Shown one piece after another: positions 1 through 64,000 of a DNA stretch of 64,000 nucleotides. Positions within the stretch are counted from its first letter, which is position 1, and every line of letters starts with the position of its first letter. This stretch comes from an uncultured virus (IMG/VR IMGVR_UViG_3300032665_002303) (Duplodnaviria; Heunggongvirae; Uroviricota; Caudoviricetes). A program made the position numbers and the translations under genes. Location: IMG/VR virus record IMGVR_UViG_3300032665_002303. One strand, given 5' to 3'. The notes beneath the pieces are model-generated. The model did no database searches, was not told where the DNA came from, and saw only the letters and a program-made list of their open reading frames with translations.

Positions 1-230
1 CAATAGCGAACTAAGGGATTGTTCTATAATTTTTAGAAAATTATGTTAAGCAAGATTTTGCCGTTAAAAAAGACAAAGATAGTGAAATCTGCTTAATATA
101 ATTTACATTATAGAAAAATCCCGCTGACGATGATTATTGATGGCGTGAAATCAGGGAACTGAAGCCAGGTTATGCGCCTATTCAATCAGGGCGAGAAAGA
201 TGAACGGAGCGTCGCAACGATGCTAAATAG
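1..230 (+). repeat. Long direct repeat copy A1 (near-identical to 6041-6270), ending in a short dispersed repeat at 202-230
   Basis: CAATAGCGAACTAAGGGATTGTTCTATAAT... aligns to 6041 onward at offset 6040 with few mismatches. Confidence 0.95.
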
Positions 231-259
231 AAATTAATAGCTGATTAACAAAAAATTTC

Positions 260-267
260 TACATTTG
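260..267 (+). promoter_or_regulatory. Bacteroidota-type -7 promoter box (TAnnTTTG)
   Basis: TACATTTG 25 nt before the ATG at 292. Similar boxes occur at 3004, 47839, 48517 and 58879. Confidence 0.55.
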
Positions 268-291
268 CTGTAAAACACAAACACTTACAGC

Positions 292-2919
292 ATGAAACAA
301 ATAATACTTCTCCTTTTATTATTTATTTCCGTAAACACCTTTGCTCAGTCCGGGCCTCCATATTTCTATATAGGCATACCTGAAGGCGTAAATGCTACCT
401 ATGGCGAATACACTGCTGATAGTTGCATGAGGGTGCCGGCAATACGCGCTCAGATGGTATGGGATCCAGATAGTTGCGGTCGTATATGGGTTGACATAAA
501 CATTGATAGTGGGCTGTACTACAACGATTGCCTGCACTCGCTAAGGCTACTTAGCACAAAAGACACGGTGGGATTGTTAGGTCATTATGTTCCAATAGTG
601 GATAGCGGCATACTCTATGTCACTCCGACTATGCTAAAGGATACAGCCGCTGCGCTGAGGGCGCTTATAAATTCAGATACGCCTTCGCTGCAAATTGTGC
701 TCACAAAGGGAGACACAACCGATATCCCGCTGTATTACACAAATGGGATGGGGGATACGATAGCAAGATGGGAGAGTGGAGACTTCACGGTGGGAAATTC
801 CCTATTCACCTCCACATACTCAACGATGGATGACGGTTTGGTTGGTGTTTTTAGCTATATCACCAATGCGTCAGCCACACTAGAGGGGAGCGGCGTGTTT
901 ACTTCTTCTCCCAGCTTGGTGCTATCCAATCTTTCCGGAACCGACGCTGGTGCATTATATGCCCCCACACTAACATCCAACAGGGCATGGAGAATGCCGG
1001 ATAGTAGCGGAGTGGTAGCCTTGTTATCGGATATAGCTACGCCTAACCTTCAGCAGGTAACCGATGTGGGGTACACCACGCATGACTCAATGATATTAAA
1101 CCATACGAACGGGAATTCATTTGTGGATATAGATACTACCGGGCCATATTCTGTGTCAATAACCCCATACAACATCAAAATATCCGGATCTGCATCAATT
1201 ACTGCAACTGGCACAAATAGTGCATGGAATGTAAGCGATGCAAGCGGGAATACCGCCTCTTTGGGATACAACGGAGGAAACATGAAGCTGGGATTTGTAA
1301 AGAACGGGTTCCTGTCTTCTATATACGTATACTCACTAAGTGCCGCAAGAAATGATACCATCCCCAATAAATCTGGAACATTCGCCATGACGTCGGACCT
1401 GACTGGCGGTACCGTAACGAGCATAACTGCAGGTTCTGGACTTACCGGCGGCACCATAACAACATCCGGAACGATCGCGATGCCTAATGTTGGTACATCT
1501 GGAACATATGGCGGAGCCTCCTCAATACCCGTAATAACAACAGATGCGCAAGGTAGGGTGACTTCTGTTTCCACCGTTACGCCTACGGCCCCATCCACCC
1601 AAACAGTCACACTAACCGGGGATGTCACAGGTTCGGCGTCTGGGAATCCACTAAGCATAGCTACGACATTAAAAAATACAGGAACGGCTGGTACTTACGG
1701 ATCATCTACACTTGTGCCGGTGATTACTACCGATGCACAGGGAAGAGTGAGTGGCGTAACTACCGCAACTATGACCGCTGGGACAGTAACAAGTGTATCG
1801 GCTACTTCTCCGGGAGGAACAATTACCCATACAGTAACGAGTGCAACAGCAACTCCGAATATAGCAGATGATATAGATTTGACCCACGCAAACAACTGGA
1901 CCGGTACAATTACGGAACAAAAGAATGGTATTGCTGCTGTTTCAACGGATGGCGTCGTTATTTCAAATACTACTGCTGCTACTTCTTTGGTTAAGTTTCA
2001 GCAATCACCAAATGTGCATTTTATAGGGCAGGGATGGAATACATCCCTTGCTACTTCTCAGCAAACCGACTTTCTTATAAATGCAGTTCCCTCTTATTCT
2101 TCAGTTAGTGGAGTAGTTAACAGCATAAATTTTCAATCACAGATTGCAGGAGGTGGGTATGCTACGCCAATGAATATTGTTCAATCAAGTTCCACGAGCT
2201 ATGTTGCAATTCCTACACTGTGGGTAAACACTATCAATGGCGCATCAAATTCTTCAACGGCCAATTACCTTACTATTCAAGGTACACCCACTAATGCAGG
2301 AGGTATATATTATACAATATTATCTAAACCTGCATCGACTTACACAAATACAACGAATAGTGTTTATGGATTAGCATTTGGACCGACATATAACCAAGCA
2401 AGTGGTTCAGGTGCAAATTATGATTTTATAGTAGCAAGAACAGAAACTGCCATAAATACAGGAGTGCAAAGATTGGCAACATTTGGTATCCAATCAGGAG
2501 CAACTTATACTGAAAAATTTGGAGTGGATAATAAGGGAAATGTTATAACGGTAGGAAGTGTCACTTGTACCACGCCAGCTACCTCATCTGCCACATCCCC
2601 CGTGGTGAATAATTCAGGATCTCTTCAGGCGGTTACAAATGGAGTTGTGGATATAAAATCGAATACTACGGCAACGGGTAATACTACCATAGCAATACCG
2701 GCGGGATCAATGCTGGAGAGTATAGTGATACTTCCAACAAACAACGAGACTATAAAGATTGGCACAACATCTGGCGGAACGGATATATTGGCATCTACCG
2801 CTTATACCGCAGGTAGTAACAATGGGATTGCGTATGGAGCAAAATACTTCACAGGAGCTACAACATTATTTATACAGGGTGCCGCAGGGTCGGTAAACTA
2901 CATAATTTATTATCACTAA
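292..2919 (+). CDS. Tail-fibre/adhesin-like Thr/Ser/Gly-rich protein with N-terminal signal-peptide-like segment
   Basis: Repeats GTxGTYGxxxxxPVITTDAQGRV (x2), GTVTSITAGSGLTGGTIT and PSLQxVxxxG (x2). N-terminus MKQIILLLLLFISVNTFAQ. Confidence 0.6.
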   Translation: MKQIILLLLLFISVNTFAQSGPPYFYIGIPEGVNATYGEYTADSCMRVPAIRAQMVWDPDSCGRIWVDINIDSGLYYNDCLHSLRLLSTKDTVGLLGHYVPIVDSGILYVTPTMLKDTAAALRALINSDTPSLQIVLTKGDTTDIPLYYTNGMGDTIARWESGDFTVGNSLFTSTYSTMDDGLVGVFSYITNASATLEGSGVFTSSPSLVLSNLSGTDAGALYAPTLTSNRAWRMPDSSGVVALLSDIATPNLQQVTDVGYTTHDSMILNHTNGNSFVDIDTTGPYSVSITPYNIKISGSASITATGTNSAWNVSDASGNTASLGYNGGNMKLGFVKNGFLSSIYVYSLSAARNDTIPNKSGTFAMTSDLTGGTVTSITAGSGLTGGTITTSGTIAMPNVGTSGTYGGASSIPVITTDAQGRVTSVSTVTPTAPSTQTVTLTGDVTGSASGNPLSIATTLKNTGTAGTYGSSTLVPVITTDAQGRVSGVTTATMTAGTVTSVSATSPGGTITHTVTSATATPNIADDIDLTHANNWTGTITEQKNGIAAVSTDGVVISNTTAATSLVKFQQSPNVHFIGQGWNTSLATSQQTDFLINAVPSYSSVSGVVNSINFQSQIAGGGYATPMNIVQSSSTSYVAIPTLWVNTINGASNSSTANYLTIQGTPTNAGGIYYTILSKPASTYTNTTNSVYGLAFGPTYNQASGSGANYDFIVARTETAINTGVQRLATFGIQSGATYTEKFGVDNKGNVITVGSVTCTTPATSSATSPVVNNSGSLQAVTNGVVDIKSNTTATGNTTIAIPAGSMLESIVILPTNNETIKIGTTSGGTDILASTAYTAGSNNGIAYGAKYFTGATTLFIQGAAGSVNYIIYYH

Positions 2920-3036
2920 AAATAAAAAATATGAAAAAACTATTCCCGGTAATCGTATATATTTTTAGGTAATTATATTCTTGTTTAACCCAAATATTTG
3001 TCGTATATTTGTAGTGTAAAGAAACACACACAGTAT

Positions 3037-3978
3037 ATGAGCAACAATACAACACTGCCAAAATTCACTAACTTAATACAGTTGATGCAATACTTTTCAG
3101 ATGAAAATGTATGCTTACAACACTTAAAGGAAATGAGGTGGGCAAATGGCGTATACTGCCCCCATTGCGGTTGTATGAAGGTTTACAGCTTTACGGATGG
3201 TAAGCGTTACAAGTGTTCTGATTGCAGAAAACAGTTTACTGCAAAGGTTGGTTCTATATTTGAAAACACTAAAATTCCATTGCAAAAATGGTTTGTTGCA
3301 ATCTACTTAATTAGTTCTCATAAAAAAGGTATCTCTTCTTTACAGCTTGCAAAGGATTTAGGTATAACCCAAAAAAATGCTTGGTTTTTATTGCACAGGT
3401 TACGCCATGCAAGCAATACATCTGCCTTTAATGCTCCTTTATCAAATACGGTAGAAGCCGATGAAACATACATTGGAGGCAAGGAAAAGAATAAGCATAA
3501 GAGCAAGAAAACAGAGGGTACGCAAGGTCGCAGCACTAAGACTAAAACACCCGTACTTGCAGTTGTTGAGCGTGGTGGTCTGATTAAAGCTGCAAAATCT
3601 GAAAATGTAGATAGTAAAGCCATAGGAAAATTCATTACTAATAACGTGGTTTTAGGCTCAACCCTTATGACTGATGAATACAGGATCTACCAGACTATCA
3701 AGTGGCTTTACAAGCACAATTATGTTAAGCATGGCGCAGGCGAATACGTTGTAAACGATTGCCATACCAATACGCTTGAAGGTTTCTTTTCATTATTAAA
3801 ACGCAGTATTGTAGGCATCTATCACTTTGTAAGCGCAAAGCATTTGGATAACTACCTGAATGAGGCTACCTTTCGCTATAATAGCAAGGATTGGACAGAG
3901 CATGACAGGTTTAATATGTTATTGAGTGCGACAGCAGGCAAGCGTTTAACTTATCAATCTCTAATAGCAAACTCATAA
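3037..3978 (+). CDS. IS1595-family (ISXO2-like) DDE transposase
   Basis: Zn ribbon CPHC...CSDC, KKGISSLQL HTH, catalytic motifs VEADETYIGG, LMTDE and HTNTLEGFFSLLKR. Start 3037 (ATG) preferred over 2998. Confidence 0.95.
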   Translation: MSNNTTLPKFTNLIQLMQYFSDENVCLQHLKEMRWANGVYCPHCGCMKVYSFTDGKRYKCSDCRKQFTAKVGSIFENTKIPLQKWFVAIYLISSHKKGISSLQLAKDLGITQKNAWFLLHRLRHASNTSAFNAPLSNTVEADETYIGGKEKNKHKSKKTEGTQGRSTKTKTPVLAVVERGGLIKAAKSENVDSKAIGKFITNNVVLGSTLMTDEYRIYQTIKWLYKHNYVKHGAGEYVVNDCHTNTLEGFFSLLKRSIVGIYHFVSAKHLDNYLNEATFRYNSKDWTEHDRFNMLLSATAGKRLTYQSLIANS

Positions 3979-4913
3979 TGGCAAAGGCGAAAAAACACGA
4001 AGAGCAATTTAGTTTAGATATGCCCTTTGAAGAGGCATTGCAACGCTTTAGCAATGTGAATGTAAAGGATATGTCTGTACTTGAAGAGGGTATAGAAGAT
4101 AATGGGGCTGCACCTTTCCTCAAATGGGTTGGGGGTAAGCGAAGTATAATTAACGAGCTAAAAAGCCGATTGCCGGAAACATATAACGACTACTGGGAGC
4201 CGTTCGTTGGTGGGGGTGCGCTATTTTTTGATATACAGCCGAAGCGGTCGCATATATCAGATGCGAATTTAGATTTGGTAATAACATACAAGGTTATCCA
4301 AAAGGATGTAGATAAGCTGATTGAAGCATTAAAAAAGCATCAAAAGTTACATTGTGAGGAATACTATTACAGGGTGCGCAGTCAACACGATCTGAACGAT
4401 CCTATTGCAATTGCAGCCCGTATGATATACTTAAACAAAACCTGTTTTAATGGGTTATTCAGGGTGAATAAGAAGGGTGAATTTAATACTCCTTTAGGTA
4501 AGTCTGCAACAGGTTCAATAAGCACAGGCATATTAAGAGAGGACAATTTAAGAGCGTGCAATAAAGCCCTAAAGAATACCATTATTGAGTATAACGACTA
4601 CTTAAAGATAGAGCCAGCAGCGGGGGATTTTGTGTATTTCGATCCACCATACCACCCGACAAACGGCACTTCTTTCACATCTTATGCAATGGGTAATTTC
4701 ACCGAAAAGGATCAATCCGCTTTAGCTGATTTTTGTAAGGAATTACACCGCAAAGGGGTTAAGCTCATGCTGTCTAATAGCAATACGGAATTTATAAGAG
4801 ATCTGTATAAGGCTAATATTTTCAAAATAGCTATTGTAAATGCGCCAAGAAATGTAAATTGTAAGCCAAATGGCAGAAACCCCGTTGAGGAGGTTTTGAT
4901 TACAAATTACTGA
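3978..4913 (+). CDS. dam: Dam-family (D12 class) DNA adenine methyltransferase
   Basis: LKWVGGK, EPFVGGG, YLNKTCFNGLFRVN, DPPY and LSNS motifs. Confidence 0.92.
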   Translation: MAKAKKHEEQFSLDMPFEEALQRFSNVNVKDMSVLEEGIEDNGAAPFLKWVGGKRSIINELKSRLPETYNDYWEPFVGGGALFFDIQPKRSHISDANLDLVITYKVIQKDVDKLIEALKKHQKLHCEEYYYRVRSQHDLNDPIAIAARMIYLNKTCFNGLFRVNKKGEFNTPLGKSATGSISTGILREDNLRACNKALKNTIIEYNDYLKIEPAAGDFVYFDPPYHPTNGTSFTSYAMGNFTEKDQSALADFCKELHRKGVKLMLSNSNTEFIRDLYKANIFKIAIVNAPRNVNCKPNGRNPVEEVLITNY

Positions 4914-4914
4914 T

Positions 4915-5370
4915 ATGAAAGATACAGGTGCAAACTACACAGGATCAACCCTTGAAAAGTTTATCCATGATAGGCTATTAGAAAGAAAATACCAATTCAT
5001 TCCTCGTGACAAGTTTAAAGCTGCCTTGTATTTGGAGCAACCCATTTATACAAGGCAGTATCACATAGGCATGGGGATATATGAAACGCCTATGTATTGC
5101 GATTTTATCGTTTACCACCCAGAAAAATGGAAAGAGTGCCTTATTATTGAAAGTAAGTGGCAGCAGTCCGTAGGAACGGTAGATGAAAAATTTCCTTATT
5201 TCGTACTGAATATACAACAGCGACACCCACATAAGACCGTAGTATTATTGGATGGTGGCGGGTACAAGAAACAAGCAGAAGCGTGGTTACGCAACCAGGT
5301 AGGCAATAACCTGATGCATGTTTTTAATATGGGTGAATTTCAGAAGTGGTGTAACAAAGGAAATATCTAA
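4915..5370 (+). CDS. PD-(D/E)XK nuclease, probable restriction endonuclease partner of the MTase
   Basis: CDF...IIESKWQQSVGTVDEK motif. Coupled directly downstream of the MTase. Confidence 0.7.
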   Translation: MKDTGANYTGSTLEKFIHDRLLERKYQFIPRDKFKAALYLEQPIYTRQYHIGMGIYETPMYCDFIVYHPEKWKECLIIESKWQQSVGTVDEKFPYFVLNIQQRHPHKTVVLLDGGGYKKQAEAWLRNQVGNNLMHVFNMGEFQKWCNKGNI

Positions 5371-5398
5371 CTTTGTGCCGTATTAAAACACACAAACT

Positions 5399-5657
5399 AT
5401 GAACGACATTTGCCAACAAGAACACAGGTACGACAATCAATTTGCCCGACTGCCTGACAGTCAAGCCAACGCAGAAGGTAGGCACAGATGCGCAGGGTGC
5501 GGATATGATCAAGGGTATGCAGACGGTTTAGCGGGCGTAGAGCCTAATTTTAGACCTGATGAATTAGACTGGAGCCCAAGCGGGCGAAGTAAGGCATAAA
5601 AGCCCCGCAGCAGGGTACAGTTCTGGTTATACGGACGGAATGAGAGCAAGACCGTAA
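5399..5657 (+). pseudogene. Small two-repeat protein broken by a 1-nt frameshift at CCC 5575-5577
   Basis: First frame gives SQANAEGRHRCAGCGYDQGYADG. The shifted frame continues SQAGEVRHKSPAAGYSSGYTDGMRARP* to 5657. Confidence 0.6.
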
Positions 5658-5665
5658 CTAAAGTA

Positions 5666-5693
5666 AAAAGCCCCTATTAAGGGGTTTTTGTTT
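5666..5693. terminator. Probable bidirectional intrinsic terminator
   Basis: AAAAGCCCC-TATTAA-GGGGTTTTT hairpin between convergent ORF and tRNA. Confidence 0.6.
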
Positions 5694-5768
<75 letters not shown>

Positions 5769-5855
5769 CTATGAGGTGCAAATAAAGACCTATTTTTGTT
5801 ATTGAACAAAGGTTATTTTATTGGTTGGGTTAAAGTCGAATATAGTTACCTAACT

Positions 5856-5999
5856 TTATTGTTGTGCTTTCAGGAAGAACGTACTTAAAAACTGGGCTAA
5901 ATCTTCTGACCGTTTCTTTACGTCAATATGTTCAGGAAGATGGATCTCTGAAATATGGATTTCCGGTGGATCGAAATCTTGATTTATTTTAGTTGACAT
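5856..5999 (-). CDS. Small hypothetical protein (47 aa, MSTKINQDFDPPE...)
   Basis: Manually read ORF below the track cutoff. Confidence 0.35.
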   Translation of the reverse strand: MSTKINQDFDPPEIHISEIHLPEHIDVKKRSEDLAQFLSTFFLKAQQ

Positions 6000-6040
6000 A
6001 TAAAATGGTTTGCGCTCCATTTTGCTTACTCGTTCAAGCC

Positions 6041-6270
6041 CAATAGCGAACTAAGGGATTGTTCTATAATTTTTAGAAAATTATGTTAAGCAAGATTTTG
6101 CCGTTAAAAAAGACAAAGATAGTGAAATCTGCTTAATATAATTTACATTATAGAAAAATCCCGCTGAAGATGATTATTGATGGTGTGAAATCAGGGAACT
6201 GAAGCCAGGTTATGCGCCTATTCAATCAGGGCAATGCCGATGAACGGAGCGTCGCAACGAAGTTTAATAG
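6041..6270 (+). repeat. Long direct repeat copy A2, ending in a short repeat at 6242-6270
   Basis: Matches 1-230. Confidence 0.95.
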
Positions 6271-6328
6271 TAAAAATATTGCTGACTGCCAAATAAATAA
6301 TAACTTTACTGCCACAACCTAAAAAAGT

Positions 6329-9300
6329 ATGGCACAGCAGTTCAAGAACAACTTCAACGGAGGAATAAACCTTGACGTAGATTTTCTCCGCCTTCCTCCC
6401 AACACTGCGGCCTTCATAAAAAACCTCACCACTAACGTAAACATAAATGCCAATGCTGCAGCCCTATCCGGCGGAAATGAAACTGTGCGGACGCCAATGG
6501 AAGGGAATCAGGCGCTTGTCATATCGGGCACCCCGGCTGGCACTAACTACTGCATAGGTACATACAGCTACGAAACTACCAATGAGATGTATTTTGCTCT
6601 TTACAACAGCAACGGCAATCACTCTATATGGGTAGTCTCCGGCGACACAGGCGGTGTGACACTGGTTTATACGAGCCCGCTGCTGCCATTCCTGCTTGAT
6701 CCAAAATACTTTCTTTCAGAAGGCAGAATGACGCTAATAGAGCAATCGGTAATTGACCCGGTAACGCAACTGGAAACGACATATAAATTCCTTATCATCA
6801 CAAACAATAATGAACAGCAATGCGTAATAGACGTAGGGGCGAGTATCGCTACCGGTTCTTATACTACACCGTACTTTACGGACTCATCCGCTTTTTATGA
6901 CCCGCTAGAGCTTATTCACTTAGGGTCCGTATTGCCATTGCGGCCAATGCATAACACCACCATCCCCATTGGACTGAATAACCCCAATTCCTACGTTCCC
7001 GTTACTAGTGCGAGCATTATAGATACGGCCACGATAGCAAACCCCGGAATTTCTTATACGGTTGGTAGCCAGGGAACAATAGCTGGCGGCACTGGCGGTA
7101 CATTTGAGGTGACGGCGATCGGTGCTGGCGGCGCTGTAGTGTCTTTTATCTTGTTGGATGGTGGCACCGGGTATGCGGCGACAATAACTCCAGCCGCAAC
7201 ATCAACCACCAGTGGCGGCGGGTCCGGTCTGACACTTAATATATTAACGCTGGTAACTCCAGATGTGAGTAAGCAAAACCTGCTGATCAACTCCGGATGG
7301 CAATTCAGATACCAGACGATAGACGTATGGGGTAGATTCTCCAACTGGAGCATTATATCCTCCTTGTACACCGTACTTATCGGCGGCGGATGTGTAGGTA
7401 CTAGCAATGGGCTGCCCCGGTGTGTGAACTTGTGTTTTGATGCAGGAAATCCACTTATAAAATATATCACGATAGCATTCCGGCGCGGAGTGGGTAATGA
7501 TGTGAATGGGCAAACAGAAACAGACTGGCAAACCTGCGAAACCTTCAGCAAATACGACGACAGCCAAAATGTAGAATGGTACAACAGGGCATATAATCCC
7601 ACATTCATCACGGCTAATAGCGGTATAACCTTTAATGAGGCTACAAATGTCATTACTTATACCTTCTGCGCAGACAAGCAAAGTAACCCGGTAGACCCGG
7701 TAGATGCCGCCAATACTGAGCCGGGGCTGCCTGTTACATCGGCAAGTGTTGCAGCTATTGATAAATCCATACTGCTGGCGAACAATGTGTATGACTATCA
7801 GCCACTCCCTCAGCCGGTAGTTGACAGCCTGCAGTTCTCCGTTTCTCCGCCAAGCCCAGCACAAACTCCATGTGATGCGGCCCCGTCTAGGACTATAGTT
7901 GTTTATGCTGCAATATACGATCCGTTAAATGGAGCCAGGGCTATAATAAGACAATCTCACAATAAAGTGGTATTTGGCAACACAGATGGAAGTTGCGGCA
8001 ATGCGGATTCTGCATTTGGCATAGATCAAGTGTTTGGTGATCAAACTGCTGGAAATAGTGGATTTATAGGATATTTGGCCGGCACTCCATATACATGCAT
8101 TTCCACTCAGGGGTATATTGACCCATCTACTGGTGTATTTACATATCAAGGATATGGTTCCGGAATAAGTTTTCCTAAAGGCGGCGGCGCAGTCCAGCAA
8201 TTTATATTTAATAATGTTCCGGCTGGGAAGTATATTATGCGCGTCGCATCTCATAAAACAACAATATCGGACGCCACTCTTCAATCAACTTCCACATATG
8301 TTGCAGGCGTTTCACAGATAAATCAACTCAATGTCGCAAGCGGATTGAGTAACTATGCCGCTAACCCAGTAAAAGAAATAGAAATAGACTGCTCTACCGG
8401 AAATTATCCACTTACTTATAGCGCAGGAAATCCACTATTAGTTATATTAGATTTAACAAACTCGGGTGTAGATGGGGGTCATGCAGTGGATGGGTATTTG
8501 TGTGAGCAAAACGGGAGTGATACGCCTATAGAGATGAGCCCAGTTTGTTTCCAAGGAACATCTGTGGGGGCTCCACTTGATACCTATGGAAGTTTTTTTA
8601 CGGACCATAATGGATTTTACTTTGCATCCTCTGGCGCCCTGTTCGTTTCGATATCTTTTTTTGCAGACATGTGCGATGGTGCTGGAATTACAGAAAGAAC
8701 TTTCTATAGTTCCGCTAATACCGCATATACGAGTGTTGGCAGGGGCGCGGCTGGTATTACCCATGGTGACGGATCTGGCGTGGGCAGCGGATGCGCGGGA
8801 GTTACCGGCAATTGGAGAAATAAAATATTTTTCTATCCATCAACTGGTACATATCCATCATCTGCAAGAAGGACAATAACCCAAGTATTGAATATATGTG
8901 GATCTTCTAGTATTGGCGCCCCGGGCGTATTGGCTATAATGACGAAAGGGGCTTACGGCCAAACGGACGGCAGTGGATCCGTATCTGTTATTGCTCACAA
9001 TAGATATAACTATGCAAGTTCCATAGGGTCTACTCCACTTCCGTACCTAGCTTCTATGCTGCCTAATTATTCGGTATCACCCAGCAACACGGATTATCTC
9101 ATTTTTAGTAAAAATGGAACCTGTCAATGGAATACGTGCAGCGGATGCGGGACGACCATTTCGGACCAGCTAATTGCGTATATATCATGCTGCCCTATTC
9201 CGCCATTAACATGCAATAGGGTTACCATGCTATCGCCGCTTACTGTTCTATCTAACGGCACGGGAATATATGGTGTTCAAAGCGGAGGTAAATATCCTGT

Positions 9301-11530
9301 TGCCATATGGGCTTCGGATATAATTGGACGACACACCGATCCCCAATCAAGGAGTGGAGATAACGGATATGTATCAGTCCCGAATCTAAATGATACAACC
9401 CCGTCGCCATACCCGTCGATGGCTCTGTCCTCTTTGTCGCTTACGGTCCCATCCGGATTAATAATACCGTCCTATTTTAAGTGGATAAATGTGCTAGTGG
9501 CCCCAAATGTTCTATTTTCTGACTTTTTTGATTGGACTGCGGATTGGATACAATATGTAGACAATACGGGGGCTACCAACAACACAAACCCAACATCAAT
9601 AAGAATTTATTTCCAATCACTTAACGAGTATAATAAACAATACAATCAAAATACCAATGTTTCTTGGGATTTCATTAGTGAGATAACGGCGGCGCTTAAT
9701 GGAACGCAGCCATTTCCGGTTGATGTTGTCCAGTTTATTGTAAATGGAGACGGATCGTATCTTCCGCCGATAAAAGGCGCACCCATAACATATAGTCAGG
9801 ACGGCTCTTTTTTTACAATCGCGTATACTTCTGATCTTGCTGGACTTACTAATGGATGTTTGTTTCGCATCATAAGACCCAAGCAAAATGTAACCAACTC
9901 AAACATTCCATATTATGAACAGTGCCTTACAATTCCAGTAGTAAATGGAGTCATACAGGCGGGTAATTATGTAATACCTTACCAAGACAGCTATCTTATA
10001 TCAAGATCTATACCGGTTCCGCTACTGCAAGGACAGCCGAATCCCATAGCGCCCGGCGCCGCGGCGCCAAATCCAATAGTCTACACATCAACCAATACAT
10101 CAACCACATTGGCGGCGGCTGGATATGCGGAAAACAACCTTGCCAATAATAATAATGTAATTGTATTCCAGACGGTAGATGCCCAGACAAACTTTCCATT
10201 CTTCTTCGAGAGCCCATCTCCTTCCGATCTGTGGGGCAGTCATTTATCCAGCCGGGGTCGCGTGGGCATACCTAACCCATACGAAAAGCAATACCGGGTA
10301 GGTACCGAGGTGGCTGTGTCCAATCCGCTGGCAGACAGGGGGATTGTAAACGGCATGGGCACATTCGACCCGGCTAATGCAGAGGTGTTCAATCGTAATA
10401 CCTATGGAAATATTACCGTGGTGCTGGTAGAGCAAGGCGTGTGTATGGTTATTTGCAATAACGACTACTTTATTACAAGGTACAATCAAACCCAGCTTCA
10501 GGTAGATGCCAGCGGGAATGTTATGGGTCAAAACCCAGGAGGCAGTAAGTTCACATCCCCGCAGATGAAAATGGGCTCCAATTATGGCGTGGTGCCCGAA
10601 AATATAAATAGCATACAGCGGTACAATGGGCAAGTGGTATTCCTGGACAACAAAGGACATCTTATATTCAGCGATTTTTCAGATGCAAAGCCAGTAGAAA
10701 AAGATGGTTACATGGGATATCTGCTGAATAAAATAGCAGAAACAAACATAAGGAACCAGAATCCCGGCACGAACGGCATTACTTACTGGATAGGTGGCAT
10801 AGACCCTAAAACGATGGAGTATACGCTTACCAATTTCAATATTCCGGTCAGCGGTAGTCCATCATACATAAATACCCAGAGTAAGCCAAACTTAGCGGTA
10901 AATGAGACGCTGTTATTTAACATGTCCACGGGAGTTCTAAAATCTTTCATGTCGTATACTGCGGAGATGTACGGCAGATTGCCGGGGTACTACCTGCAGC
11001 GCCAGTTCCTTGGATTTAAACAAGGAGTTCCGTATATATTCCACGGAAACCTTGCAAGCGCCGTAGCGCCACCAGCATACTGCAATTTCTTTGGTGTTCA
11101 ATGCGAGGTAAGGGTGACGCATATAGTAAATGGAATTGATGGTAAAAACCTGCCAGATAAAGTGAAGCGTTATTTATGGGAAGAAATATACTGTAGACAG
11201 ACAATTCCCGGACCCGCCGGTACGTGGCCAACGGCCTTATTTTACTGCGATAATATTGTATCCGAGAAAGGGCAAGTATCGCGTCTCCTTGCTGGGAGGT
11301 GGAAAATTGCAGATGGATACCAGTCGGCATCATTCCTGTGCGACATAAACACGCCGGTAGATCCGAATATGCCTGCGGATGTTACAGCCAACCCAATACT
11401 TGACGGCAACCCATTACAGGGCAGATATTTACTTGTGAGCACCACTAACAACAATTCGTGGACGGGTACATATTTTGAATTGAGCGAGAAGGTCGATTAC
11501 ATAAATGGTGTAGAGAAAACGCCGGAATAG
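6329..11530 (+). CDS. Large virion tail protein, probably crAss-like stabilisation/nozzle type
   Basis: 1733 aa, beta-rich. N-terminal NNFNGGINLDVDFLRLPPN and the C-terminal region resemble phage stabilisation/tail tubular B proteins. Structural context. Confidence 0.6.
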   Translation: MAQQFKNNFNGGINLDVDFLRLPPNTAAFIKNLTTNVNINANAAALSGGNETVRTPMEGNQALVISGTPAGTNYCIGTYSYETTNEMYFALYNSNGNHSIWVVSGDTGGVTLVYTSPLLPFLLDPKYFLSEGRMTLIEQSVIDPVTQLETTYKFLIITNNNEQQCVIDVGASIATGSYTTPYFTDSSAFYDPLELIHLGSVLPLRPMHNTTIPIGLNNPNSYVPVTSASIIDTATIANPGISYTVGSQGTIAGGTGGTFEVTAIGAGGAVVSFILLDGGTGYAATITPAATSTTSGGGSGLTLNILTLVTPDVSKQNLLINSGWQFRYQTIDVWGRFSNWSIISSLYTVLIGGGCVGTSNGLPRCVNLCFDAGNPLIKYITIAFRRGVGNDVNGQTETDWQTCETFSKYDDSQNVEWYNRAYNPTFITANSGITFNEATNVITYTFCADKQSNPVDPVDAANTEPGLPVTSASVAAIDKSILLANNVYDYQPLPQPVVDSLQFSVSPPSPAQTPCDAAPSRTIVVYAAIYDPLNGARAIIRQSHNKVVFGNTDGSCGNADSAFGIDQVFGDQTAGNSGFIGYLAGTPYTCISTQGYIDPSTGVFTYQGYGSGISFPKGGGAVQQFIFNNVPAGKYIMRVASHKTTISDATLQSTSTYVAGVSQINQLNVASGLSNYAANPVKEIEIDCSTGNYPLTYSAGNPLLVILDLTNSGVDGGHAVDGYLCEQNGSDTPIEMSPVCFQGTSVGAPLDTYGSFFTDHNGFYFASSGALFVSISFFADMCDGAGITERTFYSSANTAYTSVGRGAAGITHGDGSGVGSGCAGVTGNWRNKIFFYPSTGTYPSSARRTITQVLNICGSSSIGAPGVLAIMTKGAYGQTDGSGSVSVIAHNRYNYASSIGSTPLPYLASMLPNYSVSPSNTDYLIFSKNGTCQWNTCSGCGTTISDQLIAYISCCPIPPLTCNRVTMLSPLTVLSNGTGIYGVQSGGKYPVAIWASDIIGRHTDPQSRSGDNGYVSVPNLNDTTPSPYPSMALSSLSLTVPSGLIIPSYFKWINVLVAPNVLFSDFFDWTADWIQYVDNTGATNNTNPTSIRIYFQSLNEYNKQYNQNTNVSWDFISEITAALNGTQPFPVDVVQFIVNGDGSYLPPIKGAPITYSQDGSFFTIAYTSDLAGLTNGCLFRIIRPKQNVTNSNIPYYEQCLTIPVVNGVIQAGNYVIPYQDSYLISRSIPVPLLQGQPNPIAPGAAAPNPIVYTSTNTSTTLAAAGYAENNLANNNNVIVFQTVDAQTNFPFFFESPSPSDLWGSHLSSRGRVGIPNPYEKQYRVGTEVAVSNPLADRGIVNGMGTFDPANAEVFNRNTYGNITVVLVEQGVCMVICNNDYFITRYNQTQLQVDASGNVMGQNPGGSKFTSPQMKMGSNYGVVPENINSIQRYNGQVVFLDNKGHLIFSDFSDAKPVEKDGYMGYLLNKIAETNIRNQNPGTNGITYWIGGIDPKTMEYTLTNFNIPVSGSPSYINTQSKPNLAVNETLLFNMSTGVLKSFMSYTAEMYGRLPGYYLQRQFLGFKQGVPYIFHGNLASAVAPPAYCNFFGVQCEVRVTHIVNGIDGKNLPDKVKRYLWEEIYCRQTIPGPAGTWPTALFYCDNIVSEKGQVSRLLAGRWKIADGYQSASFLCDINTPVDPNMPADVTANPILDGNPLQGRYLLVSTTNNNSWTGTYFELSEKVDYINGVEKTPE

Positions 11531-11547
11531 ATCAGGGCGATGCCGTC

Positions 11548-11577
11548 GAACGGAGCGTCGCAACCGAAGCCAAATAG
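11548..11577 (+). repeat. Short dispersed repeat, solo forward copy
   Basis: GAACGGAGCGTCGCAACCGAAGCCAAATAG. Confidence 0.95.
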
Positions 11578-11596
11578 ATAAGATTGCTCCAAATTA

Positions 11597-11631
11597 AAAG
11601 GCCGCCTCCCATAACAGGAGACGGCCTTAAA
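11597..11631. terminator. Hairpin terminator between the convergent tail gene and groEL
   Basis: AAGGCCGCCTCC-CATAACA-GGAGACGGCCTT. Confidence 0.55.
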
Positions 11632-11660
11632 TTCACACACACGTCGCAAATGTATGTATT

Positions 11661-13259
11661 TTATTTGATTGGGGCAACATCAATTATTGATGCTTCTGTA
11701 GTGAGGAATAAAGCCCCTATACTTGCCGCATTTTCAAGGGCAACGCGTGACACCTTTACCGGGTCGATAATTCCAGATGCTATGAGGGCTTCCAGAGAAT
11801 CAGACTTAACATTAAATCCGGTATCATTAGACCCCTCCCTTACGTAATCTATTATTATATCGCACTGCGACTCAGATTTTCCCGCATTCAAAAGTATCTG
11901 CCGAAGCGGCGCCGTCATCGCATGGAGAATTATATCCAAGCCTTTGGACTGATCTGCATTTTCACAGCGAACTTCTTTCATAAGCAAGCCTATCGATCGG
12001 ATATAGCCGGTGCCAGCCCCCGGCACAATGCCCTCTTCTATTGCGGCTCGGGTAGCGCAAAGGGCATCATCTATGCGATCTCTCTTTTCGCGCATTTCTA
12101 CTTCCGTAGTGGCGCCCACATACATTATCGCTACACCATTTGTGAGCTTTGCAAGGCGCTGAGTGCGCAACTTCTCGGCCTCAACCTCATTGTCTGTGTT
12201 CTCAATAAGTGCGCGAACCTGGGCAACCCTTGCGGCGATATCTTCTTTCTTCCCCTTTGAGCCTATAAATTTCGTCTGTGTCTGGGAAATAGAGATATGC
12301 TCTACCGTTCCAAAGAAAGATGGGTCGGCCTGGGCCAGTACATCTCCTTTGTCTGCGCTGATAACCTTACCTCCAACCATGATGGCTACATCTTCCAGCA
12401 TAGAGGTCTGCAGGTTGCCAAATCCTGGCAAGCGTATCGCGGCACACTGTACGCGACCTTCTATATTGTTTTTGGTCATTACGGCCAGCGCTTCACCATC
12501 TACATCTTCGGCTATAAGCAATACCGGACGCTTAGACTTTATGGCATACGTAAGGATACCCTCTACATCCTTCAGGGAGCTTGCCTTACGTTCGTATATA
12601 ACAACAATTGCGTTGTTGAATTCTGTGGTCATCTTTTCCGGATTGTTCACAAAATACCGGGATAGCCAGCCCTTTTCGATCTGTATGCCATCAACCTTCT
12701 CTGTGTAAGTTTTTTCTGTCTTACTTTCCGCCAACGTAATGAAGCCGTCATTACCTACAGACTGTATGGCGCTGGCTACCAGTTCGCCAATTTCCCGGTC
12801 ATTGTTTGCGGATATGGTGGCAATCTCTACCATGCTAGTGTTATCTACCTTCTGAGATTGAGCCTGCAGGCTTTTAACAACTACGGACACGGCCATATCT
12901 ATCCCCTTCTTTATTTCCACTGGGTTTGCGCCGGCATCTACCGCAGCCAAGCCCTCTCCTATAATACACTGAGCCAGCAATACGGATGTTGTGGTGCCAT
13001 CCCCGGCAGCAATAGCGGTCTTTTCTGCGGCCATCTTTACAAACTGTGCGCCCATGTCCTCCAGCTTATCTACCAAGTTAATTACGCGGGCTACAGATAC
13101 GCCGTCTTTCGTTGATCTGGGGCGGCCGGATACATCGTGCCGGATTGCAACGTTTCTTCCATTAGGACCAAGAGTGACCTTTACTGCATTAGCAAGTTTG
13201 TCTACTCCTTCTTTCATTTTATTCCTGGCGCCAGGGCCCAATTCTATTTGTGTTAGCAT
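11661..13259 (-). CDS. groEL: Chaperonin GroEL (Cpn60), phage-encoded
   Basis: AVKVTLGPNGRNV, TKDGVSVA, GDGTTT, ATISAN, IAEDVDGEAL, GIIDPVKVSRVALENAAS. No GGM tail. Confidence 0.97.
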   Translation of the reverse strand: MLTQIELGPGARNKMKEGVDKLANAVKVTLGPNGRNVAIRHDVSGRPRSTKDGVSVARVINLVDKLEDMGAQFVKMAAEKTAIAAGDGTTTSVLLAQCIIGEGLAAVDAGANPVEIKKGIDMAVSVVVKSLQAQSQKVDNTSMVEIATISANNDREIGELVASAIQSVGNDGFITLAESKTEKTYTEKVDGIQIEKGWLSRYFVNNPEKMTTEFNNAIVVIYERKASSLKDVEGILTYAIKSKRPVLLIAEDVDGEALAVMTKNNIEGRVQCAAIRLPGFGNLQTSMLEDVAIMVGGKVISADKGDVLAQADPSFFGTVEHISISQTQTKFIGSKGKKEDIAARVAQVRALIENTDNEVEAEKLRTQRLAKLTNGVAIMYVGATTEVEMREKRDRIDDALCATRAAIEEGIVPGAGTGYIRSIGLLMKEVRCENADQSKGLDIILHAMTAPLRQILLNAGKSESQCDIIIDYVREGSNDTGFNVKSDSLEALIASGIIDPVKVSRVALENAASIGALFLTTEASIIDVAPIK

Positions 13260-13301
13260 GTTTCTTTTTTTAAAAAGTTTTTTAAGCGGGATTAAGTTTA
13301 T

Positions 13302-13600
13302 CTATTTGGCTTCAGAGGCGACGCTCCGTTCAGCGGCATATCACTATTCGATTATGCCACTACCTTTCAGGTAATCGTAGGCATCTTTCCATGCGCTATC
13401 CTTAAAATAAGCCGACCCTACGTCCCTACCTTTCGGTTTGTCCTTAACCACATAAATGTCGAAATATTCCGGCATGAAGCATATCGCCTCTGGGTGTATT
13501 TTCCTTACCTCTTCTTCGTAATTTATTTCTGTGTCGCTCATTGTGTGTGTTAAATTGAAAAATGAAGTCGAACGGAGCGTCGCAACGATGCTAAACCATA
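13302..13600. repeat. Inverted repeat pair A (reverse copy 13302-13331, forward copy from 13570) bracketing a small gene
   Basis: CTATTTGGCTTCAGAGGCGACGCTCCGTTC ... GAACGGAGCGTCGCAACGATGCTAAA. Confidence 0.9.
13344..13541 (-). CDS. Small hypothetical protein (65 aa) inside pair A
   Basis: ATG at 13541 after an A-rich leader. The longer track ORF runs into the repeat. Confidence 0.6.
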   Translation of the reverse strand: MSDTEINYEEEVRKIHPEAICFMPEYFDIYVVKDKPKGRDVGSAYFKDSAWKDAYDYLKGSGIIE

Positions 13601-13605
13601 GCATG

Positions 13606-15249
13606 TTAGCCGACTACCGCAATTAAATCATTTTTGTGGAGAATAAGGTATGGAACACCTTCTATGTCTTCTGAAAATCCTGCTCCTCTCCTGAAGAGAA
13701 CAACAGCATCTTTTGATAGTCGCCCATCTTCTTCTACGGCGGCTACTATTCCCTTTACCGGCCGCTCCTTGGCGCTATCCGGTATCAATAAGTCCCCTGA
13801 CGTTGATTCGTCCAGCGGGCGTACCCATACCATGTTGTTCATTGGTACGATGTCTTGCAGTTTGATGTGCATGTTTGTATGTGATTTAGAGATGATAAAT
13901 TCAGGGGCGGCTATAAGAAACTTTTTGCCCAGTATATTTATTGGGTAAAGCTCCTCATATGGTGTAATTACATAGGCCGGGATGCTACGCGGGTAAACTG
14001 TTTTTGCAACTACCATGTGGTCCTTGCGAAGGTATTGCGCTACGGCCGTTTCTTCTTTCTTGATCAGTTCCATCTCTTTGGTGATAGCGGACCATTCTGC
14101 GGGCTGTAACTCCGGGTTAAACTGGCTTCGGTGGAGCATTATGCCATTCAGCTTCAGCTTTGCCTTTTCTGCGGCATTTTTCTTCTTGTGCTCGATCATG
14201 TTGCGCAGGTCATCTATGTTGCGATACTGCGGCAGGTCTGATCCCGATGCCAACAAGGCACTTTCGCTTTGATGGCCGCTCAGTATATCGAATTCCCATG
14301 CAAGGAATACACTGCCATTAACAGGCGTGATGTCTATTATCTTCCCGGTGTTGCGCTCATAATGAAGTTTGCCGAATATCTCTCGTGACTTTTCCTGCCA
14401 GCAGTTAATGACCCGGTACTGGAACGTAGCGCCGCCATGTTTACCATACTCATGGCCGATAACCCGGTAGTCTGTATTCTCTATTGAGTGATGTATAATA
14501 ACAGTGTCGTGAGCACTAACCTCCGGGTACATCTTTTGCGCTTCGGAACCAACGCCCATCACTTGTGCATACTGCAGGTTATGCAACATGGCGATAAACA
14601 GCGGGGACAGTGACAGCCCGGAGTCGCTGGTGGTTCTTTTGACGTGCTGGGCCGCAAGGTCTATCTTTATGATCATCCTGTATGGCGCCACTTCTCCATT
14701 TACGGTGAATATATCCATCTCGCCGATTACATCCAGCACTATCCCGTCTACCACCGCCTGGGCGTAGATGCCACCGGCGTCCAGCTTGGCATATTCTATG
14801 CGGTCACCTTTTTTCATGGAGTAGCCATCGGGCGCGTCAAATACAATCCCTTTCTGGGTGATTCCGGTGACGGATGCCGGAAGTATAAGTCCCGTTTCGC
14901 TCATTTCCAGTTCGGATATAGGCCGCACATAGATGCGATTTACTGGACGGTCATTCACTTCGTATATCTCGCGCTCGAAAACGATGTCGCAGTTTTCTCC
15001 ATCCACTTCGATCTCGTCCAGAAAGTCCACATCGGTGCGGTCTATCTTGTTGTAGGATACGGTGTCGCCCACATTGAATGTAGAATCAATGCAGGTAGAC
15101 ACTACCTCTCCCATCTCACAGAACTTCGCTGCATGTTCAGGGTTTAAAAGGCCGGAGTCGGTAACGGATGCCGGTATCTTTACAGGCTTTACTACTAATC
15201 GGGGGAAATGAGTGTTTAGCTTCTCATTGAAGTAAGGTAGTGTATGCAT
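13606..15249 (-). CDS. Multi-domain GroES (Cpn10)-like co-chaperonin
   Basis: C-terminal domain IVPMNNMVWVRP...SGDLLIPDSAKERPVKGIVAAV is clearly GroES-like. Three further GroES-like segments lie upstream. Adjacent to groEL. Confidence 0.7.
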   Translation of the reverse strand: MHTLPYFNEKLNTHFPRLVVKPVKIPASVTDSGLLNPEHAAKFCEMGEVVSTCIDSTFNVGDTVSYNKIDRTDVDFLDEIEVDGENCDIVFEREIYEVNDRPVNRIYVRPISELEMSETGLILPASVTGITQKGIVFDAPDGYSMKKGDRIEYAKLDAGGIYAQAVVDGIVLDVIGEMDIFTVNGEVAPYRMIIKIDLAAQHVKRTTSDSGLSLSPLFIAMLHNLQYAQVMGVGSEAQKMYPEVSAHDTVIIHHSIENTDYRVIGHEYGKHGGATFQYRVINCWQEKSREIFGKLHYERNTGKIIDITPVNGSVFLAWEFDILSGHQSESALLASGSDLPQYRNIDDLRNMIEHKKKNAAEKAKLKLNGIMLHRSQFNPELQPAEWSAITKEMELIKKEETAVAQYLRKDHMVVAKTVYPRSIPAYVITPYEELYPINILGKKFLIAAPEFIISKSHTNMHIKLQDIVPMNNMVWVRPLDESTSGDLLIPDSAKERPVKGIVAAVEEDGRLSKDAVVLFRRGAGFSEDIEGVPYLILHKNDLIAVVG

Positions 15250-15300
15250 GTGCGGTTTTTATTTTTGGTTTTAAAAGTTTTTAAGCGGGATTTCGTCTTA

Positions 15301-15713
15301 CTATTGGGCTTCAGTGGCGACGCTCCGTTCGGCGGCGTCACTACTATCATTTATCTTGATAATAAGAAATAGATCTGTCCGAATTATTTTTAGTTTTATA
15401 AATAAAGTTTAATAAATTTTTTGGCGAATCCAACAGGTAGCCGATTGCGGAAGGGGTATCACCTTCTGAATATTGTATGCAAACGATGTATCTGGTGGAA
15501 ATATCATGGCCGTGACCGACATCATTTATGGAAACAATAAGACCATTTTTGCCAACTTCCTTATTAACTAAAGTAGCCAACTCTTCAAACGACTTTATTT
15601 CTGTAGCTGCAGCAATCGAGTGTTTATAATCTTCTCTTCTCGGCCTAAATAACATAATGCAAGTTTAATATATAGCAGAACGATGAACGGAGCGTCGCAA
15701 CGATACTAAATAG
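15301..15713. repeat. Inverted repeat pair B (reverse 15301-15330, forward 15685-15713)
   Basis: CTATTGGGCTTCAGTGGCGACGCTCCGTTC ... GAACGGAGCGTCGCAACGATACTAAATAG. Confidence 0.9.
15347..15655 (-). CDS. Hypothetical protein inside pair B
   Basis: 102-aa ORF filling the space between the repeats, AT-rich. Confidence 0.6.
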   Translation of the reverse strand: MLFRPRREDYKHSIAAATEIKSFEELATLVNKEVGKNGLIVSINDVGHGHDISTRYIVCIQYSEGDTPSAIGYLLDSPKNLLNFIYKTKNNSDRSISYYQDK

Positions 15714-15829
15714 TGGCAATAAGGCGACTACAAAAAATCAATAACGACATTTATCGTGTAAAAGTAGTGATAATAATGAATAACCCAAACCTATAAAGGT
15801 ATTTTTGTTGAAATAAATACCCAACTACT

Positions 15830-16105
15830 ATGTCTGCAGGTGTATCATTTATGGTTAGTGCCCCGGTCTGGATAGATGGAACAGGTCAATTCCTGGGCGG
15901 CCAAGAGATAGGTGTGGCAAACGACGCACAGCCATTCGGCATGGTGCTGGTACCTGGCGGACATTCCGTTCCCGGCTTCGCTCCTACGCAACTCCCTCAG
16001 AATTGCTTATTTGTAAAAGACAAGAACTTAGGTGGACTATACCTTAACTGGACAATGGCTCAGTGGCAAAAGGCCGCGTTGCTGACAACAACAAATCCCG
16101 TTTGA
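15830..16105 (+). CDS. Hypothetical protein
   Basis: First ORF of the + strand lysis/structural operon. Confidence 0.6.
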   Translation: MSAGVSFMVSAPVWIDGTGQFLGGQEIGVANDAQPFGMVLVPGGHSVPGFAPTQLPQNCLFVKDKNLGGLYLNWTMAQWQKAALLTTTNPV

Positions 16106-16126
16106 TAAAACTTCACTGACGACCTT

Positions 16127-16477
16127 ATGTATAACACCCCTATGAAAAATATGACCAGCAGACTAGCTGACGAAACCTTAGAATTTATATCAAAGTGGGG
16201 TGCATGGGTCACCTACATTTTTATTGGACTTGTCGGAAAATTTGGATGGGACATCATAAACAGGAAGAAAATGTCATTCTGGTATATATTCGGAACAGGT
16301 ATGGTGGCCATATTCGTAGGGTACTTATCGACAATGTGGTGTAGCGCACACTGCCCGGCGCAGGGAGCATATATCGTCCCGGTATGTACGCTGGTAAGCA
16401 GGGATATAATGTTGTTTCTGACGATGCTGGACTGGCGGAGTATACTTCATCTGGTATTAAATAAAAGGGAGGATTAA
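16127..16477 (+). CDS. Putative holin / membrane protein
   Basis: Two to three hydrophobic segments, charged C-terminus, near the endolysin. Confidence 0.55.
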   Translation: MYNTPMKNMTSRLADETLEFISKWGAWVTYIFIGLVGKFGWDIINRKKMSFWYIFGTGMVAIFVGYLSTMWCSAHCPAQGAYIVPVCTLVSRDIMLFLTMLDWRSILHLVLNKRED

Positions 16478-16478
16478 C

Positions 16479-16838
16479 ATGGCGGATCAACCAAAGGAAT
16501 TGAACAAAGTAGAGGTGTGGGGATTAAAGCTCATCATCGCTCGTTTTAAAAGCAAGAGCCCCGCCGGATATGCGTTGCTGGCAAAATACAGCGTCATACT
16601 TGCCGGGATATGCGGCGCCTACATCGCCATGTATAATCAAGGAGTTCTGACATTTACATATGCCGGTGCAATAGACAACTTTTGTATAGTCGCGGGGGCG
16701 GCACTTACGGCAGTCGGTTTGGTATCGGGGTCTACAACCACCAACCCAAAATTGGTGAGCAACGAATTGAAGCAAAATGTCATTCAGGATGCGGTAGATA
16801 ATAAGACTCATCTGCCAATAGGTCCAAAGGATAATTAG
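16479..16838 (+). CDS. Putative holin / membrane protein
   Basis: Two TM-like segments, lysis cassette context. Confidence 0.5.
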   Translation: MADQPKELNKVEVWGLKLIIARFKSKSPAGYALLAKYSVILAGICGAYIAMYNQGVLTFTYAGAIDNFCIVAGAALTAVGLVSGSTTTNPKLVSNELKQNVIQDAVDNKTHLPIGPKDN

Positions 16839-16880
16839 ATTGCAAGTCAAATTAAATTAACACTCATAAAAAAAGAAAAA

Positions 16881-17264
16881 ATGGCAACGATTAAAGAGAT
16901 TTTAGTAGCAGACGAGCAGAAGGTAGTAAAATGGTTTGAGTCAAAAGAGCCACTTCTGATAACCGCAATAAAGACAGGCGTAGTTATCGCCGATAAGCTG
17001 ATAGCATTCGACAAGAGTGCGGGTGGCGCGGCGATTATCGCTTATGTGGAAAGCCTGGTTCCTGCGGCACAGCCATGGACGGCAGAAGTGATTCAGATAA
17101 CACAATCCCTGGCTACGGATATGGCTGCCGCTACAAATCCCGCGTCATGGGAAGGTATCGGGCTTCGCCTGGCGGCAGAAGTTGCAAAGATCATAGATGG
17201 CGGCAAATTGCCAACAGGCATCAGCGGATACCTTGCAGAAGTGCAGGCGATATTCGTAGGTTAA
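16881..17264 (+). CDS. Hypothetical protein
   Basis: ORF with A-rich leader in the operon. Confidence 0.65.
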   Translation: MATIKEILVADEQKVVKWFESKEPLLITAIKTGVVIADKLIAFDKSAGGAAIIAYVESLVPAAQPWTAEVIQITQSLATDMAAATNPASWEGIGLRLAAEVAKIIDGGKLPTGISGYLAEVQAIFVG

Positions 17265-17340
17265 GCATCAGGGAGGTGGCGCCGAAGTGTGCGACGCAAC
17301 GAAGCTCAATTATAGAAAAAGCAGACTAAAAAATATTTTT

Positions 17341-17685
17341 ATGATAACGATACCATTACAGTTCTGGGCAATAGTATACTATGCTGACAACGCCTTCTAC
17401 CAAAACGGCCAATCAGTACCTATCTATTGCAAGCATCAGGTAATAGGAGACTTCGGTATGAGCACCGTAGGTGAAATAACACCACTGCCGGGCGCAACCG
17501 TTCCTAATACGGACGTAGCGCTTACCTTGGCCCCAACAGCGTACCCGAACCCTCCAAAATTTGCAGATGCGGGCTTTAAAGCCGTAAAGCAGGTAAAGGA
17601 CCTGGTTACCCTGACTACATTCTATGTGGACTCGGCCAGCTATAATGCGAACGTGATACAATGCTTCCCGTCTAACGAAAACTAG
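17341..17685 (+). CDS. Hypothetical protein
   Basis: ATG at 17341 preferred; the upstream track extension covers a variant repeat. Confidence 0.6.
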   Translation: MITIPLQFWAIVYYADNAFYQNGQSVPIYCKHQVIGDFGMSTVGEITPLPGATVPNTDVALTLAPTAYPNPPKFADAGFKAVKQVKDLVTLTTFYVDSASYNANVIQCFPSNEN

Positions 17686-17714
17686 GCGAGAAATAAAGAT
17701 TTCATAACCATTTT

Positions 17715-17745
17715 CAGGGCGGTGATTTAATCGCCGCCCTGTTTT
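17715..17745 (+). terminator. Intrinsic terminator
   Basis: CAGGGCGGTGATT/AATCGCCGCCCTG stem followed by TTTT. Confidence 0.65.
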
Positions 17746-17759
17746 ATAATTTACATAAC

Positions 17760-18356
17760 ATGACAGTAGATTTTAGTAGCAATAACGGCTTAATAAATTT
17801 CGATAACCTATCTGGCGTAGACGAAGTTTTTATCCGCACATCCCTTGGATATGGCGATTTAGACAAGATGCTGCATACTAATGCGAATGGCTTATCAAGA
17901 GTAGGGATACCAGTAAGCTATTATCATTTTGCCTACCCCCACAGTTCCGCAGACCCGGCAACCGACGCAGCAAAGCAAGCTAATTATTTCGTGGATACCA
18001 TACAGGCGCTACCGAAATACACCCATCTGGCTATTGACCTGGAACCGCAGGATGCTGCCGGTACCGACACGAGTCTTTCTCAGGAAGACTACGCGACATG
18101 GCTGCAGACATTCCTCGACACCGTAGAGAACAGAACTGGAACGAAGTGCATCATATACACCTATGCCGACTACCTGAACCGTCACCTGCCGGATAATCAC
18201 GCATTTGGCGCGTATCCATTGTGGATAGCCAACTACAGCAATGTTAGTATACCGGCACTTCCAAAAGGATGGGACGCAGCATGGGCATGGCAGTATTCGG
18301 ATAGTGGCACCGTGGCCGGAGTGCAGACAAAAGTTGACCTCACTAAATTAATGTAA
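17760..18356 (+). CDS. Endolysin, glycoside hydrolase family 25 lysozyme
   Basis: VDFS, YYHFA, AIDLE, IIYT, LWIANY, WQYS and KVDL motifs of GH25. Confidence 0.9.
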   Translation: MTVDFSSNNGLINFDNLSGVDEVFIRTSLGYGDLDKMLHTNANGLSRVGIPVSYYHFAYPHSSADPATDAAKQANYFVDTIQALPKYTHLAIDLEPQDAAGTDTSLSQEDYATWLQTFLDTVENRTGTKCIIYTYADYLNRHLPDNHAFGAYPLWIANYSNVSIPALPKGWDAAWAWQYSDSGTVAGVQTKVDLTKLM

Positions 18357-18358
18357 AG

Positions 18359-20980
18359 ATGTTTGTACTTCGGGAGTTTTTTGAAACAGAAAAGAAGAAT
18401 AAAAACGGAGAGTGGGCCAATAAGGTCATTACTTTCCTGCGCTTATACCAATTGCCGCTCGTTTCCCAAAACGACGCAGAGGTGGGTATGAGTTATTTGT
18501 TGGGCTGTCAGGATATGACACCCATTAAAAACCTGTTTCAGAATGTATCCCGCATAAACCTTACAAACCAGACAGGGCCTCAAAATGTAGGTATTCTCAA
18601 CCGGTTGGGCCAGCCGGTAACGCCCTCTACGGAGAGTGACCAGAACTATTTGCGAGAAATGCAGTCCCTGAACTTTAAGCCACTTCCCATACTGGAAAAG
18701 CTAAGGAATGTGCTCATCGCAGAGATGAAAAAAATGGGCCCGGTGGTGAATGTGCGCAGCGAAGATCCGGTAAGCACAGCAAAAAAACTGCAGGACAAGC
18801 AATTACTGGAGCATCGCAATGAGATAGAGGGTTTTCTGAGCTACATATACACATCCATAGGCCAGAAGCCCTTCAAGATGAAGGAGCACAAGGCTAGGTT
18901 TGGAGATAAGCCAGACGCGGGCAATACGCAGCAATTTGATGCCATGGGATTAAACCCCGGCGACCCGGCCGACGTGAACTTCTTTATGGAGAACTTCCAT
19001 AAGCTCGACGAAGAGATTGCGCTAGAGGCTCCAATAAATTTCTCTATGAGTTATAATCGCGTAATCATAGAGTTTGAAAAATGGGTAAATGATGCCATCG
19101 CAAAAAAAGCAGTGGCCGCGACCTGCTATGTAGACAATGTTTCAGGGCTTCCAAAATACAAGTACCTGGCGCCGGAGACCGTATATGTGTACGGCAGTGG
19201 CAATGAGCAGGATTTCAGTGACGCGCAAAGTAAGGCATACGAGCGTAAGGTGACCATAAAAGAGCTGATAGAGATAATAGGGAATAGCTTCGACATAGAA
19301 AAGGAATGGGATGCACTCCTGCAGGCCATAACCAACACCATGAAGATAGAATTCACCGGTGTAAAACCCTCATATAGGGGGTGGGCTACCGGCAATGGCA
19401 AGCTAACCAGTGCGTCAAATGCAGTAGGGTACAACTACGACCAATTCATGTCTTTTAAGGTTACCTTGGGGTATATTGAGTTTTGCTCTCAGGACTTAAT
19501 GGACCACCAGAATATAAAAGATGGTTCTGATGGGTTCTATCAAAACAACCAATCACCTACCGGTAAATATCCAACAAAGGCACGGTGGGAAACCCCATAC
19601 TATAAGGCCTACTACCTTGCGGTGTCACAGGTAGAGCAAGTATTGTTCGACTTCGGGGAATTACAGTACCAAGATATCCTTGGCGCAAGCGATACGGTAT
19701 CTAACTTTACTATCATCACCTACAAGGATATTGGTGATCCTATAGCCATACAAGCCGCGCAGATCATTGATATGGTAAATGAGGCGTGGTATAAGTTCCG
19801 CTATGAATTACGCCGGGCAAAACCGCGCGGCCGTGGATGGAACTACGATAGTATGGTGACTACGCTTATGGATTTGATACCAGATACAAATTCATCACCT
19901 TTCAATAAGCTGCAGAAGGTAATGGAGATGCTGGACAGTTCAGCCAATGAGATATACACCTTCCCGATGGTGGATGGCAAGACGATGCCGCTGCCCGGAA
20001 ACCAGCTCAACTACGATATACCAAACGGTATGTCCAAAGAGTCTATGCTGTGGTGGGAGATCATGATGAACGGTATTCAGTATATCTCAGACATGATAGG
20101 CGTATCTCCACTCCGGGAGGGCGACCCAGGCAATCCAAGAGATAGCATGAACAACCAGTTCAAGGCACTGGAATATAGCCAGGCCGCCACCTATTACATT
20201 CCTGATATGCTTACGTATATGTTGCAACAGTTGGCCGTCAAAACCAACTTCTATGTACAGGATATAGTCACCTACAAAGATTATAATACTGTATCGTACA
20301 AAGCATTGGAAGATGCGCTGGGCGAAGAAACGCTGAATAAGCTGGAAGGCTTGGGTAAAACCGCGCCACATCGGTTCGGTATATTTGTAGAGAGCCTGAA
20401 TCAAGGACCGCTACGCCAAAAGCTCGATGCAATACTATTTGAGGCGGTAAAAAACAAGTCAATAACCACTGCGGAATACCTGCTTATTAACGACATAAAA
20501 AGCGTCAAAAAGGCTATTGTTACATTCGCATATTTTGAGCAGCGTAATCGCAAACTGGCAGAACAATCTCAGCAGCAGGCAGCACAGCAGCAACAGCAGG
20601 CGCAGCAGCAGAACATGCAGATGCAGATGGCTATTGAGCAGAAGAAAATAGATGCAATGATACTCGGTAAGCAGATAGATGCAAATGCCGGCCAGCAAGA
20701 ACACTTAACAAATCAGATAGGAGGAATTACAAAAACCAAAATGAAAATAGAGGGGGATATACAACAGCTATATCATGGCGCCATGGCGGACTTTTTGGCG
20801 CAACAGCAAAAGCTAAATGCCACCCCATCCGCCGTTACCCCGCCTCCGCCACCCCCAATGCCACAGCAGGCACCACCCGGGAATATCCCACAGCAGGCAC
20901 CGGGAGATGTATTGCCTTCGGCTGCAGGGCAACTACGCCAAAACGTAGAGCCGCAATCAACAGGAGCTAATTTACAATAG
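18359..20980 (+). CDS. Putative portal protein
   Basis: 873 aa, helical, Q-rich C-terminal coiled coil, upstream of scaffold- and capsid-like genes as in crAss-like phages. Synteny-based. Confidence 0.65.
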   Translation: MFVLREFFETEKKNKNGEWANKVITFLRLYQLPLVSQNDAEVGMSYLLGCQDMTPIKNLFQNVSRINLTNQTGPQNVGILNRLGQPVTPSTESDQNYLREMQSLNFKPLPILEKLRNVLIAEMKKMGPVVNVRSEDPVSTAKKLQDKQLLEHRNEIEGFLSYIYTSIGQKPFKMKEHKARFGDKPDAGNTQQFDAMGLNPGDPADVNFFMENFHKLDEEIALEAPINFSMSYNRVIIEFEKWVNDAIAKKAVAATCYVDNVSGLPKYKYLAPETVYVYGSGNEQDFSDAQSKAYERKVTIKELIEIIGNSFDIEKEWDALLQAITNTMKIEFTGVKPSYRGWATGNGKLTSASNAVGYNYDQFMSFKVTLGYIEFCSQDLMDHQNIKDGSDGFYQNNQSPTGKYPTKARWETPYYKAYYLAVSQVEQVLFDFGELQYQDILGASDTVSNFTIITYKDIGDPIAIQAAQIIDMVNEAWYKFRYELRRAKPRGRGWNYDSMVTTLMDLIPDTNSSPFNKLQKVMEMLDSSANEIYTFPMVDGKTMPLPGNQLNYDIPNGMSKESMLWWEIMMNGIQYISDMIGVSPLREGDPGNPRDSMNNQFKALEYSQAATYYIPDMLTYMLQQLAVKTNFYVQDIVTYKDYNTVSYKALEDALGEETLNKLEGLGKTAPHRFGIFVESLNQGPLRQKLDAILFEAVKNKSITTAEYLLINDIKSVKKAIVTFAYFEQRNRKLAEQSQQQAAQQQQQAQQQNMQMQMAIEQKKIDAMILGKQIDANAGQQEHLTNQIGGITKTKMKIEGDIQQLYHGAMADFLAQQQKLNATPSAVTPPPPPPMPQQAPPGNIPQQAPGDVLPSAAGQLRQNVEPQSTGANLQ

Positions 20981-21314
20981 TGGATATTTCAAGGAATAGA
21001 TGCGGGTCAACAATCATTTTAACGATGAGTGTTGCCGGGTCTATTCCTAAGCTATTTGCCAGGCATACGATCTTCTTGGCATTGGCGTCGGATGTGTTTA
21101 TGGAGAAGTCCTTTTTTACGTGCGCCACCTTTACGTCATGGCAGTTTGGGAGGTCTATCTGACGGAATATCCTATTCACCTCATTGTTGATGAATTGATT
21201 AATTCCTTTGCCGCGCACAATCAGTTTCTTGCCCTTATTTCGGGACTCTATGATGGACTCTATCCGGGCCCATTCCTGCTTTGTTTTACGGACGCCTATT
21301 CGTATTGTAGCCAC
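20967..21314 (-). CDS. Small basic protein, possible ribbon-helix-helix regulator
   Basis: Basic beta-strand then helices, apparently twice. Divergent from the scaffold gene. Confidence 0.4.
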   Translation of the reverse strand: MATIRIGVRKTKQEWARIESIIESRNKGKKLIVRGKGINQFINNEVNRIFRQIDLPNCHDVKVAHVKKDFSINTSDANAKKIVCLANSLGIDPATLIVKMIVDPHLFLEISTIVN

Positions 21315-21424
21315 TGAATTATAAGTGTGAGTAAAGATAATAACGACTTGTGTCGTGTAAAAGTAGTGTTTTGATTTTTAATATCCAATAGTGTATATAC
21401 TTTTGATAGAGAAATATATTTTCA

Positions 21425-22576
21425 ATGCCTGACCCAATAAAAACAAGTTTCCCGAATTTACAAAAACATAGCGGACTCAAAGAGTCTGAAATGGAAGTAA
21501 CACCCACGGGCGAACAAAACCCACAGGTAGTTCCGGCGGCAGCAACTACAGCTACGCTGGAAAAAAATGGACAAGCCGAGCCAGCCCCGAACGCACAAGC
21601 GAGCGTGGCAACGGACGGTGAAGATAAAAGCAGAGCTGACAAACCAAAATTTAACTCAGACGAATTATCAGACGAGGAAAAAGATGAGTTGCTTGCAAAA
21701 CTTACCGGCGGCAAAATAAAATCCCGTGCAGAACTCGAACCAAAAGTAGAGAAGACAGCAGAAGAGATAGCCAAAGAGAAGGAAGACAAAAAGAAAGAAG
21801 CGCTGGCATGGGGCATAGACTCCGGCAAAATAAAAATGGACGAATATGACAAGGCTGTACTGGCTAAGTCAAAAAGCGATCGCGAGATAGCACTTCAGCT
21901 ATTTACCGCAGAGGAAATGGCAGAAGACAAAGACCTGAAGCCAGAAGAGGCCGAGCAGATGTTCATGGATGCCTACCACGAAGGCGACGAGGAAAGTAAA
22001 CTTTTCAAGGTTGGCCAGAAAGAGATAAAAAAACTTGCTGACGCCTATCGTAAGGAAACTGCGGCGGCAGTGGACGGCATAGACCAGGAATACGAACAGC
22101 ATACACAGATAATATCTCAATTCAAGGCCTACAAAGGTCAGGTAAAAAAAGTGGCTGCAGAACTTCCAAAAGAAGTGACGTTCAATTTCGACTACGAGCC
22201 GCTGAATAAAGAATTGGATGGCGCTAAGTCAACGCTCAAATTCAGCGTACCGGTAGATGAAAAGGCAATCAATAAGATAATTTCAGACTACTCCTCAGAA
22301 AACAACTTTGCGCTCAGGAATACCCTTAGCAACGGAAAGATAGACGAGAAGAAAATATCCGAAGAGATGTCCTACCATCTGAAGGCTATGATGTTCGATA
22401 AAGCAATACCGGAGTTGTTGAAGCAAAATGCAGAGCAGGTAGAAAAACTACTTCTTGTGCAGTTGGGTAACAAAAGAAACCCAACACAATCTTTGAATAA
22501 CGGGCAGCAGCCGGTGGCCAGGGCGCCACAAAAGCAGAACACATACGCAAACCTCAACGCAGCGATAAGAAATTAA
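21425..22576 (+). CDS. Putative capsid scaffolding protein
   Basis: Highly charged and helical, between portal and capsid genes. Confidence 0.55.
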   Translation: MPDPIKTSFPNLQKHSGLKESEMEVTPTGEQNPQVVPAAATTATLEKNGQAEPAPNAQASVATDGEDKSRADKPKFNSDELSDEEKDELLAKLTGGKIKSRAELEPKVEKTAEEIAKEKEDKKKEALAWGIDSGKIKMDEYDKAVLAKSKSDREIALQLFTAEEMAEDKDLKPEEAEQMFMDAYHEGDEESKLFKVGQKEIKKLADAYRKETAAAVDGIDQEYEQHTQIISQFKAYKGQVKKVAAELPKEVTFNFDYEPLNKELDGAKSTLKFSVPVDEKAINKIISDYSSENNFALRNTLSNGKIDEKKISEEMSYHLKAMMFDKAIPELLKQNAEQVEKLLLVQLGNKRNPTQSLNNGQQPVARAPQKQNTYANLNAAIRN

Positions 22577-22608
22577 CCATTAAATCTAAATAATTAAAAA
22601 CTGTAATT

Positions 22609-24171
22609 ATGGCTATTGCATATCTTTTGAATCCGGCGAATACATCAAGGATCATTACATCAGTAGGTGACGCCAAAAGTGAGTTGCCGGCATTCTCGGA
22701 CCTGTATCGCGCCCTTTACGACGCAATAGAAGATGGTAAAATTCCTGGCGCAAGCCCGGAGGATCTCGCTACATGGCGCCTGAATTTCCGTTCAGGTGTA
22801 GTGAACATCGGCGGCCGTCCTTCCGAGATCGACTTCTTCCGTATGCTTATGGGTGGTACTCCGCAGGAGACAGAAGCAACATCTATCGCTATTCGCTATA
22901 ACAGCGCAATAGACCATAACATCTACGCACAGAACAACGCCACCGGCACTTACGGCTCCGTTCCTAACTGTACGTGGGGTGAAAATGTAAATGCTACCTA
23001 CACAGGTAACTACGCGGTATTCCAGCCATCTATCAGCACCTATGCTAATAATGGTATGAACTCCAACGTAAACCTGGGTGATACCATATTCATACCGAAT
23101 GACTCGCAGATGGTGCAGGTAATCCGCAAGGACACATCGACCAACTACGCGCACCAGATATATGTGGCACCCTACAACGAGGACTACACTATCAATATCT
23201 ATGCTCAGCAGGCGATGAGTGTAGCGCACGTAGGATTCTCTACCGGTTATGCTGACTTCTACACCAACCCGCCGCACACGGAATGGGAAACGCTCGGATA
23301 TACCAATATAATCAGCCCGTACTCGCTCCGTACTTCATGGGAAACAGCGCGTGAGCTTGAAAAGGCTTACAAGGATGTCCTGCAGTTCCCTATCGTATTC
23401 GATATGGTGACCGGCGCAGAGATGGATAGCTGGGACTTTAAGGCGGCGGCAGATGCCCGCGAGCGCCTGATCATGGCGGAGAATATCTTCTTCATGGAAG
23501 GGCAGCAGATAACTAACCCCGCACTGAACGTGGCCGCTGCAACAAACAAGTATACCGGTTTTGACGGCCTGGTGACTTCGATGTTCTATGGTGGCGGTAA
23601 CATACAGACATACACTCCGACATACGGATGGGATCTGGACGTAAATTACAACCAGATACGCTATAAGAACGACGCTCTCAAACTCAGCAATGAAATGCTG
23701 ATGGTGTGCGCGCTTCGCTTCAGCGACTCCCTGCAGCGCCGCAGCCAGGATATGTTCAAAAACAACTCCGGCGCATGTACGTTCGACACATTCGAGCGCA
23801 TGGGTCAGGATCGCGACGAAATCAAGCGCCTGGGCGTTAAATCCTACGAGTGGGGCACAACAACAATACACATCAAAATTGCCGGTGCATTCAGCGATAG
23901 CCGCTGGATAGGACAGGGATACTACCCTAACATGGCGCTTATACTGCCAGGCGACGGTATGACAGACAGCCGCGGTAATCGCGTTCCTCCGGTAGAATAC
24001 TGGATGCCAAAGGGCCGCAGGGTTTCCGGCATGTGGGAAGAAAACTGGGTTGATGGTATGCAGCAGTACGAGCAGGCGGAAGTTTTCCGTGGCACGATCA
24101 AGCATGACATCATGATGAGCGTGAATGGAGTAGAGAACATGTGGGCTGTAATGCCAAACACCGTCCTGTAA
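22609..24171 (+). CDS. Putative major capsid protein
   Basis: 520 aa after the scaffold, strong codon bias, GFDGLVTSMFYGGGN segment reminiscent of crAss-like MCPs. Confidence 0.7.
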   Translation: MAIAYLLNPANTSRIITSVGDAKSELPAFSDLYRALYDAIEDGKIPGASPEDLATWRLNFRSGVVNIGGRPSEIDFFRMLMGGTPQETEATSIAIRYNSAIDHNIYAQNNATGTYGSVPNCTWGENVNATYTGNYAVFQPSISTYANNGMNSNVNLGDTIFIPNDSQMVQVIRKDTSTNYAHQIYVAPYNEDYTINIYAQQAMSVAHVGFSTGYADFYTNPPHTEWETLGYTNIISPYSLRTSWETARELEKAYKDVLQFPIVFDMVTGAEMDSWDFKAAADARERLIMAENIFFMEGQQITNPALNVAAATNKYTGFDGLVTSMFYGGGNIQTYTPTYGWDLDVNYNQIRYKNDALKLSNEMLMVCALRFSDSLQRRSQDMFKNNSGACTFDTFERMGQDRDEIKRLGVKSYEWGTTTIHIKIAGAFSDSRWIGQGYYPNMALILPGDGMTDSRGNRVPPVEYWMPKGRRVSGMWEENWVDGMQQYEQAEVFRGTIKHDIMMSVNGVENMWAVMPNTVL

Positions 24172-24237
24172 TAAGGGCGGTGCCCCCATGGGGATATTTT
24201 TACACACATATAAAGTCAATAATTAAATACATTTTTT

Positions 24238-25296
24238 GTGAGCGAAGTTGCCAATAAAATAGAAAGGTCAGCAAATTTAGATAGCTTCATGGCTACCACA
24301 TTCGTGGTTTCCCGTAAGGGGAAAAGTGGGTTCAAAAAAGAAGGAACCGGCGAAAATGGTATAGCCCCGGAATATCTGACAACAGGTAAAACCCTGTTTG
24401 TTGAACCAATATCCAGGCTCTACATGGGTAAGGGTAATGGTTATATGCCAACTCAATATGTGATTGGTGCGGCAACAACCTATGTAAATGACTATTGGGA
24501 AGATAAGGATGGCAAACTGGTACCTGAAAGCCTGACTATATCAAAGGCGCAGGCAGAAAAAGCAGGATATAGCTTCCGCCCAGGCCTTAAATCTCAAGGA
24601 TTTGATCTTAAAGAGGAATATGCGAGGTCTGTGACCGAAGGTATTTGCTTTACGTTTGGCCAGCTCAGCATAAATCCAAACGACACCATTCTGATAAAGT
24701 TCATCAATGAGCATGAGCAGAATAAGGCATCTGCCGGGTGGGCCGAAAACAAAGATCCGAAAAGGCTTAATCTCTTTACGTTCGAGCCGCTGATACCTGA
24801 GCAAAAAGCTGCAAAATCGAAGGTAATCACCAATTTTGACGCGGATGTAGAGGCGCTTAACTTCGTTCAGAAGTTGCGCGTACAGGGCGATGCTGGCTTC
24901 ACTTACAAGGAAGAGTCACTGAATGCCATCCTTAATATATTGGGTGACGGAAAGGGTCTCGGACATGGTGAAGTGATACAGAAATTTGATATTGTAGCCA
25001 AATACGCCAAGAGGGACGGCGCCGCATTTATGGACCTGGTAAATACCGCGTTCAATGAGTATCGGGTGTCCGCGGGTATGGCCGAGACACTAAAAGTGTT
25101 AAAGTTGACCGCTACAGAGGCTATTCTGACCGAAGGAACAAAGAGTAATACTATCCTCACTTTTAAGAAGGGCGCACAAAAAGAAGAGTGCCTGGAAGAC
25201 CTGGTGATATACTTCTTATCTGGAGATCAGGGGCAGAGTGTACATGCGGACATGATGAGGTGCATTGAGTTGGCGAAACTTAAATCGCAGAGCTAA
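24238..25296 (+). CDS. Hypothetical protein downstream of MCP
   Basis: 352-aa ORF, GTG start. Confidence 0.7.
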   Translation: MSEVANKIERSANLDSFMATTFVVSRKGKSGFKKEGTGENGIAPEYLTTGKTLFVEPISRLYMGKGNGYMPTQYVIGAATTYVNDYWEDKDGKLVPESLTISKAQAEKAGYSFRPGLKSQGFDLKEEYARSVTEGICFTFGQLSINPNDTILIKFINEHEQNKASAGWAENKDPKRLNLFTFEPLIPEQKAAKSKVITNFDADVEALNFVQKLRVQGDAGFTYKEESLNAILNILGDGKGLGHGEVIQKFDIVAKYAKRDGAAFMDLVNTAFNEYRVSAGMAETLKVLKLTATEAILTEGTKSNTILTFKKGAQKEECLEDLVIYFLSGDQGQSVHADMMRCIELAKLKSQS

Positions 25297-25334
25297 GAGC
25301 AGTAGACATTATTTAAACTCATAAAACATAAATC

Positions 25335-26321
25335 ATGGCAGTTTTTTTCGTTGTAACCAATCAGGCGGTAGATGTTAACGGGGAACCATTTGGCTATCCT
25401 GCGAACCCTAACGGGACTACCATGCAAATACCATGCGAAGGAACACAGATCATAGGTTCCTACTGGCGGATCCCGCAGACGCAAGGTGGTCGCGTATTAT
25501 CTTATCAGTATATTGCTGACAATGGCGGGTCTAACCCACCTACGGCAGACTCTATAAAGGTGCTGGAAGTGAAGCTCACAACCACTGCTGGTATTACAAC
25601 AGTATTCATGGCAATCGCCAATACAGATAACATAGGCACTTCATCTCCGGTGAACCAGTTTGCTTACCTGTGTGATGGGTTGGGCGGTACGCTGCCGGTG
25701 ATGCCTACGATTGCTATTCCATTACCAGTCCTGCAGAACCCGCCGCAGACCACAGATGCGTCTGGAGACAATTATTTCTACTTCCCTTTCCCGGCTAACC
25801 CAAGCGGCCTGCTGTATACTATGAATGCTGTGTATTTCAATGGCGGCGTTCCGTCTCCTGCATATGCTCCATCTGGCATTACTACGGTAGCGCAATTCGT
25901 GACATGGGCAAATGCAAACTGGAGCACATACGGTACGTGGTCTGAAACAACTACAAGCCCGGTATCTAATGTCGTTCAGTTGTACAGCCCGGTAGGCGCT
26001 GGAACATTTGTGTGCGCTGCAGGCATGAATGTATCTCTGACCCCGGTTAATTACTGCTTCGATCTGACATCATTCAGCACTCCGGCCGCAGTAAATGGTG
26101 TGCAGTTTGGCTCTGGCCCGATACTGGCAATACCAGCATTCCAGGTTACAAATAACCCAATAGTGCTGGCAAATGCACTGACTCCCGTTATGTCCTCTAC
26201 TACGGTGTTCAATACATCCGGTGTGGCACACAAGCTGGGTATCAACACTACGATGGCAACGCCAGTATTGTACTACAATGGCTCAGTGGTATCCACTGCA
26301 GGTGCGGGTACATGCTCATAA
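25335..26321 (+). CDS. Putative virion structural protein
   Basis: Beta-rich, T/P/G-rich, structural operon. Confidence 0.55.
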   Translation: MAVFFVVTNQAVDVNGEPFGYPANPNGTTMQIPCEGTQIIGSYWRIPQTQGGRVLSYQYIADNGGSNPPTADSIKVLEVKLTTTAGITTVFMAIANTDNIGTSSPVNQFAYLCDGLGGTLPVMPTIAIPLPVLQNPPQTTDASGDNYFYFPFPANPSGLLYTMNAVYFNGGVPSPAYAPSGITTVAQFVTWANANWSTYGTWSETTTSPVSNVVQLYSPVGAGTFVCAAGMNVSLTPVNYCFDLTSFSTPAAVNGVQFGSGPILAIPAFQVTNNPIVLANALTPVMSSTTVFNTSGVAHKLGINTTMATPVLYYNGSVVSTAGAGTCS

Positions 26322-26345
26322 GGAATATTTTAAAGTTAATAACCG

Positions 26346-26379
26346 AAGGGGCAGGCGTTCAACATGCCTGCCCTTTTTT
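26346..26379 (+). terminator. Intrinsic terminator
   Basis: AAGGGGCAGGCGT-TCA-ACATGCCTGCCCTT followed by a T tract. Confidence 0.7.
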
Positions 26380-26392
26380 AAAAATACAAATC

Positions 26393-29300
26393 ATGGCTTG
26401 CACCGGCGTATCACTCCCATCTTCTCATATTACATGTCTTGACTTCCTGCTTACGTGGGATATATCAGGGGCGCAGCCCGTCGTGACAATCACCAATAAC
26501 AGTACGGTCATCAAACCGGCCACGCTTAATTGGTGGTTTTATATAGTGTCTCCTTCCGGGGTTGCTATAAAAGGAGTTAACCTGAATAATGTATCATCTT
26601 TACCCACCCCGGATATTACCGGTACGGCATGGACCACGCGCACATTCAATCTGCCGACCCCATTTACGAATAGCCCTTGCGGCCAAATTGAATTTTCGCC
26701 GAATAGTCCATATGGTGTGTATGTATTCGTCCAGGACACATCGTATGTGACATCTCCCGTTACGGCATTCTTTCAGTACAACAAAAATACCATCATCGTA
26801 AGGCCTAATGGCAATACGATGGATAGTTGCGGTAATTTTGGACAGGCAATTGTTAGTATGCAGGTGGATTGTCTGAATAAGGCAATAAACTGCTACGACT
26901 CCACTAATTTGTCGTACAACAATATCCTTACGCCAATAGCAAGCACATGGAACTGGACGCTGGTATACCCGCAGGGAGAAAATGGAGAGATACCAAATGA
27001 AGTGATCACCGGCTCTCCAAATGTGACATTTGCTACCAGCATAGACAGCGAAGGATATACCCTATATCTCAGGGAGTACGCCACATACGACTATGGCAAT
27101 GGTATAACAGTAATTGTTCAGTACAAGCTATACAATACACCGGGCGGCACATCTGCCGGCATAGCATTTGCCCTAAATTGCAATACAAATCTTTGCCAGT
27201 TACAATGCCAGATGCAGGAATTCTACCAGCTATCAAAAGGCTCATGCGGAACGCTTGAAAATGCGAACCTGATGAACCAGATGACGCAGATGAACTTCCT
27301 GTACGCACAAGTCCTCACCGGCATATTCCAGCCATTGTGCGGAATTGATGTTCCCGGCTTGATAAAGGAAATAAAAGCGATCGGTAAATTCTCGGATAAC
27401 TGCAATTGTAATTGTGGTGGCGGGGTAATGGGTTTTTCAAATCCAACAGGCGGCGGATCAAACCCTTCCGGTAGTTCCTGCTGCCCTATATACGACAACA
27501 TCATAAACAAGGCGACAGGCACAGCTCCGGCCGCTTGCCCAGGCAGCTACTTCCCCGTAACCGTATTTGCTCCGGATGGGACCACGCAAATAGGCGTAGC
27601 CAATGATATAAATGACTTGGTGGGGCTTGTTAATGCAAATGAGGCATGGATGGCATACGGAACGGCATTCCCTGTGGGTAACTGCCAGATTGGTATATAT
27701 CCTGCAGCAAATGTAACCACTGCGCCCTCGGTATATGTGCTGAGTACCGGCGCAAGCCCGATACTCGTAAATGTATACCAGTCAGGATCATCTCCGCTAC
27801 AATCACCTGCAGGCTGCCCTAATGCCCTGTATCCGCTATCCGTATATAATCCTACGGGAACTACAGTTATCGGGGTTGCAAATAACGCAGCAGGAGTGCT
27901 ATCAATTATAAACGCATATCCCGCATGGCAGGCATATGGAGTGGCCACGGCATTTTTTAACTGTCAGGTGCAATTCACTCCGGCTACGGGAGTAGTGAGT
28001 ATCCCGCCGGTGTATGTATCAAATACGGGCAGCGGTAGCGGTACGGGAACAACGCCAAGCCCGGTTGTTGTTCCGATATACCAGGAAGGTACCACGGCTA
28101 AGCCAACGGCATGTCCTGCATCATTCTATCCTGTGCTGGTTTATAACTATGCCAATACAGAAACAATAGGCATTGCGTCATCCGTTACGGAGCTTGTAGG
28201 TATACTTAATTCAGATCCTACGTGGAGTGCAATAGGCGTGGCTACCGTGGTGGATAACTGCGATGTATCTATAACTCCAAATTCCACATCAACAACTACC
28301 ATAAACCCGGTATTTGTAAACACTAACACTACCGGTACAGGATGTATTAATAACCAGCAGTTGTATAGCGTAGGTGTTACGGATTACTGTAATGGCGCGG
28401 CTATATCCACATTGAACTTCCCTGGCGTATATTATGTACAGTATGGTAGCAGCACCCCAATATCATTAGGGTCTATGGCTAGTGAGACGGCTTTGCTCAC
28501 CGCGCTTACAGCGGAGCCAAGCAAGCCAAGTACAATATCCTATGCGCCGCTGGCCGGGTCAACTTCGCAACTTCAGGTTACGGTAAGCAACACCAACTGC
28601 GGCCTGACAAGCTCCCCCGTGACTATTTATTCAGAAACCGTGCTGGGAGATGTGATATTAATCGGCGGTAATATATACCCCGTGCTGAATTACTCTAGCC
28701 CATCTGCAACACCATCATTCGGTGGCTTGGATGAATATTATCTCCCGCTTGCCAACTGCATCGGGAAAATACCAGGTATTTCAGCATCTGGAGTGCAGTG
28801 GCATGTGGTGACAATCGGCTCAGGTACGCTATATGCGATAGAAACCAACACTGGTAAGGTATATGTGGTGGATGTAACAAACCCGACAATACCAATAATT
28901 ACGACTATCATATCTCTGAATAAAGTTGTTTCAAATAACTTCTCTGGATATCCTTCAGTTGGGGGCACTGAGGCCTTTTACAATACGTATTTTACTACGG
29001 ACTACAATGCCAACTCGGCAACTTTATTTATAGTAGAGTCTACCAGTGGTACGCTGTGGCAGATAAACACCACTACAAATGCAGTGGTGACATCATTCCA
29101 AAATGGATTACTACTGGGTAAATGCCCGAGAGTGCTGGTAAATAATATCCTCTATTTCACTCAGGATGGATATGTGGAGCAGGCCGCATCGCTTACTAGT
29201 GGAGTTGGTGAGGGGTACATCGTGCAGTACGACACCACTTCCGGATCACCATCGGGGTTGAGCACACACCAGATATTACTCAATAATGCGGAGTATGTAT

Positions 29301-29797
29301 GGTCTGCATCCTACGATGCTGTAAATAACCTGATATACTTTGTTGGGAAGGCAGGCACCATAGCTATCTATAGTTTGGCAACCAATACGGTTACGACAAG
29401 ATATGCAAATAAACTTGCCGTAACTTTTACATTTTCGCAGAATACTAAATACTACAATAATACGCTGTATGTATCTGGGTTCGCCGTGGGTACATTAATG
29501 GTGTCAACGACATCTTTGAGTACGGCGCCGGTTACTGCCTTTTCGCCGCTGATACTTCCAGGGGGCACTGGTGTTGATAATAAGTCGCAATGGAACTTTT
29601 CCCCAATACAGGGTAGGTGCTACGGCGTGTTAACCTATAATAGCGATAATGTTTCTCAGGGGGCTGGCATAGCATTATATTCGCTGACCGGGACACTTAT
29701 TGAGCTGATATGGCAGCGGGATTTGATGCACTATAATGTTATCCAGATACCAAAAATAACTTCTATTGCGGGTAGCACTTTGTTGCTGGCGCCATAG
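26393..29797 (+). CDS. Large Cys-rich virion protein with three internal repeats and a probable C-terminal beta-propeller
   Basis: ATG 26393 after the terminator. Repeats PxxCPxxxxPvxVy...IGvA...LNxxxxW...NC (x3). Confidence 0.6.
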   Translation: MACTGVSLPSSHITCLDFLLTWDISGAQPVVTITNNSTVIKPATLNWWFYIVSPSGVAIKGVNLNNVSSLPTPDITGTAWTTRTFNLPTPFTNSPCGQIEFSPNSPYGVYVFVQDTSYVTSPVTAFFQYNKNTIIVRPNGNTMDSCGNFGQAIVSMQVDCLNKAINCYDSTNLSYNNILTPIASTWNWTLVYPQGENGEIPNEVITGSPNVTFATSIDSEGYTLYLREYATYDYGNGITVIVQYKLYNTPGGTSAGIAFALNCNTNLCQLQCQMQEFYQLSKGSCGTLENANLMNQMTQMNFLYAQVLTGIFQPLCGIDVPGLIKEIKAIGKFSDNCNCNCGGGVMGFSNPTGGGSNPSGSSCCPIYDNIINKATGTAPAACPGSYFPVTVFAPDGTTQIGVANDINDLVGLVNANEAWMAYGTAFPVGNCQIGIYPAANVTTAPSVYVLSTGASPILVNVYQSGSSPLQSPAGCPNALYPLSVYNPTGTTVIGVANNAAGVLSIINAYPAWQAYGVATAFFNCQVQFTPATGVVSIPPVYVSNTGSGSGTGTTPSPVVVPIYQEGTTAKPTACPASFYPVLVYNYANTETIGIASSVTELVGILNSDPTWSAIGVATVVDNCDVSITPNSTSTTTINPVFVNTNTTGTGCINNQQLYSVGVTDYCNGAAISTLNFPGVYYVQYGSSTPISLGSMASETALLTALTAEPSKPSTISYAPLAGSTSQLQVTVSNTNCGLTSSPVTIYSETVLGDVILIGGNIYPVLNYSSPSATPSFGGLDEYYLPLANCIGKIPGISASGVQWHVVTIGSGTLYAIETNTGKVYVVDVTNPTIPIITTIISLNKVVSNNFSGYPSVGGTEAFYNTYFTTDYNANSATLFIVESTSGTLWQINTTTNAVVTSFQNGLLLGKCPRVLVNNILYFTQDGYVEQAASLTSGVGEGYIVQYDTTSGSPSGLSTHQILLNNAEYVWSASYDAVNNLIYFVGKAGTIAIYSLATNTVTTRYANKLAVTFTFSQNTKYYNNTLYVSGFAVGTLMVSTTSLSTAPVTAFSPLILPGGTGVDNKSQWNFSPIQGRCYGVLTYNSDNVSQGAGIALYSLTGTLIELIWQRDLMHYNVIQIPKITSIAGSTLLLAP

Positions 29798-29812
29798 CCT
29801 TGATGGAACGTC

Positions 29813-30085
29813 CGTTGCGACGCTCCGTTCATCGTTCTGAAATCTATTGATCATTGTTTATAAAAACCAAAAATCATGAAAAAAGCAAGCGCACATCCCG
29901 GTTTTAAGGCAGTAGCGGCAAAGATAGCCTCAAAAGAAGGTGTAGGTAAAAAGGCTGCAGGCGCCATTCTGGCATCAGCGAGCCGCAAGGCCTCATCATC
30001 AGCAAAGGCTAAAAATCCACGCCTGAATAAAGTAAAGTAATCGTAGAACCGAAGTTGAACGGAGCGTCGCCACTGCGGCTAAATC
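29813..30085. repeat. Inverted repeat pair C (reverse 29813-29830, forward from 30057)
   Basis: CGTTGCGACGCTCCGTTC ... GAACGGAGCGTCGCCACTGCGGCTAAAT. Confidence 0.9.
29876..30040 (+). CDS. Small Lys/Ala-rich basic protein (54 aa) inside pair C
   Basis: MKKASAHPGFKAVAAKIASKEGVGKKAAGAILASASRKASSSAKAKNPRLNKVK*; below the ORF-track cutoff. Confidence 0.7.
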   Translation: MKKASAHPGFKAVAAKIASKEGVGKKAAGAILASASRKASSSAKAKNPRLNKVK

Positions 30086-30107
30086 AAGAGGCAAAAGCTA
30101 AGTAAAA

Positions 30108-30890
30108 ATGACAACAATAGACGTATACGACACATGGATTGCTCTTCAGCAAATAGTAAATGTCCAGCAGAACGGACAGATACCACCCCATGTATTCCTC
30201 GGATGGTACAATGAAGTAAATCAGCAGCTATTCAAAAAATACGCTGAGGAATTTCAATTAAACCAGGTAATGAGCGATCTATTGAATCCATTCCTTAGCG
30301 AAGTAAATGTGCTGGCATCTACGGCGACGCAAAGCGGCAACTGGTCCTTATTCGCGCAACCGGCAGACTACGAATACTTCGTGAATATGTCCGTGCTCCG
30401 CCAACTGGAAGAGAACACATGCTTTACTAATAGCAAGCTACCAATCATAGATGGGAAAGGAAAGGCAAAGGCGTACACAGACCCAGACTTCGCAGCGCTG
30501 GCAATAAAGTACGCCACGGCCAACGTAAATGAATACCAGATACAAAAGATAGATGCTCAGCGGTGGTCTGCCTGCCTGAACCATGCTACAAAACAGCCAT
30601 CATGGGCCAGCCCGAAGATGACCCAGTATGATATGGGATTTAAGGTGTCACCACAAGGCATAAACTCCGTGGTTCTGAAATACCTGCACACGCCGGCAGA
30701 AGCAACCTTCGTATACACGGTAAGCGCACAGGATATAGCGATATATAACGCCCCGGCCAGCAATCAACTGGAATGGAGTGATCAGGTGTTACCTATATTC
30801 CTTGGGTATTTGGTAAAGAAATATGCAGCATACGTAGCAGATGGCGGCTTGATGCAGATAGGAGAAAACATGGTGAACGACGCAAAATAA
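30108..30890 (+). CDS. Putative tail ring / tubular protein
   Basis: Size, position and C-terminal LKYLHTP...LEW motif like crAss ring proteins. Confidence 0.5.
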   Translation: MTTIDVYDTWIALQQIVNVQQNGQIPPHVFLGWYNEVNQQLFKKYAEEFQLNQVMSDLLNPFLSEVNVLASTATQSGNWSLFAQPADYEYFVNMSVLRQLEENTCFTNSKLPIIDGKGKAKAYTDPDFAALAIKYATANVNEYQIQKIDAQRWSACLNHATKQPSWASPKMTQYDMGFKVSPQGINSVVLKYLHTPAEATFVYTVSAQDIAIYNAPASNQLEWSDQVLPIFLGYLVKKYAAYVADGGLMQIGENMVNDAK

Positions 30891-30899
30891 AAAGAGCAA

Positions 30900-31592
30900 A
30901 TGGCAGAATTGATACAGGTAGCGCAGCGAGTGATGGACTTATACTATCAGAACTATACCCCGAACGACGCGTTCCTGGATATAGATGATTTTAAATTCCA
31001 TGTGGCTACTACGTACAGCACTATGCTCAACTCCATGTATCAGCAGGAAAAGAAGTTCAATAAGCAAATGGATGGCTTTGCGAACATCGAAATACCCGCT
31101 GCATGGATGATCATAGAGCGGCTGCCAATACAGTACGATAAAGACTGCGATGAATTTTTCGTGAAACTGAAATATCCGGTATTTTCGTTTGACTTCGACA
31201 GCACGGCCAACGCCCTGCAGGGGGTGCACAGTATCGGAAAGAAACACCAGCTATACCGGAAGATAGGGTTATTGGAGCGCAGGTTCCGGCAGATAATACC
31301 ACCGGCCGGAGCCATATTCTTCTTTTTGAACGAGCCAACGGTAATAAAAATGTGGGATCCGCCACCGGGTCAATTACCTATGGATGGCGCAGAAGTAGAG
31401 GTGCAGTATGCCCCAGCAGTAGTGGGAATGGAAAATAATTGTAAATTATCTGATAATATTATTGCTCCATTAACGGAACAGGTATTAACTTTACTTACAA
31501 AAGCAAGAGAAGGTACGTTTATACAGAAGGCAGATAATCAGAATCCTAATGTGGTTCCAGGACAACAGGTGGACCCGGCACTGGGAAGATAA
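30900..31592 (+). CDS. Putative tail ring / tubular protein
   Basis: Synteny and size. Confidence 0.45.
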   Translation: MAELIQVAQRVMDLYYQNYTPNDAFLDIDDFKFHVATTYSTMLNSMYQQEKKFNKQMDGFANIEIPAAWMIIERLPIQYDKDCDEFFVKLKYPVFSFDFDSTANALQGVHSIGKKHQLYRKIGLLERRFRQIIPPAGAIFFFLNEPTVIKMWDPPPGQLPMDGAEVEVQYAPAVVGMENNCKLSDNIIAPLTEQVLTLLTKAREGTFIQKADNQNPNVVPGQQVDPALGR

Positions 31593-31887
31593 TTTAACTT
31601 CGTTGCGACGCTCCGTTCATCGGCTGGTTATTAATTAAACTTTGATTATGCCTGAATTTAAGTATAATCCACTGAAGGGCAGAAACGAGTTGCTGGTAAA
31701 GAAGCAGGTAGAGTGCATGAATCGCTATGCAAAGGAGGGAAATTACGTTATTGCGGCAATGTATAGAGACATGGTGTGGGATTGCGAAACATTTTTTGGG
31801 AAATTTCCAGAGGATGCTAAGGTGTACAAAACATTTGGGCATAGAAGTGATGTTGTCGAACGGAGCGTCGCCACTGAGGCCCAATAG
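31592..31887. repeat. Inverted repeat pair D (reverse ~31592-31618, forward 31858-31887)
   Basis: TTTAACTTCGTTGCGACGCTCCGTTC ... GAACGGAGCGTCGCCACTGAGGCCCAATAG. Confidence 0.9.
31648..31887 (+). CDS. Hypothetical protein inside pair D, ending ERSVATEAQ on the repeat TAG
   Basis: ATG 31648; stop codon supplied by the repeat. Confidence 0.6.
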   Translation: MPEFKYNPLKGRNELLVKKQVECMNRYAKEGNYVIAAMYRDMVWDCETFFGKFPEDAKVYKTFGHRSDVVERSVATEAQ

Positions 31888-31925
31888 ATCGACAAAAGCT
31901 AAGTAAAAAAGCACACACAAAAACA

Positions 31926-32168
31926 ATGAACTACGAAAAAATAAAAGAGCAGATACTTGTAAATGGACTGGAGGCCATAAGACCTCACTGGGGTGTATGC
32001 CGTTCACTACGAGCTGCAAAAGAAGAGGATGAAGAGTATATCAACTACCCTTATATAGGAATAGTAGTTGATACCTGTGATGAAAGAAAGTGCGATTGCA
32101 AGACGGTTATATTTCAACCCACACCAGACGACCTTAAAGCAACAGACTGGACCATTTTAGTAAGATAG
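31926..32168 (+). CDS. Small protein with DUF2829-like C-terminal motif
   Basis: IRPHW ... FQPTPDDLKATDW. Confidence 0.45.
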   Translation: MNYEKIKEQILVNGLEAIRPHWGVCRSLRAAKEEDEEYINYPYIGIVVDTCDERKCDCKTVIFQPTPDDLKATDWTILVR

Positions 32169-32172
32169 CATT

Positions 32173-33255
32173 ATGAAAGACCTGCGACAATACGGAATAG
32201 GAGTAATGACACTCACCGACCTGGTGGATGATTTCTGTTTGGCGCAAGGCAATATGAGGGAGTCTGTAATACTGGCTCAGTACCGACATGCAAGATGGGC
32301 ATGGAAAGACATCTTCAGAACTACCCTATGGGAAATACGCAAGGCCGTACTCGAAGTAGACTGCCATAATCAAACCATAAGACTCCCGGACGACTGCGAG
32401 CGCGTGATAAACTTCTCCGTGGTGGATTGCTTCGGTAGAATACATGCGCTGGGGTTCAACACCGACCTGAACACGGCTGAAATAAAATGCCTGAAGACAA
32501 AGTGCTCATGCACAACCTGTGGAGGGCAAGACACCCTATGCGCGGCGGTAGATAGCATATCGGCGGTAACATCAACCGTCACGATCAACGGTACCGGCTA
32601 CACACAAACTATACTGACCCGATACAATGGCGCCGGCGCAGTGCAGACACAAACCACAACGCCGACACTCAATGTAGATGGTCAAGTCGTATATATCACC
32701 GACGTGCAGACATTGTGCAATGTAGAAACCACAGAAAGAGGGTGCATAGCTATTACGCAGCCCAACATGGCGGCGCTAAGCACATACTGTGGCGCGGGAA
32801 ACTTCATAAACGAGTGGGGTGCGCAGGGGTTTGGTTGGGGAAATATCAATCAGTACCGGGAGCTCATACCGGCACCATATAATTACTGGGGTGAATGGAA
32901 CTACAATGCGGCCGACCGGCAGATAGTCCACATATTCGGCGGTGCAGGCAACCACTTCAATAACAACAACGAGCAGGAGCAGGAATGGCGCGGTAGAATA
33001 CGCCAGGTGATACTTGACTACCAGACCAACGGCGAAACCCCCAACACGGAGATACTGATACCTCAGTATGCCGTAGAAGCCGTAGAACAGGGTATGTTCT
33101 ACCGGCAGAAAAGACTAAACCCAAGGATGGGTGCAGCAGACCGGCAAGCCGCCAAATTCGAGTACAATGCCGCCAAGTCAGAAGTAAACAAATATCTCAA
33201 CCCAGTGATCATGGATAACATTGCAAAGCTGCAAACCAATCCAAGGCTCTGGTAA
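32173..33255 (+). CDS. Putative tail ring / structural protein
   Basis: TIRLPDDCERV and ILIPQYAVEAV segments resemble crAss-like ring proteins; synteny. Confidence 0.5.
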   Translation: MKDLRQYGIGVMTLTDLVDDFCLAQGNMRESVILAQYRHARWAWKDIFRTTLWEIRKAVLEVDCHNQTIRLPDDCERVINFSVVDCFGRIHALGFNTDLNTAEIKCLKTKCSCTTCGGQDTLCAAVDSISAVTSTVTINGTGYTQTILTRYNGAGAVQTQTTTPTLNVDGQVVYITDVQTLCNVETTERGCIAITQPNMAALSTYCGAGNFINEWGAQGFGWGNINQYRELIPAPYNYWGEWNYNAADRQIVHIFGGAGNHFNNNNEQEQEWRGRIRQVILDYQTNGETPNTEILIPQYAVEAVEQGMFYRQKRLNPRMGAADRQAAKFEYNAAKSEVNKYLNPVIMDNIAKLQTNPRLW

Positions 33256-33276
33256 ACTTATAAAAACTGAAAAGGC

Positions 33277-33567
33277 ATGAAAAAGCGACCTTATTTTCGC
33301 GTAATACAAAACTGGTCACAGGGCCCTGACGAGCAAAAGGCGGCAGCGGAGCACCAGGAAAGGCTTGAAAATTACCTGAAATTCGGCCAGCCATGGTCTA
33401 ATAAGGAATTGATGAGCAAGGCTGAAATGCCGGAAATTCTTCCATATGAGATCGAGGTAAAGCACATGAGCACCAGCACGACCACGGTAAGCAGTGGCCG
33501 GTTCGTAATTACCACTACGCTGTGTTGCAATGATGACTATGTAGAAACACCACAAGACTATCAATGA
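33277..33567 (+). CDS. Hypothetical protein
   Basis: ORF overlapping the next start (ATGA). Confidence 0.55.
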   Translation: MKKRPYFRVIQNWSQGPDEQKAAAEHQERLENYLKFGQPWSNKELMSKAEMPEILPYEIEVKHMSTSTTTVSSGRFVITTTLCCNDDYVETPQDYQ

Positions 33568-34046
33568 TACAACTTATCCCCATAGAGATAGGCGCCCTGC
33601 GCGACTACGTAAAGAAGGCCTTCCAAGACGATCATGAATTACTAACCCAGTATCATATCTCTCCCGGAACTCTGGAACATTGCGTTGATCATACCATGGG
33701 ATTTATAATAGAAAATATCTCCCATTACAAAGAAGATATGACTATATTTGCTGTAGTATTAGTAGATAAAGTAATAGGGTACACAATTACTATCAAAAAT
33801 AATAACTCACCGAACGAGCTTTACTCATTCGGTATAAATGTAAAGTACAGGACCAAAGAAATACTGAAGTCATGGCTGCATGAGATAAGATTTATGATAG
33901 GAACGTTTTATGTTGTACTTTGGTCTAAAAATACAAGGGCTATAGATTTTTTTGAAAAGAATGGATGTGTAGTAGATAGAGAAAGAAAGATGTTAGATGA
34001 GGCGACAAAAACTTTGATTGTATCAAGGTCTGCGGCCATGATTTAG
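33564..34046 (+). CDS. GNAT-fold acetyltransferase-like protein
   Basis: FGINVKYR...NTRAIDFFEKNG motif, preceding ejection-like genes. Confidence 0.6.
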   Translation: MIQLIPIEIGALRDYVKKAFQDDHELLTQYHISPGTLEHCVDHTMGFIIENISHYKEDMTIFAVVLVDKVIGYTITIKNNNSPNELYSFGINVKYRTKEILKSWLHEIRFMIGTFYVVLWSKNTRAIDFFEKNGCVVDRERKMLDEATKTLIVSRSAAMI

Positions 34047-34252
34047 CATCGTTGCGACGCTCCGTTCATCGGTTGAATTACTATTAAACTTTTATTATGG
34101 AAAACATTGAATATCCATTTGAGTTTATTCCTGCCACAGAAGACGATGTTTGGACGGGGGAAGGTATGGTAAAGATGAGAGTTTCGATTCTTAATACTTA
34201 TGATGATAGTGGTGATGCCCCTGAACGGAGCGTCGCCACTGAAGCCAAATAG
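34041..34252. repeat. Inverted repeat pair E (reverse 34041-34067, forward 34223-34252)
   Basis: ATTTAGCATCGTTGCGACGCTCCGTTC ... GAACGGAGCGTCGCCACTGAAGCCAAATAG. Confidence 0.9.
34097..34252 (+). CDS. Small acidic protein (51 aa) inside pair E, ending ERSVATEAK
   Basis: MENIEYPFEFIPATEDDVWTGEGMVKMRVSILNTYDDSGDAPERSVATEAK*; read manually. Confidence 0.5.
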   Translation: MENIEYPFEFIPATEDDVWTGEGMVKMRVSILNTYDDSGDAPERSVATEAK

Positions 34253-34285
34253 TAAAGTAAAAGTTGACTAAATAAATTTTATAGT

Positions 34286-35008
34286 ATGCCTGCAGGCGGC
34301 CTAATTTCAAGCGGAGTCGGAGCACTACTAGGTGCCGGAGAAAGTATATGGGGTGGTATAGAAAAGAACAAGTACCAAAACCAACTGAATGCCTTATCAG
34401 CAAACAGGCCCCAGTATGCCATTAACCCCGAAGAGTACCAGATAGAAAACCAAGCAGCCTCCCAAGCCAATCAAGGCATGGGGGCAAACGCGCGTCAGCA
34501 ACTCAACAACAATACAGATCGCGGCTTGGCTACCAGCGCAAACGCAATACTCATGGGTGGTGGCAATGCCAACTCAATAGCTAACCTGGCAGATAAAACG
34601 CAGAACGCCTACAACCAGACATCATTATACGATGATCAGACGAGACTATCGAACCTTGCCAACTACCAGACGGCACTTGCAAGAATGAGTGCAGACAGGG
34701 ATAAGGCGTGGCAGATAAACACAGAGCAACCATGGAAGGATAAGATGACAGCGTTATCACAGCAGCTTACCGGCTCTAACAATATGCTGCAGTCTGGACT
34801 TAACCTGTTCGGCGGACAGCTCGGGACACTGGGGAAAGACTTGGGTGGCTTGGGCCGAAGCGCAGGATCGGGAACTGCGCCATCTGGGGATCAGTCGTTT
34901 GGAGGAGGTATACAGTATTCTGGAGGAATGGGAACAGGAATGGGATTAAGTGGAGGAGGAGCAGGAGGATATAACTTTAATCAACCATTACCATATATAG
35001 GACTTTAG
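34286..35008 (+). CDS. Putative internal virion / ejection protein
   Basis: Gly-rich hydrophobic N-terminus, Q/N/A-rich coiled coil. Confidence 0.55.
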   Translation: MPAGGLISSGVGALLGAGESIWGGIEKNKYQNQLNALSANRPQYAINPEEYQIENQAASQANQGMGANARQQLNNNTDRGLATSANAILMGGGNANSIANLADKTQNAYNQTSLYDDQTRLSNLANYQTALARMSADRDKAWQINTEQPWKDKMTALSQQLTGSNNMLQSGLNLFGGQLGTLGKDLGGLGRSAGSGTAPSGDQSFGGGIQYSGGMGTGMGLSGGGAGGYNFNQPLPYIGL

Positions 35009-35023
35009 GAACTGAGCAAAATG

Positions 35024-35432
35024 CTATGATTTAGCATCGTTGCGACGCTCCGTTTTAACACCTGATTTTCAATTTAACAATTCACATATAAAAACACAAA
35101 AAATGCAAAACGTTAGCAAGTTGATTAAGGAGGTTCTGAATGACAGTAGATTTATCGGATCGGGCATAGTCAATATAGAGGAAAAACATCATGAAAGGAC
35201 GGATGCGCAGGGGGTTATATTTTGCGTATCAGTGCAGATATTGAGAAGGAAAAATAAAGAAGGAGAAATGGAACCCATATATAGGGCTGACGCCGAGTCA
35301 AGGAGTCGTTTTTTTCAAGATGAAGTAGAAGATTTATATCGACGCCTATTTTATGCGATGATGGAAAAATCTCTTAGTTTGGGAGTAAATAATTCTGTCG
35401 CTGAACGGAGCGTCGCCACCGAAGCTAAATAG
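35024..35432. repeat. Inverted repeat pair F (reverse 35024-35054, forward 35403-35432)
   Basis: CTATGATTTAGCATCGTTGCGACGCTCCGTT ... GAACGGAGCGTCGCCACCGAAGCTAAATAG. Confidence 0.9.
35103..35432 (+). CDS. Hypothetical protein inside pair F, ending ERSVATEAK
   Basis: ATG 35103 after an A-rich leader. Confidence 0.6.
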   Translation: MQNVSKLIKEVLNDSRFIGSGIVNIEEKHHERTDAQGVIFCVSVQILRRKNKEGEMEPIYRADAESRSRFFQDEVEDLYRRLFYAMMEKSLSLGVNNSVAERSVATEAK

Positions 35433-35465
35433 TAAGATAAAAGCTAAGTAAAAAAATAAAACATA

Positions 35466-37346
35466 ATGGCACTGGACGCCCCTTTTCAGACAGGATCAGA
35501 ACTTATAAACGCCCCCGGTAATGCAGCACTAAGCGGTGTTGCTCAAAACTTCGATCCCGAAAACAAAAACCCTCTTGCCCCACTACAAAATACATTCAAC
35601 CAACTCGACCAGGAAAGCAACCAGGCGTTAGAGCAAAAACGCGCACAGGCTTTTCAACAACTCCAACAGCAGAGAGAATTTCAAAATGACATTCTCAAAA
35701 GGCACATGGATTACGATCACCAAGATGCCGTGGTTAATGCCGCAAACAAGTACAAGGAGAACCAAGAAAAGTACGATTACTATACACAGACCGGAAATAC
35801 ATCATACACAGCTACTGGCCCCGATGGGAAACCGGTAAATCTACCATTCCTAAAGGCGCATCAAGACGAAGTGAATGCCGAGGCTGATGCACAGCGAAAG
35901 AAGATTACATCCGATCCAAATTATTGGCATAGTAATGCCATGGCGCAGGACTATAAAGATATAACGCAGAAGCAAGTTTACGCATCTATGGCCGCGCAGA
36001 ATGCGGCAGAGGTTAGAAGGTTAATGTCTCAGACTTATGATCCAGACGAAAAAAAAAGACAGCAAGATTACCTTGATTACATAGAGAAATTTCCACTTAC
36101 CGATGCGCCGCATCCATTTGTGTCCATGCCGACTGTGCGCCCTCAAATTGACGTAGCGAACGAGTATAAGGATGGTAAAGGGTTCGAGTCTTTTGATGCG
36201 GGTTTAGGAGTGCCAAATTCAAGATATATTGGACTCGGCCAGACCACCGATCCTGCGCAGATAAACGACGGGTTTAAGAAGTATAATTTTTTTAAGACCC
36301 AGCATCAGGATGCCGATACATATAATCAAACACAGGATCAACTAAATACAATAACGGATTCGAGAAAGCTGCCCAGAATAGACCTAGGTGGACGCCCGGA
36401 CAAGGATGGGAACATCGTTTACGACGATAACACATATAAGAAGGGGGTTCAGTTAGCGAAGAAGCATCTCGTTGCGGCGGAATTACTAAATAACGGGGCT
36501 CTAATGGCCGACCCAGATGCGGATAAAGATGCAGCCGATTTAAAGGGCAAGCAACTAAGCAATAAAATACAGGAAATGATAATTGCAAATGGCGGGGTTA
36601 AACCCAAGTCGCAATCTCCAGAAGACATTCTTAATTATACAAATTCCGTAAATACGGTAAAAACCGCAAAGGAGTTATTTAACCCAGATAAATACGAAAA
36701 TGGAGGCATCGCCCTTGTGCAGCAAAAGGTTGCTCCGGTATACGAAAGAAAATGGGGTATAGGCCCGAGGATACTCAAAAATCCAGACGAAAAAGGAGAG
36801 TACAATAAAGTTGATGGAATTAATGTAGCCGGCACTCTTCAGATGGAAGGGTATAACCCAAGCGAGTGGAAGGTGTTTAAGGCGCCTTCTGGAATTGAAG
36901 ATGGGGTTGGAGTTGAAAGGGTAGGTGAGGGTTTAGACGCTAAAGGAAAGCCAAATGGCAAAATAAACAAAACTGGGAATGCAGAAAAGGTTGATAGTAA
37001 GTTTATGATTTACAATCCAGACACAAAAGAGGTCAAGGCGATGTATTTTCAAAAGCGGCCAGAGGACGGAACTTACAAATTATTATCCATAGTCGACGGC
37101 AGACAATATGTGTCAAATGTCCCACTGCCAAAGCATAAATTCAAAGAGGAGGCATCTGAGGATGTGACAAGAAACCAAAATTTATGGGATCAAGGGTCCA
37201 GCAAACCGGCGGTCACTACGTCCACCTCCAGACCCGCAAGTATCCCATTGACAGCAAAAGTTGTTAACATTGGCGGGAAAACATATTATAGAGATGGGGA
37301 AAACGCATACGATGGCAACGGAAACTTGATACCAAAGAGAAGATAG
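35466..37346 (+). CDS. Putative internal virion / ejection protein
   Basis: 626 aa, hydrophilic, precedes the giant protein. Confidence 0.55.
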   Translation: MALDAPFQTGSELINAPGNAALSGVAQNFDPENKNPLAPLQNTFNQLDQESNQALEQKRAQAFQQLQQQREFQNDILKRHMDYDHQDAVVNAANKYKENQEKYDYYTQTGNTSYTATGPDGKPVNLPFLKAHQDEVNAEADAQRKKITSDPNYWHSNAMAQDYKDITQKQVYASMAAQNAAEVRRLMSQTYDPDEKKRQQDYLDYIEKFPLTDAPHPFVSMPTVRPQIDVANEYKDGKGFESFDAGLGVPNSRYIGLGQTTDPAQINDGFKKYNFFKTQHQDADTYNQTQDQLNTITDSRKLPRIDLGGRPDKDGNIVYDDNTYKKGVQLAKKHLVAAELLNNGALMADPDADKDAADLKGKQLSNKIQEMIIANGGVKPKSQSPEDILNYTNSVNTVKTAKELFNPDKYENGGIALVQQKVAPVYERKWGIGPRILKNPDEKGEYNKVDGINVAGTLQMEGYNPSEWKVFKAPSGIEDGVGVERVGEGLDAKGKPNGKINKTGNAEKVDSKFMIYNPDTKEVKAMYFQKRPEDGTYKLLSIVDGRQYVSNVPLPKHKFKEEASEDVTRNQNLWDQGSSKPAVTTSTSRPASIPLTAKVVNIGGKTYYRDGENAYDGNGNLIPKRR

Positions 37347-37364
37347 TATAATTAAAATTTTATT

Positions 37365-37565
37365 ATGGCATACGATACTCTTATTGAATTTGGCGGACAG
37401 CAGATAGAACTTCCTAAATGTGAATCGGCATTCAGTTGGAATATTGATGTTTTGCAAAAGGTCGCAAAACAAGCATTTCCAAGGTTGCATGATGACGATG
37501 CGCTTGCTAATCTTATTGACGTTCTGGATGCATGTAAGCGTGGTTTAACAATAGGATCAAAGTGA
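37365..37565 (+). CDS. Small hypothetical protein
   Basis: 66-aa ORF followed by a forward repeat. Confidence 0.5.
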   Translation: MAYDTLIEFGGQQIELPKCESAFSWNIDVLQKVAKQAFPRLHDDDALANLIDVLDACKRGLTIGSK

Positions 37566-37572
37566 TGCCGCC

Positions 37573-37602
37573 GAACGGAGCGTCGCCACTGAAGCTAAAT
37601 AG
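37573..37602 (+). repeat. Short dispersed repeat, solo forward copy
   Basis: GAACGGAGCGTCGCCACTGAAGCTAAATAG, 32 nt before the giant gene ATG. Confidence 0.95.
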
Positions 37603-37634
37603 AAGTAAAAAAGTTAAGTAAAAAATATATAAAA

Positions 37635-40600
37635 ATGCCAGCAGGAGGTAAAAGTACCCAAGATGACGATTTGTATTCACAAATCATGAGCGCGCCTGAA
37701 TCTGGTTCGCAAAACACGCCGAGGGATTATCATGAACTGTCGGATTTCGCTACAAGTAATGGCTTTACGGTTACATCCACAACTAAAGGCAAACACAATA
37801 CAGGTAGCGCACACTATCGCGGTAAAGCAATAGATGTAAGGGTGAATGATAAGAAGCCAGAAGAGGTTGAGGCGCTGATGAGTCAAGCAAAACAGAAAGG
37901 ATACATAGTTAGGGATGAAAGAATACACCCTGCTGGTCAAAAAGAGTGGGATGGGCGGCATATTCATTTACAGCTACCCGAGGACAATGCAAGTGCTGAT
38001 GATTTATATTCCCAGATAATGTCTGCACCCATAGGCGACGCCCCTCAAAAAAAAAGCCCAGACGTTTCCGCGACAGGCTTGCCACCATATTCTACAGGTG
38101 GGAAGAGCGATTATCCGCCGAATATTGACCCACTAACAGCATTTCAAAAACCAACCATTGCACAACAAGGGTATAATGATATTTTTGGCAAGAGCAATGT
38201 TACCGGCGAACCAAATGCGCAAGCGCCAGAAGAACAGCCCGAGATAACTCCACAGCAGCAAGCCCATCAAGCAGCAAATGTAATAACGAATTATATAGTG
38301 CAAAGTGCCGCAACCGCCGCAACGCCAGATTATTTAAGGCAACTTAGCGCTACCCCAGCAACAGCGCCAGGTCATCCAATATATGAGGCGTCAAATCCAC
38401 ATGGAGACCCTACGTATACTGGCGGGGTAGTGAAAAACGGGGTAGAAGTGCTGAAATTGCAGAAAAGTCAGGAATTGGCCAAGTTGGCAAATGAGGGAGG
38501 TCAAAACACCGACCCAAATTACGCACAGGAGGCAAAGGAGATAAACGACAAATACGACAAGGAGATAGCAGACCTTCAGAATGCAGGCATTATCACCACC
38601 AGTCAGCAATTAGCACATAAAGCATATACTTCCGGTAATTTAACCCCGGAGCAAAGCGAAGAACAGATATCCGCCGCGAAGAAGGAATACGATAAAAGCA
38701 TAGCTAATGCCACTGGAGCCGGAGATATAGCGGTCGCCAAGCAGAAGTATAACAAGACCAAGGCAGAAGTGCAGCAGGCAAGCAAATATAGCCCCGTACA
38801 TATAGGCATGGAGCAGCAAGCGCTACTCGGAAATGATAAGGCTAAGGAAGACATGGCAAAGTACAACGCCGGTCAAAAGATAGATGAAGACCGGCAGGTA
38901 GCATATGAAGCCGCAGGGCTTAATGCGTTGCAGTTTGGCGCAAAAACAGCAGATGCAACCGCCAATCCGGATGCAGCAAAAGAACTGGACGAAAACTCAA
39001 ATAACATACAAGACAGGCTGGAGCAGGACCACCCAAAATACTTTGGGGATATCTACGGCAAGCAGGTAGGTAGTTATTTATACAACAATGAGAATAATCC
39101 TCTATTTGGTACCTTATTTGCAAGAAGCGCACCTGATGCAAAGACCGTAAGACAGGTCGGCAAGAAAATAGGCCTAACATCCGACCAGATAAACCTCATC
39201 AATCCGAACAATGTGCCCACCATGGCGAGTGTGCCCGGGCAATTCCTGCAGGGTGCGTTTAATTCAGCCTTCATGCAGGACGACAAGGGTGCATTTAATA
39301 CCTTATTCACCGGTAATGTCCCGGATGAGCAGCGAAGTGCTACTCACCCCATAGATAATCTGAGGGGATTTCTGGGAGAAGTAGCCGGTGGCGCCGGTAC
39401 CGTGGCTGGATTTATGGCCCAGGCTGGATTAGTAGGCGACGCACTAAAGGGAAGTAAGGTGCTGGGTGACGTGGTTGCCAATGCCAAGCGCTACGAAACT
39501 GCAGCTAATCTTATCCCGCTAGCGGCTAGCAACTATAATAATGCCTATGCTCAGTCGGCATCGGTAATAGGCGATAAGCCAAAGGATGAGATTAAAAGAC
39601 ATGCCTATGCGCTGACGAATGCCATACTAGGTACAGCCATTATGAGTATAGACCCCGCCACGGCCATCGGTAGTGATGCTATTGGTGCGACAAAGGCTGG
39701 GCAAGACCTCATTGGCATGATCAAGAAGGGTGGCCTTGAAAATATCACAAAGGATGAATTCAAAACGCAAATTCAAGGTATACTATCCCAAGTTGCAGAA
39801 AAAGGACAAGTTGCAGGCGGCCATGCGCTATCGCAAGGCGGCATAATGGGATTGAATAAGGCGGCAGAGAACGTGACAGACATGATATACGACCCATCGC
39901 ATCGTCATGGCGTAATGGACAATGTAGGGCAATCTGCGGTACAGGGCGGCATATCTATGCTACTCCCGTCGCTCATGGCGGGTATAAATGCACCACACAA
40001 CGAAACTCCGGTTACAAAAAGTGTAGTATGGGAGGTGGGTAATAATTCGCAGGATTACATCAATAAAATATCTGACCTCCGTAACGAAGGGCAGATAACC
40101 AGTGAAGAGTATAATACAGCACTGAATGGCATACAAAAGGCTAAGAATGCCGCCGAACAAGCCCCATCTAAAAACCCGGTTACCAGGCAAAATCTGGCAC
40201 CGGAACAGCGCGAGGATTATGCATTCAATTCAATGCGTAAATCAGAACTGGAGCAAACGCTGGAAGACATAAATAAATCTCCATCACCCGACAAGGCTCA
40301 GGCTAAAATTGTACAACAGAAGATAGGTGAAGTTGATGCGCAGCAAGCGGACATCCTGAATAATGCGGGTAATTTCAAACCCGCAGAGAGGCCGCTGCCA
40401 AAAAAAGAAACGAAGGAAGATGTAGATAAAGATGTTTACGATCATGAAGAGGCTGATACGAGGAAGGCATATAAGAAAGGGGAAGAATTGGACAAAGACG
40501 ATGCCCACAACCTTGCCTTCGTGAAAGACAATGCAAGGAATTATGCAGAGGAGCGAGTGGATTTAGCCAAACGAAAGATAGAAATGGAACTGGCGAAACC

Positions 40601-43600
40601 AAAAAAAGAGCAAGATAAAAGTGATATAAAGTATTATCAAGACAAGCTGGATAAATTTCAGCCATTTGTCGATAGGTATAATGCTATAGACAAAGCTAAT
40701 CAAGGCGAAGGCGCACAAGGGAGCGTCGCAACGGACGCTGAAAAAGGTACCGATGCTGGCGCCAAAAATAATTCAGAGGAAAATAAAGATAATTCAAAAG
40801 AAGATGTATCTTTGAATTCCACAGGTATAACCTCAATAAAAACGCGCGAAAATGAAAAAAGCAATGAGCAAAACGTCGAAGTCAATGCCACCAAGCAAGA
40901 AAATGATGGGCGGCAAAACGGGGCCAACGAAAGCAGCTCCAATGAAGGCAGGCCCGACACCGAAGTTCGGAGCACAGCCAGCATGGAAGGGCGGCAAGAG
41001 CCAGAAGATAGGCAACTAAAAGAAGGCGAAGAGCCACAAAAAGAAAATGAAAAAATAGCAGGTGCAGACACAGAGCCGCAACCTGCTATTTCTGTTCCAA
41101 AGAAGAAGTGGTCTGAACTAAAAGGGAAGAAACTGTCCGCTGGCGATATACCGGTGAAAACTCCCGTTATAAAAAATGAAAAGCACAGAAAGCAAATATT
41201 GCAAGATTCTCTACTTGACACAGGCGGTGATATAGATAAATCGTTCTCGGCAGCAGGGTATGTAAATAAAAACGGAATATGGGTGCACCCAGACGCCGTA
41301 AATTATTTTGATAAGATAAGCCCAGAGGCAGTAGCGGCACTAAAAAAACATAACGTCAGGTTTATTGATGGTAGCAATAAGTACGAAGGCAACCAGGGCG
41401 GCGCGGCGCACTCCATATATAGTGACGGGAAAACTATAAGAGGCATACACGTAAGGACTGATGCGGGAGATGAAAACTGGGTAGGGCACGATAAGATAGT
41501 TTTGCACGAAACGGGACACGCTGTTTGGGAAGATCTTTCTGCTGGTACGAAGGATTTATTTGACAACGATAACCCCATATCTCAATATGCAAAAGATGTA
41601 AAAGCGGCAAAAGATGCAGGGAAGCCAATTTCGGCGGCACCTCACGGGGAGGAGGATTTTGCCGAATTATTTGCAAAAAATAAAGGCGATTTACAAGCTA
41701 CCATAAAGGAGGCTCAACAAAACGAGAACAATAAGAATGGTGCCATACCAGTGAAAACCACCCCAGAATTACAGACGCGCGATGACGGCGCCGCAAAAGG
41801 GATGTCACAGGAAGAAACCGATCCTATCCTGAGGGATGCCATGGTAAACCATCCCGACAAGCCCATAGACTTCATGCTCACCGACAAGCCGGAGGGCGAA
41901 GTAACAAATGACTATGTAGGCCGCATCAACAAAACAATATCCGAATATACGAAACCAGAATCAGAGGGTGGGTTGAAAGACAACTCCCTGCTGGTGACAC
42001 ATTCCAACGTCATAAAGCTACTTCTGGCCGCATACGACAAGAAAAGCAAGTCATTCGATTTCGACAAGCCCGACCTGCTAAAAAAAGTAACCGACCAGAC
42101 TACCGAGCCCGGCAATGACTATGAATTCAAGATAGCGCAGCCGGACGGCACAGAAAAGACAATGCTCGTTACGCGCCACGGAGAGACGGAAGCGAACGAA
42201 AAAGGACTGCAGCGGGCCGATGATGACACCCTTACTGAAAAAGGGCAACAAGACGCCAAGGATGTGGCAGAAAAGCTAAAAGAACAAGGCGTCACCCCTG
42301 CCGAGATTATCAGTAGCGATTTGCCGCGCGCTCACGAAACTGCCAATATCATTTCAAAAGAACTTTCTAATAGCGAAAACGCAGACGGCATCACACCTCC
42401 GCAGCCAAGTAAGCCGCTCCACGAAATGACCGGCAGTGAACTGTCTGAATATCACGACGCCGTAAAAACACACAATAAAGATCTTGACAAAAAAATACTT
42501 GGCGATAAATATAAGGATTACCGAGCAGCGCAGGCCACCTCTGAAAGTATGTTTGCTTCAAAAGAAGCCCAGAAAAAGGCCGACAAAACAATAGATGACA
42601 TAGAAGCATCTTTGTCGAAGTCCCAAAGAGATGCATTGTATGGTATAGGTGCTAAAAATGGCGATTTAATAGGAGATGAGGGAGAGGTTAAGCCATATAG
42701 AGACAGGGCATTAGATGTTGAGTCTGCGCAGAACGAGCAAGAACTGGCGGCCAGCATAGCCCAATCGTTGATTGACCTTAACGATGCCCCATTGAATATA
42801 GACGATATGAACACCAAGCAAAAGGTGGCGTTGACTGGCTTTAATGCAGCAAAAAGGGTAATTGAAGAGCGCGGATATAACGGGAAAGAGGTTACGGAGC
42901 TGGCACTAAAGAAGGCCTTGTCTAAGTTTGATGATGCAAATGATGCGGAGCTTATGCTATCCAGATATATGGACATGGCTAAGAATAAGCAGGCGGAAAA
43001 TACCAAGTCGGAAAGGGTTGAGCAAAAAGCAATATCGTCACCTATAAAAGAAAAAAAGAAGCGCGTCCGTAAACCAACTGAATTTCAAACAAGAAAAAAA
43101 GAAGCGCTAAAGGGTGAGCCGCAAAGTTTCAAAGAGGCGGTCCTCCGATTTATAGTTGGTGGCGACAGGGTGCGACACACCGACATTCAGCACGACCTTG
43201 GACTGAAACCAAACGACATGAAGACCTATCTGCGAAAAATAGCAGCAGATGGAACAAAGGTTGATGATTTTGTTGAAAAATACCACAACCCAGACAGGGA
43301 AGACGGCGGCATAAATCTCGTTCACGATACAGTAGATGGGCGCCGGGAGTTCATGGATACATTCGCTCAGTACGGGCACGACGACCGCTCGGCATTAGAC
43401 GAGCTGGAGAGAATTCAGGGGAAGGGAGAAGAGGACTGGAATGAAGATAATTATACAGCCCATACGGAGGGTGATAAAATTTCCGACGCAAGCCCATACC
43501 AAGTAAAAAACTTTATAGAAAACGGAGATTTAAAAGCGCATGAAAAAGCCACAGAAGATATACAAAACGCGGATCTGACCGATTCCGACAGAGATCATAT

Positions 43601-46600
43601 AATATCTCACTTCTCCAATCACCTGAACTACGATGGCAAGGTAAATGGAGATAAAGCATACGATCCGGCAAGTAAAGAGTTTAAAAGCATGTATGAGGCG
43701 CTATCCGCACAAGGAAAGCAATTCATGGATGACCTATTGGCTGAAAAGGAAACCGGCGGATGGATAGAATTAAATGATAAGCAAAAACAAGATTTTCACA
43801 CACTTCAAAATAAAGCAAATGAAACAGCAACCAAAGAATCCGCTGCCGGCAGCAATCCAGAAACTATCGAAAGACCAGCAGGCAAAAGCACTGATGCAGG
43901 CAGCGATGACCAGCAAAATGATGAAGCAAACGCCACAAAAGAAAAGTCCAATCAACCATCCGCAGAAGAACGGAGCGTCGCCACTGAAGCTAAATCAGAG
44001 GACAAAACCCCTGCTGCCAAAGAAAGGCAAGTAGAAAGTTTTACTACTGAAAAAGGAAGCGTATATAAGTACAACGATCAAGGTAAAACAGTAAGATTTA
44101 AAACAGCAGAAGGAAAAGCAAAAGAACCACAGGACCTTACAGTATTTGCAAAGTTCAAAGACGATGATCAGAACCAGCGTTTTCTCAATGGTGTACAAAA
44201 CCAAAAAGAAAGCGGAACAAAAGTTTACGTAGTTGATGAGCAAGGAAAGAAGTACGACACCAACGAACAGGTAAAAGGCAAAGATGTCCGACTGGCCCTG
44301 GTAGACACCAAGACCGGCAAGATGCTGGAAACGGTAGAAACAAAAACGCAGCCAGAGGTAGGCTACCATACTTTCGACCAGCGCAGATTCAAAGAAGGGC
44401 AAGAGTCCTTCCGGGAATCCCATATTGGCAACAAAGTATCTGAGATCAAGTATAAAGACGAAGCGGCAACAGAAGAAAAGCCAAATCAAGCCCCGAACGA
44501 AGAACGGAGCGTCGCAACGGAACCTAAACCGGAGGAGAAGACCCCTGCTCAAAGAATCGCCGACATAGACCTTGAAATAAAAAAGCAAGCAGCATCTCTT
44601 AAAATAGAATCTGATAAACGCGCCCATGCAAATAAAGAAGGAAACGTAGGAGACTTCAACAAGCATAACGCTAACTGGTACAAAAAGAGCGACAGAATAA
44701 CCGCGCTCAGAGAAGAGCGAGATGCACTGGCAAAAAAGCAAGAACAACAGGCCGGAGAGGAAGAGCGCCAAACCATATTCAGCAAACTTGCCGACTACAC
44801 TGAAAAAACCTACGCAAAAAACAAGGCAAACCATAAAGGAGAATTCCTATCCAGTTTCGGTATACCAAAAATGTCTGACCATGTACAGGACTTCTTGGTA
44901 GCAAGGGTGGTAGACGCACTAAAAGGCCTGCATAGCATTGAGATGGCAATTCGCAGGGCAATCCGGGAAACAAAAGAAAAGTACCCAGATGAGGCAAAAG
45001 AGTTATCATACGATCACGAAAGCGAAATAAGACATGCGCTTAATCTCAGGCCAGAACCACTAAAATCAGAACCTGCGCTACCATACGACCACAAAGAATA
45101 TGCAGAGGGCGCAATGGATGCGATAAGGAATGGAGAAGCTACATACGATGAAGTTATTGACGACCTGAGAAACAAAGAATTTGAAAACAGGGACGGAAGC
45201 CCGCTATCGGATCATGTAGCAGAAAATAACAGAGCCAAGATTCAAAACTACATAGACTGGCATACGAACGGACTGGGTGACAGAAATACAGAAGCTAAGG
45301 CCGAGCAACCAGCAGAAGGGGACGACACGACGAGCATAAAAAATGATACTACGCGATTAAAGAGGGAGGTAGCCGGACTAAATGAGGAGATTCCTGCCAT
45401 GAAAAAAACATTTGGCGATGCATGGGAGGAGGCAAAAGAAAAAATATTAGCCAACCCGGATGCGCCTATGGATTTGGTCCATGAGTTATCTAAGAAACCA
45501 AGACCAATCACTGATGTTGAGAATGCTATGCTGCTTCATCATCAAAATGATCAGGAAATTAAACTAAGTGCGGTAAATGACAAAATAAACAAGGCCGCAG
45601 AGGCTGGCGACCCAGCAGCCATAGCAGAGCACAAGGGGTCTAAAGCCAGGTTATTGGATGGGCTACAAAGGATATATGACGTGAACAAAGCGGTAGGCAC
45701 CGAAAACGCAAGAGGCTTGAGTGCAAGGAGGATGACGGTGGATCGAAAATACAATCTCGTACACATGCTTTCCGAGAAAAGAGCAACTGCCAATGATGGG
45801 CAGCCGCTGAGTGACGCCCAGCAGGCGGAGGTGGAGCGAATGCACAAAGAAATACGTGATACGCAAGAAAAGCTAGATAATTACGTAAAAGAATCCGAGT
45901 CTAAAATAATAGACCTGCAACGACAAGTGCTGTCTAAGCCTATAAAAAACAAGAAAAAAGCCGCTGATATATTAAGGGCATTTGCCGACAAAATGTCTAA
46001 GCCCATAAAAAATAGCGCATTTTCAGGACCCGTCGCCATTCCAGATGGTGTAATTGCGAAGGGAATCAGGGAGGTGGCTACGGGCTTAGAAAACGGGGAA
46101 GACCTTTCTAATTCAATTAAAAAGGCAGTTGTTGCGGCGATTAAAGAAAATCCAGAAATTGACGCAACCCAAATAGAGAGGGAGATAAATAATACAATAA
46201 TAAAGGCGGGAATAATAGAGCCGACAAGGCAGTCTAAAACAGTCAGGGATATGTCTGGTTTATTTTCCGGTGGCAAACTTAACTATGAAGCTGCGCGATT
46301 AAAAGTAGCGGCAGAAAGAGCAAAGGCTGAATATGAATTGAGTATAAAGAAAGATCAGGACGCGCAGATGTCTAAATGGGCTAAAACCCAAGACTGGCTT
46401 ATAAAGTGGCACCGAAATTCTCTGCTATCAAACCCACTAACAATAGCTAAGCTCGCCATGGCGGGACTTACCAGGGTGGCCATAACCGCACCAGAGGAAT
46501 TGGTGGGCGGGGTTTATTCTAAACTTATCCCAAAACTTGCAAATGGCGCAATAGGAGAGGGTGGTGGACTACATGTAAATGAGATGGCGGACGCAATTAA

Positions 46601-47741
46601 GGCTGGATTAACCAAGGGCATACAGGACTCCAAAGACATACTGAGTAATAAGACTAAAGGGAAATCGGACATAGATATTCTTGCGGGTAAAGCGGGAGAA
46701 CTACCCCCGGAAGCGTCTGATTTTTTTGGACGGATACATAGCGCAACTAAAGCTCCATTCAAGAGGTTTGCGTTTGAAAAGTCTTTGCAAAAAAGACTTC
46801 GCAGGATGACGGCATTAGGAGCCGACACTACAGACCCATTGGTTCAAACTGCAATAGTAAATCAAGCCATGCAAGATGCTAATAGGGCTATTTTCATGCA
46901 AGATAACGTTGTGGCAAAAGCATATCAAGAGGGAGTTAGGTACCTTGAAGGTCATGGGATGAAAGGAGGTGCTAGTACTCTTAAATGGCTTCTTCCGTTT
47001 GTTAAAGTGGGATCTAATATAGCGGCGGAAGGTGGCACATATACGTATGGATCTGCCGTTGGCGCGTTTAAATTGATTCATGCAGCGCTCGGGAAAGGGA
47101 TTGAAAACTTACCGCCGGAAGAGAAAGATGTTATCATGCGCAACTTAAAGAAGGGAAGCATAGGGCTCGCCATGATGGCTTACGGGTATTTTAATTCGCA
47201 GAATGTGGGCGGATTCTATCAGCCAGGACAAAAAAGAGACGATGATGATGTAGAGGCTGGAGGCTTAAAGGTTGGCGGACTAAAAATACCCCATTGGGCG
47301 GCAGAGGCGCCGGTATTCATGGCTATGCAAGTAGGCGCTACAATTAGAAGAGTTGCGGATAGCTATTCTAACGGCGAGCAGAAAGGCATCGGCGAAGGAG
47401 TTAAGGCTGGATTGTTAGGATTGGCAGATCAAGTTCCGCTTATCGGCGGCCCTCAAAATGTATTTAAGTTGTTTGAAAATAGCTACCAGCAGCAAAAATT
47501 TATTAGAGAGCAAGTAAAAAGCGCGGTAGTCCCGGCATTGGTAGATTATTTCGCAAAAGTTACAGACCCAGCAGATGTTGGATCTATAATGGGTAAAATA
47601 CTACATCCTGAAAACAAGAGAGAGAGCCCAAAGACAGTAGTGGACGAGGTGAAGAGCGGTGTTCCATATTTCAGGGAAGATTTGGATGAAAAATACCCCA
47701 AACCAAAAACAGATGGCGCCGGTTCCGGCGGGCACTTCTGA
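37635..47741 (+). CDS. Giant polyvalent virion/ejection protein (3368 aa) with M15-type peptidase, zincin (HExxH) and histidine-phosphatase-like domains
   Basis: SAHYRGKAID...HIH; LHETGH...EEDFAE; LVTHS and RHGETEAN...SSDLPRAHETA. Confidence 0.7.
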   Translation: MPAGGKSTQDDDLYSQIMSAPESGSQNTPRDYHELSDFATSNGFTVTSTTKGKHNTGSAHYRGKAIDVRVNDKKPEEVEALMSQAKQKGYIVRDERIHPAGQKEWDGRHIHLQLPEDNASADDLYSQIMSAPIGDAPQKKSPDVSATGLPPYSTGGKSDYPPNIDPLTAFQKPTIAQQGYNDIFGKSNVTGEPNAQAPEEQPEITPQQQAHQAANVITNYIVQSAATAATPDYLRQLSATPATAPGHPIYEASNPHGDPTYTGGVVKNGVEVLKLQKSQELAKLANEGGQNTDPNYAQEAKEINDKYDKEIADLQNAGIITTSQQLAHKAYTSGNLTPEQSEEQISAAKKEYDKSIANATGAGDIAVAKQKYNKTKAEVQQASKYSPVHIGMEQQALLGNDKAKEDMAKYNAGQKIDEDRQVAYEAAGLNALQFGAKTADATANPDAAKELDENSNNIQDRLEQDHPKYFGDIYGKQVGSYLYNNENNPLFGTLFARSAPDAKTVRQVGKKIGLTSDQINLINPNNVPTMASVPGQFLQGAFNSAFMQDDKGAFNTLFTGNVPDEQRSATHPIDNLRGFLGEVAGGAGTVAGFMAQAGLVGDALKGSKVLGDVVANAKRYETAANLIPLAASNYNNAYAQSASVIGDKPKDEIKRHAYALTNAILGTAIMSIDPATAIGSDAIGATKAGQDLIGMIKKGGLENITKDEFKTQIQGILSQVAEKGQVAGGHALSQGGIMGLNKAAENVTDMIYDPSHRHGVMDNVGQSAVQGGISMLLPSLMAGINAPHNETPVTKSVVWEVGNNSQDYINKISDLRNEGQITSEEYNTALNGIQKAKNAAEQAPSKNPVTRQNLAPEQREDYAFNSMRKSELEQTLEDINKSPSPDKAQAKIVQQKIGEVDAQQADILNNAGNFKPAERPLPKKETKEDVDKDVYDHEEADTRKAYKKGEELDKDDAHNLAFVKDNARNYAEERVDLAKRKIEMELAKPKKEQDKSDIKYYQDKLDKFQPFVDRYNAIDKANQGEGAQGSVATDAEKGTDAGAKNNSEENKDNSKEDVSLNSTGITSIKTRENEKSNEQNVEVNATKQENDGRQNGANESSSNEGRPDTEVRSTASMEGRQEPEDRQLKEGEEPQKENEKIAGADTEPQPAISVPKKKWSELKGKKLSAGDIPVKTPVIKNEKHRKQILQDSLLDTGGDIDKSFSAAGYVNKNGIWVHPDAVNYFDKISPEAVAALKKHNVRFIDGSNKYEGNQGGAAHSIYSDGKTIRGIHVRTDAGDENWVGHDKIVLHETGHAVWEDLSAGTKDLFDNDNPISQYAKDVKAAKDAGKPISAAPHGEEDFAELFAKNKGDLQATIKEAQQNENNKNGAIPVKTTPELQTRDDGAAKGMSQEETDPILRDAMVNHPDKPIDFMLTDKPEGEVTNDYVGRINKTISEYTKPESEGGLKDNSLLVTHSNVIKLLLAAYDKKSKSFDFDKPDLLKKVTDQTTEPGNDYEFKIAQPDGTEKTMLVTRHGETEANEKGLQRADDDTLTEKGQQDAKDVAEKLKEQGVTPAEIISSDLPRAHETANIISKELSNSENADGITPPQPSKPLHEMTGSELSEYHDAVKTHNKDLDKKILGDKYKDYRAAQATSESMFASKEAQKKADKTIDDIEASLSKSQRDALYGIGAKNGDLIGDEGEVKPYRDRALDVESAQNEQELAASIAQSLIDLNDAPLNIDDMNTKQKVALTGFNAAKRVIEERGYNGKEVTELALKKALSKFDDANDAELMLSRYMDMAKNKQAENTKSERVEQKAISSPIKEKKKRVRKPTEFQTRKKEALKGEPQSFKEAVLRFIVGGDRVRHTDIQHDLGLKPNDMKTYLRKIAADGTKVDDFVEKYHNPDREDGGINLVHDTVDGRREFMDTFAQYGHDDRSALDELERIQGKGEEDWNEDNYTAHTEGDKISDASPYQVKNFIENGDLKAHEKATEDIQNADLTDSDRDHIISHFSNHLNYDGKVNGDKAYDPASKEFKSMYEALSAQGKQFMDDLLAEKETGGWIELNDKQKQDFHTLQNKANETATKESAAGSNPETIERPAGKSTDAGSDDQQNDEANATKEKSNQPSAEERSVATEAKSEDKTPAAKERQVESFTTEKGSVYKYNDQGKTVRFKTAEGKAKEPQDLTVFAKFKDDDQNQRFLNGVQNQKESGTKVYVVDEQGKKYDTNEQVKGKDVRLALVDTKTGKMLETVETKTQPEVGYHTFDQRRFKEGQESFRESHIGNKVSEIKYKDEAATEEKPNQAPNEERSVATEPKPEEKTPAQRIADIDLEIKKQAASLKIESDKRAHANKEGNVGDFNKHNANWYKKSDRITALREERDALAKKQEQQAGEEERQTIFSKLADYTEKTYAKNKANHKGEFLSSFGIPKMSDHVQDFLVARVVDALKGLHSIEMAIRRAIRETKEKYPDEAKELSYDHESEIRHALNLRPEPLKSEPALPYDHKEYAEGAMDAIRNGEATYDEVIDDLRNKEFENRDGSPLSDHVAENNRAKIQNYIDWHTNGLGDRNTEAKAEQPAEGDDTTSIKNDTTRLKREVAGLNEEIPAMKKTFGDAWEEAKEKILANPDAPMDLVHELSKKPRPITDVENAMLLHHQNDQEIKLSAVNDKINKAAEAGDPAAIAEHKGSKARLLDGLQRIYDVNKAVGTENARGLSARRMTVDRKYNLVHMLSEKRATANDGQPLSDAQQAEVERMHKEIRDTQEKLDNYVKESESKIIDLQRQVLSKPIKNKKKAADILRAFADKMSKPIKNSAFSGPVAIPDGVIAKGIREVATGLENGEDLSNSIKKAVVAAIKENPEIDATQIEREINNTIIKAGIIEPTRQSKTVRDMSGLFSGGKLNYEAARLKVAAERAKAEYELSIKKDQDAQMSKWAKTQDWLIKWHRNSLLSNPLTIAKLAMAGLTRVAITAPEELVGGVYSKLIPKLANGAIGEGGGLHVNEMADAIKAGLTKGIQDSKDILSNKTKGKSDIDILAGKAGELPPEASDFFGRIHSATKAPFKRFAFEKSLQKRLRRMTALGADTTDPLVQTAIVNQAMQDANRAIFMQDNVVAKAYQEGVRYLEGHGMKGGASTLKWLLPFVKVGSNIAAEGGTYTYGSAVGAFKLIHAALGKGIENLPPEEKDVIMRNLKKGSIGLAMMAYGYFNSQNVGGFYQPGQKRDDDDVEAGGLKVGGLKIPHWAAEAPVFMAMQVGATIRRVADSYSNGEQKGIGEGVKAGLLGLADQVPLIGGPQNVFKLFENSYQQQKFIREQVKSAVVPALVDYFAKVTDPADVGSIMGKILHPENKRESPKTVVDEVKSGVPYFREDLDEKYPKPKTDGAGSGGHF
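43968..43995 (+). repeat. Short repeat embedded in frame in the giant gene (ERSVATEAK)
   Basis: GAACGGAGCGTCGCCACTGAAGCTAAAT. Confidence 0.95.
44502..44528 (+). repeat. Short repeat embedded in frame in the giant gene (ERSVATEPK)
   Basis: GAACGGAGCGTCGCAACGGAACCTAAA. Confidence 0.9.
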
Positions 47742-47758
47742 TAGCAGAACAGAACGAT

Positions 47759-47787
47759 GAACGGAGCGTCGCAACGATGCTAAATAG
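47759..47787 (+). repeat. Short dispersed repeat, solo forward copy
   Basis: GAACGGAGCGTCGCAACGATGCTAAATAG. Confidence 0.95.
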
Positions 47788-47959
47788 TAGCAAAAAGATA
47801 AGTTCAAAATAAATTTTGTAGATAAAGAAAAACAATTATACTTTTGTAGGAACAAAGGAAGATAGACTGATCCTCTATTTAAGAAAACATTGCCCCATTT
47901 AATTATCCCGGCGGGATCAGCGCCAGGTGTATTGGATGGGGCATTAACTTTTTACGCAA

Positions 47960-48337
47960 ATGATAACTCACGCATCACAGATAACGTTTGACAACGTAAT
48001 ACAGGTAGATACGCAGCAGGAGTATGATGATGACAATGAATGCCATAGGCAAACTATATGGTTCGGGCATGGGGGTAAGTATAATTGCTACCATGATATA
48101 ACTGCAACTGGAAAGCTGAATTACGAATCTTCTTTTGGGAAACTTATGCCAGTAGCGATAAAGGCGTATGACGAACTACAAACATTAATGCCAGACTTGG
48201 ACGGGCAAGACCATATAGACGCATTCAAGGTTTGGGATGTAATATGTCAACTATCTACATGGCATGACATAGGAAAACTATTTGATGCTACTTACTCCGC
48301 AATCCAATTCCTCAACTCTTTAAAACAGCCAAAATGA
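47960..48337 (+). CDS. Hypothetical phage protein
   Basis: 125-aa ORF behind a TAnnTTTG promoter and structured leader. Confidence 0.6.
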   Translation: MITHASQITFDNVIQVDTQQEYDDDNECHRQTIWFGHGGKYNCYHDITATGKLNYESSFGKLMPVAIKAYDELQTLMPDLDGQDHIDAFKVWDVICQLSTWHDIGKLFDATYSAIQFLNSLKQPK

Positions 48338-48544
48338 GCGACAAGACACTAAGCCCGATACAACAGGCGATTGAATTAGTTGGAGGGTGCAATATCAGCA
48401 ACGATGACCTAAGAGAGGTCAGAAAGGTATTAAAATCACTTCTCCCCATCGAGAAGCTATGGTAACTATCGTTGAGTTGGGATTAAAATAAATTTTGTTA
48501 TTTAGAAATAATGAATTATCTTTGTCCCAACAAAGCGATAATTT

Positions 48545-49483
48545 ATGTTTGCTCAATTTAAAACACTCCCGCAATTATTTGACTTCTTCAAAGACGAAGA
48601 AACCTGCATGACTTATTGGGAGAATGTCCGATGGGGTGAAAATGGCATCACTTGCCCTCACTGTGAGGCGGGTAACCCATATAAAACCAACAGGGGGTAC
48701 AAATGTAAGAATATCGAGTGCCAAAAGAAATTTACCGCTATTGTAGGTACTATATTTGAGAATACAAAGATGCCTTTGCGTACATGGTTTGGCGCAATTT
48801 ACCTTTGTGCAAATCACAAGAAAGGAATTAGTTCTTTGCAGCTCGGCCGGGACTTGGGTATACATCAGTCAAGCGCATGGTTTTTATTGCATCGCATACG
48901 TGAAACCATGAAAGAAATACAGTGCATACCGCTGGGTGGTGAGGGGTGTATTGTAGAGGTGGATAACACGATTGTAGGCGGTAAGGCGAAAAACATGTGC
49001 AATAAGAAGCGTAAGTCATTCAAGAACGACAGGGACGCGGCAATGGCTAATAAAACAACCATGACGGCCTACATAGAGCGCGGAGGTAAGATACGTTTTG
49101 ACGTGAAGGATAAGGGCGAGAGTGAGCCGGAATTGCTGTTAAAGCACGTTGACACAGATTCTATACTTATGACTGATACTGCAAACGTTTATAACAAGGT
49201 GGGTGAAGGATTTGCGCAGCATGAAAAAGTAGACCACAACAACAATGAGTATGTGCGTGAAAAGATATGGCACACGAACACAATAGAGGGTGCATTCAGC
49301 CACTTTGACCGCATGGTGATAGGAATATATCACAACGTTAGTCGTAAGCACATGCAAGCCTACGCAAATGAGTGCGCATATCGTTACAATACCCGCAAGA
49401 TGGATCAACCTGTAAGGTTTGAAGATACCGTATTAAAATGTAGTGGTGTTAGGATAAAATACAACACCCTTATAGCAAAGTAG
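48545..49483 (+). CDS. IS1595-family DDE transposase (second, divergent copy)
   Basis: CPHC/CKNIEC Zn ribbon, KKGISSLQL, VEVDNTIVGG, LMTD, HTNTIEGAFS. Candidate left end GGTAACTAT at 48461. Confidence 0.93.
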   Translation: MFAQFKTLPQLFDFFKDEETCMTYWENVRWGENGITCPHCEAGNPYKTNRGYKCKNIECQKKFTAIVGTIFENTKMPLRTWFGAIYLCANHKKGISSLQLGRDLGIHQSSAWFLLHRIRETMKEIQCIPLGGEGCIVEVDNTIVGGKAKNMCNKKRKSFKNDRDAAMANKTTMTAYIERGGKIRFDVKDKGESEPELLLKHVDTDSILMTDTANVYNKVGEGFAQHEKVDHNNNEYVREKIWHTNTIEGAFSHFDRMVIGIYHNVSRKHMQAYANECAYRYNTRKMDQPVRFEDTVLKCSGVRIKYNTLIAK

Positions 49484-49512
49484 CTTCATTTGGTTTGGCG
49501 ATTAAATGAAAA

Positions 49513-49544
49513 ACGGCACCCGATATTGGGTGCCGTAACTTTTG
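49513..49544 (+). terminator. Hairpin after the transposase
   Basis: ACGGCACCC-GATATT-GGGTGCCGT. Confidence 0.6.
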
Positions 49545-49597
49545 TATCTTTATACCGCCAAATCATTAATGAAGAGATATTATGTCTCTACGTGAAT

Positions 49598-50173
49598 TTA
49601 TTCCGATTGCGGGTGTCGTTTTCGGTATTGTTTTAGTGATCGCCTTAATGCTGTATATACAATTACGAAACTTATCGGAATAGAAAGAGTTAAAACAATA
49701 ACTGTTTCTATTTTATTGTAGTTTTTAGAAACCGGAATAGCATAATCTAACATCTCCTTTAGGTAGTACATTCCTGCTACACCCGTAAATATAGCTACGT
49801 AAATATTTGTTGTCTTAGAAATTTTATTTGTTTCAATTGTTGATTGAATAAGTATTAACTGCTGTTCGGCTGTCTTTTTATCTAAATCTCTTCTCTTTTT
49901 TCTATCTACAAATGTTTCCGTCTTAATAAAAGAAATGCCCTTTAGCGTAATGCTCATTTTTGCGGAATTCTCTATGATTTTCCCATCCTTGTCCAAATCC
50001 GCACTTCCTTCAACCAGGTCTTCAGTGCAGAGGATTGCAAGCACTGTCCCTAAGTCTTCATCGGATATATTTATCCCCTCTTTTTTTAATAATTTTTGAA
50101 AATCAGGAACGTTCCCTTTTAGTAAACTTTTGCGCATTACTGGTAATACCTGGTCGCATTCTTTTTCAAGCAT
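49598..50173 (-). CDS. Hypothetical protein with possible wHTH N-terminus and two C-terminal TM segments
   Basis: ITLKGISF turn motif; two hydrophobic segments. Confidence 0.55.
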   Translation of the reverse strand: MLEKECDQVLPVMRKSLLKGNVPDFQKLLKKEGINISDEDLGTVLAILCTEDLVEGSADLDKDGKIIENSAKMSITLKGISFIKTETFVDRKKRRDLDKKTAEQQLILIQSTIETNKISKTTNIYVAIFTGVAGMYYLKEMLDYAIPVSKNYNKIETVIVLTLSIPISFVIVYTALRRSLKQYRKRHPQSE

Positions 50174-50443
50174 AATATTTGGTTTGGCGGCTTAAACATA
50201 CAAAAACAATTATTACATTTATGCTCAAACAAAATATATCTATGGATAGATCAAAATAAGTATTGCCTCGTATGCTGCCGCTCTAAAACACCACATTAAA
50301 AACGCAGCCTTCGATACAGAGTATGATATGCGATACGCCCCGAAAAGGCGTAACCGTGTCTTTTGTATCGAAGTGGGATGTGGTGTCCCGTGAGCGGCAA
50401 GAGATTTTCGGTTGCGTCTTTTTTATGCTCAAAACACACCAAA

Positions 50444-51199
50444 ATGAAACTAATTTTAATGATTGTTGCTATACTGCTATCTCCATTTATAGCATTCTCC
50501 AAGTTCTCTCAAGTTATTTCTATCTCCGCTAATGATAGTATTAAAAAGGTGGATGGATTTTATCAATATGAAAACGCAGACCTTATAATTAGGTATTCGT
50601 TTTGGGGTGAAAACGGTATCATGGGATTTATGATTTTTAACAAGTCAAATAAGCCGATATATATAGACTGGAAAAAATCAGCAATGATATATAACGGCAA
50701 ATACCTTCCGTATTACACTAATAAAACCATTAGTAACTATGTTGCATACGGGAGCAGTTATGGTAGCCGCTGGGCGAATATATTCAATGGTATATCTTCA
50801 TTTTCAAGCGGCACCATATCTGCTGCAGAAACAGTAGTAAAGGCTGAAAGAACAACATTTATACCTCCCAGAGCATACGTCACAAATGGCTATTACAACC
50901 TCATTAGCAACTTCAATTTTACAATATCCCAAGAAGACAAGGAGCTGACCAAAGTAAATAATAGAGAGGTGTATGTTTCAAAGCCGAGCACGCCTGTTAT
51001 TTTCAGGAATTACATTACCTACTCGGCCAATGAGGATTTTAAATCAGAGAGTAATATTGACAATGAATTTCACATTGGCAGAATACTTACTATGCATCGG
51101 GATGTATTCAAAAATGAAGAAATGGTAGACGAAAGTTGGCAGAAACCCACCAGGTTCTACATAACAGATTTAAAAAGAGGAAACATTTTTGAACAATAA
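50444..51199 (+). CDS. Secreted hypothetical protein
   Basis: Signal peptide MKLILMIVAILLSPFIAFS at ATG 50444. Confidence 0.65.
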   Translation: MKLILMIVAILLSPFIAFSKFSQVISISANDSIKKVDGFYQYENADLIIRYSFWGENGIMGFMIFNKSNKPIYIDWKKSAMIYNGKYLPYYTNKTISNYVAYGSSYGSRWANIFNGISSFSSGTISAAETVVKAERTTFIPPRAYVTNGYYNLISNFNFTISQEDKELTKVNNREVYVSKPSTPVIFRNYITYSANEDFKSESNIDNEFHIGRILTMHRDVFKNEEMVDESWQKPTRFYITDLKRGNIFEQ

Positions 51200-51212
51200 A
51201 AAAAACAAAATC

Positions 51213-51620
51213 ATGAAAAAGATTGTATTTATTATCGCAGTAATTGTATCGTCCTTCACTGCTAATGCGGACGTTTATAAGTTTAAGTGCTTCGAGGATA
51301 TGTTCTATGACCTAAGTTTGCCGAATGGCAAGCAAATGAATTGGCAGTCCGTAGATGTATTAGTTCTTATTAATACCGGAGACAACAAAATTAGGGTGTT
51401 TTCAAACAGCGAATTCAACATCGACATTATAGAATATCTACCCACAGAAACACTCCCGAATGGGGATAAGAGATTAAAATACGTAGGCGTTGATCAGGAT
51501 GGCAAAAAGTGTAACTGTAGCATAACTATATTCCAAGATCAATCCAGCGAGCATATAGCCACCTTGAATATAGAGTATAGTAACTTCATTTATTATTTCA
51601 GATTAAAGAAGAATTCATAA
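51213..51620 (+). CDS. Secreted hypothetical protein
   Basis: Signal peptide MKKIVFIIAVIVSSFTANA. Confidence 0.65.
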   Translation: MKKIVFIIAVIVSSFTANADVYKFKCFEDMFYDLSLPNGKQMNWQSVDVLVLINTGDNKIRVFSNSEFNIDIIEYLPTETLPNGDKRLKYVGVDQDGKKCNCSITIFQDQSSEHIATLNIEYSNFIYYFRLKKNS

Positions 51621-51653
51621 TTGACGTCTACATATATTTCGTAACTTTACTAC

Positions 51654-51806
51654 ATGGCAAAAGAAAAGAAAGACAAGCCAGATCCTAAGTATGCAGAGAG
51701 GGTAAAGATAGATACCGACTTTCATGGTGCTATGAAGCTATTAGCGCACCATGCCAATACTAAGGGGACGAAAAAAGTAACCTACAAGGGGCGCAAGGCG
51801 CAATAA
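51654..51806 (+). CDS. Small basic protein (50 aa)
   Basis: MAKEKKDKPDPKYAERVKIDTDFHGAMKLL...; read manually. Confidence 0.5.
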   Translation: MAKEKKDKPDPKYAERVKIDTDFHGAMKLLAHHANTKGTKKVTYKGRKAQ

Positions 51807-52197
51807 TTCAAAACAGCATGTTTTAGTGAAAGAAGAAAAAGGTGGTATTTAGAAAATAAGGCGAGAGTTTTTGTTTACAACTACAGATGGATAAACTGGG
51901 GGTTGTCCATAGTGGCAATTATTATTTCCATTATAGCCATTATAAGCAAGAATCAATCGCAATTACCAGTCCCGCTACAAGTGCCACAAAACCAATTGCA
52001 ATCCCCCAAACCTGAATTGCAAGCTCTGGTGGACACTGCCCGGAAAAAGAGTATTTTAAAACAGGGAGTAAATCCCTAAAGAAGTTTGAAACGGAAGGGC
52101 GGTCATTGCTGCTGTTGTTATTCATTTTGCTATTGTTTGTGTGTGAACAATGGCATATGTGTGGTTATTTTTAGTTAAATCGAAGCCCTGTGAGAGA

Positions 52198-52540
52198 GCG
52201 CCGGAGGCTCAAAAGAGCATTTTTTGTAACTATAAATAAGCGCATATGTTACTTAGGTCTTTTATATTGATTTTAGAATTTCAGCGACTAGTTCTATTTA
52301 ACATTGCGTCAAATTATAGTTCAAAAAATTCCATTGGAGGCCGCATAGCCTGTTGCAAATATAGTACAAATGTTGAAACTGCAAAATAAATTTGCCCGAT
52401 GCAGGGCGCCGTAGTTGATGATTATTGATGAAGTTAAATCAGGGAACTGAAGCCTGGATTGGTGGGAGAACAAATTATACTTATTTTTGGATGATAATAG
52501 TGATGCCGCCGAACGGAGCGTCGCCACCGCAGCTAAATAG
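52198..52540 (+). repeat. Long direct repeat copy B1 (matches 56085-56427), ending in a short repeat at 52511-52540
   Basis: Near-identical over ~340 nt at offset 3887. Confidence 0.95.
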
Positions 52541-52596
52541 ATCGACAAAAGCTAAGTACAAAAGATTATATTTGTACTCACACAAACAAAGAGCCA

Positions 52597-53259
52597 ATGA
52601 CCACCAGCATACTTAACGACCTACTCCTTCTAAAAAACGAACCCAGAGAGAAGATACAAGAATACCTGCAGTCCATAAACCTACAGATATTCGATCCTAT
52701 CTTTGAAAAGTACATCCAGAATGACCAGGAGGCAAAGCAAATAGTATTATACATAGTATGTGCCTATAGTGAGGATAGCCCATTAATAATACTCCGCCAA
52801 GACAGTAAAGAAGAGAAAGAAGGGATATGTGAGTATTTGCAGATACCGGAATATCTCAGAGGCAACCTGGTAAACTTCGGAGATCAGATAATCAGAAAGG
52901 CCGCGACGCAATATCTCACAAAATTCGCCGGGCCGCTATTTAGATCCTACATGTTCATGAAGATACAGGCTGCAGACTATGAGCTGGATATTACAGACAG
53001 GGCGTTCACTATCACAAAGACAGAAAAAATAGATGGCGGAGAGATAGTGTCAGAAGTATTCGACTCCAAGGAGCATGGAAAGGCCATAGCTGAGTACAAC
53101 CGTTTATGCATACAGATAAATAAAACAGAGTTAGCTATAAGGGCCCAGGTAAAAAGAATGGAAGGAATAGAGGAGATTAAAGAGTTTGCAAGAACAGGAA
53201 AAGAAACAGGAAAATTAAAAGGAGCAAGAGTAGGAAATGTAGAGAATGTTATTGGGTAG
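52597..53259 (+). CDS. Hypothetical phage protein, possible terminase small subunit
   Basis: Helical 220-aa protein; last backbone-like gene before terL and shares its upstream repeat. Confidence 0.35.
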   Translation: MTTSILNDLLLLKNEPREKIQEYLQSINLQIFDPIFEKYIQNDQEAKQIVLYIVCAYSEDSPLIILRQDSKEEKEGICEYLQIPEYLRGNLVNFGDQIIRKAATQYLTKFAGPLFRSYMFMKIQAADYELDITDRAFTITKTEKIDGGEIVSEVFDSKEHGKAIAEYNRLCIQINKTELAIRAQVKRMEGIEEIKEFARTGKETGKLKGARVGNVENVIG

Positions 53260-53606
53260 CTACTTTTTGCAACCAGCACCACCGCCAGATCATCTTCGTT
53301 GCGTCGCACTGTTCAACGCCAGAACAAGAAAAAGGAGGGCGCAACCACCGGTGCTAAATCAAGGAACTGCAGCTAACATGCGCCAGAAATAAAATTTGGT
53401 GGGTAATAAAAAATGAGTATATTTGTTCAATAGAAATTAGTAGCAATTGCAGTAAATTTTATTTTTATGTTACTTAGGTCTTTTAAATTGACCTTAGAAT
53501 AAGCGAGATTAAGTTCTATTTAGCATAAAAAAAACATTTAGTGTCTGTTGCGGTGCTGGAATAGAAACGAAGCCCGATTGATGTTACCAAATCAAAGCAA
53601 GACACG

Positions 53607-53795
53607 ATGACGTTTGATTCAAAAATAATAGATGCCGCAAAGGAAATAGCCGATCCTGCATGGGAGAAATTAAAAGGGCAGCCCAAGGAAGTAAAGCAAC
53701 GCTTTTTCTACGAGTTAGGTGTCAGCATTATGGATGAATACAAGGACGAATATCCGAAAGAGTGGGAATCTCTGTTAGCTATTGGCTATTTGTAG
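53607..53795 (+). CDS. Small hypothetical protein
   Basis: ORF in accessory island. Confidence 0.45.
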   Translation: MTFDSKIIDAAKEIADPAWEKLKGQPKEVKQRFFYELGVSIMDEYKDEYPKEWESLLAIGYL

Positions 53796-54030
53796 GCGAT
53801 TTGCGAAGTTCTTTAATAATTTGTTCCAATGATTCTACTCGTTTGTTGAGTTCTATAATTGGGTTGATGCTGGTGAGTGTATATTGCCTTTTGTCGCAAT
53901 GTGGGCACATGAGATGTATAACTTCAATTTTACTTGCAAATTGAGTGGATTTAAACATATCTAAGGAGTGGGGGAATTTATCTATTTCTTTTCCGCAATC
54001 CTTGCATTTATGTTTTAATTGTTGGCTCAT
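53779..54030 (-). CDS. Small Zn-ribbon protein
   Basis: CKDC...CPHC with coiled-coil C-terminus; start MSQQLKHKC. Confidence 0.5.
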   Translation of the reverse strand: MSQQLKHKCKDCGKEIDKFPHSLDMFKSTQFASKIEVIHLMCPHCDKRQYTLTSINPIIELNKRVESLEQIIKELRKSPTNSQ

Positions 54031-54309
54031 AAAATTTGATTTATTTGTTACAAATATAAAGATAGAAATTCTTAGCAATTGCATGTAGGTTTAACAACCT
54101 GTGTCTGTTGCGGTGCTGGGATGAGATAAAAGCGAAATCAGGGAACGGGACGTTTGTTCTTTAAATTAATGGGTTATGAAAAATCAGGAGACTATGACTT
54201 GTGCGGAAGCGGCACAGAGGTTTGGCTCGGAATTCGCTAAGGATCTTAGCGGGTATGCCGAACATGATATGATAACGATTGGGTTTATAGAGTGGCACTC
54301 ATAGAGTGC

Positions 54310-54546
54310 TTATTTCTTCATCTCATTTTTGTCTATCGCCCTCATGATGCTGATGCGTATTTCATTTTCTTCATCCGAGGTGAGCGGGAAAGCGGCTTGT
54401 TTTCCTTCAATCCAAAAAGAGAAGTGAGCAATTTTAGGTATGGTAGTTTCGACTTTAAAGACGATGTTTCCTTTTCCTCCGATTGACTTTCCGTACTTTA
54501 TAAGTTGGTCTTCTCCTTTTACGTTTACGGTGATTATCTTATCCAT
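54310..54546 (-). CDS. Small hypothetical protein
   Basis: MDKIITVNVKGE... ORF. Confidence 0.45.
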   Translation of the reverse strand: MDKIITVNVKGEDQLIKYGKSIGGKGNIVFKVETTIPKIAHFSFWIEGKQAAFPLTSDEENEIRISIMRAIDKNEMKK

Positions 54547-54902
54547 TGTTTTTATGCAAATATACGAGTTCAATAGTAGCCGTATCGAACGGCTTTCCTT
54601 TTTGGGCTTTGCCCTTGAAGCGGAGCTAAATCAATCAGACGGATTTGTTCTATAATTTTGTCTTATGTTATCCGAAGGACGTGAATAGCGAGGTCGTAAA
54701 TTTTCCTACGACCGAAGATATTTAACAATAAGATCAATTATAGAACCAACATCCGCTTCGTGCGGTGGCCGTTTGTGCGATTGTTTGTGACCTGATACTA
54801 ATTGTGCGCTCCGATAACGGAACTCACTTACGCTAAGTAGCTCATTCGAGGATTGCAGGAAATACGAGGTGGGAATTTACATGTGATACAAAACATGCAC
54901 AC

Positions 54903-55145
54903 ATGACAGTTACCGAAGATATTAAGATAGAGACATTCTCCGATTCTCCAATAACTACTCCTGAGCAAAAAAAGGCGGCATTGCTTGAATATATAGATAT
55001 TCAAACGGACAAGATTGACGCAATGGTGAGGGAATTAAAGGATACCGTAACAAAAGCATTGCTACACCCCGAAAAGGAAATAATTAAAGATTACTTCGCT
55101 GGATGGGAAGGGCAAAAGAATTACACTTATCACGTTAAGGATTAA
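54903..55145 (+). CDS. Small hypothetical protein
   Basis: 80-aa ORF. Confidence 0.45.
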   Translation: MTVTEDIKIETFSDSPITTPEQKKAALLEYIDIQTDKIDAMVRELKDTVTKALLHPEKEIIKDYFAGWEGQKNYTYHVKD

Positions 55146-55369
55146 TCGTTTACAACATCTGCCGCATCGATTAATAAATTCCATGATTTTCCGTCAATAC
55201 TTCTCTCGAAAGGGATTCTAATTCTGCCTCCGGGCATTAATTTGCCATCCTCTCCAAATTCGGGAGCAGAAGAAACGGTTATGATGGCTGTTAAATCTGA
55301 TGTGTGCTTTAGCTTAAGCCCTTGAATACCTTCAATTAGTAAGTCAATAGGTATTTTCATTTTTCTCAT
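55142..55369 (-). CDS. Small hypothetical protein
   Basis: ORF convergent with the previous one; start uncertain. Confidence 0.4.
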   Translation of the reverse strand: MRKMKIPIDLLIEGIQGLKLKHTSDLTAIITVSSAPEFGEDGKLMPGGRIRIPFERSIDGKSWNLLIDAADVVND

Positions 55370-55541
55370 AATATTTACGTTTAAGGTTAGCACTACGAAT
55401 GTAAGTAATAGCTCCGAGCAATCGGGGCTATTTTATTTTGCATATATTTGCAATGCAAAACCAATAGAATAATGCAGGCACTCTGCCATGCAAAATAAAA
55501 AGATTAAAAATGAGTATCGCCCATATGAAGAATTGGCAAAC

Positions 55542-55943
55542 TTAGAAAAGCATTTTAGCAATATCCCCACTCAGACTTTTAAAATCAGGGCAGATAAAGG
55601 CTTGATAAGAATCAGCAGCACAAAGGATGTCCGCAAACTTAGGCAATTCGGTATTTAGTGTTTTTATAGCCCTATCTATGGCGCTGTACGCTATTCTAAC
55701 ATTCAATTCCGTTCTTTGGGCAGATAGCGCCGAAAATATATTTTCAACCGCAAAGAACCCATATTTAGCATTGTGTATAATGAGTTCAAATTTAGGCTCT
55801 ACAATAAAATATTCGGTTCCGTCAACCAAGGCTCTTCCATAATTCAGGAAATAGCTTCCAGCTATTTCTCCTGGCTTAAAGCTAGTTAATTCGACTTCAT
55901 TTGGCAATCCATTTTTTACATTAATTTTGAGATGGTCTAACAT
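55542..55943 (-). CDS. Hypothetical protein
   Basis: ATG 55943 (MLDHLKIN...) preferred; the upstream track extension spans a hairpin. Confidence 0.5.
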   Translation of the reverse strand: MLDHLKINVKNGLPNEVELTSFKPGEIAGSYFLNYGRALVDGTEYFIVEPKFELIIHNAKYGFFAVENIFSALSAQRTELNVRIAYSAIDRAIKTLNTELPKFADILCAADSYQAFICPDFKSLSGDIAKMLF

Positions 55944-56084
55944 GATATTTTGGTTTTGCATCCACAATATATAAATAAAAAAGTAAAGCCCCACAATATT
56001 GTGGGGCTGCGACATTTAAATTGCAAAACCAAAATGCAGCTATTTTAGGACACTAGCGCAAGCCCAATAGAGACTCCGTGTGTG

Positions 56085-56427
56085 GCGCCGGAGGCTCAAA
56101 AGAGCATTTTTTGTAACTATAAATAAGCGCATATGTTATTTAGGTCTTTTAGATTGATTTTAGAATTTTAGCGAATAGTTCTATTTAACATTGCGTCAAA
56201 TTATAGTTCAAAAAATTCCATTGGAGGCCGCATAGCCTGTTGCAAATATAGTACAAATGTTGAAACTGCAAAATAAATTTGCCCGATGCAGGGCGCCGTA
56301 GTTGATGATTATTGATGAAGTAAAATCAAGGAACTGAAGCCCGGATTGGTGGGCCAACAAATTATACTTATTTTTGGATGATAGTAGCGATGTTGTCGAA
56401 CGGAGCGTCGCCACTGAACCCTAATAG
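56085..56427 (+). repeat. Long direct repeat copy B2, ending in a short repeat at 56398-56427
   Basis: Matches 52198-52540. Confidence 0.95.
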
Positions 56428-56451
56428 TAGTACCAAAAGCTAAGTACAAAA

Positions 56452-58758
56452 ATGAATTACCAAGAAGGACAAATACTAACCATCCCCATAGGGAAAGAAG
56501 ATATAGCGGAACATTACTTCCACACCCCGCCTATTCCGCCAAAGAAGCAAATCCTATTCCACGACAAGAAAAAAGAAGATCAATACTGGACCAGGCAAAA
56601 AGACCTGCCCAAGATATTCTACGAATGGCACGAAGAAAAAACACAAGTAGGCATAGGGGTAGAACTGGATGCCAAGAAAACAGAGTACAGCGACACCGGG
56701 GAGCTTGTATCCCTGAGTAAAGTAGACACAGGCATACTATTCGACAAGATGGCCGTAGATGGCAGGGAAGGACTGCAAGAGCGCGAGCACCGAAGGAGAA
56801 CAGAAGGAGTGTGGTTCATGAATAATGGAGAGCCCACCTACCTTACCGGCAATCACTATGCAATACTGCAAAACCTGCCCATGCTGGGGTGCTCTAATGA
56901 CGTAGAGCCCGGCAGCCACTACGGGCAGTATTACCAATTCCAGCGGGATATGGCCTATTACTTTGAGGTATGTAAGAAAGTGGAATACGCCAGAGGTGGG
57001 ATATTCATCAAGCCAAAAAAGACCGGCGCCACCCAGTTTTTCTCATTGGTTGCTCTCAATGAGGCGATGACTAACCGGGAAAAGAATGTCCGCATGATGT
57101 CCATTACCGAAACACTGTGCAGGGAGTCAAACTTCGGGTTTGTAAAATATGCCATGCAGAAAGTGCCGAACATCCTAATGCCCTCCCGTTCAAAGCAGAA
57201 TGAGGGAGAGGTGGTGTTCGGCCCGCCAAATGCATCAAGGAGCCCGCTGAAAAAACGCCGGGATGTGAGTTTTGGGTACCTGAACACATGGCTATGCACG
57301 GTACCAACAACCCGTACTGCCTTCGATACGTTCACAAATCACCTGGCGCTCATAGATGAGTTCCCCAAAATAAAGGAGAATACCTACCCAGAAGAGTTGT
57401 TTCTTGCCACGATGCCTACCGTAATGGAGGGATTTAAACGCAAAGGAACCATATTCGCCCTATCTTACGTGCCGGAGATCACCGACCGCTCATTCTACGA
57501 GGCCCGGCAGCTATACAAGGACAGCAAACTAAAAACAAGGAAGCGTGACGAGAATGGCAACCAATACGGAGAAACCAAAAGCAAGCTCATCTGCCATACC
57601 TTGACCGTACAGGAGGGAATGTTTAGTTGCTGTGATAAATACGGAAAACCCATTGAGAAGAAGATATGGGATGAGATACGCCGAGAACTGGACGACGTAA
57701 AGCACGATCCGGTAAAACTGCAGGCAACAAAAAGGCAGTACCCGGCCAGCGAGGCGGACCCATGGAGCGAAACCAGCAGGGAGGACAGCCTGTTTGATAA
57801 CCTCCGGCTAGGAGAGAAGGCGCAGGAATTAGAGGAACTGCAGTCATTAGGCGCGGCACCATACAAGGACTTCAACCTGGAATATACCGTATTGCCGGTA
57901 AAGGACCTCAAAAGTGAGCGATATAAGTTTGATGGTAATATCCGCATGAAATTTGTCACCGACGAAGAGAAGATGAATGACGCGCCTCACGGAAAATTCA
58001 AGTGGTACCACAAAGACTGGACACCTGACTGGTTCCTACAACGACATCTGAACAAAACAACAGTAGACACAAAGACTGGACGCAGGATGCCCAACCCTAA
58101 TGCCCCATTTTTTATATCCATTGACCCCACCAACTACCGCATAAGGAAAAACACCGGCAAGGGCTCTCTGAACGCCATGCAGGTGTTCTTGCTCCCCAGC
58201 GCGGAGTTAGATGCGCAGCAGGGTAAAAGTGTCAGCAATAGGCGCCTAATGGTTAGCTATCTACACAGGTGCGATAAGCCAAGTGACACCCTTGCGGATA
58301 TGATCAAGTTGATACTTATGTTCGGGTGCATGGTCCAGATAGAGTCAAACGTAAGTACATGGGCCACGCAGCTTATAGAAATGGGCTTAGGAAACTTCGT
58401 GCTCATGGTAAATAAAGACGGAGCAATCGAGCCATGGAAGGACTACGATGCTGGACAGAACTATTTTACCTCCCAGAAATCGCAGATAGACATGTATGTA
58501 GCGGCTGGTGCAGAATTCTTAGGCGCCCCCATGATAGAAGGAGAAGTGGATAACATACAATACCTGGACGACTTAGATGTGGTCCAGCAGTTAATGATGA
58601 TCAAGAAAGAAAACACCACAGAGTATGATGCTGCAGTCGCCTACCTCGAAGGATTAATGGGTATAGATGTATGGCTGGGATGGAAAAGAGCAAACGACAA
58701 CAAAGGAAGAAAGAATGATGAAGGACTACGGCAGTTTGCAATGAACATGCTCCACTAA
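56452..58758 (+). CDS. terL: Terminase large subunit
   Basis: GVWFMNNGEPTYLTGNHY N-terminal motif of crAss/Bacteroidota phage TerL, Walker A-like KPKKTGAT, Walker B LALIDE, nuclease ISIDP. Confidence 0.85.
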   Translation: MNYQEGQILTIPIGKEDIAEHYFHTPPIPPKKQILFHDKKKEDQYWTRQKDLPKIFYEWHEEKTQVGIGVELDAKKTEYSDTGELVSLSKVDTGILFDKMAVDGREGLQEREHRRRTEGVWFMNNGEPTYLTGNHYAILQNLPMLGCSNDVEPGSHYGQYYQFQRDMAYYFEVCKKVEYARGGIFIKPKKTGATQFFSLVALNEAMTNREKNVRMMSITETLCRESNFGFVKYAMQKVPNILMPSRSKQNEGEVVFGPPNASRSPLKKRRDVSFGYLNTWLCTVPTTRTAFDTFTNHLALIDEFPKIKENTYPEELFLATMPTVMEGFKRKGTIFALSYVPEITDRSFYEARQLYKDSKLKTRKRDENGNQYGETKSKLICHTLTVQEGMFSCCDKYGKPIEKKIWDEIRRELDDVKHDPVKLQATKRQYPASEADPWSETSREDSLFDNLRLGEKAQELEELQSLGAAPYKDFNLEYTVLPVKDLKSERYKFDGNIRMKFVTDEEKMNDAPHGKFKWYHKDWTPDWFLQRHLNKTTVDTKTGRRMPNPNAPFFISIDPTNYRIRKNTGKGSLNAMQVFLLPSAELDAQQGKSVSNRRLMVSYLHRCDKPSDTLADMIKLILMFGCMVQIESNVSTWATQLIEMGLGNFVLMVNKDGAIEPWKDYDAGQNYFTSQKSQIDMYVAAGAEFLGAPMIEGEVDNIQYLDDLDVVQQLMMIKKENTTEYDAAVAYLEGLMGIDVWLGWKRANDNKGRKNDEGLRQFAMNMLH

Positions 58759-58894
58759 AAACAATTTTATTGAGCCAGCTATCTCTCTCCGATGGAGCGT
58801 CCGTTGCGACGCTCCATTCATCTTTCTGCCCCTGATGAAAATATTTTAAAATAAATTTGGTGGTTAAATAATTAGTGCTACATTTGTGATAATT

Positions 58895-59077
58895 ATGGCA
58901 GGCGCAAAGAGAAACAACTACCTTAAAGAAAAGCCAACAGAACCCTTCAGGATGAGGTTTAGCGAGAAGTACGCTAAGAAATTAGTGGACAAAATAAATA
59001 AGGTGGCAGAGGATGACGACAGATCATTTCCCGGTGTGATAGAAAGGATATTAGTTCAACATTTTAATTTAAAATAA
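58895..59077 (+). CDS. Arc/ribbon-helix-helix DNA-binding protein
   Basis: PFRMRFS...KINKVAEDDDRSFPGVIERIL pattern; TACATTTG promoter at 58879. Confidence 0.6.
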   Translation: MAGAKRNNYLKEKPTEPFRMRFSEKYAKKLVDKINKVAEDDDRSFPGVIERILVQHFNLK

Positions 59078-59361
59078 TGACTGGTAAATTTTGGTTTATA
59101 TTGACACTTCAGATTGCCGCCGTATTCTTCGTGGCTATATCAATGTCGTTTATTGGTGATTATTTTCACGGATTCTTTGGTGATTATTTTCACAAAATAC
59201 CTGAAAAATGTTGGATAGGAGCAGTATATGAAGCAAATGAGCCACATTGGCACTGGGGATATAGGCATGTGCTGTGGTGTTTTATGGGCGTATTCATATT
59301 TTTAGTTCAGGTGTTTCGCATTGGAGTATTTATATATCGAGAAGCCCAATCAAAGCACTGA
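59077..59361 (+). CDS. Small membrane protein
   Basis: Two TM segments with HWHWGYRH loop. Confidence 0.6.
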   Translation: MTGKFWFILTLQIAAVFFVAISMSFIGDYFHGFFGDYFHKIPEKCWIGAVYEANEPHWHWGYRHVLWCFMGVFIFLVQVFRIGVFIYREAQSKH

Positions 59362-59434
59362 ACGATCAACGGAGCGTCGCAACGATGCTAAATAGTGGCA
59401 AAAAACCTGACAAACAAAACCTAAAAATAGAGAA

Positions 59435-59920
59435 ATGACACCAATCAAGAAATACCCAAAGAACCACAAGGGCGGAGTGCCACTGGCAGAGTATAAAAAC
59501 CTGATGAAGCACTATGATAATATGACTACATATGCGGCCGTACAGGAGCAAGAGGCTAAAGATCAAAAAGCAAAACAGGAGCACCTTGTAAAAGAGCTGA
59601 AATCCAAGTGCGATCTGAATGTATCGTACTTGAGCCAGCTACACAAGATAGAAATGGACCGAGCCGAGAACACTACAACCATAAAAACAGTAGGTGACGC
59701 AATAAACTACACCGTCCACTTCCTGGCTAACTTCAAAATACAGGACAAGGCAGAGATCATCAAGCAGATATCGGCTAACTTTCTAAAGCAAGAGCGCGAG
59801 CGCCTAGCTGCCATGAAAAATGAAGTGGGATTCAACGAGGAGATACTATCTCAGTATACAAGTTCTATGGAGAAGTTTTCAAGAGGAGATGTGTTCTTAT
59901 CTCCGGAGAGTTTTAAATGA
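59435..59920 (+). CDS. Hypothetical coiled-coil protein
   Basis: 161-aa ORF between repeats. Confidence 0.6.
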   Translation: MTPIKKYPKNHKGGVPLAEYKNLMKHYDNMTTYAAVQEQEAKDQKAKQEHLVKELKSKCDLNVSYLSQLHKIEMDRAENTTTIKTVGDAINYTVHFLANFKIQDKAEIIKQISANFLKQERERLAAMKNEVGFNEEILSQYTSSMEKFSRGDVFLSPESFK

Positions 59921-59941
59921 CTTTTAAGCCAGCGGGCGTCG

Positions 59942-60784
59942 CTATGATTAAACATCGTTGCGACGCTCCGTTCGACTTCATACTTTCAATTTCACACACA
60001 AATTAAAATAGGTATGTGCAAAGAGCATCCAATATTATTTTCTACACCAATGGTGGAGGCTATTATTGACGGAAGAAAAACAATGACGAGGCGCATAGTT
60101 AAGCCAATGAGGTCCCAGAGGTGGCTATCGATGGATACGCTATTAAAATCGCCATCGGCCTATATGTGCATTATTGACGGAGATGATTGGGCGCAATTCA
60201 GGCACCCATTAGCCGGACAGTTTGCGTTCGGTGTTCAAAATGAGGAAGATAGCCCCTTAACCTGCATTAAACACCCTTACGGGAATATCGGGGATGTGTT
60301 ATATGTTCGCGAAACATGGCAGCACACGGATAGTCTTGGAGTAAATAGGGAGGATGAAAATTCGGGCTATATCTACAAGGCTAGTGAGAATGGTAGGGAG
60401 TGGGAATCCAGCGATGATAATTGGATATGGAAGCCTTCTATTTTTCTGCCAAAAGAAGGATCGAGAATATGGATTCAGATATCCGATATAAAGATGGAGC
60501 GACTACAAGATATTTCGCAAGAAGATGCAAGGCTGGAGGGTATTTTACCGGCGCCACATAGGCCGTCAATGCCGTCTTGCCCATTACATAAAGATAAATC
60601 AATGCATAGAGATTGCTTCGTGTGTGCATTTAAAACGCTATGGAATAAAATAAATGGAAAGTCTGGGAATGGGTGGCTTATAAATCCGTGGGTGTGGGCA
60701 ATATCTTACAATGTGTTATCTACAACAGGCAGGCCAAATAGTATTCCTGTTTTTGAACGGAGCGTCGCCACTGAAGCTAAATAG
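59942..60784. repeat. Inverted repeat pair H (reverse 59942-59973, forward 60755-60784)
   Basis: CTATGATTAAACATCGTTGCGACGCTCCGTTC ... GAACGGAGCGTCGCCACTGAAGCTAAATAG. Confidence 0.9.
60014..60784 (+). CDS. Phage ASCH/PUA-like protein, ending ERSVATEAK
   Basis: PILFSTPMVEAIIDGRKTMTRR, GDVLYVRETW, WKPSIFLP, ERLQDIS, NPWVW family motifs. Confidence 0.7.
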   Translation: MCKEHPILFSTPMVEAIIDGRKTMTRRIVKPMRSQRWLSMDTLLKSPSAYMCIIDGDDWAQFRHPLAGQFAFGVQNEEDSPLTCIKHPYGNIGDVLYVRETWQHTDSLGVNREDENSGYIYKASENGREWESSDDNWIWKPSIFLPKEGSRIWIQISDIKMERLQDISQEDARLEGILPAPHRPSMPSCPLHKDKSMHRDCFVCAFKTLWNKINGKSGNGWLINPWVWAISYNVLSTTGRPNSIPVFERSVATEAK

Positions 60785-60811
60785 TAAGGAAAAAGCTAAG
60801 TACCCAAAATT

Positions 60812-61123
60812 ATGCCCAGACTACCTACCATAAGAACCCTAAGAGAATGTATTACCTGGTATACTAACAAGTATTATGAGCTAGTAACAACAGATATAAG
60901 ATCAAGAGAAAGAGCACACATAGAACTTATAGAAGAAGTTAACGAAAGATACCTGCTTGTATTAAAAAAATGTATACCAGAACAATATGAAGAAGGTAAA
61001 GATGCTTTTATAAGGAACATAGACTTTCTTACACAAGTATTTACTAAAAAAAGGATGAGAGAAGAAAAGGAAATGGCATTACAGGAGTTCAAAAATAAAA
61101 TTCAGGGAGCCAGCGGCCGGTAA
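60812..61123 (+). CDS. Hypothetical protein
   Basis: 103-aa ORF between repeats. Confidence 0.55.
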   Translation: MPRLPTIRTLRECITWYTNKYYELVTTDIRSRERAHIELIEEVNERYLLVLKKCIPEQYEEGKDAFIRNIDFLTQVFTKKRMREEKEMALQEFKNKIQGASGR

Positions 61124-61177
61124 TAAATTAAGCCAAGTTGCGACGCTCCGTTCATCTTCATACTTTCAATTAAAAAC

Positions 61178-61501
61178 ATGTCAACCATAGAAATAAATAA
61201 TGAATTACTTGGAAATCTGTCATTCGATAAGTTTGATGCCCTTTGCAATGCCCTAAAATGCACCGCCCTCGGCAAGACCAAAAAAAATACGTGGATAATA
61301 GAGGCAGAGGATCCAATTAGTTTATTTAATCTTGGCGGACATCTTGAAATGGAAATTGAATTTATTTCAACTACCAGTACAGATGATGGAAGAAAGGAGG
61401 TTGTCAAAGTTAAAAACATGAATACGAAACAATTCAACGTGTTTGTGGGCGAAGTAATCATGGCGCAAAGCGATGTTGCTAAACCAGAAAACGGTAATTA
61501 A
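61178..61501 (+). CDS. Hypothetical protein inside pair I
   Basis: 107-aa ORF. Confidence 0.55.
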   Translation: MSTIEINNELLGNLSFDKFDALCNALKCTALGKTKKNTWIIEAEDPISLFNLGGHLEMEIEFISTTSTDDGRKEVVKVKNMNTKQFNVFVGEVIMAQSDVAKPENGN

Positions 61502-61523
61502 TAATTATTTTAAAATACAGACA

Positions 61524-61766
61524 ATGATTGACCAATTGAAGGTAGCACAAGTGATATTGTGCGAAAAAATATCAAGGGGAGACGGAAAGGATACGCCCAT
61601 TCGCAAAATTATGGAGGTTGTTGACTTGGATGGAAAATTCATAGCTGAGTATGATTTTTTAAGTTTTACTATAGAGGAGGTGATGGAATTATTACCGAGT
61701 ATAGATGTTGATACAAGGGCCTCTATATATAGATCGCTATTAAAAGCCCGGGACTGCGCAAGGTGA
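61524..61766 (+). CDS. Hypothetical protein inside pair I
   Basis: ATG 61524; RGDGKDTPIR motif. Confidence 0.55.
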   Translation: MIDQLKVAQVILCEKISRGDGKDTPIRKIMEVVDLDGKFIAEYDFLSFTIEEVMELLPSIDVDTRASIYRSLLKARDCAR

Positions 61767-61833
61767 TGTCGCTGAACGGAGCGTCGCCACTGAAGCCAAA
61801 TAGATAAACTAACTTCTGCTTAAAAATATTTTT

Positions 61834-62472
61834 ATGAACACAAACTTAGAATTCCGTATCTGGGACAAACAAGAAAAGAAATGGGCAGCCCAATCTCACT
61901 ATACAGAGGCGATTCTGCTATCTGCAGCAGGGGATATTGTAACCGTAGATAACAATGGCAGAATGTTATGCAGCCAACCAGGATTCAGGTACGAAGTAAG
62001 TCAATACACCGGCTTCAAGGACAAGGAAGGAGTAAAAGCATTTACCGGGGATAAGGTGGAGTATTACAATAAGGAGGGTGGTGAAATAGTTTTTTCAGAT
62101 CACCATGGCGCATATATGATAGATGGAAAAGGAAGGGGTATGCGCGGTATGTCAAATGGTTCGTGGAAGATAGTAGGAAGCAAATGGGAAGAGAAGCCGG
62201 AGCCCGCACCAAATTCTCCAGCCCACCGCAAAACCAAAGAGGAGATAGCGGATGATATTCTTAGGTATCTAAGAGGAAGCGCCAATCCAAGGGTGGTAGA
62301 TTTATTGTCCAAAAAGCGACCACCACTCTGCCTGCGTCCCCGCCACATAGTAGAAACACAAAGAATGGGAGAGATAAACGTTGCTATATCCCGTTACCTG
62401 GTAGAAGGAAAAGGAATACCAAAAGAGTGGATAGAGGAATTGCAGGAGCTTAATGATAAAAGGGGGATGTAG
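61834..62472 (+). CDS. YopX-family protein with C-terminal extension
   Basis: EFRIWDK...SQYTGFKDKEG...GDKV. Confidence 0.7.
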   Translation: MNTNLEFRIWDKQEKKWAAQSHYTEAILLSAAGDIVTVDNNGRMLCSQPGFRYEVSQYTGFKDKEGVKAFTGDKVEYYNKEGGEIVFSDHHGAYMIDGKGRGMRGMSNGSWKIVGSKWEEKPEPAPNSPAHRKTKEEIADDILRYLRGSANPRVVDLLSKKRPPLCLRPRHIVETQRMGEINVAISRYLVEGKGIPKEWIEELQELNDKRGM

Positions 62473-62547
62473 CCAGCGGCGGTGCCGTGATTAGGCAGCC
62501 GTTGCGACGCTCCGTTCGACTGAATTTAACAATTAAACAACCATATT

Positions 62548-63030
62548 ATGCAGGGACTTACACCAAGCCAATTATCAGAGGTATCAGAATTCGTACAGAA
62601 ACACCATAAATTTGGATATGTCAGAGAGGATGATAGATACGCAGGGCATGAAGGGTACTGTATAAAGTATATTGATGCTTGCTATGACTCTCGGCAGGCT
62701 GATTTTTGGGCTATAACATTCAGGGGTTGTGGTAGAATTAACTTCTCCACGAACTCTCAATATCCAAAACCATATACTACATTATTTGATTGGATAATGG
62801 GTTTTTTAAAATACGAATGGCTGCAAGAGGGGAAAAGATATGATCACATGTCAGAAAAGTCGGAAGCCCTGCTGGTTAATAGTTTCCCTAATGGAGAGAT
62901 AGAAACAGAATGGAGCGATATTGATATGATGAATGCTTATTGTGCAGATTTGGAAGACGGAGCAACTTCAGATGATATGGCAGATGCTTGTAAGTGGGTC
63001 ATTCAATATAGAGAAAAACAGAATAAATAA
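62548..63030 (+). CDS. Hypothetical protein
   Basis: 160-aa ORF with A-rich leader. Confidence 0.6.
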   Translation: MQGLTPSQLSEVSEFVQKHHKFGYVREDDRYAGHEGYCIKYIDACYDSRQADFWAITFRGCGRINFSTNSQYPKPYTTLFDWIMGFLKYEWLQEGKRYDHMSEKSEALLVNSFPNGEIETEWSDIDMMNAYCADLEDGATSDDMADACKWVIQYREKQNK

Positions 63031-63056
63031 CCGACCGTACAAGAATTAAACAGTTT

Positions 63057-63368
63057 ATGGGATTAAATATAAGTATATATCGGGTCAATATTCAATTAGA
63101 CGATGAGGGGTATTTTGTATCAGAAGAGAGGGTAAATGAACAAGTTGGCTGGGATAGCCTCAGATATGCGGGGGATACTGATTTTTCCAAAGCGAATTTA
63201 TGTCTTCAAATAAAAGACAGAGAGAGTGTATATTACCGTCCTGAAAATTTCGAATCAACGTTTGCTTGGATAAACGGAATTGTTCCTACTGGAAATAAAA
63301 ACAGATGGATTGAAATTCTAAATAAAATGAAAGGACAACCAGACTTATATTTCTTCTTTGGATGGTGA
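63057..63368 (+). CDS. Hypothetical phage protein
   Basis: MGLNISIYR-type N-terminus common in small phage proteins. Confidence 0.6.
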   Translation: MGLNISIYRVNIQLDDEGYFVSEERVNEQVGWDSLRYAGDTDFSKANLCLQIKDRESVYYRPENFESTFAWINGIVPTGNKNRWIEILNKMKGQPDLYFFFGW

Positions 63369-63758
63369 GTAGCAAACCGACCGTACAAGTGTGCGACGCA
63401 ACGCAGCCGATAGTAGCAACAAATCTGACAACCAAAAATTTACATACAATGCAAACAGAAATACCTTTTAAGATCGAAGGAAATACAGCCCCATTTACAT
63501 GCAGGAGCAGAAGAAGGCGCTGTGGAAGCAATTTGTGAATAGATTTGAGGTGCTAAAAGAGAAAGCGCAGAGTACATATCCAAACGGAAAGCCATGGGAG
63601 GACATTCTGGCTGAAATGTTGCAAAACGAATATAATCTGACGGTAAAGTAAATATCCTTTCCTCTTGAAACAAGAACGCCCGCTATATGCGGGCGTTTAC
63701 TTTTGTATGGAATAGCTAAATTATTAATAGAACCCAGAACGGAGCGTCGCAACGATGC

Positions 63759-63965
63759 CTAATCAGTGGCCTCCGGCCGGCCCAACGGTTCATCAAAACT
63801 AACAGTAATAATACACCCACTATCAGTAAGAGAGAATATTATCTTACGCAACTCCTTTCTTGTTTCAAAGCGGCTGGTCTTGATAACACTCTCTAGTTTG
63901 GCGGCAGAAGGGTTTACTATTGTTATATGCCCTCCATTGTATAAATACTTTTTGTTTACAGGCAT
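63759..63965 (-). CDS. Small hypothetical protein
   Basis: Preceded on the minus strand by GCTAAGTACCCAAAA, the leader seen after other repeats. Confidence 0.5.
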   Translation of the reverse strand: MPVNKKYLYNGGHITIVNPSAAKLESVIKTSRFETRKELRKIIFSLTDSGCIITVSFDEPLGRPEATD

Positions 63966-64000
63966 AAAAAGGTTTTTGGGTACTTAGCCATAGGAATACA

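Follow-up and report, generated by a model that had tools for sequence, protein, structure and literature searches.

A dispersed gene-boundary repeat in a phage genome is shared with Chitinophagaceae chromosomes

The repeat dispersed through the 64-kb window analyzed here (the window being the whole stretch of phage DNA under study) is the same element as an interspersed repeat of host chromosomes, which was found in the intergenic DNA of many Chitinophagaceae genera. In the phage, it is present at 0.47 copies per kb (30 copies in 64 kb) and is positioned at insertions of small accessory genes. These observations are tentatively taken to reflect a phage-borne expansion of a Chitinophagaceae intergenic element, the copies of which might be portable gene-boundary modules that double as cassette-exchange points, similar to the PeSLs of T4-type phages; to this interpretation we attach slightly less than even confidence.

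The window comes from a lake phage. Its copies share the 13-mer AACGGAGCGTCGC, with 28 exact and two one-mismatch matches (40717 on the plus strand and 58806-58818 on the minus strand), while the expected count is 0.01 (mean of 100 dinucleotide-preserving shuffles, none of which reached the observed number). All 19 plus-strand and 10 minus-strand copies listed in the initial annotation were recovered to within one base, and only the one-mismatch copy at 40717 was missing from its list. Its consensus holds as well, with AACGAT or CACTGAA after the core and GCTAAATAG beyond it. According to the ORF map, 27 of the 30 copies lie at gene boundaries, in line with the earlier description of copies almost only at such positions, and the remaining three (40717, 43969, and 44503) are in frame within the 3368-aa ORF 37635-47741. 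A host-derived profile search of the collinear structural block 15830-29797 yielded no strong copy and only two weak matches, 17291-17346 (17.5 bits) and 21589-21658 (9.9 bits). The same profile, for which host copies alone were used, matched each of the 30 phage copies with 31-56 bits, with aligned lengths of 48-100 nt and of at least 66 nt in 29 of them. The unit is thus longer than the ~30 bp first assumed. All copies and associated direct repeats are listed in Table 1.

Table 1. Element copies and direct repeats in the window; all copies rest on the core search and a match to the host-derived profile.
Feature	Position	Strand	Context
Noncoding direct repeat	1-233	+	95% identical to 6041-6273
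Copy, AAC type	182-266	+	Core 203-215; 49.5 bits; ends noncoding repeat 1-233; upstream of ORF 292-2919
Copy, AAC type	6222-6308	+	Core 6243; ends repeat 6041-6273; upstream of 1733-aa backbone ORF
Shortened copy	11540-11587	+	Core 11549; 34 bits; between convergent 6329-11530 (+) and groEL (-)
Copy, CTC variant of CAC type	13265-13355	-	Core 13318-13330; sense, upstream of groEL (13259-11661)
Copy, AAC type	13544-13636	+	Core 13571; antisense to flanking minus-strand genes
Bracket pair	13265-13355 and 13544-13636		Encloses 65-aa ORF 13541-13344
Copy, CAC type	15258-15347	-	Core 15317-15329; sense, upstream of GroES-fusion gene 15249-13606
Copy, AAC type	15650-15749	+	Core 15686; divergent gap
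Bracket pair	15258-15347 and 15650-15749		Encloses 102-aa ORF 15655-15347
Copy, AAC type	29779-29864	-	Antisense; left bracket of cassette ORF 29876-30040
Copy, CAC type	30039-30116	+	Sense; right bracket of 29876-30040; 37 nt from ATG, backbone gene 30108
Copy, AAC type	31571-31650	-	Antisense; left bracket of cassette ORF 31648-31887; D1 box overlaps stop codon of backbone gene 30900-31592
Copy, CAC type	31840-31924	+	Sense; right bracket of 31648-31887; encodes ORF tail ERSVATEAQ*
Copy, AAC type	34005-34102	-	Antisense; left bracket of cassette ORF 34097-34252; 56.1 bits
Copy, CAC type	34201-34283	+	Sense; right bracket of 34097-34252; encodes tail ERSVATEAK*
Copy, AAC type	34997-35091	-	Antisense; left bracket of cassette ORF 35103-35432
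Copy, CAC type	35390-35465	+	Sense; right bracket of 35103-35432; encodes tail ERSVATEAK*
Copy, CAC type	37560-37636	+	Sense; directly upstream of 3368-aa ORF
In-frame copy, one core mismatch	40717-40782	+	Inside 3368-aa ORF, near aa 1028
In-frame copy	43937-44030	+	Inside 3368-aa ORF, near aa 2112
In-frame copy	44473-44539	+	Inside 3368-aa ORF, near aa 2290; site homologous to copy in L400 giant ORF
Copy, AAC type	47742-47824	+	Just past stop of giant 3368-aa ORF; followed by canonical TTTG...TAnnTTTG site at 47815-47846
Noncoding 300-nt direct repeat	52198-52497	+	97% identity with 56085-56384; both copies lead into an element
Copy, CAC type	52484-52577	+	Upstream of 220-aa backbone gene 52597; same-position copy in L400 and L402
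Copy, CAC type	56380-56463	+	Directly upstream of terminase large subunit gene 56452-58758
Copy, AAC type, one core mismatch	58757-58850	-	Antisense; core and its downstream flank make a 10-bp palindrome
Copy, AAC type	59338-59430	+	Sense; upstream of ORF 59435
Copy, AAC type	59910-60003	-	Antisense; left bracket of ORF 60014-60784
Copy, CAC type	60731-60814	+	Sense; right bracket of 60014-60784; encodes tail ERSVATEAK*
Copy, AAC type	61089-61174	-	Antisense; left bracket of ORFs 61178-61766
Copy, CAC type	61766-61839	+	Sense; upstream of YopX-like ORF 61834
Copy, AAC type	62462-62545	-	Antisense; left bracket of ORFs 62548-63368
Copy, AAC type	63705-63785	+	Sense

The element as a whole is ~95 nt long, modular and not palindromic. 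An alignment of 122 host copies showed, from 5′ to 3′, an upstream box, GCYNAAT(A/C)(G/A), a spacer of ~13 nt, TG and the invariant core, followed by (A/C)AC, 3-4 variable nucleotides, a second GCYNAAT box, a spacer of ~10 nt, GCYGGT or GCTAAGT, and an A-run. Within a single genome, copies vary in their spacers but retain the boxes. In the phage, a sense reading of the element meets stop codons in all three frames, and the A-rich leader at its end abuts the next start codon. Composite longer forms are also present in hosts, and copies with a 5′ truncation and an A-rich 3′ end were seen. Neither a conserved secondary structure or stem-loop nor covariation was found among the copies, and only a minority of them form a GGAGCGTC/GACGCTCC hairpin.

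A strict-pattern search of genome contigs yielded at least 120 matches, and among the matches listed all titles naming a taxon referred to Chitinophagaceae, Chitinophagales, or Bacteroidota, which narrows the Bacteroidota host proposed before to Chitinophagaceae. The host copies are chromosomal and adjoin, among others, rho (in two genera), atpD, metK, rplO, sucD, gcvH, proS, ffh, and serS; most are single and lie beside ordinary genes. Copy numbers are patchy, ranging from 0 to more than 120 per genome. In the best-measured element-rich host, G116, on which the host density figure is based, at least 122 copies were found in 3.24 Mb (~0.04 per kb), and 74.6 kb of flanking DNA added only three; the density in the phage is ~12-fold higher. 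The initial annotation had considered a passive repeat of the host chromosome, of similar density there, already catalogued and without link to accessory genes. The motif does occur in host chromosomes, but at this much lower density; neither a matching Rfam family nor another catalogued repeat family was found, and a link to accessory-gene insertion is present.

This link becomes apparent from comparison with the closest relative, G155, which contains no profile match in 91 kb and is collinear in its backbone genes. None of the six small ORFs enclosed by a head-to-head pair between backbone genes has a homologue in G155; relative to this phage, they are insertions between collinear genes, which bears out the suggestion of a cis element linked to accessory-gene gain. 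The other element-rich regions of the window have no G155 homologues either, and the cassette cargo ORFs show no relation to one another. The element layout recurs in another related phage, L400, with 11 copies in 18 kb; no relative with a terminase identity above 70% was found. Fragmentary metagenome contigs aligned to the window showed no recombination event directly; their loose ends at elements are repeat cross-matches. Two larger segments are flanked by direct repeats associated with elements. The first pair of repeats, each ending 18 nt beyond an element core, encloses a 5.8-kb low-GC segment with an 875-aa ORF, an IS1595-like transposase, a methyltransferase, a PD-(D/E)XK nuclease, and tRNA-Met. 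In the segment between the 300-nt repeats (52498-56084), the backbone gene 52597-53259 (220 aa) is followed by ~2.8 kb of accessory DNA of low GC content.

The core itself is under purifying selection. It shows two mismatches in 390 positions, compared with 174 in 390 for the 13 nt directly upstream. Orthologous sites of the window, L400, and L402, phages with terminases 62-70% identical and with differing element flanks, share one and the same core. No core difference is seen either at the homologous in-ORF site, which lies in a stretch of protein with only 47% identity. The near-invariance of the core next to its divergent upstream sequence therefore also points to a candidate factor reading these 13-17 nt, which would most likely be encoded by the host.

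PeSLs of T4-type phages, as described in the available text of two reports, combine a sigma70-like promoter with a terminator stem-loop, both activities having been tested, and PeSL cassettes were proposed as points of homologous exchange (PMC2839356, PMC4122927). Going by these descriptions, the element resembles PeSLs in being a small repeated intergenic module found where non-essential ORFs separate conserved blocks, in flanking ORFans, in that differences among related phages map to the modules, and in its proposed role as a point of homologous exchange. Unlike PeSLs, it shows no evident promoter or terminator stem-loop, occurs in both orientations with an invariant 13-mer, and is, with all its boxes, common to phage and host chromosome. 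The absence of a conserved stem-loop and the location of canonical Bacteroidetes-type promoter matches (TTTG-N15-21-TAnnTTTG) outside the elements speak against a PeSL-like function, and homologous recombination alone has no need of an invariant 13-mer, which speaks against exchange points. Since the element mostly occurs singly in hosts, beside ordinary genes, the bracketing of cassettes may be a by-product of one element per intergenic gap.

A possible alternative, which we consider distinctly less probable, is that the element serves transcription control alone. Its core and boxes would be bound by a host factor, e.g., an alternative sigma factor, activator, or roadblock protein, and the phage would have placed copies of the host site ahead of its own genes so as to exploit this factor, the link to cassettes being secondary. 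A core that is invariant and asymmetric, set in flanks that vary, would be expected of a binding site, and the boxes recur every ~21 nt in the host alignment, i.e., on one helix face. All 12 CAC-type phage copies are in sense orientation and 11 of them have an ATG at a distance of 37-72 nt, the exception being the copy at 43969 within the giant ORF; 15 of 20 CAC-type host copies are likewise sense and upstream of genes, and in two genera a copy lies ~210-220 nt upstream of rho. Promoters carried by intergenic repeats are described for halovirus HF2 in the available part of one report (PMC8707807). However, AAC-type host copies follow no orientation rule (21 ++, 19 --, 8 -+, and 10 +- in a mixed host set), gaps between convergent genes hold 12 of 78 classified host copies of a mixed set (13 of 79 in a second count) and 5 of 24 copies in G116, and 10 phage copies are antisense to both neighbors, so that orientation does not follow transcription. 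Furthermore, G004 and G006, from the same family, lack the element and 100 of 151 family genomes lack an exact core, which implies that no essential regulon depends on it; the position of the canonical promoter sites argues in the same direction. Mycobacteriophage cluster A stoperators and cluster K start-associated sequences are phage-specific, repressor-bound and oriented with transcription, with many copies of an asymmetric 13-17 nt motif at gene boundaries across the phage genome. The element shares the many asymmetric copies of this length at phage gene boundaries, but it belongs to a host chromosomal repeat dispersed with all flanking boxes beside housekeeping genes and occurs in both orientations, which contradicts the phage-private stoperator-like system proposed earlier.

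It is rather unlikely that the cores are pdif- or attC-like sites at which a dedicated recombinase exchanges modules between inverted copies. In pdif modules of Acinetobacter plasmids, genes lie between inverted short conserved sites, so that orientation alternates. Similarly, inverted copies bound gene modules in the phage, strict alternation of orientation is seen along three runs (5, 8, and 8 copies), the modules represent insertions when compared with G155, the core is invariant, and GTTGAAC in the host consensus matches GTTRRRY, the integron core site. Nevertheless, alternation follows trivially if [-, ORF, +] units are inserted, host copies are mostly single, and the core has neither an inverted-arm architecture nor a conserved hairpin. 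Unlike pdif sites, the element is far longer than 28 bp and shows no XerC/D-type pair of arms with spacer. As for a co-occurring recombinase, which had been suggested as a check, no integrase or recombinase was identified among the 29 (Pfam) or 53 (PHROGs) proteins scanned in the window, itself part of the genome.

Still less probable is a selfish nature, in which a non-autonomous mobile element of the MITE, REP, or SINE kind would have spread through AT-rich intergenic DNA in the phage as well as the host, with no benefit to either. The 0 to 97 exact cores per genome within one family, lineage-specific core variants (e.g., GCGACGC instead of GCGTCGC in G005), in-frame copies inside ORFs, and the 5′-truncated copies with an A-rich 3′ end would be in line with it. 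Single units, however, have neither terminal inverted repeats nor a conserved hairpin, and no co-occurrence with IS1595, Y1/RAYT, or Cas12f/TnpB genes was found. In addition, neutral decay predicts that the core diverges like its flanks, whereas old orthologous sites retain it intact, and the boxes persist while spacers vary within one genome. Pneumococcal BOX, ERIC, and Correia elements are modular, and palindromic or furnished with terminal inverted repeats. We know of no such family, Rickettsia RPEs included, reported to densely colonize a phage of the same host. The element shares with these families, the RPEs being named in the available text of PMC3733652, a modular build, an intergenic or intercistronic location, and occasional in-frame ORF insertion; unlike them, its single units have no palindrome or terminal inverted repeats. 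Similar to REP/REPINs and CGTC-tagged repeats as covered there, it is interspersed and mostly intergenic, differs greatly in copy number from one related genome to another, and forms head-to-head dimers and in-frame intragenic units (as also seen for RPEs), and, like CGTC-tagged repeats, it has a CGTC motif in its core and lacks a dedicated transposase (PMC3733652). REPs, in contrast, are described in that text as 20-40 bp palindromes, in which stems of 8-9 bp enclose loops of 4-5 nt (PMC3733652), and the element, ~95 nt long with direct-repeat boxes and no conserved stem, also differs from REP/REPINs in having no RAYT association. Very improbable, finally, is the initially suggested RNA pairing, by which inverted copies in one transcript would form a duplex cut by, e.g., RNase III so that the enclosed small ORF is processed or silenced: any antisense/sense pair has a predicted duplex of -36 to -64 kcal/mol, but pairing is no stronger for cognate than for non-cognate copies (-45.74 versus -45.71 kcal/mol), covariation is absent, most host copies are single, and DNA orientation relative to genes is free.

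Returning to the favored interpretation of a phage-borne expansion, the element would have originated as an intergenic repeat native to Chitinophagaceae chromosomes and would serve the phage as a portable gene-boundary module, perhaps also as a boundary signal. Head-to-head pairs bracket small accessory genes slotted between conserved backbone genes, and the many dispersed copies might recombine, in the manner reported for PeSL cassettes, in a single phage, among phages that co-infect a cell and perhaps also with copies in the host chromosome. Recombination between copies could thereby lead to the gain, loss, and duplication of cassettes.

The core of the element, the 13-mer AACGGAGCGTCGC, is present in the 64-kb window in 28 exact and two one-mismatch copies according to a pattern count, at a chance expectation of 0.01 (mean of 100 dinucleotide-preserving shuffles). 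All 29 core positions of the initial annotation were right within one base, its list of copies omitting the copy at 40717 with one mismatch. The window covers part of the genome of a large tailed phage and occurs in freshwater and lake metagenome runs, a lake time series among them, with no RNA run listed. Its terminase is a distant relative (22-27% identity) of Cellulophaga and Flavobacterium phage terminases. The IS1595-like genes of the window and of the phage relative L400 are 35-37% identical to one another, and the first of them looks like part of an operon and not like an intact IS, since it overlaps the methyltransferase gene and the nuclease gene lies downstream.

Features of the phage window (window coordinates in nt unless L400 is named; G155, collinear phage relative)
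Feature	Position	Strand	Remarks
Noncoding direct repeat	1-233 and 6041-6273		runs into elements; 95% identical
IS1595-family (DDE + zinc ribbon) transposase-like genes	3037-3978 and 48545-49483; L400: 15100-16056
DNA methyltransferase gene			start overlapped by first IS1595-like gene; PD-(D/E)XK nuclease gene next
tRNA-Met	5694-5768	minus	sole Rfam gathering-score match in window
GroEL	11661-13259	minus	counterpart in G155
547-aa protein	13606-15249	minus	last 80 residues GroES (Cpn10) domain; counterpart in G155
30-nt repeat AATAACGAC.T.T.TCGTGTAAAAGTAGTG	15740-15769 and 21339-21368		90% identical
Endolysin	17760-18356
Cassette ORFs running into right-hand element	31648-31887, 34097-34252, 35103-35432, 60014-60784		end in ERSVATEA(K/Q) and stop
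Giant ORF (3368 aa)	37635-47741; L400 counterpart: 1-7458		histidine-phosphatase domain near aa 1511-1659
Noncoding direct repeat	52198-52497 and 56085-56384		runs into elements; 97% identical
35-nt repeat, three copies	52245-52279, 53466-53500, 56132-56166		91-94% identical; in low-GC accessory region upstream of terminase gene
Terminase large subunit	56452-58758

Two subtypes of the element are distinguished by the nucleotides after the core, which is followed by CACTGAAGCTAAATAG, about 8 nt, AAAGCTAAGT and an A-run in CAC-type copies and by AACGATGCTAAAT in AAC-type copies. On the ORF-based gene map of the phage, all 12 CAC-type copies are sense, with 37-72 nt between the end of the core and the start codon in 11 of them and the twelfth (43969) lying within the giant ORF. 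The AAC type includes ten phage copies that run antisense to the genes on either side, the next start codon being found 16-48 nt off the 5′ side of the core. After each minus-strand copy comes a plus-strand one, resulting in head-to-head pairs around one or two small ORFs, and orientation alternates strictly in runs of 5, 8 and 8 copies. Comparison within the window revealed that the enclosed ORFs are mutually unrelated; as they have only the element-encoded tail in common, they do not represent a paralogous family or an IS-like unit. Direct inspection of the sequence showed stop codons in all three frames of the element in sense reading.

Across the 30 phage copies, the core contains mismatches at 2 of 390 positions, compared with 174 of 390 in the 13 nt upstream. 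The in-ORF copies of the window and L400 are in one phase in five cases and in another phase in the sixth; this sixth copy, and likewise a 3-or-4-nt spacer indel that breaks the frame in hosts, argues against a conserved C-terminal peptide as target of selection. In the giant ORF, low-complexity linkers with in-frame element copies divide the conserved blocks, and this ORF may have arisen when adjacent genes became fused across elements whose stop codons had been lost. The canonical Bacteroidetes-type promoter consensus TTTG-N15-21-TAnnTTTG has 11 matches in the window versus 3.1 expected, which lie beside elements and in no case inside them. Both starts of the element-free structural block are preceded by the 30-nt repeat listed in the table, a motif other than the element and a candidate late promoter or operator.

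In IMG/VR, the 91-kb G155 (= L120) is the closest relative, with a terminase that is 64% identical. It is collinear with the window backbone (1733-aa ORF, groEL, GroES fusion, structural block, giant ORF, 220-aa gene, and terminase), and a profile derived from host copies found no element in its 91 kb. All six small ORFs that are bracketed by head-to-head pairs between backbone genes lack a G155 homologue. Likewise, none was found for the ORFs 33277-34046 and 37365-37565, for the regions 47960-52125, 53246-56015, and 58895-64000 and, with the exception of a 46-residue match of the 54-aa ORF 5856-6020, for the region 234-6040. The gap between groEL and the GroES fusion measures 43 nt in G155 versus 346 nt in the window, the extra DNA consisting of an element, a 65-aa ORF and another element. 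Among other relatives, L400 (62% terminase identity) contains 11 copies, L407 (68%; 1.4-kb fragment) four and L402 (70%) one, and no copy was found in L401 (61%). The layout of L400 is similar to that of the window, with three copies in the giant ORF and a head-to-head pair around an 87-aa ORF. One L400 copy is located before the 212-aa gene preceding the terminase, a position that is also occupied in the window (52512) and in L402, and the L400 copy near aa 1411 of the giant ORF is homologous in position to the window copy near aa 2290, in an alignment with 47% identity. Outside the terminase search, the IMG/VR contigs L191-L195 (27-46 kb) were found to carry one to three copies each.

The segments flanked by the two pairs of direct repeats are low in GC (0.37-0.40 versus about 0.45 elsewhere). 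The low-GC islands 2000-6000 and 48000-56000 match regions absent from G155, except for the 54-aa ORF and the 220-aa gene (52597-53259), and hold the transposase-like genes, the tRNA-Met gene and many short ORFs on both strands. The 220-aa gene is directly adjacent to the terminase gene in G155 and about 3.2 kb away from it in the window, where accessory DNA and, after it, a duplicate of the upstream noncoding region including its element come between the two. Such an arrangement is what would remain after one crossover, or an unequal exchange, at shared sequence that carries the element. Metagenome contigs from four runs gave low and fragmentary coverage of 18500-38400, and three joints with sides of 26-31 nt at elements were taken as repeat artefacts.

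A scan of host chromosomes, an idea of the initial annotation, located the element in Chitinophagaceae with a strict pattern as well as with the host profile. The strict pattern (core, MAC, 3-4 N, GCYNAAT) yielded at least 120 matches in a collection with one genome per species, and all taxon-naming titles among the matches listed were Chitinophagaceae, Chitinophagales or an unclassified Bacteroidota MAG, the genera among them including Flavihumibacter, Flavisolibacter, Ferruginibacter, Terrimonas, Chitinophaga, Pinibacter, Puia, Filimonas, and Segetibacter. Cultured strains with the element are Terrimonas rubra KCTC 23299, Pinibacter soli, Pinibacter aurantiacus, Flavisolibacter nicotianae X7X, and Chitinophaga rhizosphaerae T16R-86. 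Alignment of 122 distinct host copies gave the consensus A..GCTnAATAG, about 13 nt, TG, AACGGAGCGTCGC, (A/C)AC, 3-4 nt, GCTCAATCA, about 10 nt, GCTGGT.AC and an A-run, in which the related boxes GCYNAAT, GTTGAAC, GCYNAAT, and GCYGGTnAC are spaced by about 21 nt. The sequence-only profile built from these copies matches all 30 phage copies at 31-56 bits, with alignments of 48-100 nt per copy and of at least 66 nt in 29 of them. Since a profile made from host copies only matches every phage copy, the whole element, and not the core alone, is common to phage and host.

Host copies adjoin ordinary chromosomal genes, identified by Pfam as rho (in two genera), atpD, metK, rplO, sucD, gcvH, proS, and ffh, and further as serS, tex, ilvD, yebC, mutS2, and two GH3 genes. 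Three complete chromosomes contain 22, 8 and 7 exact cores, with 0 for a reversed-pattern control, and at least one exact core was present in 51 of 151 sampled genomes of the family (range 0 to 97). Profile counts per genome, which are lower bounds with 150 first-look candidates scored, amounted to at least 98 copies in G001, at least 122 in the 3.24 Mb of G116 and at least 116 in G005, the latter with the variant core TGAAgGGtGCGACGCAAC and 0 exact cores; the profile search found no copies in G004 and G006. With filters off, three further copies were detected in 74.6 kb around 24 known copies of G116, corresponding to about 0.04 copies per kb, compared with 0.47 in the window and 0.61 in L400 (11 in 18 kb). 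Relative to flanking long ORFs, on crude maps of the longest ORFs with a minimum of 100-110 aa, host AAC-type copies showed no preferred orientation at mixed loci (21 sense co-directional, 19 antisense co-directional, 8 divergent, 10 convergent), those of the host-family genome G019 being antisense co-directional in 16 of 24 cases; CAC-type copies at mixed loci were sense and upstream of a gene in 15 of 20. The elements of G116 occupy short intergenic gaps; in 13 of 14 cases where the gene on the A-run side points at the element, 31-65 nt separate its stop codon from the core. Some host copies (L223, L243, L261, L263, L313, L200, L204, and L250) are contained in a composite of about 190 nt, noted about 200 nt upstream of the core, with CAAGAGTGCGACCC as another core-like box and, upstream, GCGACGC, the inverted complement of GCGTCGC in the core about 32 nt away.

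In our reading, the element is a portable module of gene boundaries that was taken from, or is common to, the interspersed repeat family of the host, and it would act as connector and exchange point for accessory cassettes. By analogy, its closest functional likeness is to the promoter-early stem-loops (PeSLs) of T4-type phages. With these it shares the arrangement as repeated intergenic cassettes flanking non-conserved ORFs between conserved blocks, seen here in the synteny with G155 and in the same layout of L400. A PeSL, however, has a host-type promoter and a terminator stem-loop, whereas the element has no conserved stem-loop and the promoter matches lie outside it. Recombination between PeSL cassettes is reported to produce indels or mini-circles; the corresponding observations for the element are the low-GC inserts flanked by direct repeats of 233-300 nt that end at elements, and contigs that gave no reliable joints. 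With neither a promoter nor a stem-loop evident and with further copies resident in the host chromosome, the element is not a PeSL. The core is identical at orthologous phage sites despite differing flanks and even differing element subtype, and also within coding sequence whose proteins are 47% identical. Such identity at diverged sites would not arise from a parasitic insertion decaying neutrally, and we infer that a putative factor reads the core and that the phage gains from keeping it. Alternatively, the constancy of the core might result from ongoing gene conversion.

The module reading has to be weighed against that of a site-specific recombination site, which is in keeping with the head-to-head pairs around ORFs absent from G155. 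An integron attC is a folded imperfect inverted repeat in arrays of uniform orientation with IntI nearby, whereas the element has no such fold and alternates in orientation; no integrase was found among the scanned proteins of the window, which is part of a genome. Polar sites of Ter or KOPS type were dismissed because strands are mixed, as judged by eye, in the host-family genomes G001 and G084. For a dCas12f-sigmaE system, with dCas12f and rpoE genes in the genome, a 5′-G TAM, a guide of 14-16 nt and a transcription start site 46 bp downstream of the TAM are reported, with only few target sites per genome (PMC13472631). The element resembles such targets in geometry, having a G with 16 conserved nt and an A-run from near +46, but targeting guided by Cas12f/TnpB was rejected, as PF07282 was found only in G001 and is absent from the element-rich G116 and G019. 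It appears possible, yet rather improbable, that phage clade and hosts have a gene-capture/exchange system in common, in which a putative recombinase or guide reads an invariant core of 13-17 nt in the module of about 95 bp, head-to-head pairs define cassettes insertable between backbone genes, and hundreds of host copies serve as landing or exchange points.

Another rival is a selfish repeat, against which the identity of the core at diverged phage sites speaks. REP/REPIN units are imperfect palindromes of 20-40 bp forming a stem-loop, a fold that the element lacks. A RAYT/Y1 transposase was rejected, since PF01797 occurs in the element-free G004 and G006 as well as in element-rich genomes; G116 (at least 122 copies) gave no significant match. 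For a MITE, terminal inverted repeats and a parent transposase are expected, whereas the ends of the element differ (GCYNAAT versus GCYGGT and A-run). The IS1595-like transposase was rejected as mobiliser because the two do not co-occur in 151 host genomes (G010, G001, and G116 are without IS1595), and of eight IMG/VR loci (134 kb) in which relatives of the IS1595-like gene of the window lie, none carries the element. No target-site duplication was apparent by eye in the flanks of the G116 and G019 copies, the sole congener of G116 being about 70% identical with broken synteny.

A pure transcription-factor site would suit the CAC-type copies ahead of start codons; the position of the promoter matches outside the elements speaks against it. 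Stoperators of cluster A mycobacteriophages are phage-specific asymmetric sites oriented with transcription; unlike these, the element is also found in host chromosomes and is antisense to both flanking genes in ten phage copies, and the stoperator-like operators considered in the initial annotation are not supported on these grounds. The weakest alternative is an RNA duplex: cognate pairs equalled non-cognate pairs in duplex formation, and the RNA-pairing elements of the initial annotation find no support. Nor is the element a structured RNA: RNAalifold on the 122 host copies gave −0.04 kcal/mol with four weak pairs and no compensatory change, and −1.05 kcal/mol without consensus structure on the reverse strand, mutual information in the host alignment showed neighbouring-column effects only and nothing long-range, and Rfam had no element match at gathering score in the window and only chance-level snoRNA matches (E 0.17-1.3) in a permissive scan of 33950-35500.

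The core 13-mer was not found in a full-text literature search, and neither full-text literature nor Rfam gave a description of the element; an element family of a common soil and freshwater bacterial family may be undescribed. Phages of Chitinophagaceae may be marked by the element in general. It would serve as a sequence tag that ties uncultured phages to Chitinophagaceae hosts, and its core of 13-17 nt would offer a defined bait for the protein or RNA reading it. If the gene-capture reading were true, genes could pass directly between the chromosomes of Chitinophagaceae and their phages, by a logic like that of integrons or pdif modules but with an unrelated site that is not palindromic. 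If the element is a module as proposed here, it shows how the accessory genome of a large freshwater phage is built, with a host repeat reused as standard gene connector and preserved by selection while proteins diverged by at least 30-40%, and provides a testable model of cassette shuffling outside T4-like phages.

What the first reader, a model, noticed from the sequence alone, without database searches (positions are those of the whole stretch)
13302..63763. Ten inverted repeat pairs enclose small accessory genes as polarised cassettes
Seen: every minus-strand copy is followed within 0.15-1.25 kb by a plus-strand copy, and the interval holds 1-3 small genes. The pairs are 13302-13600, 15301-15713, 29813-30085, 31592-31887, 34041-34252, 35024-35432, 58802-59395, 59942-60784, 61137-61803 and 62500-63763. 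The site upstream of the enclosed gene is always the CGCAAC subtype. The downstream site is the CGCC subtype in 8 of 10. The polarity flips with gene direction in the two minus-strand cassettes. Six cassettes sit inside or at the edge of backbone operons (chaperonin, tail and ejection genes). Inference: this may be a gene-cassette capture or exchange system with non-identical left and right sites. Alternatively the two ends form a 14-17-bp long-range mRNA/ssDNA stem that loops out the passenger gene for processing or regulation.
Basis: partly seen in the sequence, partly recalled or inferred. Interest (0 to 1): 0.88.

Follow-up and report, generated by a model that had tools for sequence, protein, structure and literature searches.

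The report
Host-type repeat brackets phage gene cassettes
A lake-water phage is studded with copies of a short DNA repeat that also litters the genomes of its likely bacterial hosts, and inverted pairs of this repeat enclose small extra genes that related phages lack, which suggests a way for phages to gain and lose genes.

Summary
The 13-nt core AACGGAGCGTCGC occurs 30 times in the window (28 exact, 2 with one mismatch; 0.7 expected). All ten minus copies are followed by a plus copy 170-1234 bp away, with 1-3 small ORFs in between. The gene-upstream copy is the CGCAAC type in 10/10 pairs, the downstream copy CGCC in 8/10.

The sites are copies of a ~100-nt non-coding interspersed repeat of some Chitinophagaceae genomes: up to 254 exact cores per genome, but none in 51 of 81 family genomes sampled. 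Seven other phage contigs also carry it.

Five cassettes could be compared with relatives (59-78% identity in a 520-aa structural protein). All five are missing there as blocks, sites included, at tight gene junctions. Three other phage contigs each carry one such pair around one ORF.

Best reading (about 0.5): promoterless accessory-gene cassettes bounded by inverted copies of a host-type repeat, gained and lost as units. No transposase, recombinase, target duplication or excision junction was found.

The long-range RNA stem is thermodynamically plausible, but the arms are not co-adapted. Closest analogues are PeSL cassettes, pdif modules, mobile insertion cassettes and REP elements. I rate it a new variant of a known kind.

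The parts
13302..13600 (-). Cassette 1. Cores 13318-13330 (minus, CGCC type, 3' of gene) and 13571-13583 (plus, CGCAAC type, 5' of gene). ORF 13344-13604 (-), 86 aa, lies between GroEL and the Cpn10-fusion gene.
   Evidence: No Pfam or PHROG match. No relative locus covers this junction.
15301..15713 (-). Cassette 2. Cores 15317-15329 (minus, CGCC) and 15686-15698 (plus, CGCAAC). ORF 15347-15655 (-), 102 aa.
   Evidence: The ORF and both sites are absent from L285 and L282. No family or Atlas lead.
29813..30107 (+). Cassette 3. Cores 29817-29829 (minus, CGCAAC) and 30058-30070 (plus, CGCC). ORF 29876-30040, 54 aa. The A-rich tail runs to the ATG at 30108.
   Evidence: The G006 junction is 8 nt. 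L282 has no core and no homologue. The RNA fold pairs the arms.
31592..31925 (+). Cassette 4. Cores 31605-31617 (minus, CGCAAC) and 31859-31871 (plus, CGCC). ORF 31642-31887, 81 aa, ends inside the right-hand element. The tail runs to the ATG at 31926.
   Evidence: The same junction is 2 nt in G006 and 6 nt in L282.
34041..34285 (+). Cassette 5. Cores 34054-34066 (minus, CGCAAC) and 34224-34236 (plus, CGCC). ORF 34097-34252, 51 aa.
   Evidence: Absent in G006 and L282. The RNA fold pairs the arms.
35024..35465 (+). Cassette 6. Cores 35042-35054 (minus, CGCAAC) and 35404-35416 (plus, CGCC). ORF ending at 35432 (130 aa from TTG 35040; the true start is uncertain).
   Evidence: The G006 junction is 6 nt.
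58802..59395 (+). Cassette 7. Cores 58806-58818 (minus, one mismatch; 11-6-11 near-palindrome) and 59368-59380 (plus, CGCAAC). Holds the only Bacteroidota-type promoter match within a cassette (58856-58886). ORFs 58886-59077 and 59077-59361.
   Evidence: No family match.
59942..60811 (+). Cassette 8. Cores 59960-59972 (minus, CGCAAC) and 60756-60768 (plus, CGCC). ORF 60014-60784, 256 aa.
   Evidence: Matches phrog_874, unknown function, E 1.9e-58.
61137..61833 (+). Cassette 9. Cores 61140-61152 (minus, CGCAAC) and 61775-61787 (plus, CGCC). ORFs 61178-61501 and 61473-61766.
   Evidence: No family match.
62500..63763 (+). Cassette 10. Cores 62504-62516 (minus, CGCAAC) and 63738-63750 (plus, CGCAAC). 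ORFs 62548-63030, 63057-63368 and 63362-63538.
   Evidence: No family or Atlas lead.
203..215 (+). Solo sense copy (CGCAAC type), 76 nt upstream of ORF 292-2919. It ends the 233-nt repeat block 1-233.
6243..6255 (+). Solo sense copy (CGCAAC type), 73 nt upstream of ORF 6329-11530. It ends the repeat block 6041-6273 (95% identical to 1-233). A core-less element-like piece lies just upstream.
11549..11561 (+). Solo sense copy, 18 nt after the stop of ORF 6329-11530, convergent with GroEL.
37574..37586 (+). Solo sense copy (CGCC type), 48 nt upstream of the giant ORF.
40717..40729 (+). In-frame copy (one mismatch) inside the giant ORF 37635-47741.
43969..43981 (+). In-frame copy (CGCC type) inside the giant ORF, read as ERSVATEAK.
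44503..44515 (+). In-frame copy (CGCAAC type) inside the giant ORF, read as ERSVATEPK.
47760..47772 (+). Solo sense copy (CGCAAC type), 18 nt after the giant ORF. A promoter match at 47815-47846 follows.
52512..52524 (+). Solo sense copy (CGCC type), 72 nt upstream of ORF 52597-53259. It lies just past the 300-nt repeat block 52198-52497.
56399..56411 (+). Solo sense copy (CGCC type), 40 nt upstream of the terminase large subunit gene 56452-58758. It lies just past the repeat block 56085-56384 (97% identical to 52198-52497).
2998..3978 (+). IS1595-family DDE transposase gene. Listed only as a candidate trans-acting enzyme; no link to the repeat was shown.
   Evidence: Pfam PF12762 at 1.9e-40 and PF12760 at 1.3e-16. 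No core copy is adjacent.
48545..49483 (+). Second IS1595-family DDE transposase gene. Candidate only; no link shown.
   Evidence: Pfam PF12762 at 1.8e-29. No core copy lies between 47772 and 52512.

Best explanation
The 'sites' are copies of a non-coding interspersed repeat. The repeat is about 60-110 nt long and has an invariant 13-17-nt core, GAACGGAGCGTCGC(A/C)AC. It belongs to certain Chitinophagaceae bacteria, the likely host lineage, and occurs sporadically in their phages. This phage carries it at about nine times the density of the richest host genome sampled. Almost every non-tight gene junction in the affected regions consists of one copy. The ten pairs have their 5' ends facing inward and their 3' tails outward. 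They bound small accessory genes, which have no family match or none of known function and mostly lack a promoter. These units have been gained or lost as whole blocks (repeat, gene or genes, repeat) at operon junctions. Inferred, not shown: the repeat is the substrate of the gain and loss. This could work through an unidentified sequence-specific enzyme that keeps the core invariant, or through recombination on the shared core between phages and host. Inverted flanks survive because direct flanks at short range would delete the gene. The downstream CGCC-type copy restores punctuation for the next backbone gene, with stop codons in all three frames and an A-rich leader 37-72 nt before its ATG. 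In a read-through transcript the two arms can pair, which may affect expression but need not be the selected function.
For: Real and non-random: 30 copies against 0.7 expected. Near neighbours are inverted in 19 of 20 cases (P 2e-5) and subtype polarity holds in 10 of 10 (P 3.6e-4). Host repeat: the exact 17-mer occurs in at least 123 genome loci. Of the 80 fetched, 71 are Bacteroidota, mostly Chitinophagaceae, and share the flank consensus. Five genomes hold 79-299 copies each at up to 1 mismatch, against 1-6 for the reversed control. Twelve of 81 family genomes have 5-254 exact copies and 51 have none. In 150 other genomes of the class there are 0-1 copies. Five zero-copy genomes show no variant within 3 mismatches. 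Similarity between copies spans about -40 to +60 around the core. Flanks are more alike within a genome than between genomes, for example 0.58 against 0.38-0.47. Not RNA or protein: no Rfam match, no consensus fold or covariation, fold z-score -0.57, and only short inconsistent ORFs. Block gain and loss: 13 collinear orthologue pairs with G006 and 18 tblastn hits with L282. Cassettes 2-6 and their sites are absent at junctions of 2-112 nt or, in L282, at a 400-nt gap without homologue or core. G006 (91 kb) and L285 (16.9 kb) have no copy. L282 and L283 have copies at other junctions. The same unit occurs elsewhere: G001, G003 and L283 each have one minus/plus pair around one ORF. Seven of 8 IMG/VR contigs found with the 19-mer carry the full consensus. 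Two otherwise unrelated phage loci share only a block of about 112-123 nt, 96-100% identical. It runs from the element to the next ATG. Promoterless: only 1 of 10 cassettes holds one of the window's 11 matches to TTTG-N17-22-TAnnTTTG. Every intergenic core sits in a short gap between consecutive ORFs.
Against: No mobilising enzyme was identified. No core lies within 1.5-2 kb of 17 of the 23 Y1-transposase matches, or of any of the 3 IS1595 matches, in five carrier genomes. IS1595 is missing from 3 of those 5 genomes. G001, rated 100% complete, has a cassette but no IS1595 gene. The phage's own two transposase genes are not next to sites. The single element has no terminal inverted repeats, and no target duplication could be defined. 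The outer edge of the gene-upstream copy lies 7-47 nt from the upstream stop codon (22 nt for cassette 1; at cassette 2 the neighbouring gene diverges). That is not a fixed terminus. The relatives are only 59-78% identical, so deletion in them cannot be separated from insertion here. In bacteria most copies are single. Genes between inverted pairs are ordinary: VWA, S41 peptidase, TerC, Omp85, inositol monophosphatase and others in 11 ORFs. An invariant core amid flanks only 40-58% alike could equally mean a function at each copy. Cassettes 1 and 7-10 could not be compared with any relative.
Confidence: 0.5

Rival explanations
1. Portable intergenic expression module, working like PeSL. In this reading the sense copy with its A-rich tail is primarily a regulatory or punctuation unit. 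It would act as translation stop and restart, leader, processing or protein-binding signal, and would be used by host and phage. It spreads by ordinary recombination. Antisense copies and the alternation merely reflect selection against deletion-prone direct repeats.
For: All 17 intergenic copies that are sense to local transcription lie upstream of a gene start or just after a gene end. Thirteen of them sit 37-76 nt before the next start. All 12 CGCC-type copies are sense: 11 intergenic and one in frame in the giant ORF. Type B has stop codons in all three frames (read). A block of about 112 nt that ends at the ATG is identical in two unrelated phage loci in front of different genes. Two pairs of recent duplicates (95-97%) of upstream blocks lead up to an element and precede different genes. 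The core is invariant while the flanks drift.
Against: Relatives express the same backbone genes from tight junctions without it. In bacteria, orientation relative to genes shows no rule. A same-strand start follows within 120 nt in 22 of 73 cases and a convergent stop in 28 of 73. Fifty-one of 81 family genomes lack it entirely, with no variant form in the five checked. The element holds no Bacteroidota promoter consensus, shows no conserved structure and has no Rfam match.
Confidence: 0.25
2. Site-specific recombination modules, working like Acinetobacter pdif modules, shufflons or integrons. In this reading the core is the binding and crossover site of a tyrosine-type recombinase of host or phage. 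Modules bounded by inverted sites are then exchanged or inverted.
For: Alternating orientation of neighbouring sites in 19 of 20 cases. Modules are present or absent as blocks. Some copies form an 11-6-11 near-palindrome. At 58806 the right arm matches the reverse complement of the left arm in 10 of 11 positions, and 29817 and locus L207 are similar. One arm is conserved and the other degenerate in most copies (read). The left and right sites are not identical.
Against: No recombinase or integrase domain was found in the roughly 60 window ORFs scanned. About 6 kb of the source contig lies outside the window. Hundreds of active sites in one chromosome would scramble it. The A-upstream, B-downstream polarity in 10 of 10 pairs argues against frequent inversion. 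No inverted or excised form was seen, though the read data could not have shown one. Integron criteria fail: sites alternate instead of sharing one orientation, there is no attC-like fold, and there is no intI.
Confidence: 0.12
3. Long-range RNA stem. In a read-through transcript the antisense and sense copies pair. This loops out the passenger gene for RNase III processing or for control of its translation, and that pairing is the selected function.
For: Folding cassettes 5 and 3 as RNA pairs the two arms in both the minimum-energy and the centroid structures (z -3.1 and -3.3). The arms share a perfect G+C-rich block of 13-18 nt. Nine of 10 cassettes lack their own promoter match, so they would be co-transcribed.
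Against: Partners are not co-adapted. Their complementarity ranks 6th to 17th of 19 among possible plus partners. The A/B combination shortens the duplex compared with A/A pairs, whose blocks reach 31 nt. The one-mismatch copy 58806 has no compensating change in its partner. The stem does not explain the seven solo copies or the host copies, which are mostly single. No RNA data exist.
Confidence: 0.08
4. A translated C-terminal peptide tag or coding motif (ERSVAT...), or a chance pattern.
For: Three copies are read in frame in the giant ORF. Four of the 10 cassette ORFs, and the ORFs in G003 and L283, run into the element in the same frame.
Against: Across 72 bacterial and 28 window copies, the frame is closed 2-60 codons upstream with no consistent start. 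Upstream genes end in different frames. Conservation is at nucleotide level. Chance is excluded.
Confidence: 0.02

Closest known systems
PeSL mobile regulatory cassettes of T4-type phages (PMC2839356, PMC4122927; only the search listing and abstract openings were seen)
   Same: Short conserved intergenic motifs flank small, variable, mostly unknown genes in phage genomes. They coincide with insertions, deletions and replacements between relatives. An identical intergenic block occurs in front of different genes in different phages.
   Different: As I recall them, PeSLs are promoter plus stem-loop composites in one orientation, private to the phages. Here the element has no promoter consensus or conserved hairpin. 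It flanks the genes in inverted orientation. It is also a high-copy repeat of the host chromosome.
dif modules bounded by pdif (XerC/XerD) sites in Acinetobacter plasmids (PMC6449649, PMC13141974; search listing and abstract openings only)
   Same: Discrete accessory-gene modules without their own transposase. Modules are shuffled between replicons.
   Different: The orientation rule of pdif sites (oppositely oriented, alternating along the replicon) is recalled, not seen in the listing. pdif sites are 28-bp Xer sites related to the chromosomal dif site and have a known recombinase. Here only a few copies show an 11-6-11 layout, no recombinase is known, and the host carries tens to hundreds of copies.
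Mobile insertion cassettes (MIC231 and related; PMC3913671, search listing only) and MITE-bounded composites
   Same: Passenger genes without a transposase lie between inverted repeats. Trans-mobilisation is presumed.
   Different: MIC ends match the inverted repeats of a known insertion sequence and come with target duplications. Here the ends match no identified insertion sequence, no target duplication could be defined, and the left edge is not fixed.
REP/BIME/REPIN elements, including the CGTC-tagged REPs that lack a dedicated transposase (PMC3733652, passages read; PMC3116915, listing only)
   Same: Short intergenic repeats with tens to hundreds of copies. Distribution is lineage-specific and inverted dimers are frequent. 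Some copies lie within genes. The core contains CGTC. As reported for CGTC REPs, no transposase gene is flanked by the repeat.
   Different: REPs are 20-40-nt palindromes, with stems of 8-9 bp in the CGTC families. This element shows no conserved hairpin and is about 100 nt long with an asymmetric core. No case of a REP-type repeat this dense in a phage was found, but that was not searched for systematically.
Rickettsia palindromic elements (recalled; mentioned in passages of PMC3733652)
   Same: Repeat copies are inserted in frame into protein-coding genes and translated. Here there are three copies in the giant ORF.
   Different: These belong to another lineage and sequence family, and no gene cassettes are involved.
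Integron gene cassettes and phage 'morons' (both recalled)
   Same: Small accessory genes are inserted between conserved genes. Like integron cassettes, most are promoterless.
   Different: Integrons have an integrase and attC sites in one orientation. Morons carry their own promoter and terminator and have no bounding repeats.

Membership tests
Integron gene cassette array | An adjacent intI tyrosine-recombinase gene with attI | tested here: not met
   No recombinase or integrase domain in the roughly 60 window ORFs scanned with Pfam or PHROGs. About 6 kb of the source contig lies outside the window.
Integron gene cassette array | attC sites that all share one orientation, one per cassette, and fold as imperfect palindromes | tested here: not met
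   Neighbouring sites alternate in 19 of 20 cases. There is no conserved fold or covariation.
REP/REPIN-RAYT system | The repeat unit is a short palindrome (hairpin) | tested here: not met
   No consensus structure over 72 copies. No covarying Watson-Crick column pairs. Mean fold z-score -0.57 for 40 of the 72 copies. Only a few copies are near-palindromic.
REP/REPIN-RAYT system | A RAYT (Y1 transposase) gene flanked by the repeat | tested here: not met
   Of 23 PF01797 matches in five carrier genomes, 17 were examined. None has a core (up to 2 mismatches) within 1.5-2 kb.
REP/REPIN-RAYT system | High-copy, intergenic, lineage-specific distribution | tested here: met
MITE / mobile insertion cassette | Terminal inverted repeats that match those of an autonomous insertion sequence | tested here: not met
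   No core near the 3 IS1595 matches in the five genomes. IS1595 is absent from 3 of the 5. The phage's own IS1595 genes are not next to a core. Other insertion-sequence families were not tested.
MITE / mobile insertion cassette | Target-site duplication at defined termini | tested here: inconclusive
   The relatives are too diverged to align the junction DNA. The upstream edge is variable, 7-47 nt from the upstream stop codon.
MITE / mobile insertion cassette | Passenger genes between the inverted repeats and no transposase inside | tested here: met
   none of the cassette ORFs matches a transposase.
PeSL cassettes | The motif combines a promoter and a stem-loop terminator | tested here: not met
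   The element consensus holds no TTTG/TAnnTTTG promoter pattern and no conserved stem-loop.
PeSL cassettes | Motif positions coincide with gene gain, loss or replacement between related phages | tested here: met
pdif (Xer) modules | Modules bounded by oppositely oriented sites that alternate along the replicon | tested here: met
   (19 of 20 near neighbours inverted).
pdif (Xer) modules | A site made of two 11-bp recombinase arms around a 6-bp spacer, related to the host dif site | tested here: inconclusive
   An 11-6-11 near-palindrome is seen in 58806 and, less well, in 29817 and 40717. Most copies keep one arm only. The host dif site was not identified.
Structured RNA family (Rfam) | A match to a curated covariance model | tested here: not met
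   The window at gathering threshold gives only the tRNA. Seven bacterial loci at E up to 1 give nothing.
DNA uptake signal sequences (USS/DUS) | Preferential uptake of DNA carrying the motif by a competent host | not testable with these tools
   Only the resemblance is noted: a short invariant core, both orientations, inverted pairs, in-frame copies. The copy density is far lower than recalled for USS/DUS.

The most novel reading that the evidence does not exclude
The invariant core is the recognition site of a still unidentified sequence-specific recombination or transposition system shared by a Chitinophagaceae lineage and its phages. That system would move promoterless gene cassettes, bounded by inverted and non-identical copies of the site, into operon junctions. 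It would be a phage counterpart of integron or pdif-module systems, with the host chromosome's hundreds of copies serving as a reservoir and landing pad.
Probability: 0.2. Interest if true: 0.85.

Novelty: new variant of a known kind. Interest (0 to 1): 0.62.

Why it matters
How phages acquire small accessory genes inside tightly packed, co-translated operons is poorly understood. Known repeat-guided cases are few, chiefly PeSLs in T4-type phages and MPMEs in mycobacteriophages.

Here a single repeat family links a bacterial lineage and several unrelated phages. In one phage it bounds ten accessory-gene units that relatives lack. If the repeat is the substrate of that gain and loss, it offers a tractable system for finding the responsible enzyme or recombination route. 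It would also be a sequence handle for locating accessory genes, possibly including counter-defence genes, in Bacteroidota phages.

The repeat is a strong host-prediction marker for uncultured phages, pointing to Chitinophagaceae. The host repeat itself appears undescribed. It has no Rfam match, and a full-text search of the paper library for three 12-nt forms of the core (both strands and an RNA spelling) found nothing.

Tried and rejected
- **Alternative genetic code or stop read-through.** This idea came from the TAG next to the motif. Standard-code ORFs already cover the window well, and no suppressor tRNA is present, only tRNA-Met. Dropped.
- **Coding tag (ERSVAT).** Rejected.
- **INPHARED phage collection.** No match by megablast of 25 kb or by tblastn of the 873-aa protein.
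- **14-mer scan of IMG/VR.** It was replaced by a 19-mer scan.
- **Whole-genome tools.** No genome is held for the window. The metagenome loci are not in held records.
- **Earlier-findings look-ups.** Nothing was returned. One call failed because it held too many words.
- **Sequencing runs.** Twenty lake or freshwater DNA runs hold the stretch, and no RNA holder is listed.
- **Laid contigs of four runs.** Only short Logan contigs at depth 1-7 were available. Three joints lie at element copies (29839/34071 on opposite strands, 30084 to 31592, and 34067 to 34215). Each is in one contig with only 26-31 letters on the shorter side, as expected where an assembler joins repeats. I do not use them as evidence of inversion or excision. 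The loose ends at element positions are other copies of the repeat.
- **Empty bacterial sites for exact termini.** Genus relatives are only about 70-75% identical in the neighbouring gene, so intergenic DNA cannot be aligned.
- **Sigma-54, ECF or single-subunit RNA polymerase promoter.** These readings of the core were considered by eye only. They were set aside because the spacing does not fit and because of the antisense and host copies.
- **ESM Atlas look-ups of two cassette proteins.** No usable lead.
- **First folding script.** It timed out and was rerun on 40 of the 72 copies with 15 mononucleotide shuffles each.
- **Rows dropped.** Nine of the 80 fetched bacterial loci (L134, L141, L147, L177, L187, L188, L194, L198, L208) come from other phyla and lack the flank consensus. 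They were dropped as chance hits before the consensus and context counts.

Full report
**1. The observation**

The 13-nt core AACGGAGCGTCGC occurs 28 times exactly and twice with one mismatch in the 64-kb window. Shuffles give 0.71 matches on average and at most 3. A further hit with two mismatches, at 14423, lies inside a gene and lacks the flank consensus, so I treat it as chance.

- Twenty copies are on the plus strand and ten on the minus strand.
- Every minus copy is followed by a plus copy.
- Each interval holds 1-3 ORFs of 51-256 aa.
- The copy on the 5' side of the enclosed gene is the CGCAAC type (A) in 10 of 10 pairs.
- The copy on the 3' side is the CGCC type (B) in 8 of 10 pairs.
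- The arrangement flips in the two minus-strand cassettes. Hypergeometric P = 3.6e-4.
- The perfect complementary block between partners is 13-18 nt.

Two facts were not in the finding:

- Ten more plus copies exist. Seven are solo intergenic copies and three lie in frame inside the giant ORF 37635-47741, where they read (E/Q)(R/G)SVAT.
- Neighbouring intergenic copies no more than 2.5 kb apart are inverted in 19 of 20 cases (P = 2e-5). Of the six farther neighbours, five are direct.

In the 58.8-63.8 kb stretch the orientation simply alternates at every gene junction. The sequence alone cannot say there which genes are 'inside'.

**2. What the sites are**

They are not private to the phage.

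- Of the 80 loci fetched, 71 are from Bacteroidota, mostly Chitinophagaceae. Named genera include Chitinophaga, Segetibacter, Flavihumibacter, Ferruginibacter, Terrimonas, Puia, Flavisolibacter, Niabella and Taibaiella.
- These 71 share an extended consensus around the core.
- The other nine come from other phyla and lack that consensus. I dropped them as chance.

Copy numbers and distribution:

| Sample | Result |
|---|---|
| Five carrier genomes, up to 1 mismatch | 79-299 copies each; reversed-pattern control 1-6 |
| One complete chromosome | 22 copies |
| 81 genomes of the family | 12 have 5-254 exact copies; 51 have none |
| 150 other genomes of the class | 0-1 copies |
| Five zero-copy family genomes | nothing above control within 3 mismatches of the 17-mer |

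Similarity between copies extends from about -40 to +60 around the core. Flanks are somewhat more alike within a genome than between genomes, for example 0.58 against 0.38-0.47. The core itself is nearly invariant.

The element is not a known or evident RNA:

- No Rfam match in the window or in seven bacterial loci.
- No consensus fold over 72 copies.
- No covarying base-paired columns.
- Mean fold z-score -0.57 for 40 of the 72 copies.

It is not a coding motif either. The frame that is open in the giant ORF is closed 2-60 codons upstream elsewhere, with no consistent start.

In bacteria the element is intergenic and shows no fixed orientation to its neighbours. A same-strand start follows within 120 nt in 22 of 73 cases, a convergent stop in 28, a same-strand stop precedes in 18 and a divergent start in 15. 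Most copies are single, and both kinds of inverted pair occur.

The phage carries one copy per 2.1 kb. The richest genome sampled carries one per 19 kb.

**3. The cassettes are gained and lost as blocks**

Relatives were found with the 520-aa structural protein:

| Locus | Identity | Cores found |
|---|---|---|
| G006 (= L130 = L284) | 59% | none in 91 kb |
| L282 | 67% | one, at a junction where the window has overlapping genes |
| L283 | 68% | three: one minus/plus pair around a small ORF, and a solo copy after the 520-aa gene, where the window has none |
| L285 | 78% | none in 16.9 kb |
| L281 | 100% | the window's own contig |

Gene order is collinear, with 13 orthologue pairs against G006 and 18 tblastn hits in L282.

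Five cassettes are covered by at least one relative. All five are absent there, together with both sites:

- Cassette 2: absent in L285 (112-nt gap) and in L282 (400-nt gap with no homologue and no core).
- Cassette 3: absent in G006 (8-nt junction) and in L282.
- Cassette 4: absent in G006 (2 nt) and in L282 (6 nt). The upstream protein's C-terminus is conserved right up to the stop codon that abuts the element.
- Cassette 5: absent in G006 and in L282.
- Cassette 6: absent in G006 (6 nt).

These comparisons rest. Cassettes 1 and 7-10 are not covered by any relative.

The same kind of unit occurs outside this lineage:

- IMG/VR contigs G001 (46 kb, rated complete) and G003 each carry one minus/plus pair around one ORF.
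- Seven of the 8 contigs found with a 19-mer carry the full element consensus.
- Two otherwise unrelated phage loci, L123 and L128, share only a block of about 112-123 nt, 96-100% identical. It runs from just after the upstream 'AATAG' box, through the core, to the ATG of the next gene, and the genes that follow differ.

**4. How the cassettes are built**

- Every intergenic core lies in a short gap between consecutive ORFs.
- All 17 intergenic copies that are sense to local transcription lie upstream of a gene start or just after a gene end. Thirteen of them sit 37-76 nt before the next start.
- All 12 type B copies are sense (11 intergenic and one in frame in the giant ORF). They carry stop codons in all three frames and an A-rich tail.
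- The antisense copy is always type A. Its outer edge lies 7-47 nt from the upstream stop codon, so it is not a fixed terminus. It often supplies or overlaps that stop.
- The window has 11 matches to the Bacteroidota-type promoter pattern against 2.6 expected. Only one falls within a cassette (58856-58886, cassette 7). The cassettes are therefore mostly promoterless and would depend on read-through.
- Eight of the enclosed ORFs' ten cassettes have no Pfam or PHROG match at all. Cassette 8 matches a PHROG of unknown function. Two Atlas look-ups gave nothing usable.

**5. The search for a mechanism**

- The window encodes two IS1595-family DDE transposases, but neither is next to a core.
- G001 has a cassette and no such gene.
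- Three of the five carrier genomes lack the IS1595 family, and none of the three bacterial IS1595 matches has a core nearby.
- Of 23 Y1-transposase matches in the five genomes, 17 were examined and none has a core within 1.5-2 kb.
- Genes between or beside bacterial inverted pairs are ordinary: 11 ORFs including VWA, S41 and C1 peptidases, a 2OG oxygenase, Omp85, a thioesterase, a kinase, TerC and inositol monophosphatase.
- No recombinase domain was found among the roughly 60 window ORFs scanned.
- Read evidence was not usable. Only low-depth contigs were available, and the three joints at repeat copies have 26-31 letters on the shorter side.

The arms can pair as RNA. They do so in the minimum-energy and centroid folds of cassettes 5 and 3 (z -3.1 and -3.3). 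However, partners are no better matched to each other than to other copies (rank 6-17 of 19). The A/B combination makes the duplex shorter than A/A pairs would be.

A few copies form an 11-6-11 near-palindrome, best at 58806, which recalls a tyrosine-recombinase core site. Most copies keep only one arm.

**6. Reading**

Shown:

- A host-lineage interspersed repeat has colonised this phage's gene junctions.
- Inverted pairs of it bound small, mostly promoterless accessory genes.
- At the five junctions that could be compared, these units are present or absent as whole blocks.
- The same unit and the same repeat occur in unrelated phages.

Inferred:

- The repeat is the substrate of gain and loss, whether by an unknown core-specific enzyme or by recombination on the shared core.
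- Inverted flanks persist because short-range direct flanks would delete their content.
- The type B copy restores punctuation for the next gene.

I give this reading about 0.5. The rivals are a primarily regulatory module (0.25), a site-specific recombination module system (0.12) and a selected long-range RNA stem (0.08). These readings overlap in part.

**7. Comparison with known systems and novelty**

The arrangement works most like four known systems:

- PeSL cassettes of T4-type phages.
- pdif modules of Acinetobacter plasmids.
- Mobile insertion cassettes.
- REP/BIME repeats. This includes the CGTC-tagged REPs, for which no transposase is known (passages of PMC3733652 read).

It fails defining tests for each of them (see the membership table).

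The three in-frame copies recall Rickettsia palindromic elements.

A full-text search for three 12-nt forms of the core found no paper. The other literature searches were for analogues, not for this element.

I rate it a new variant of a known kind, with interest 0.62. The anatomy is clear and unusually dense, the link to a host repeat is new to me, and the mechanism is open and testable.

Noticed in passing
window 31926-32168 (+): An 80-aa protein with a Thoeris anti-defence 2-like (Tad2-like) domain (PF11195, E 7.9e-06, just over the cut-off). It sits in the structural operon and is conserved in relatives G006 and L282.
   Followed up: partly
window 1-233 and 6041-6273: Two 233-nt direct repeats (95% identical), each ending in a repeat copy, flank a 6-kb block. 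The block holds an 875-aa ORF, an IS1595 transposase, a D12 N6-adenine DNA methyltransferase, a PD-(D/E)XK nuclease and tRNA-Met (5694-5768, minus strand). It looks like an inserted accessory module.
   Followed up: partly
window 52198-52497 and 56085-56384: Two 300-nt repeats (97% identical), each followed directly by a type B copy, lie in front of different genes: ORF 52597-53259 and the terminase large subunit gene 56452-58758. Each contains a TAnnTTTG box just upstream of the element.
   Followed up: partly
window 11661-13259 (-) and 13606-15249 (-): A phage-encoded GroEL-type chaperonin, and a 547-aa protein whose C-terminal ~80 residues are a Cpn10 (GroES) domain. Cassette 1 sits between them.
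   Followed up: no
window 37635-47741 (+): A giant 3368-aa ORF with a histidine-phosphatase domain (residues about 1511-1659). It contains three in-frame copies of the repeat in what look like low-complexity linker regions.
   Followed up: partly
L128 about 3040-3090 (IMG/VR contig 3300043676_000010): In this unrelated phage contig the repeat lies directly after what looks like the 3' end of a tRNA gene (a T-arm-like sequence). This was judged by eye and not checked with a tRNA finder.
   Followed up: no
window 6165-6212 and 52418-52470: Core-less pieces that resemble the flanking boxes of the repeat lie just upstream of the solo copies at 6243 and 52512. This suggests tandem or decayed copies.
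   Followed up: no
bacterial loci L150, L165, L171, L204, L210: A subfamily of the bacterial repeat carries a further conserved 5' extension that ends in ...GGGTAAACTGCGACGC. This is a partial inverted copy of the core about 26 nt upstream of the core.
   Followed up: no
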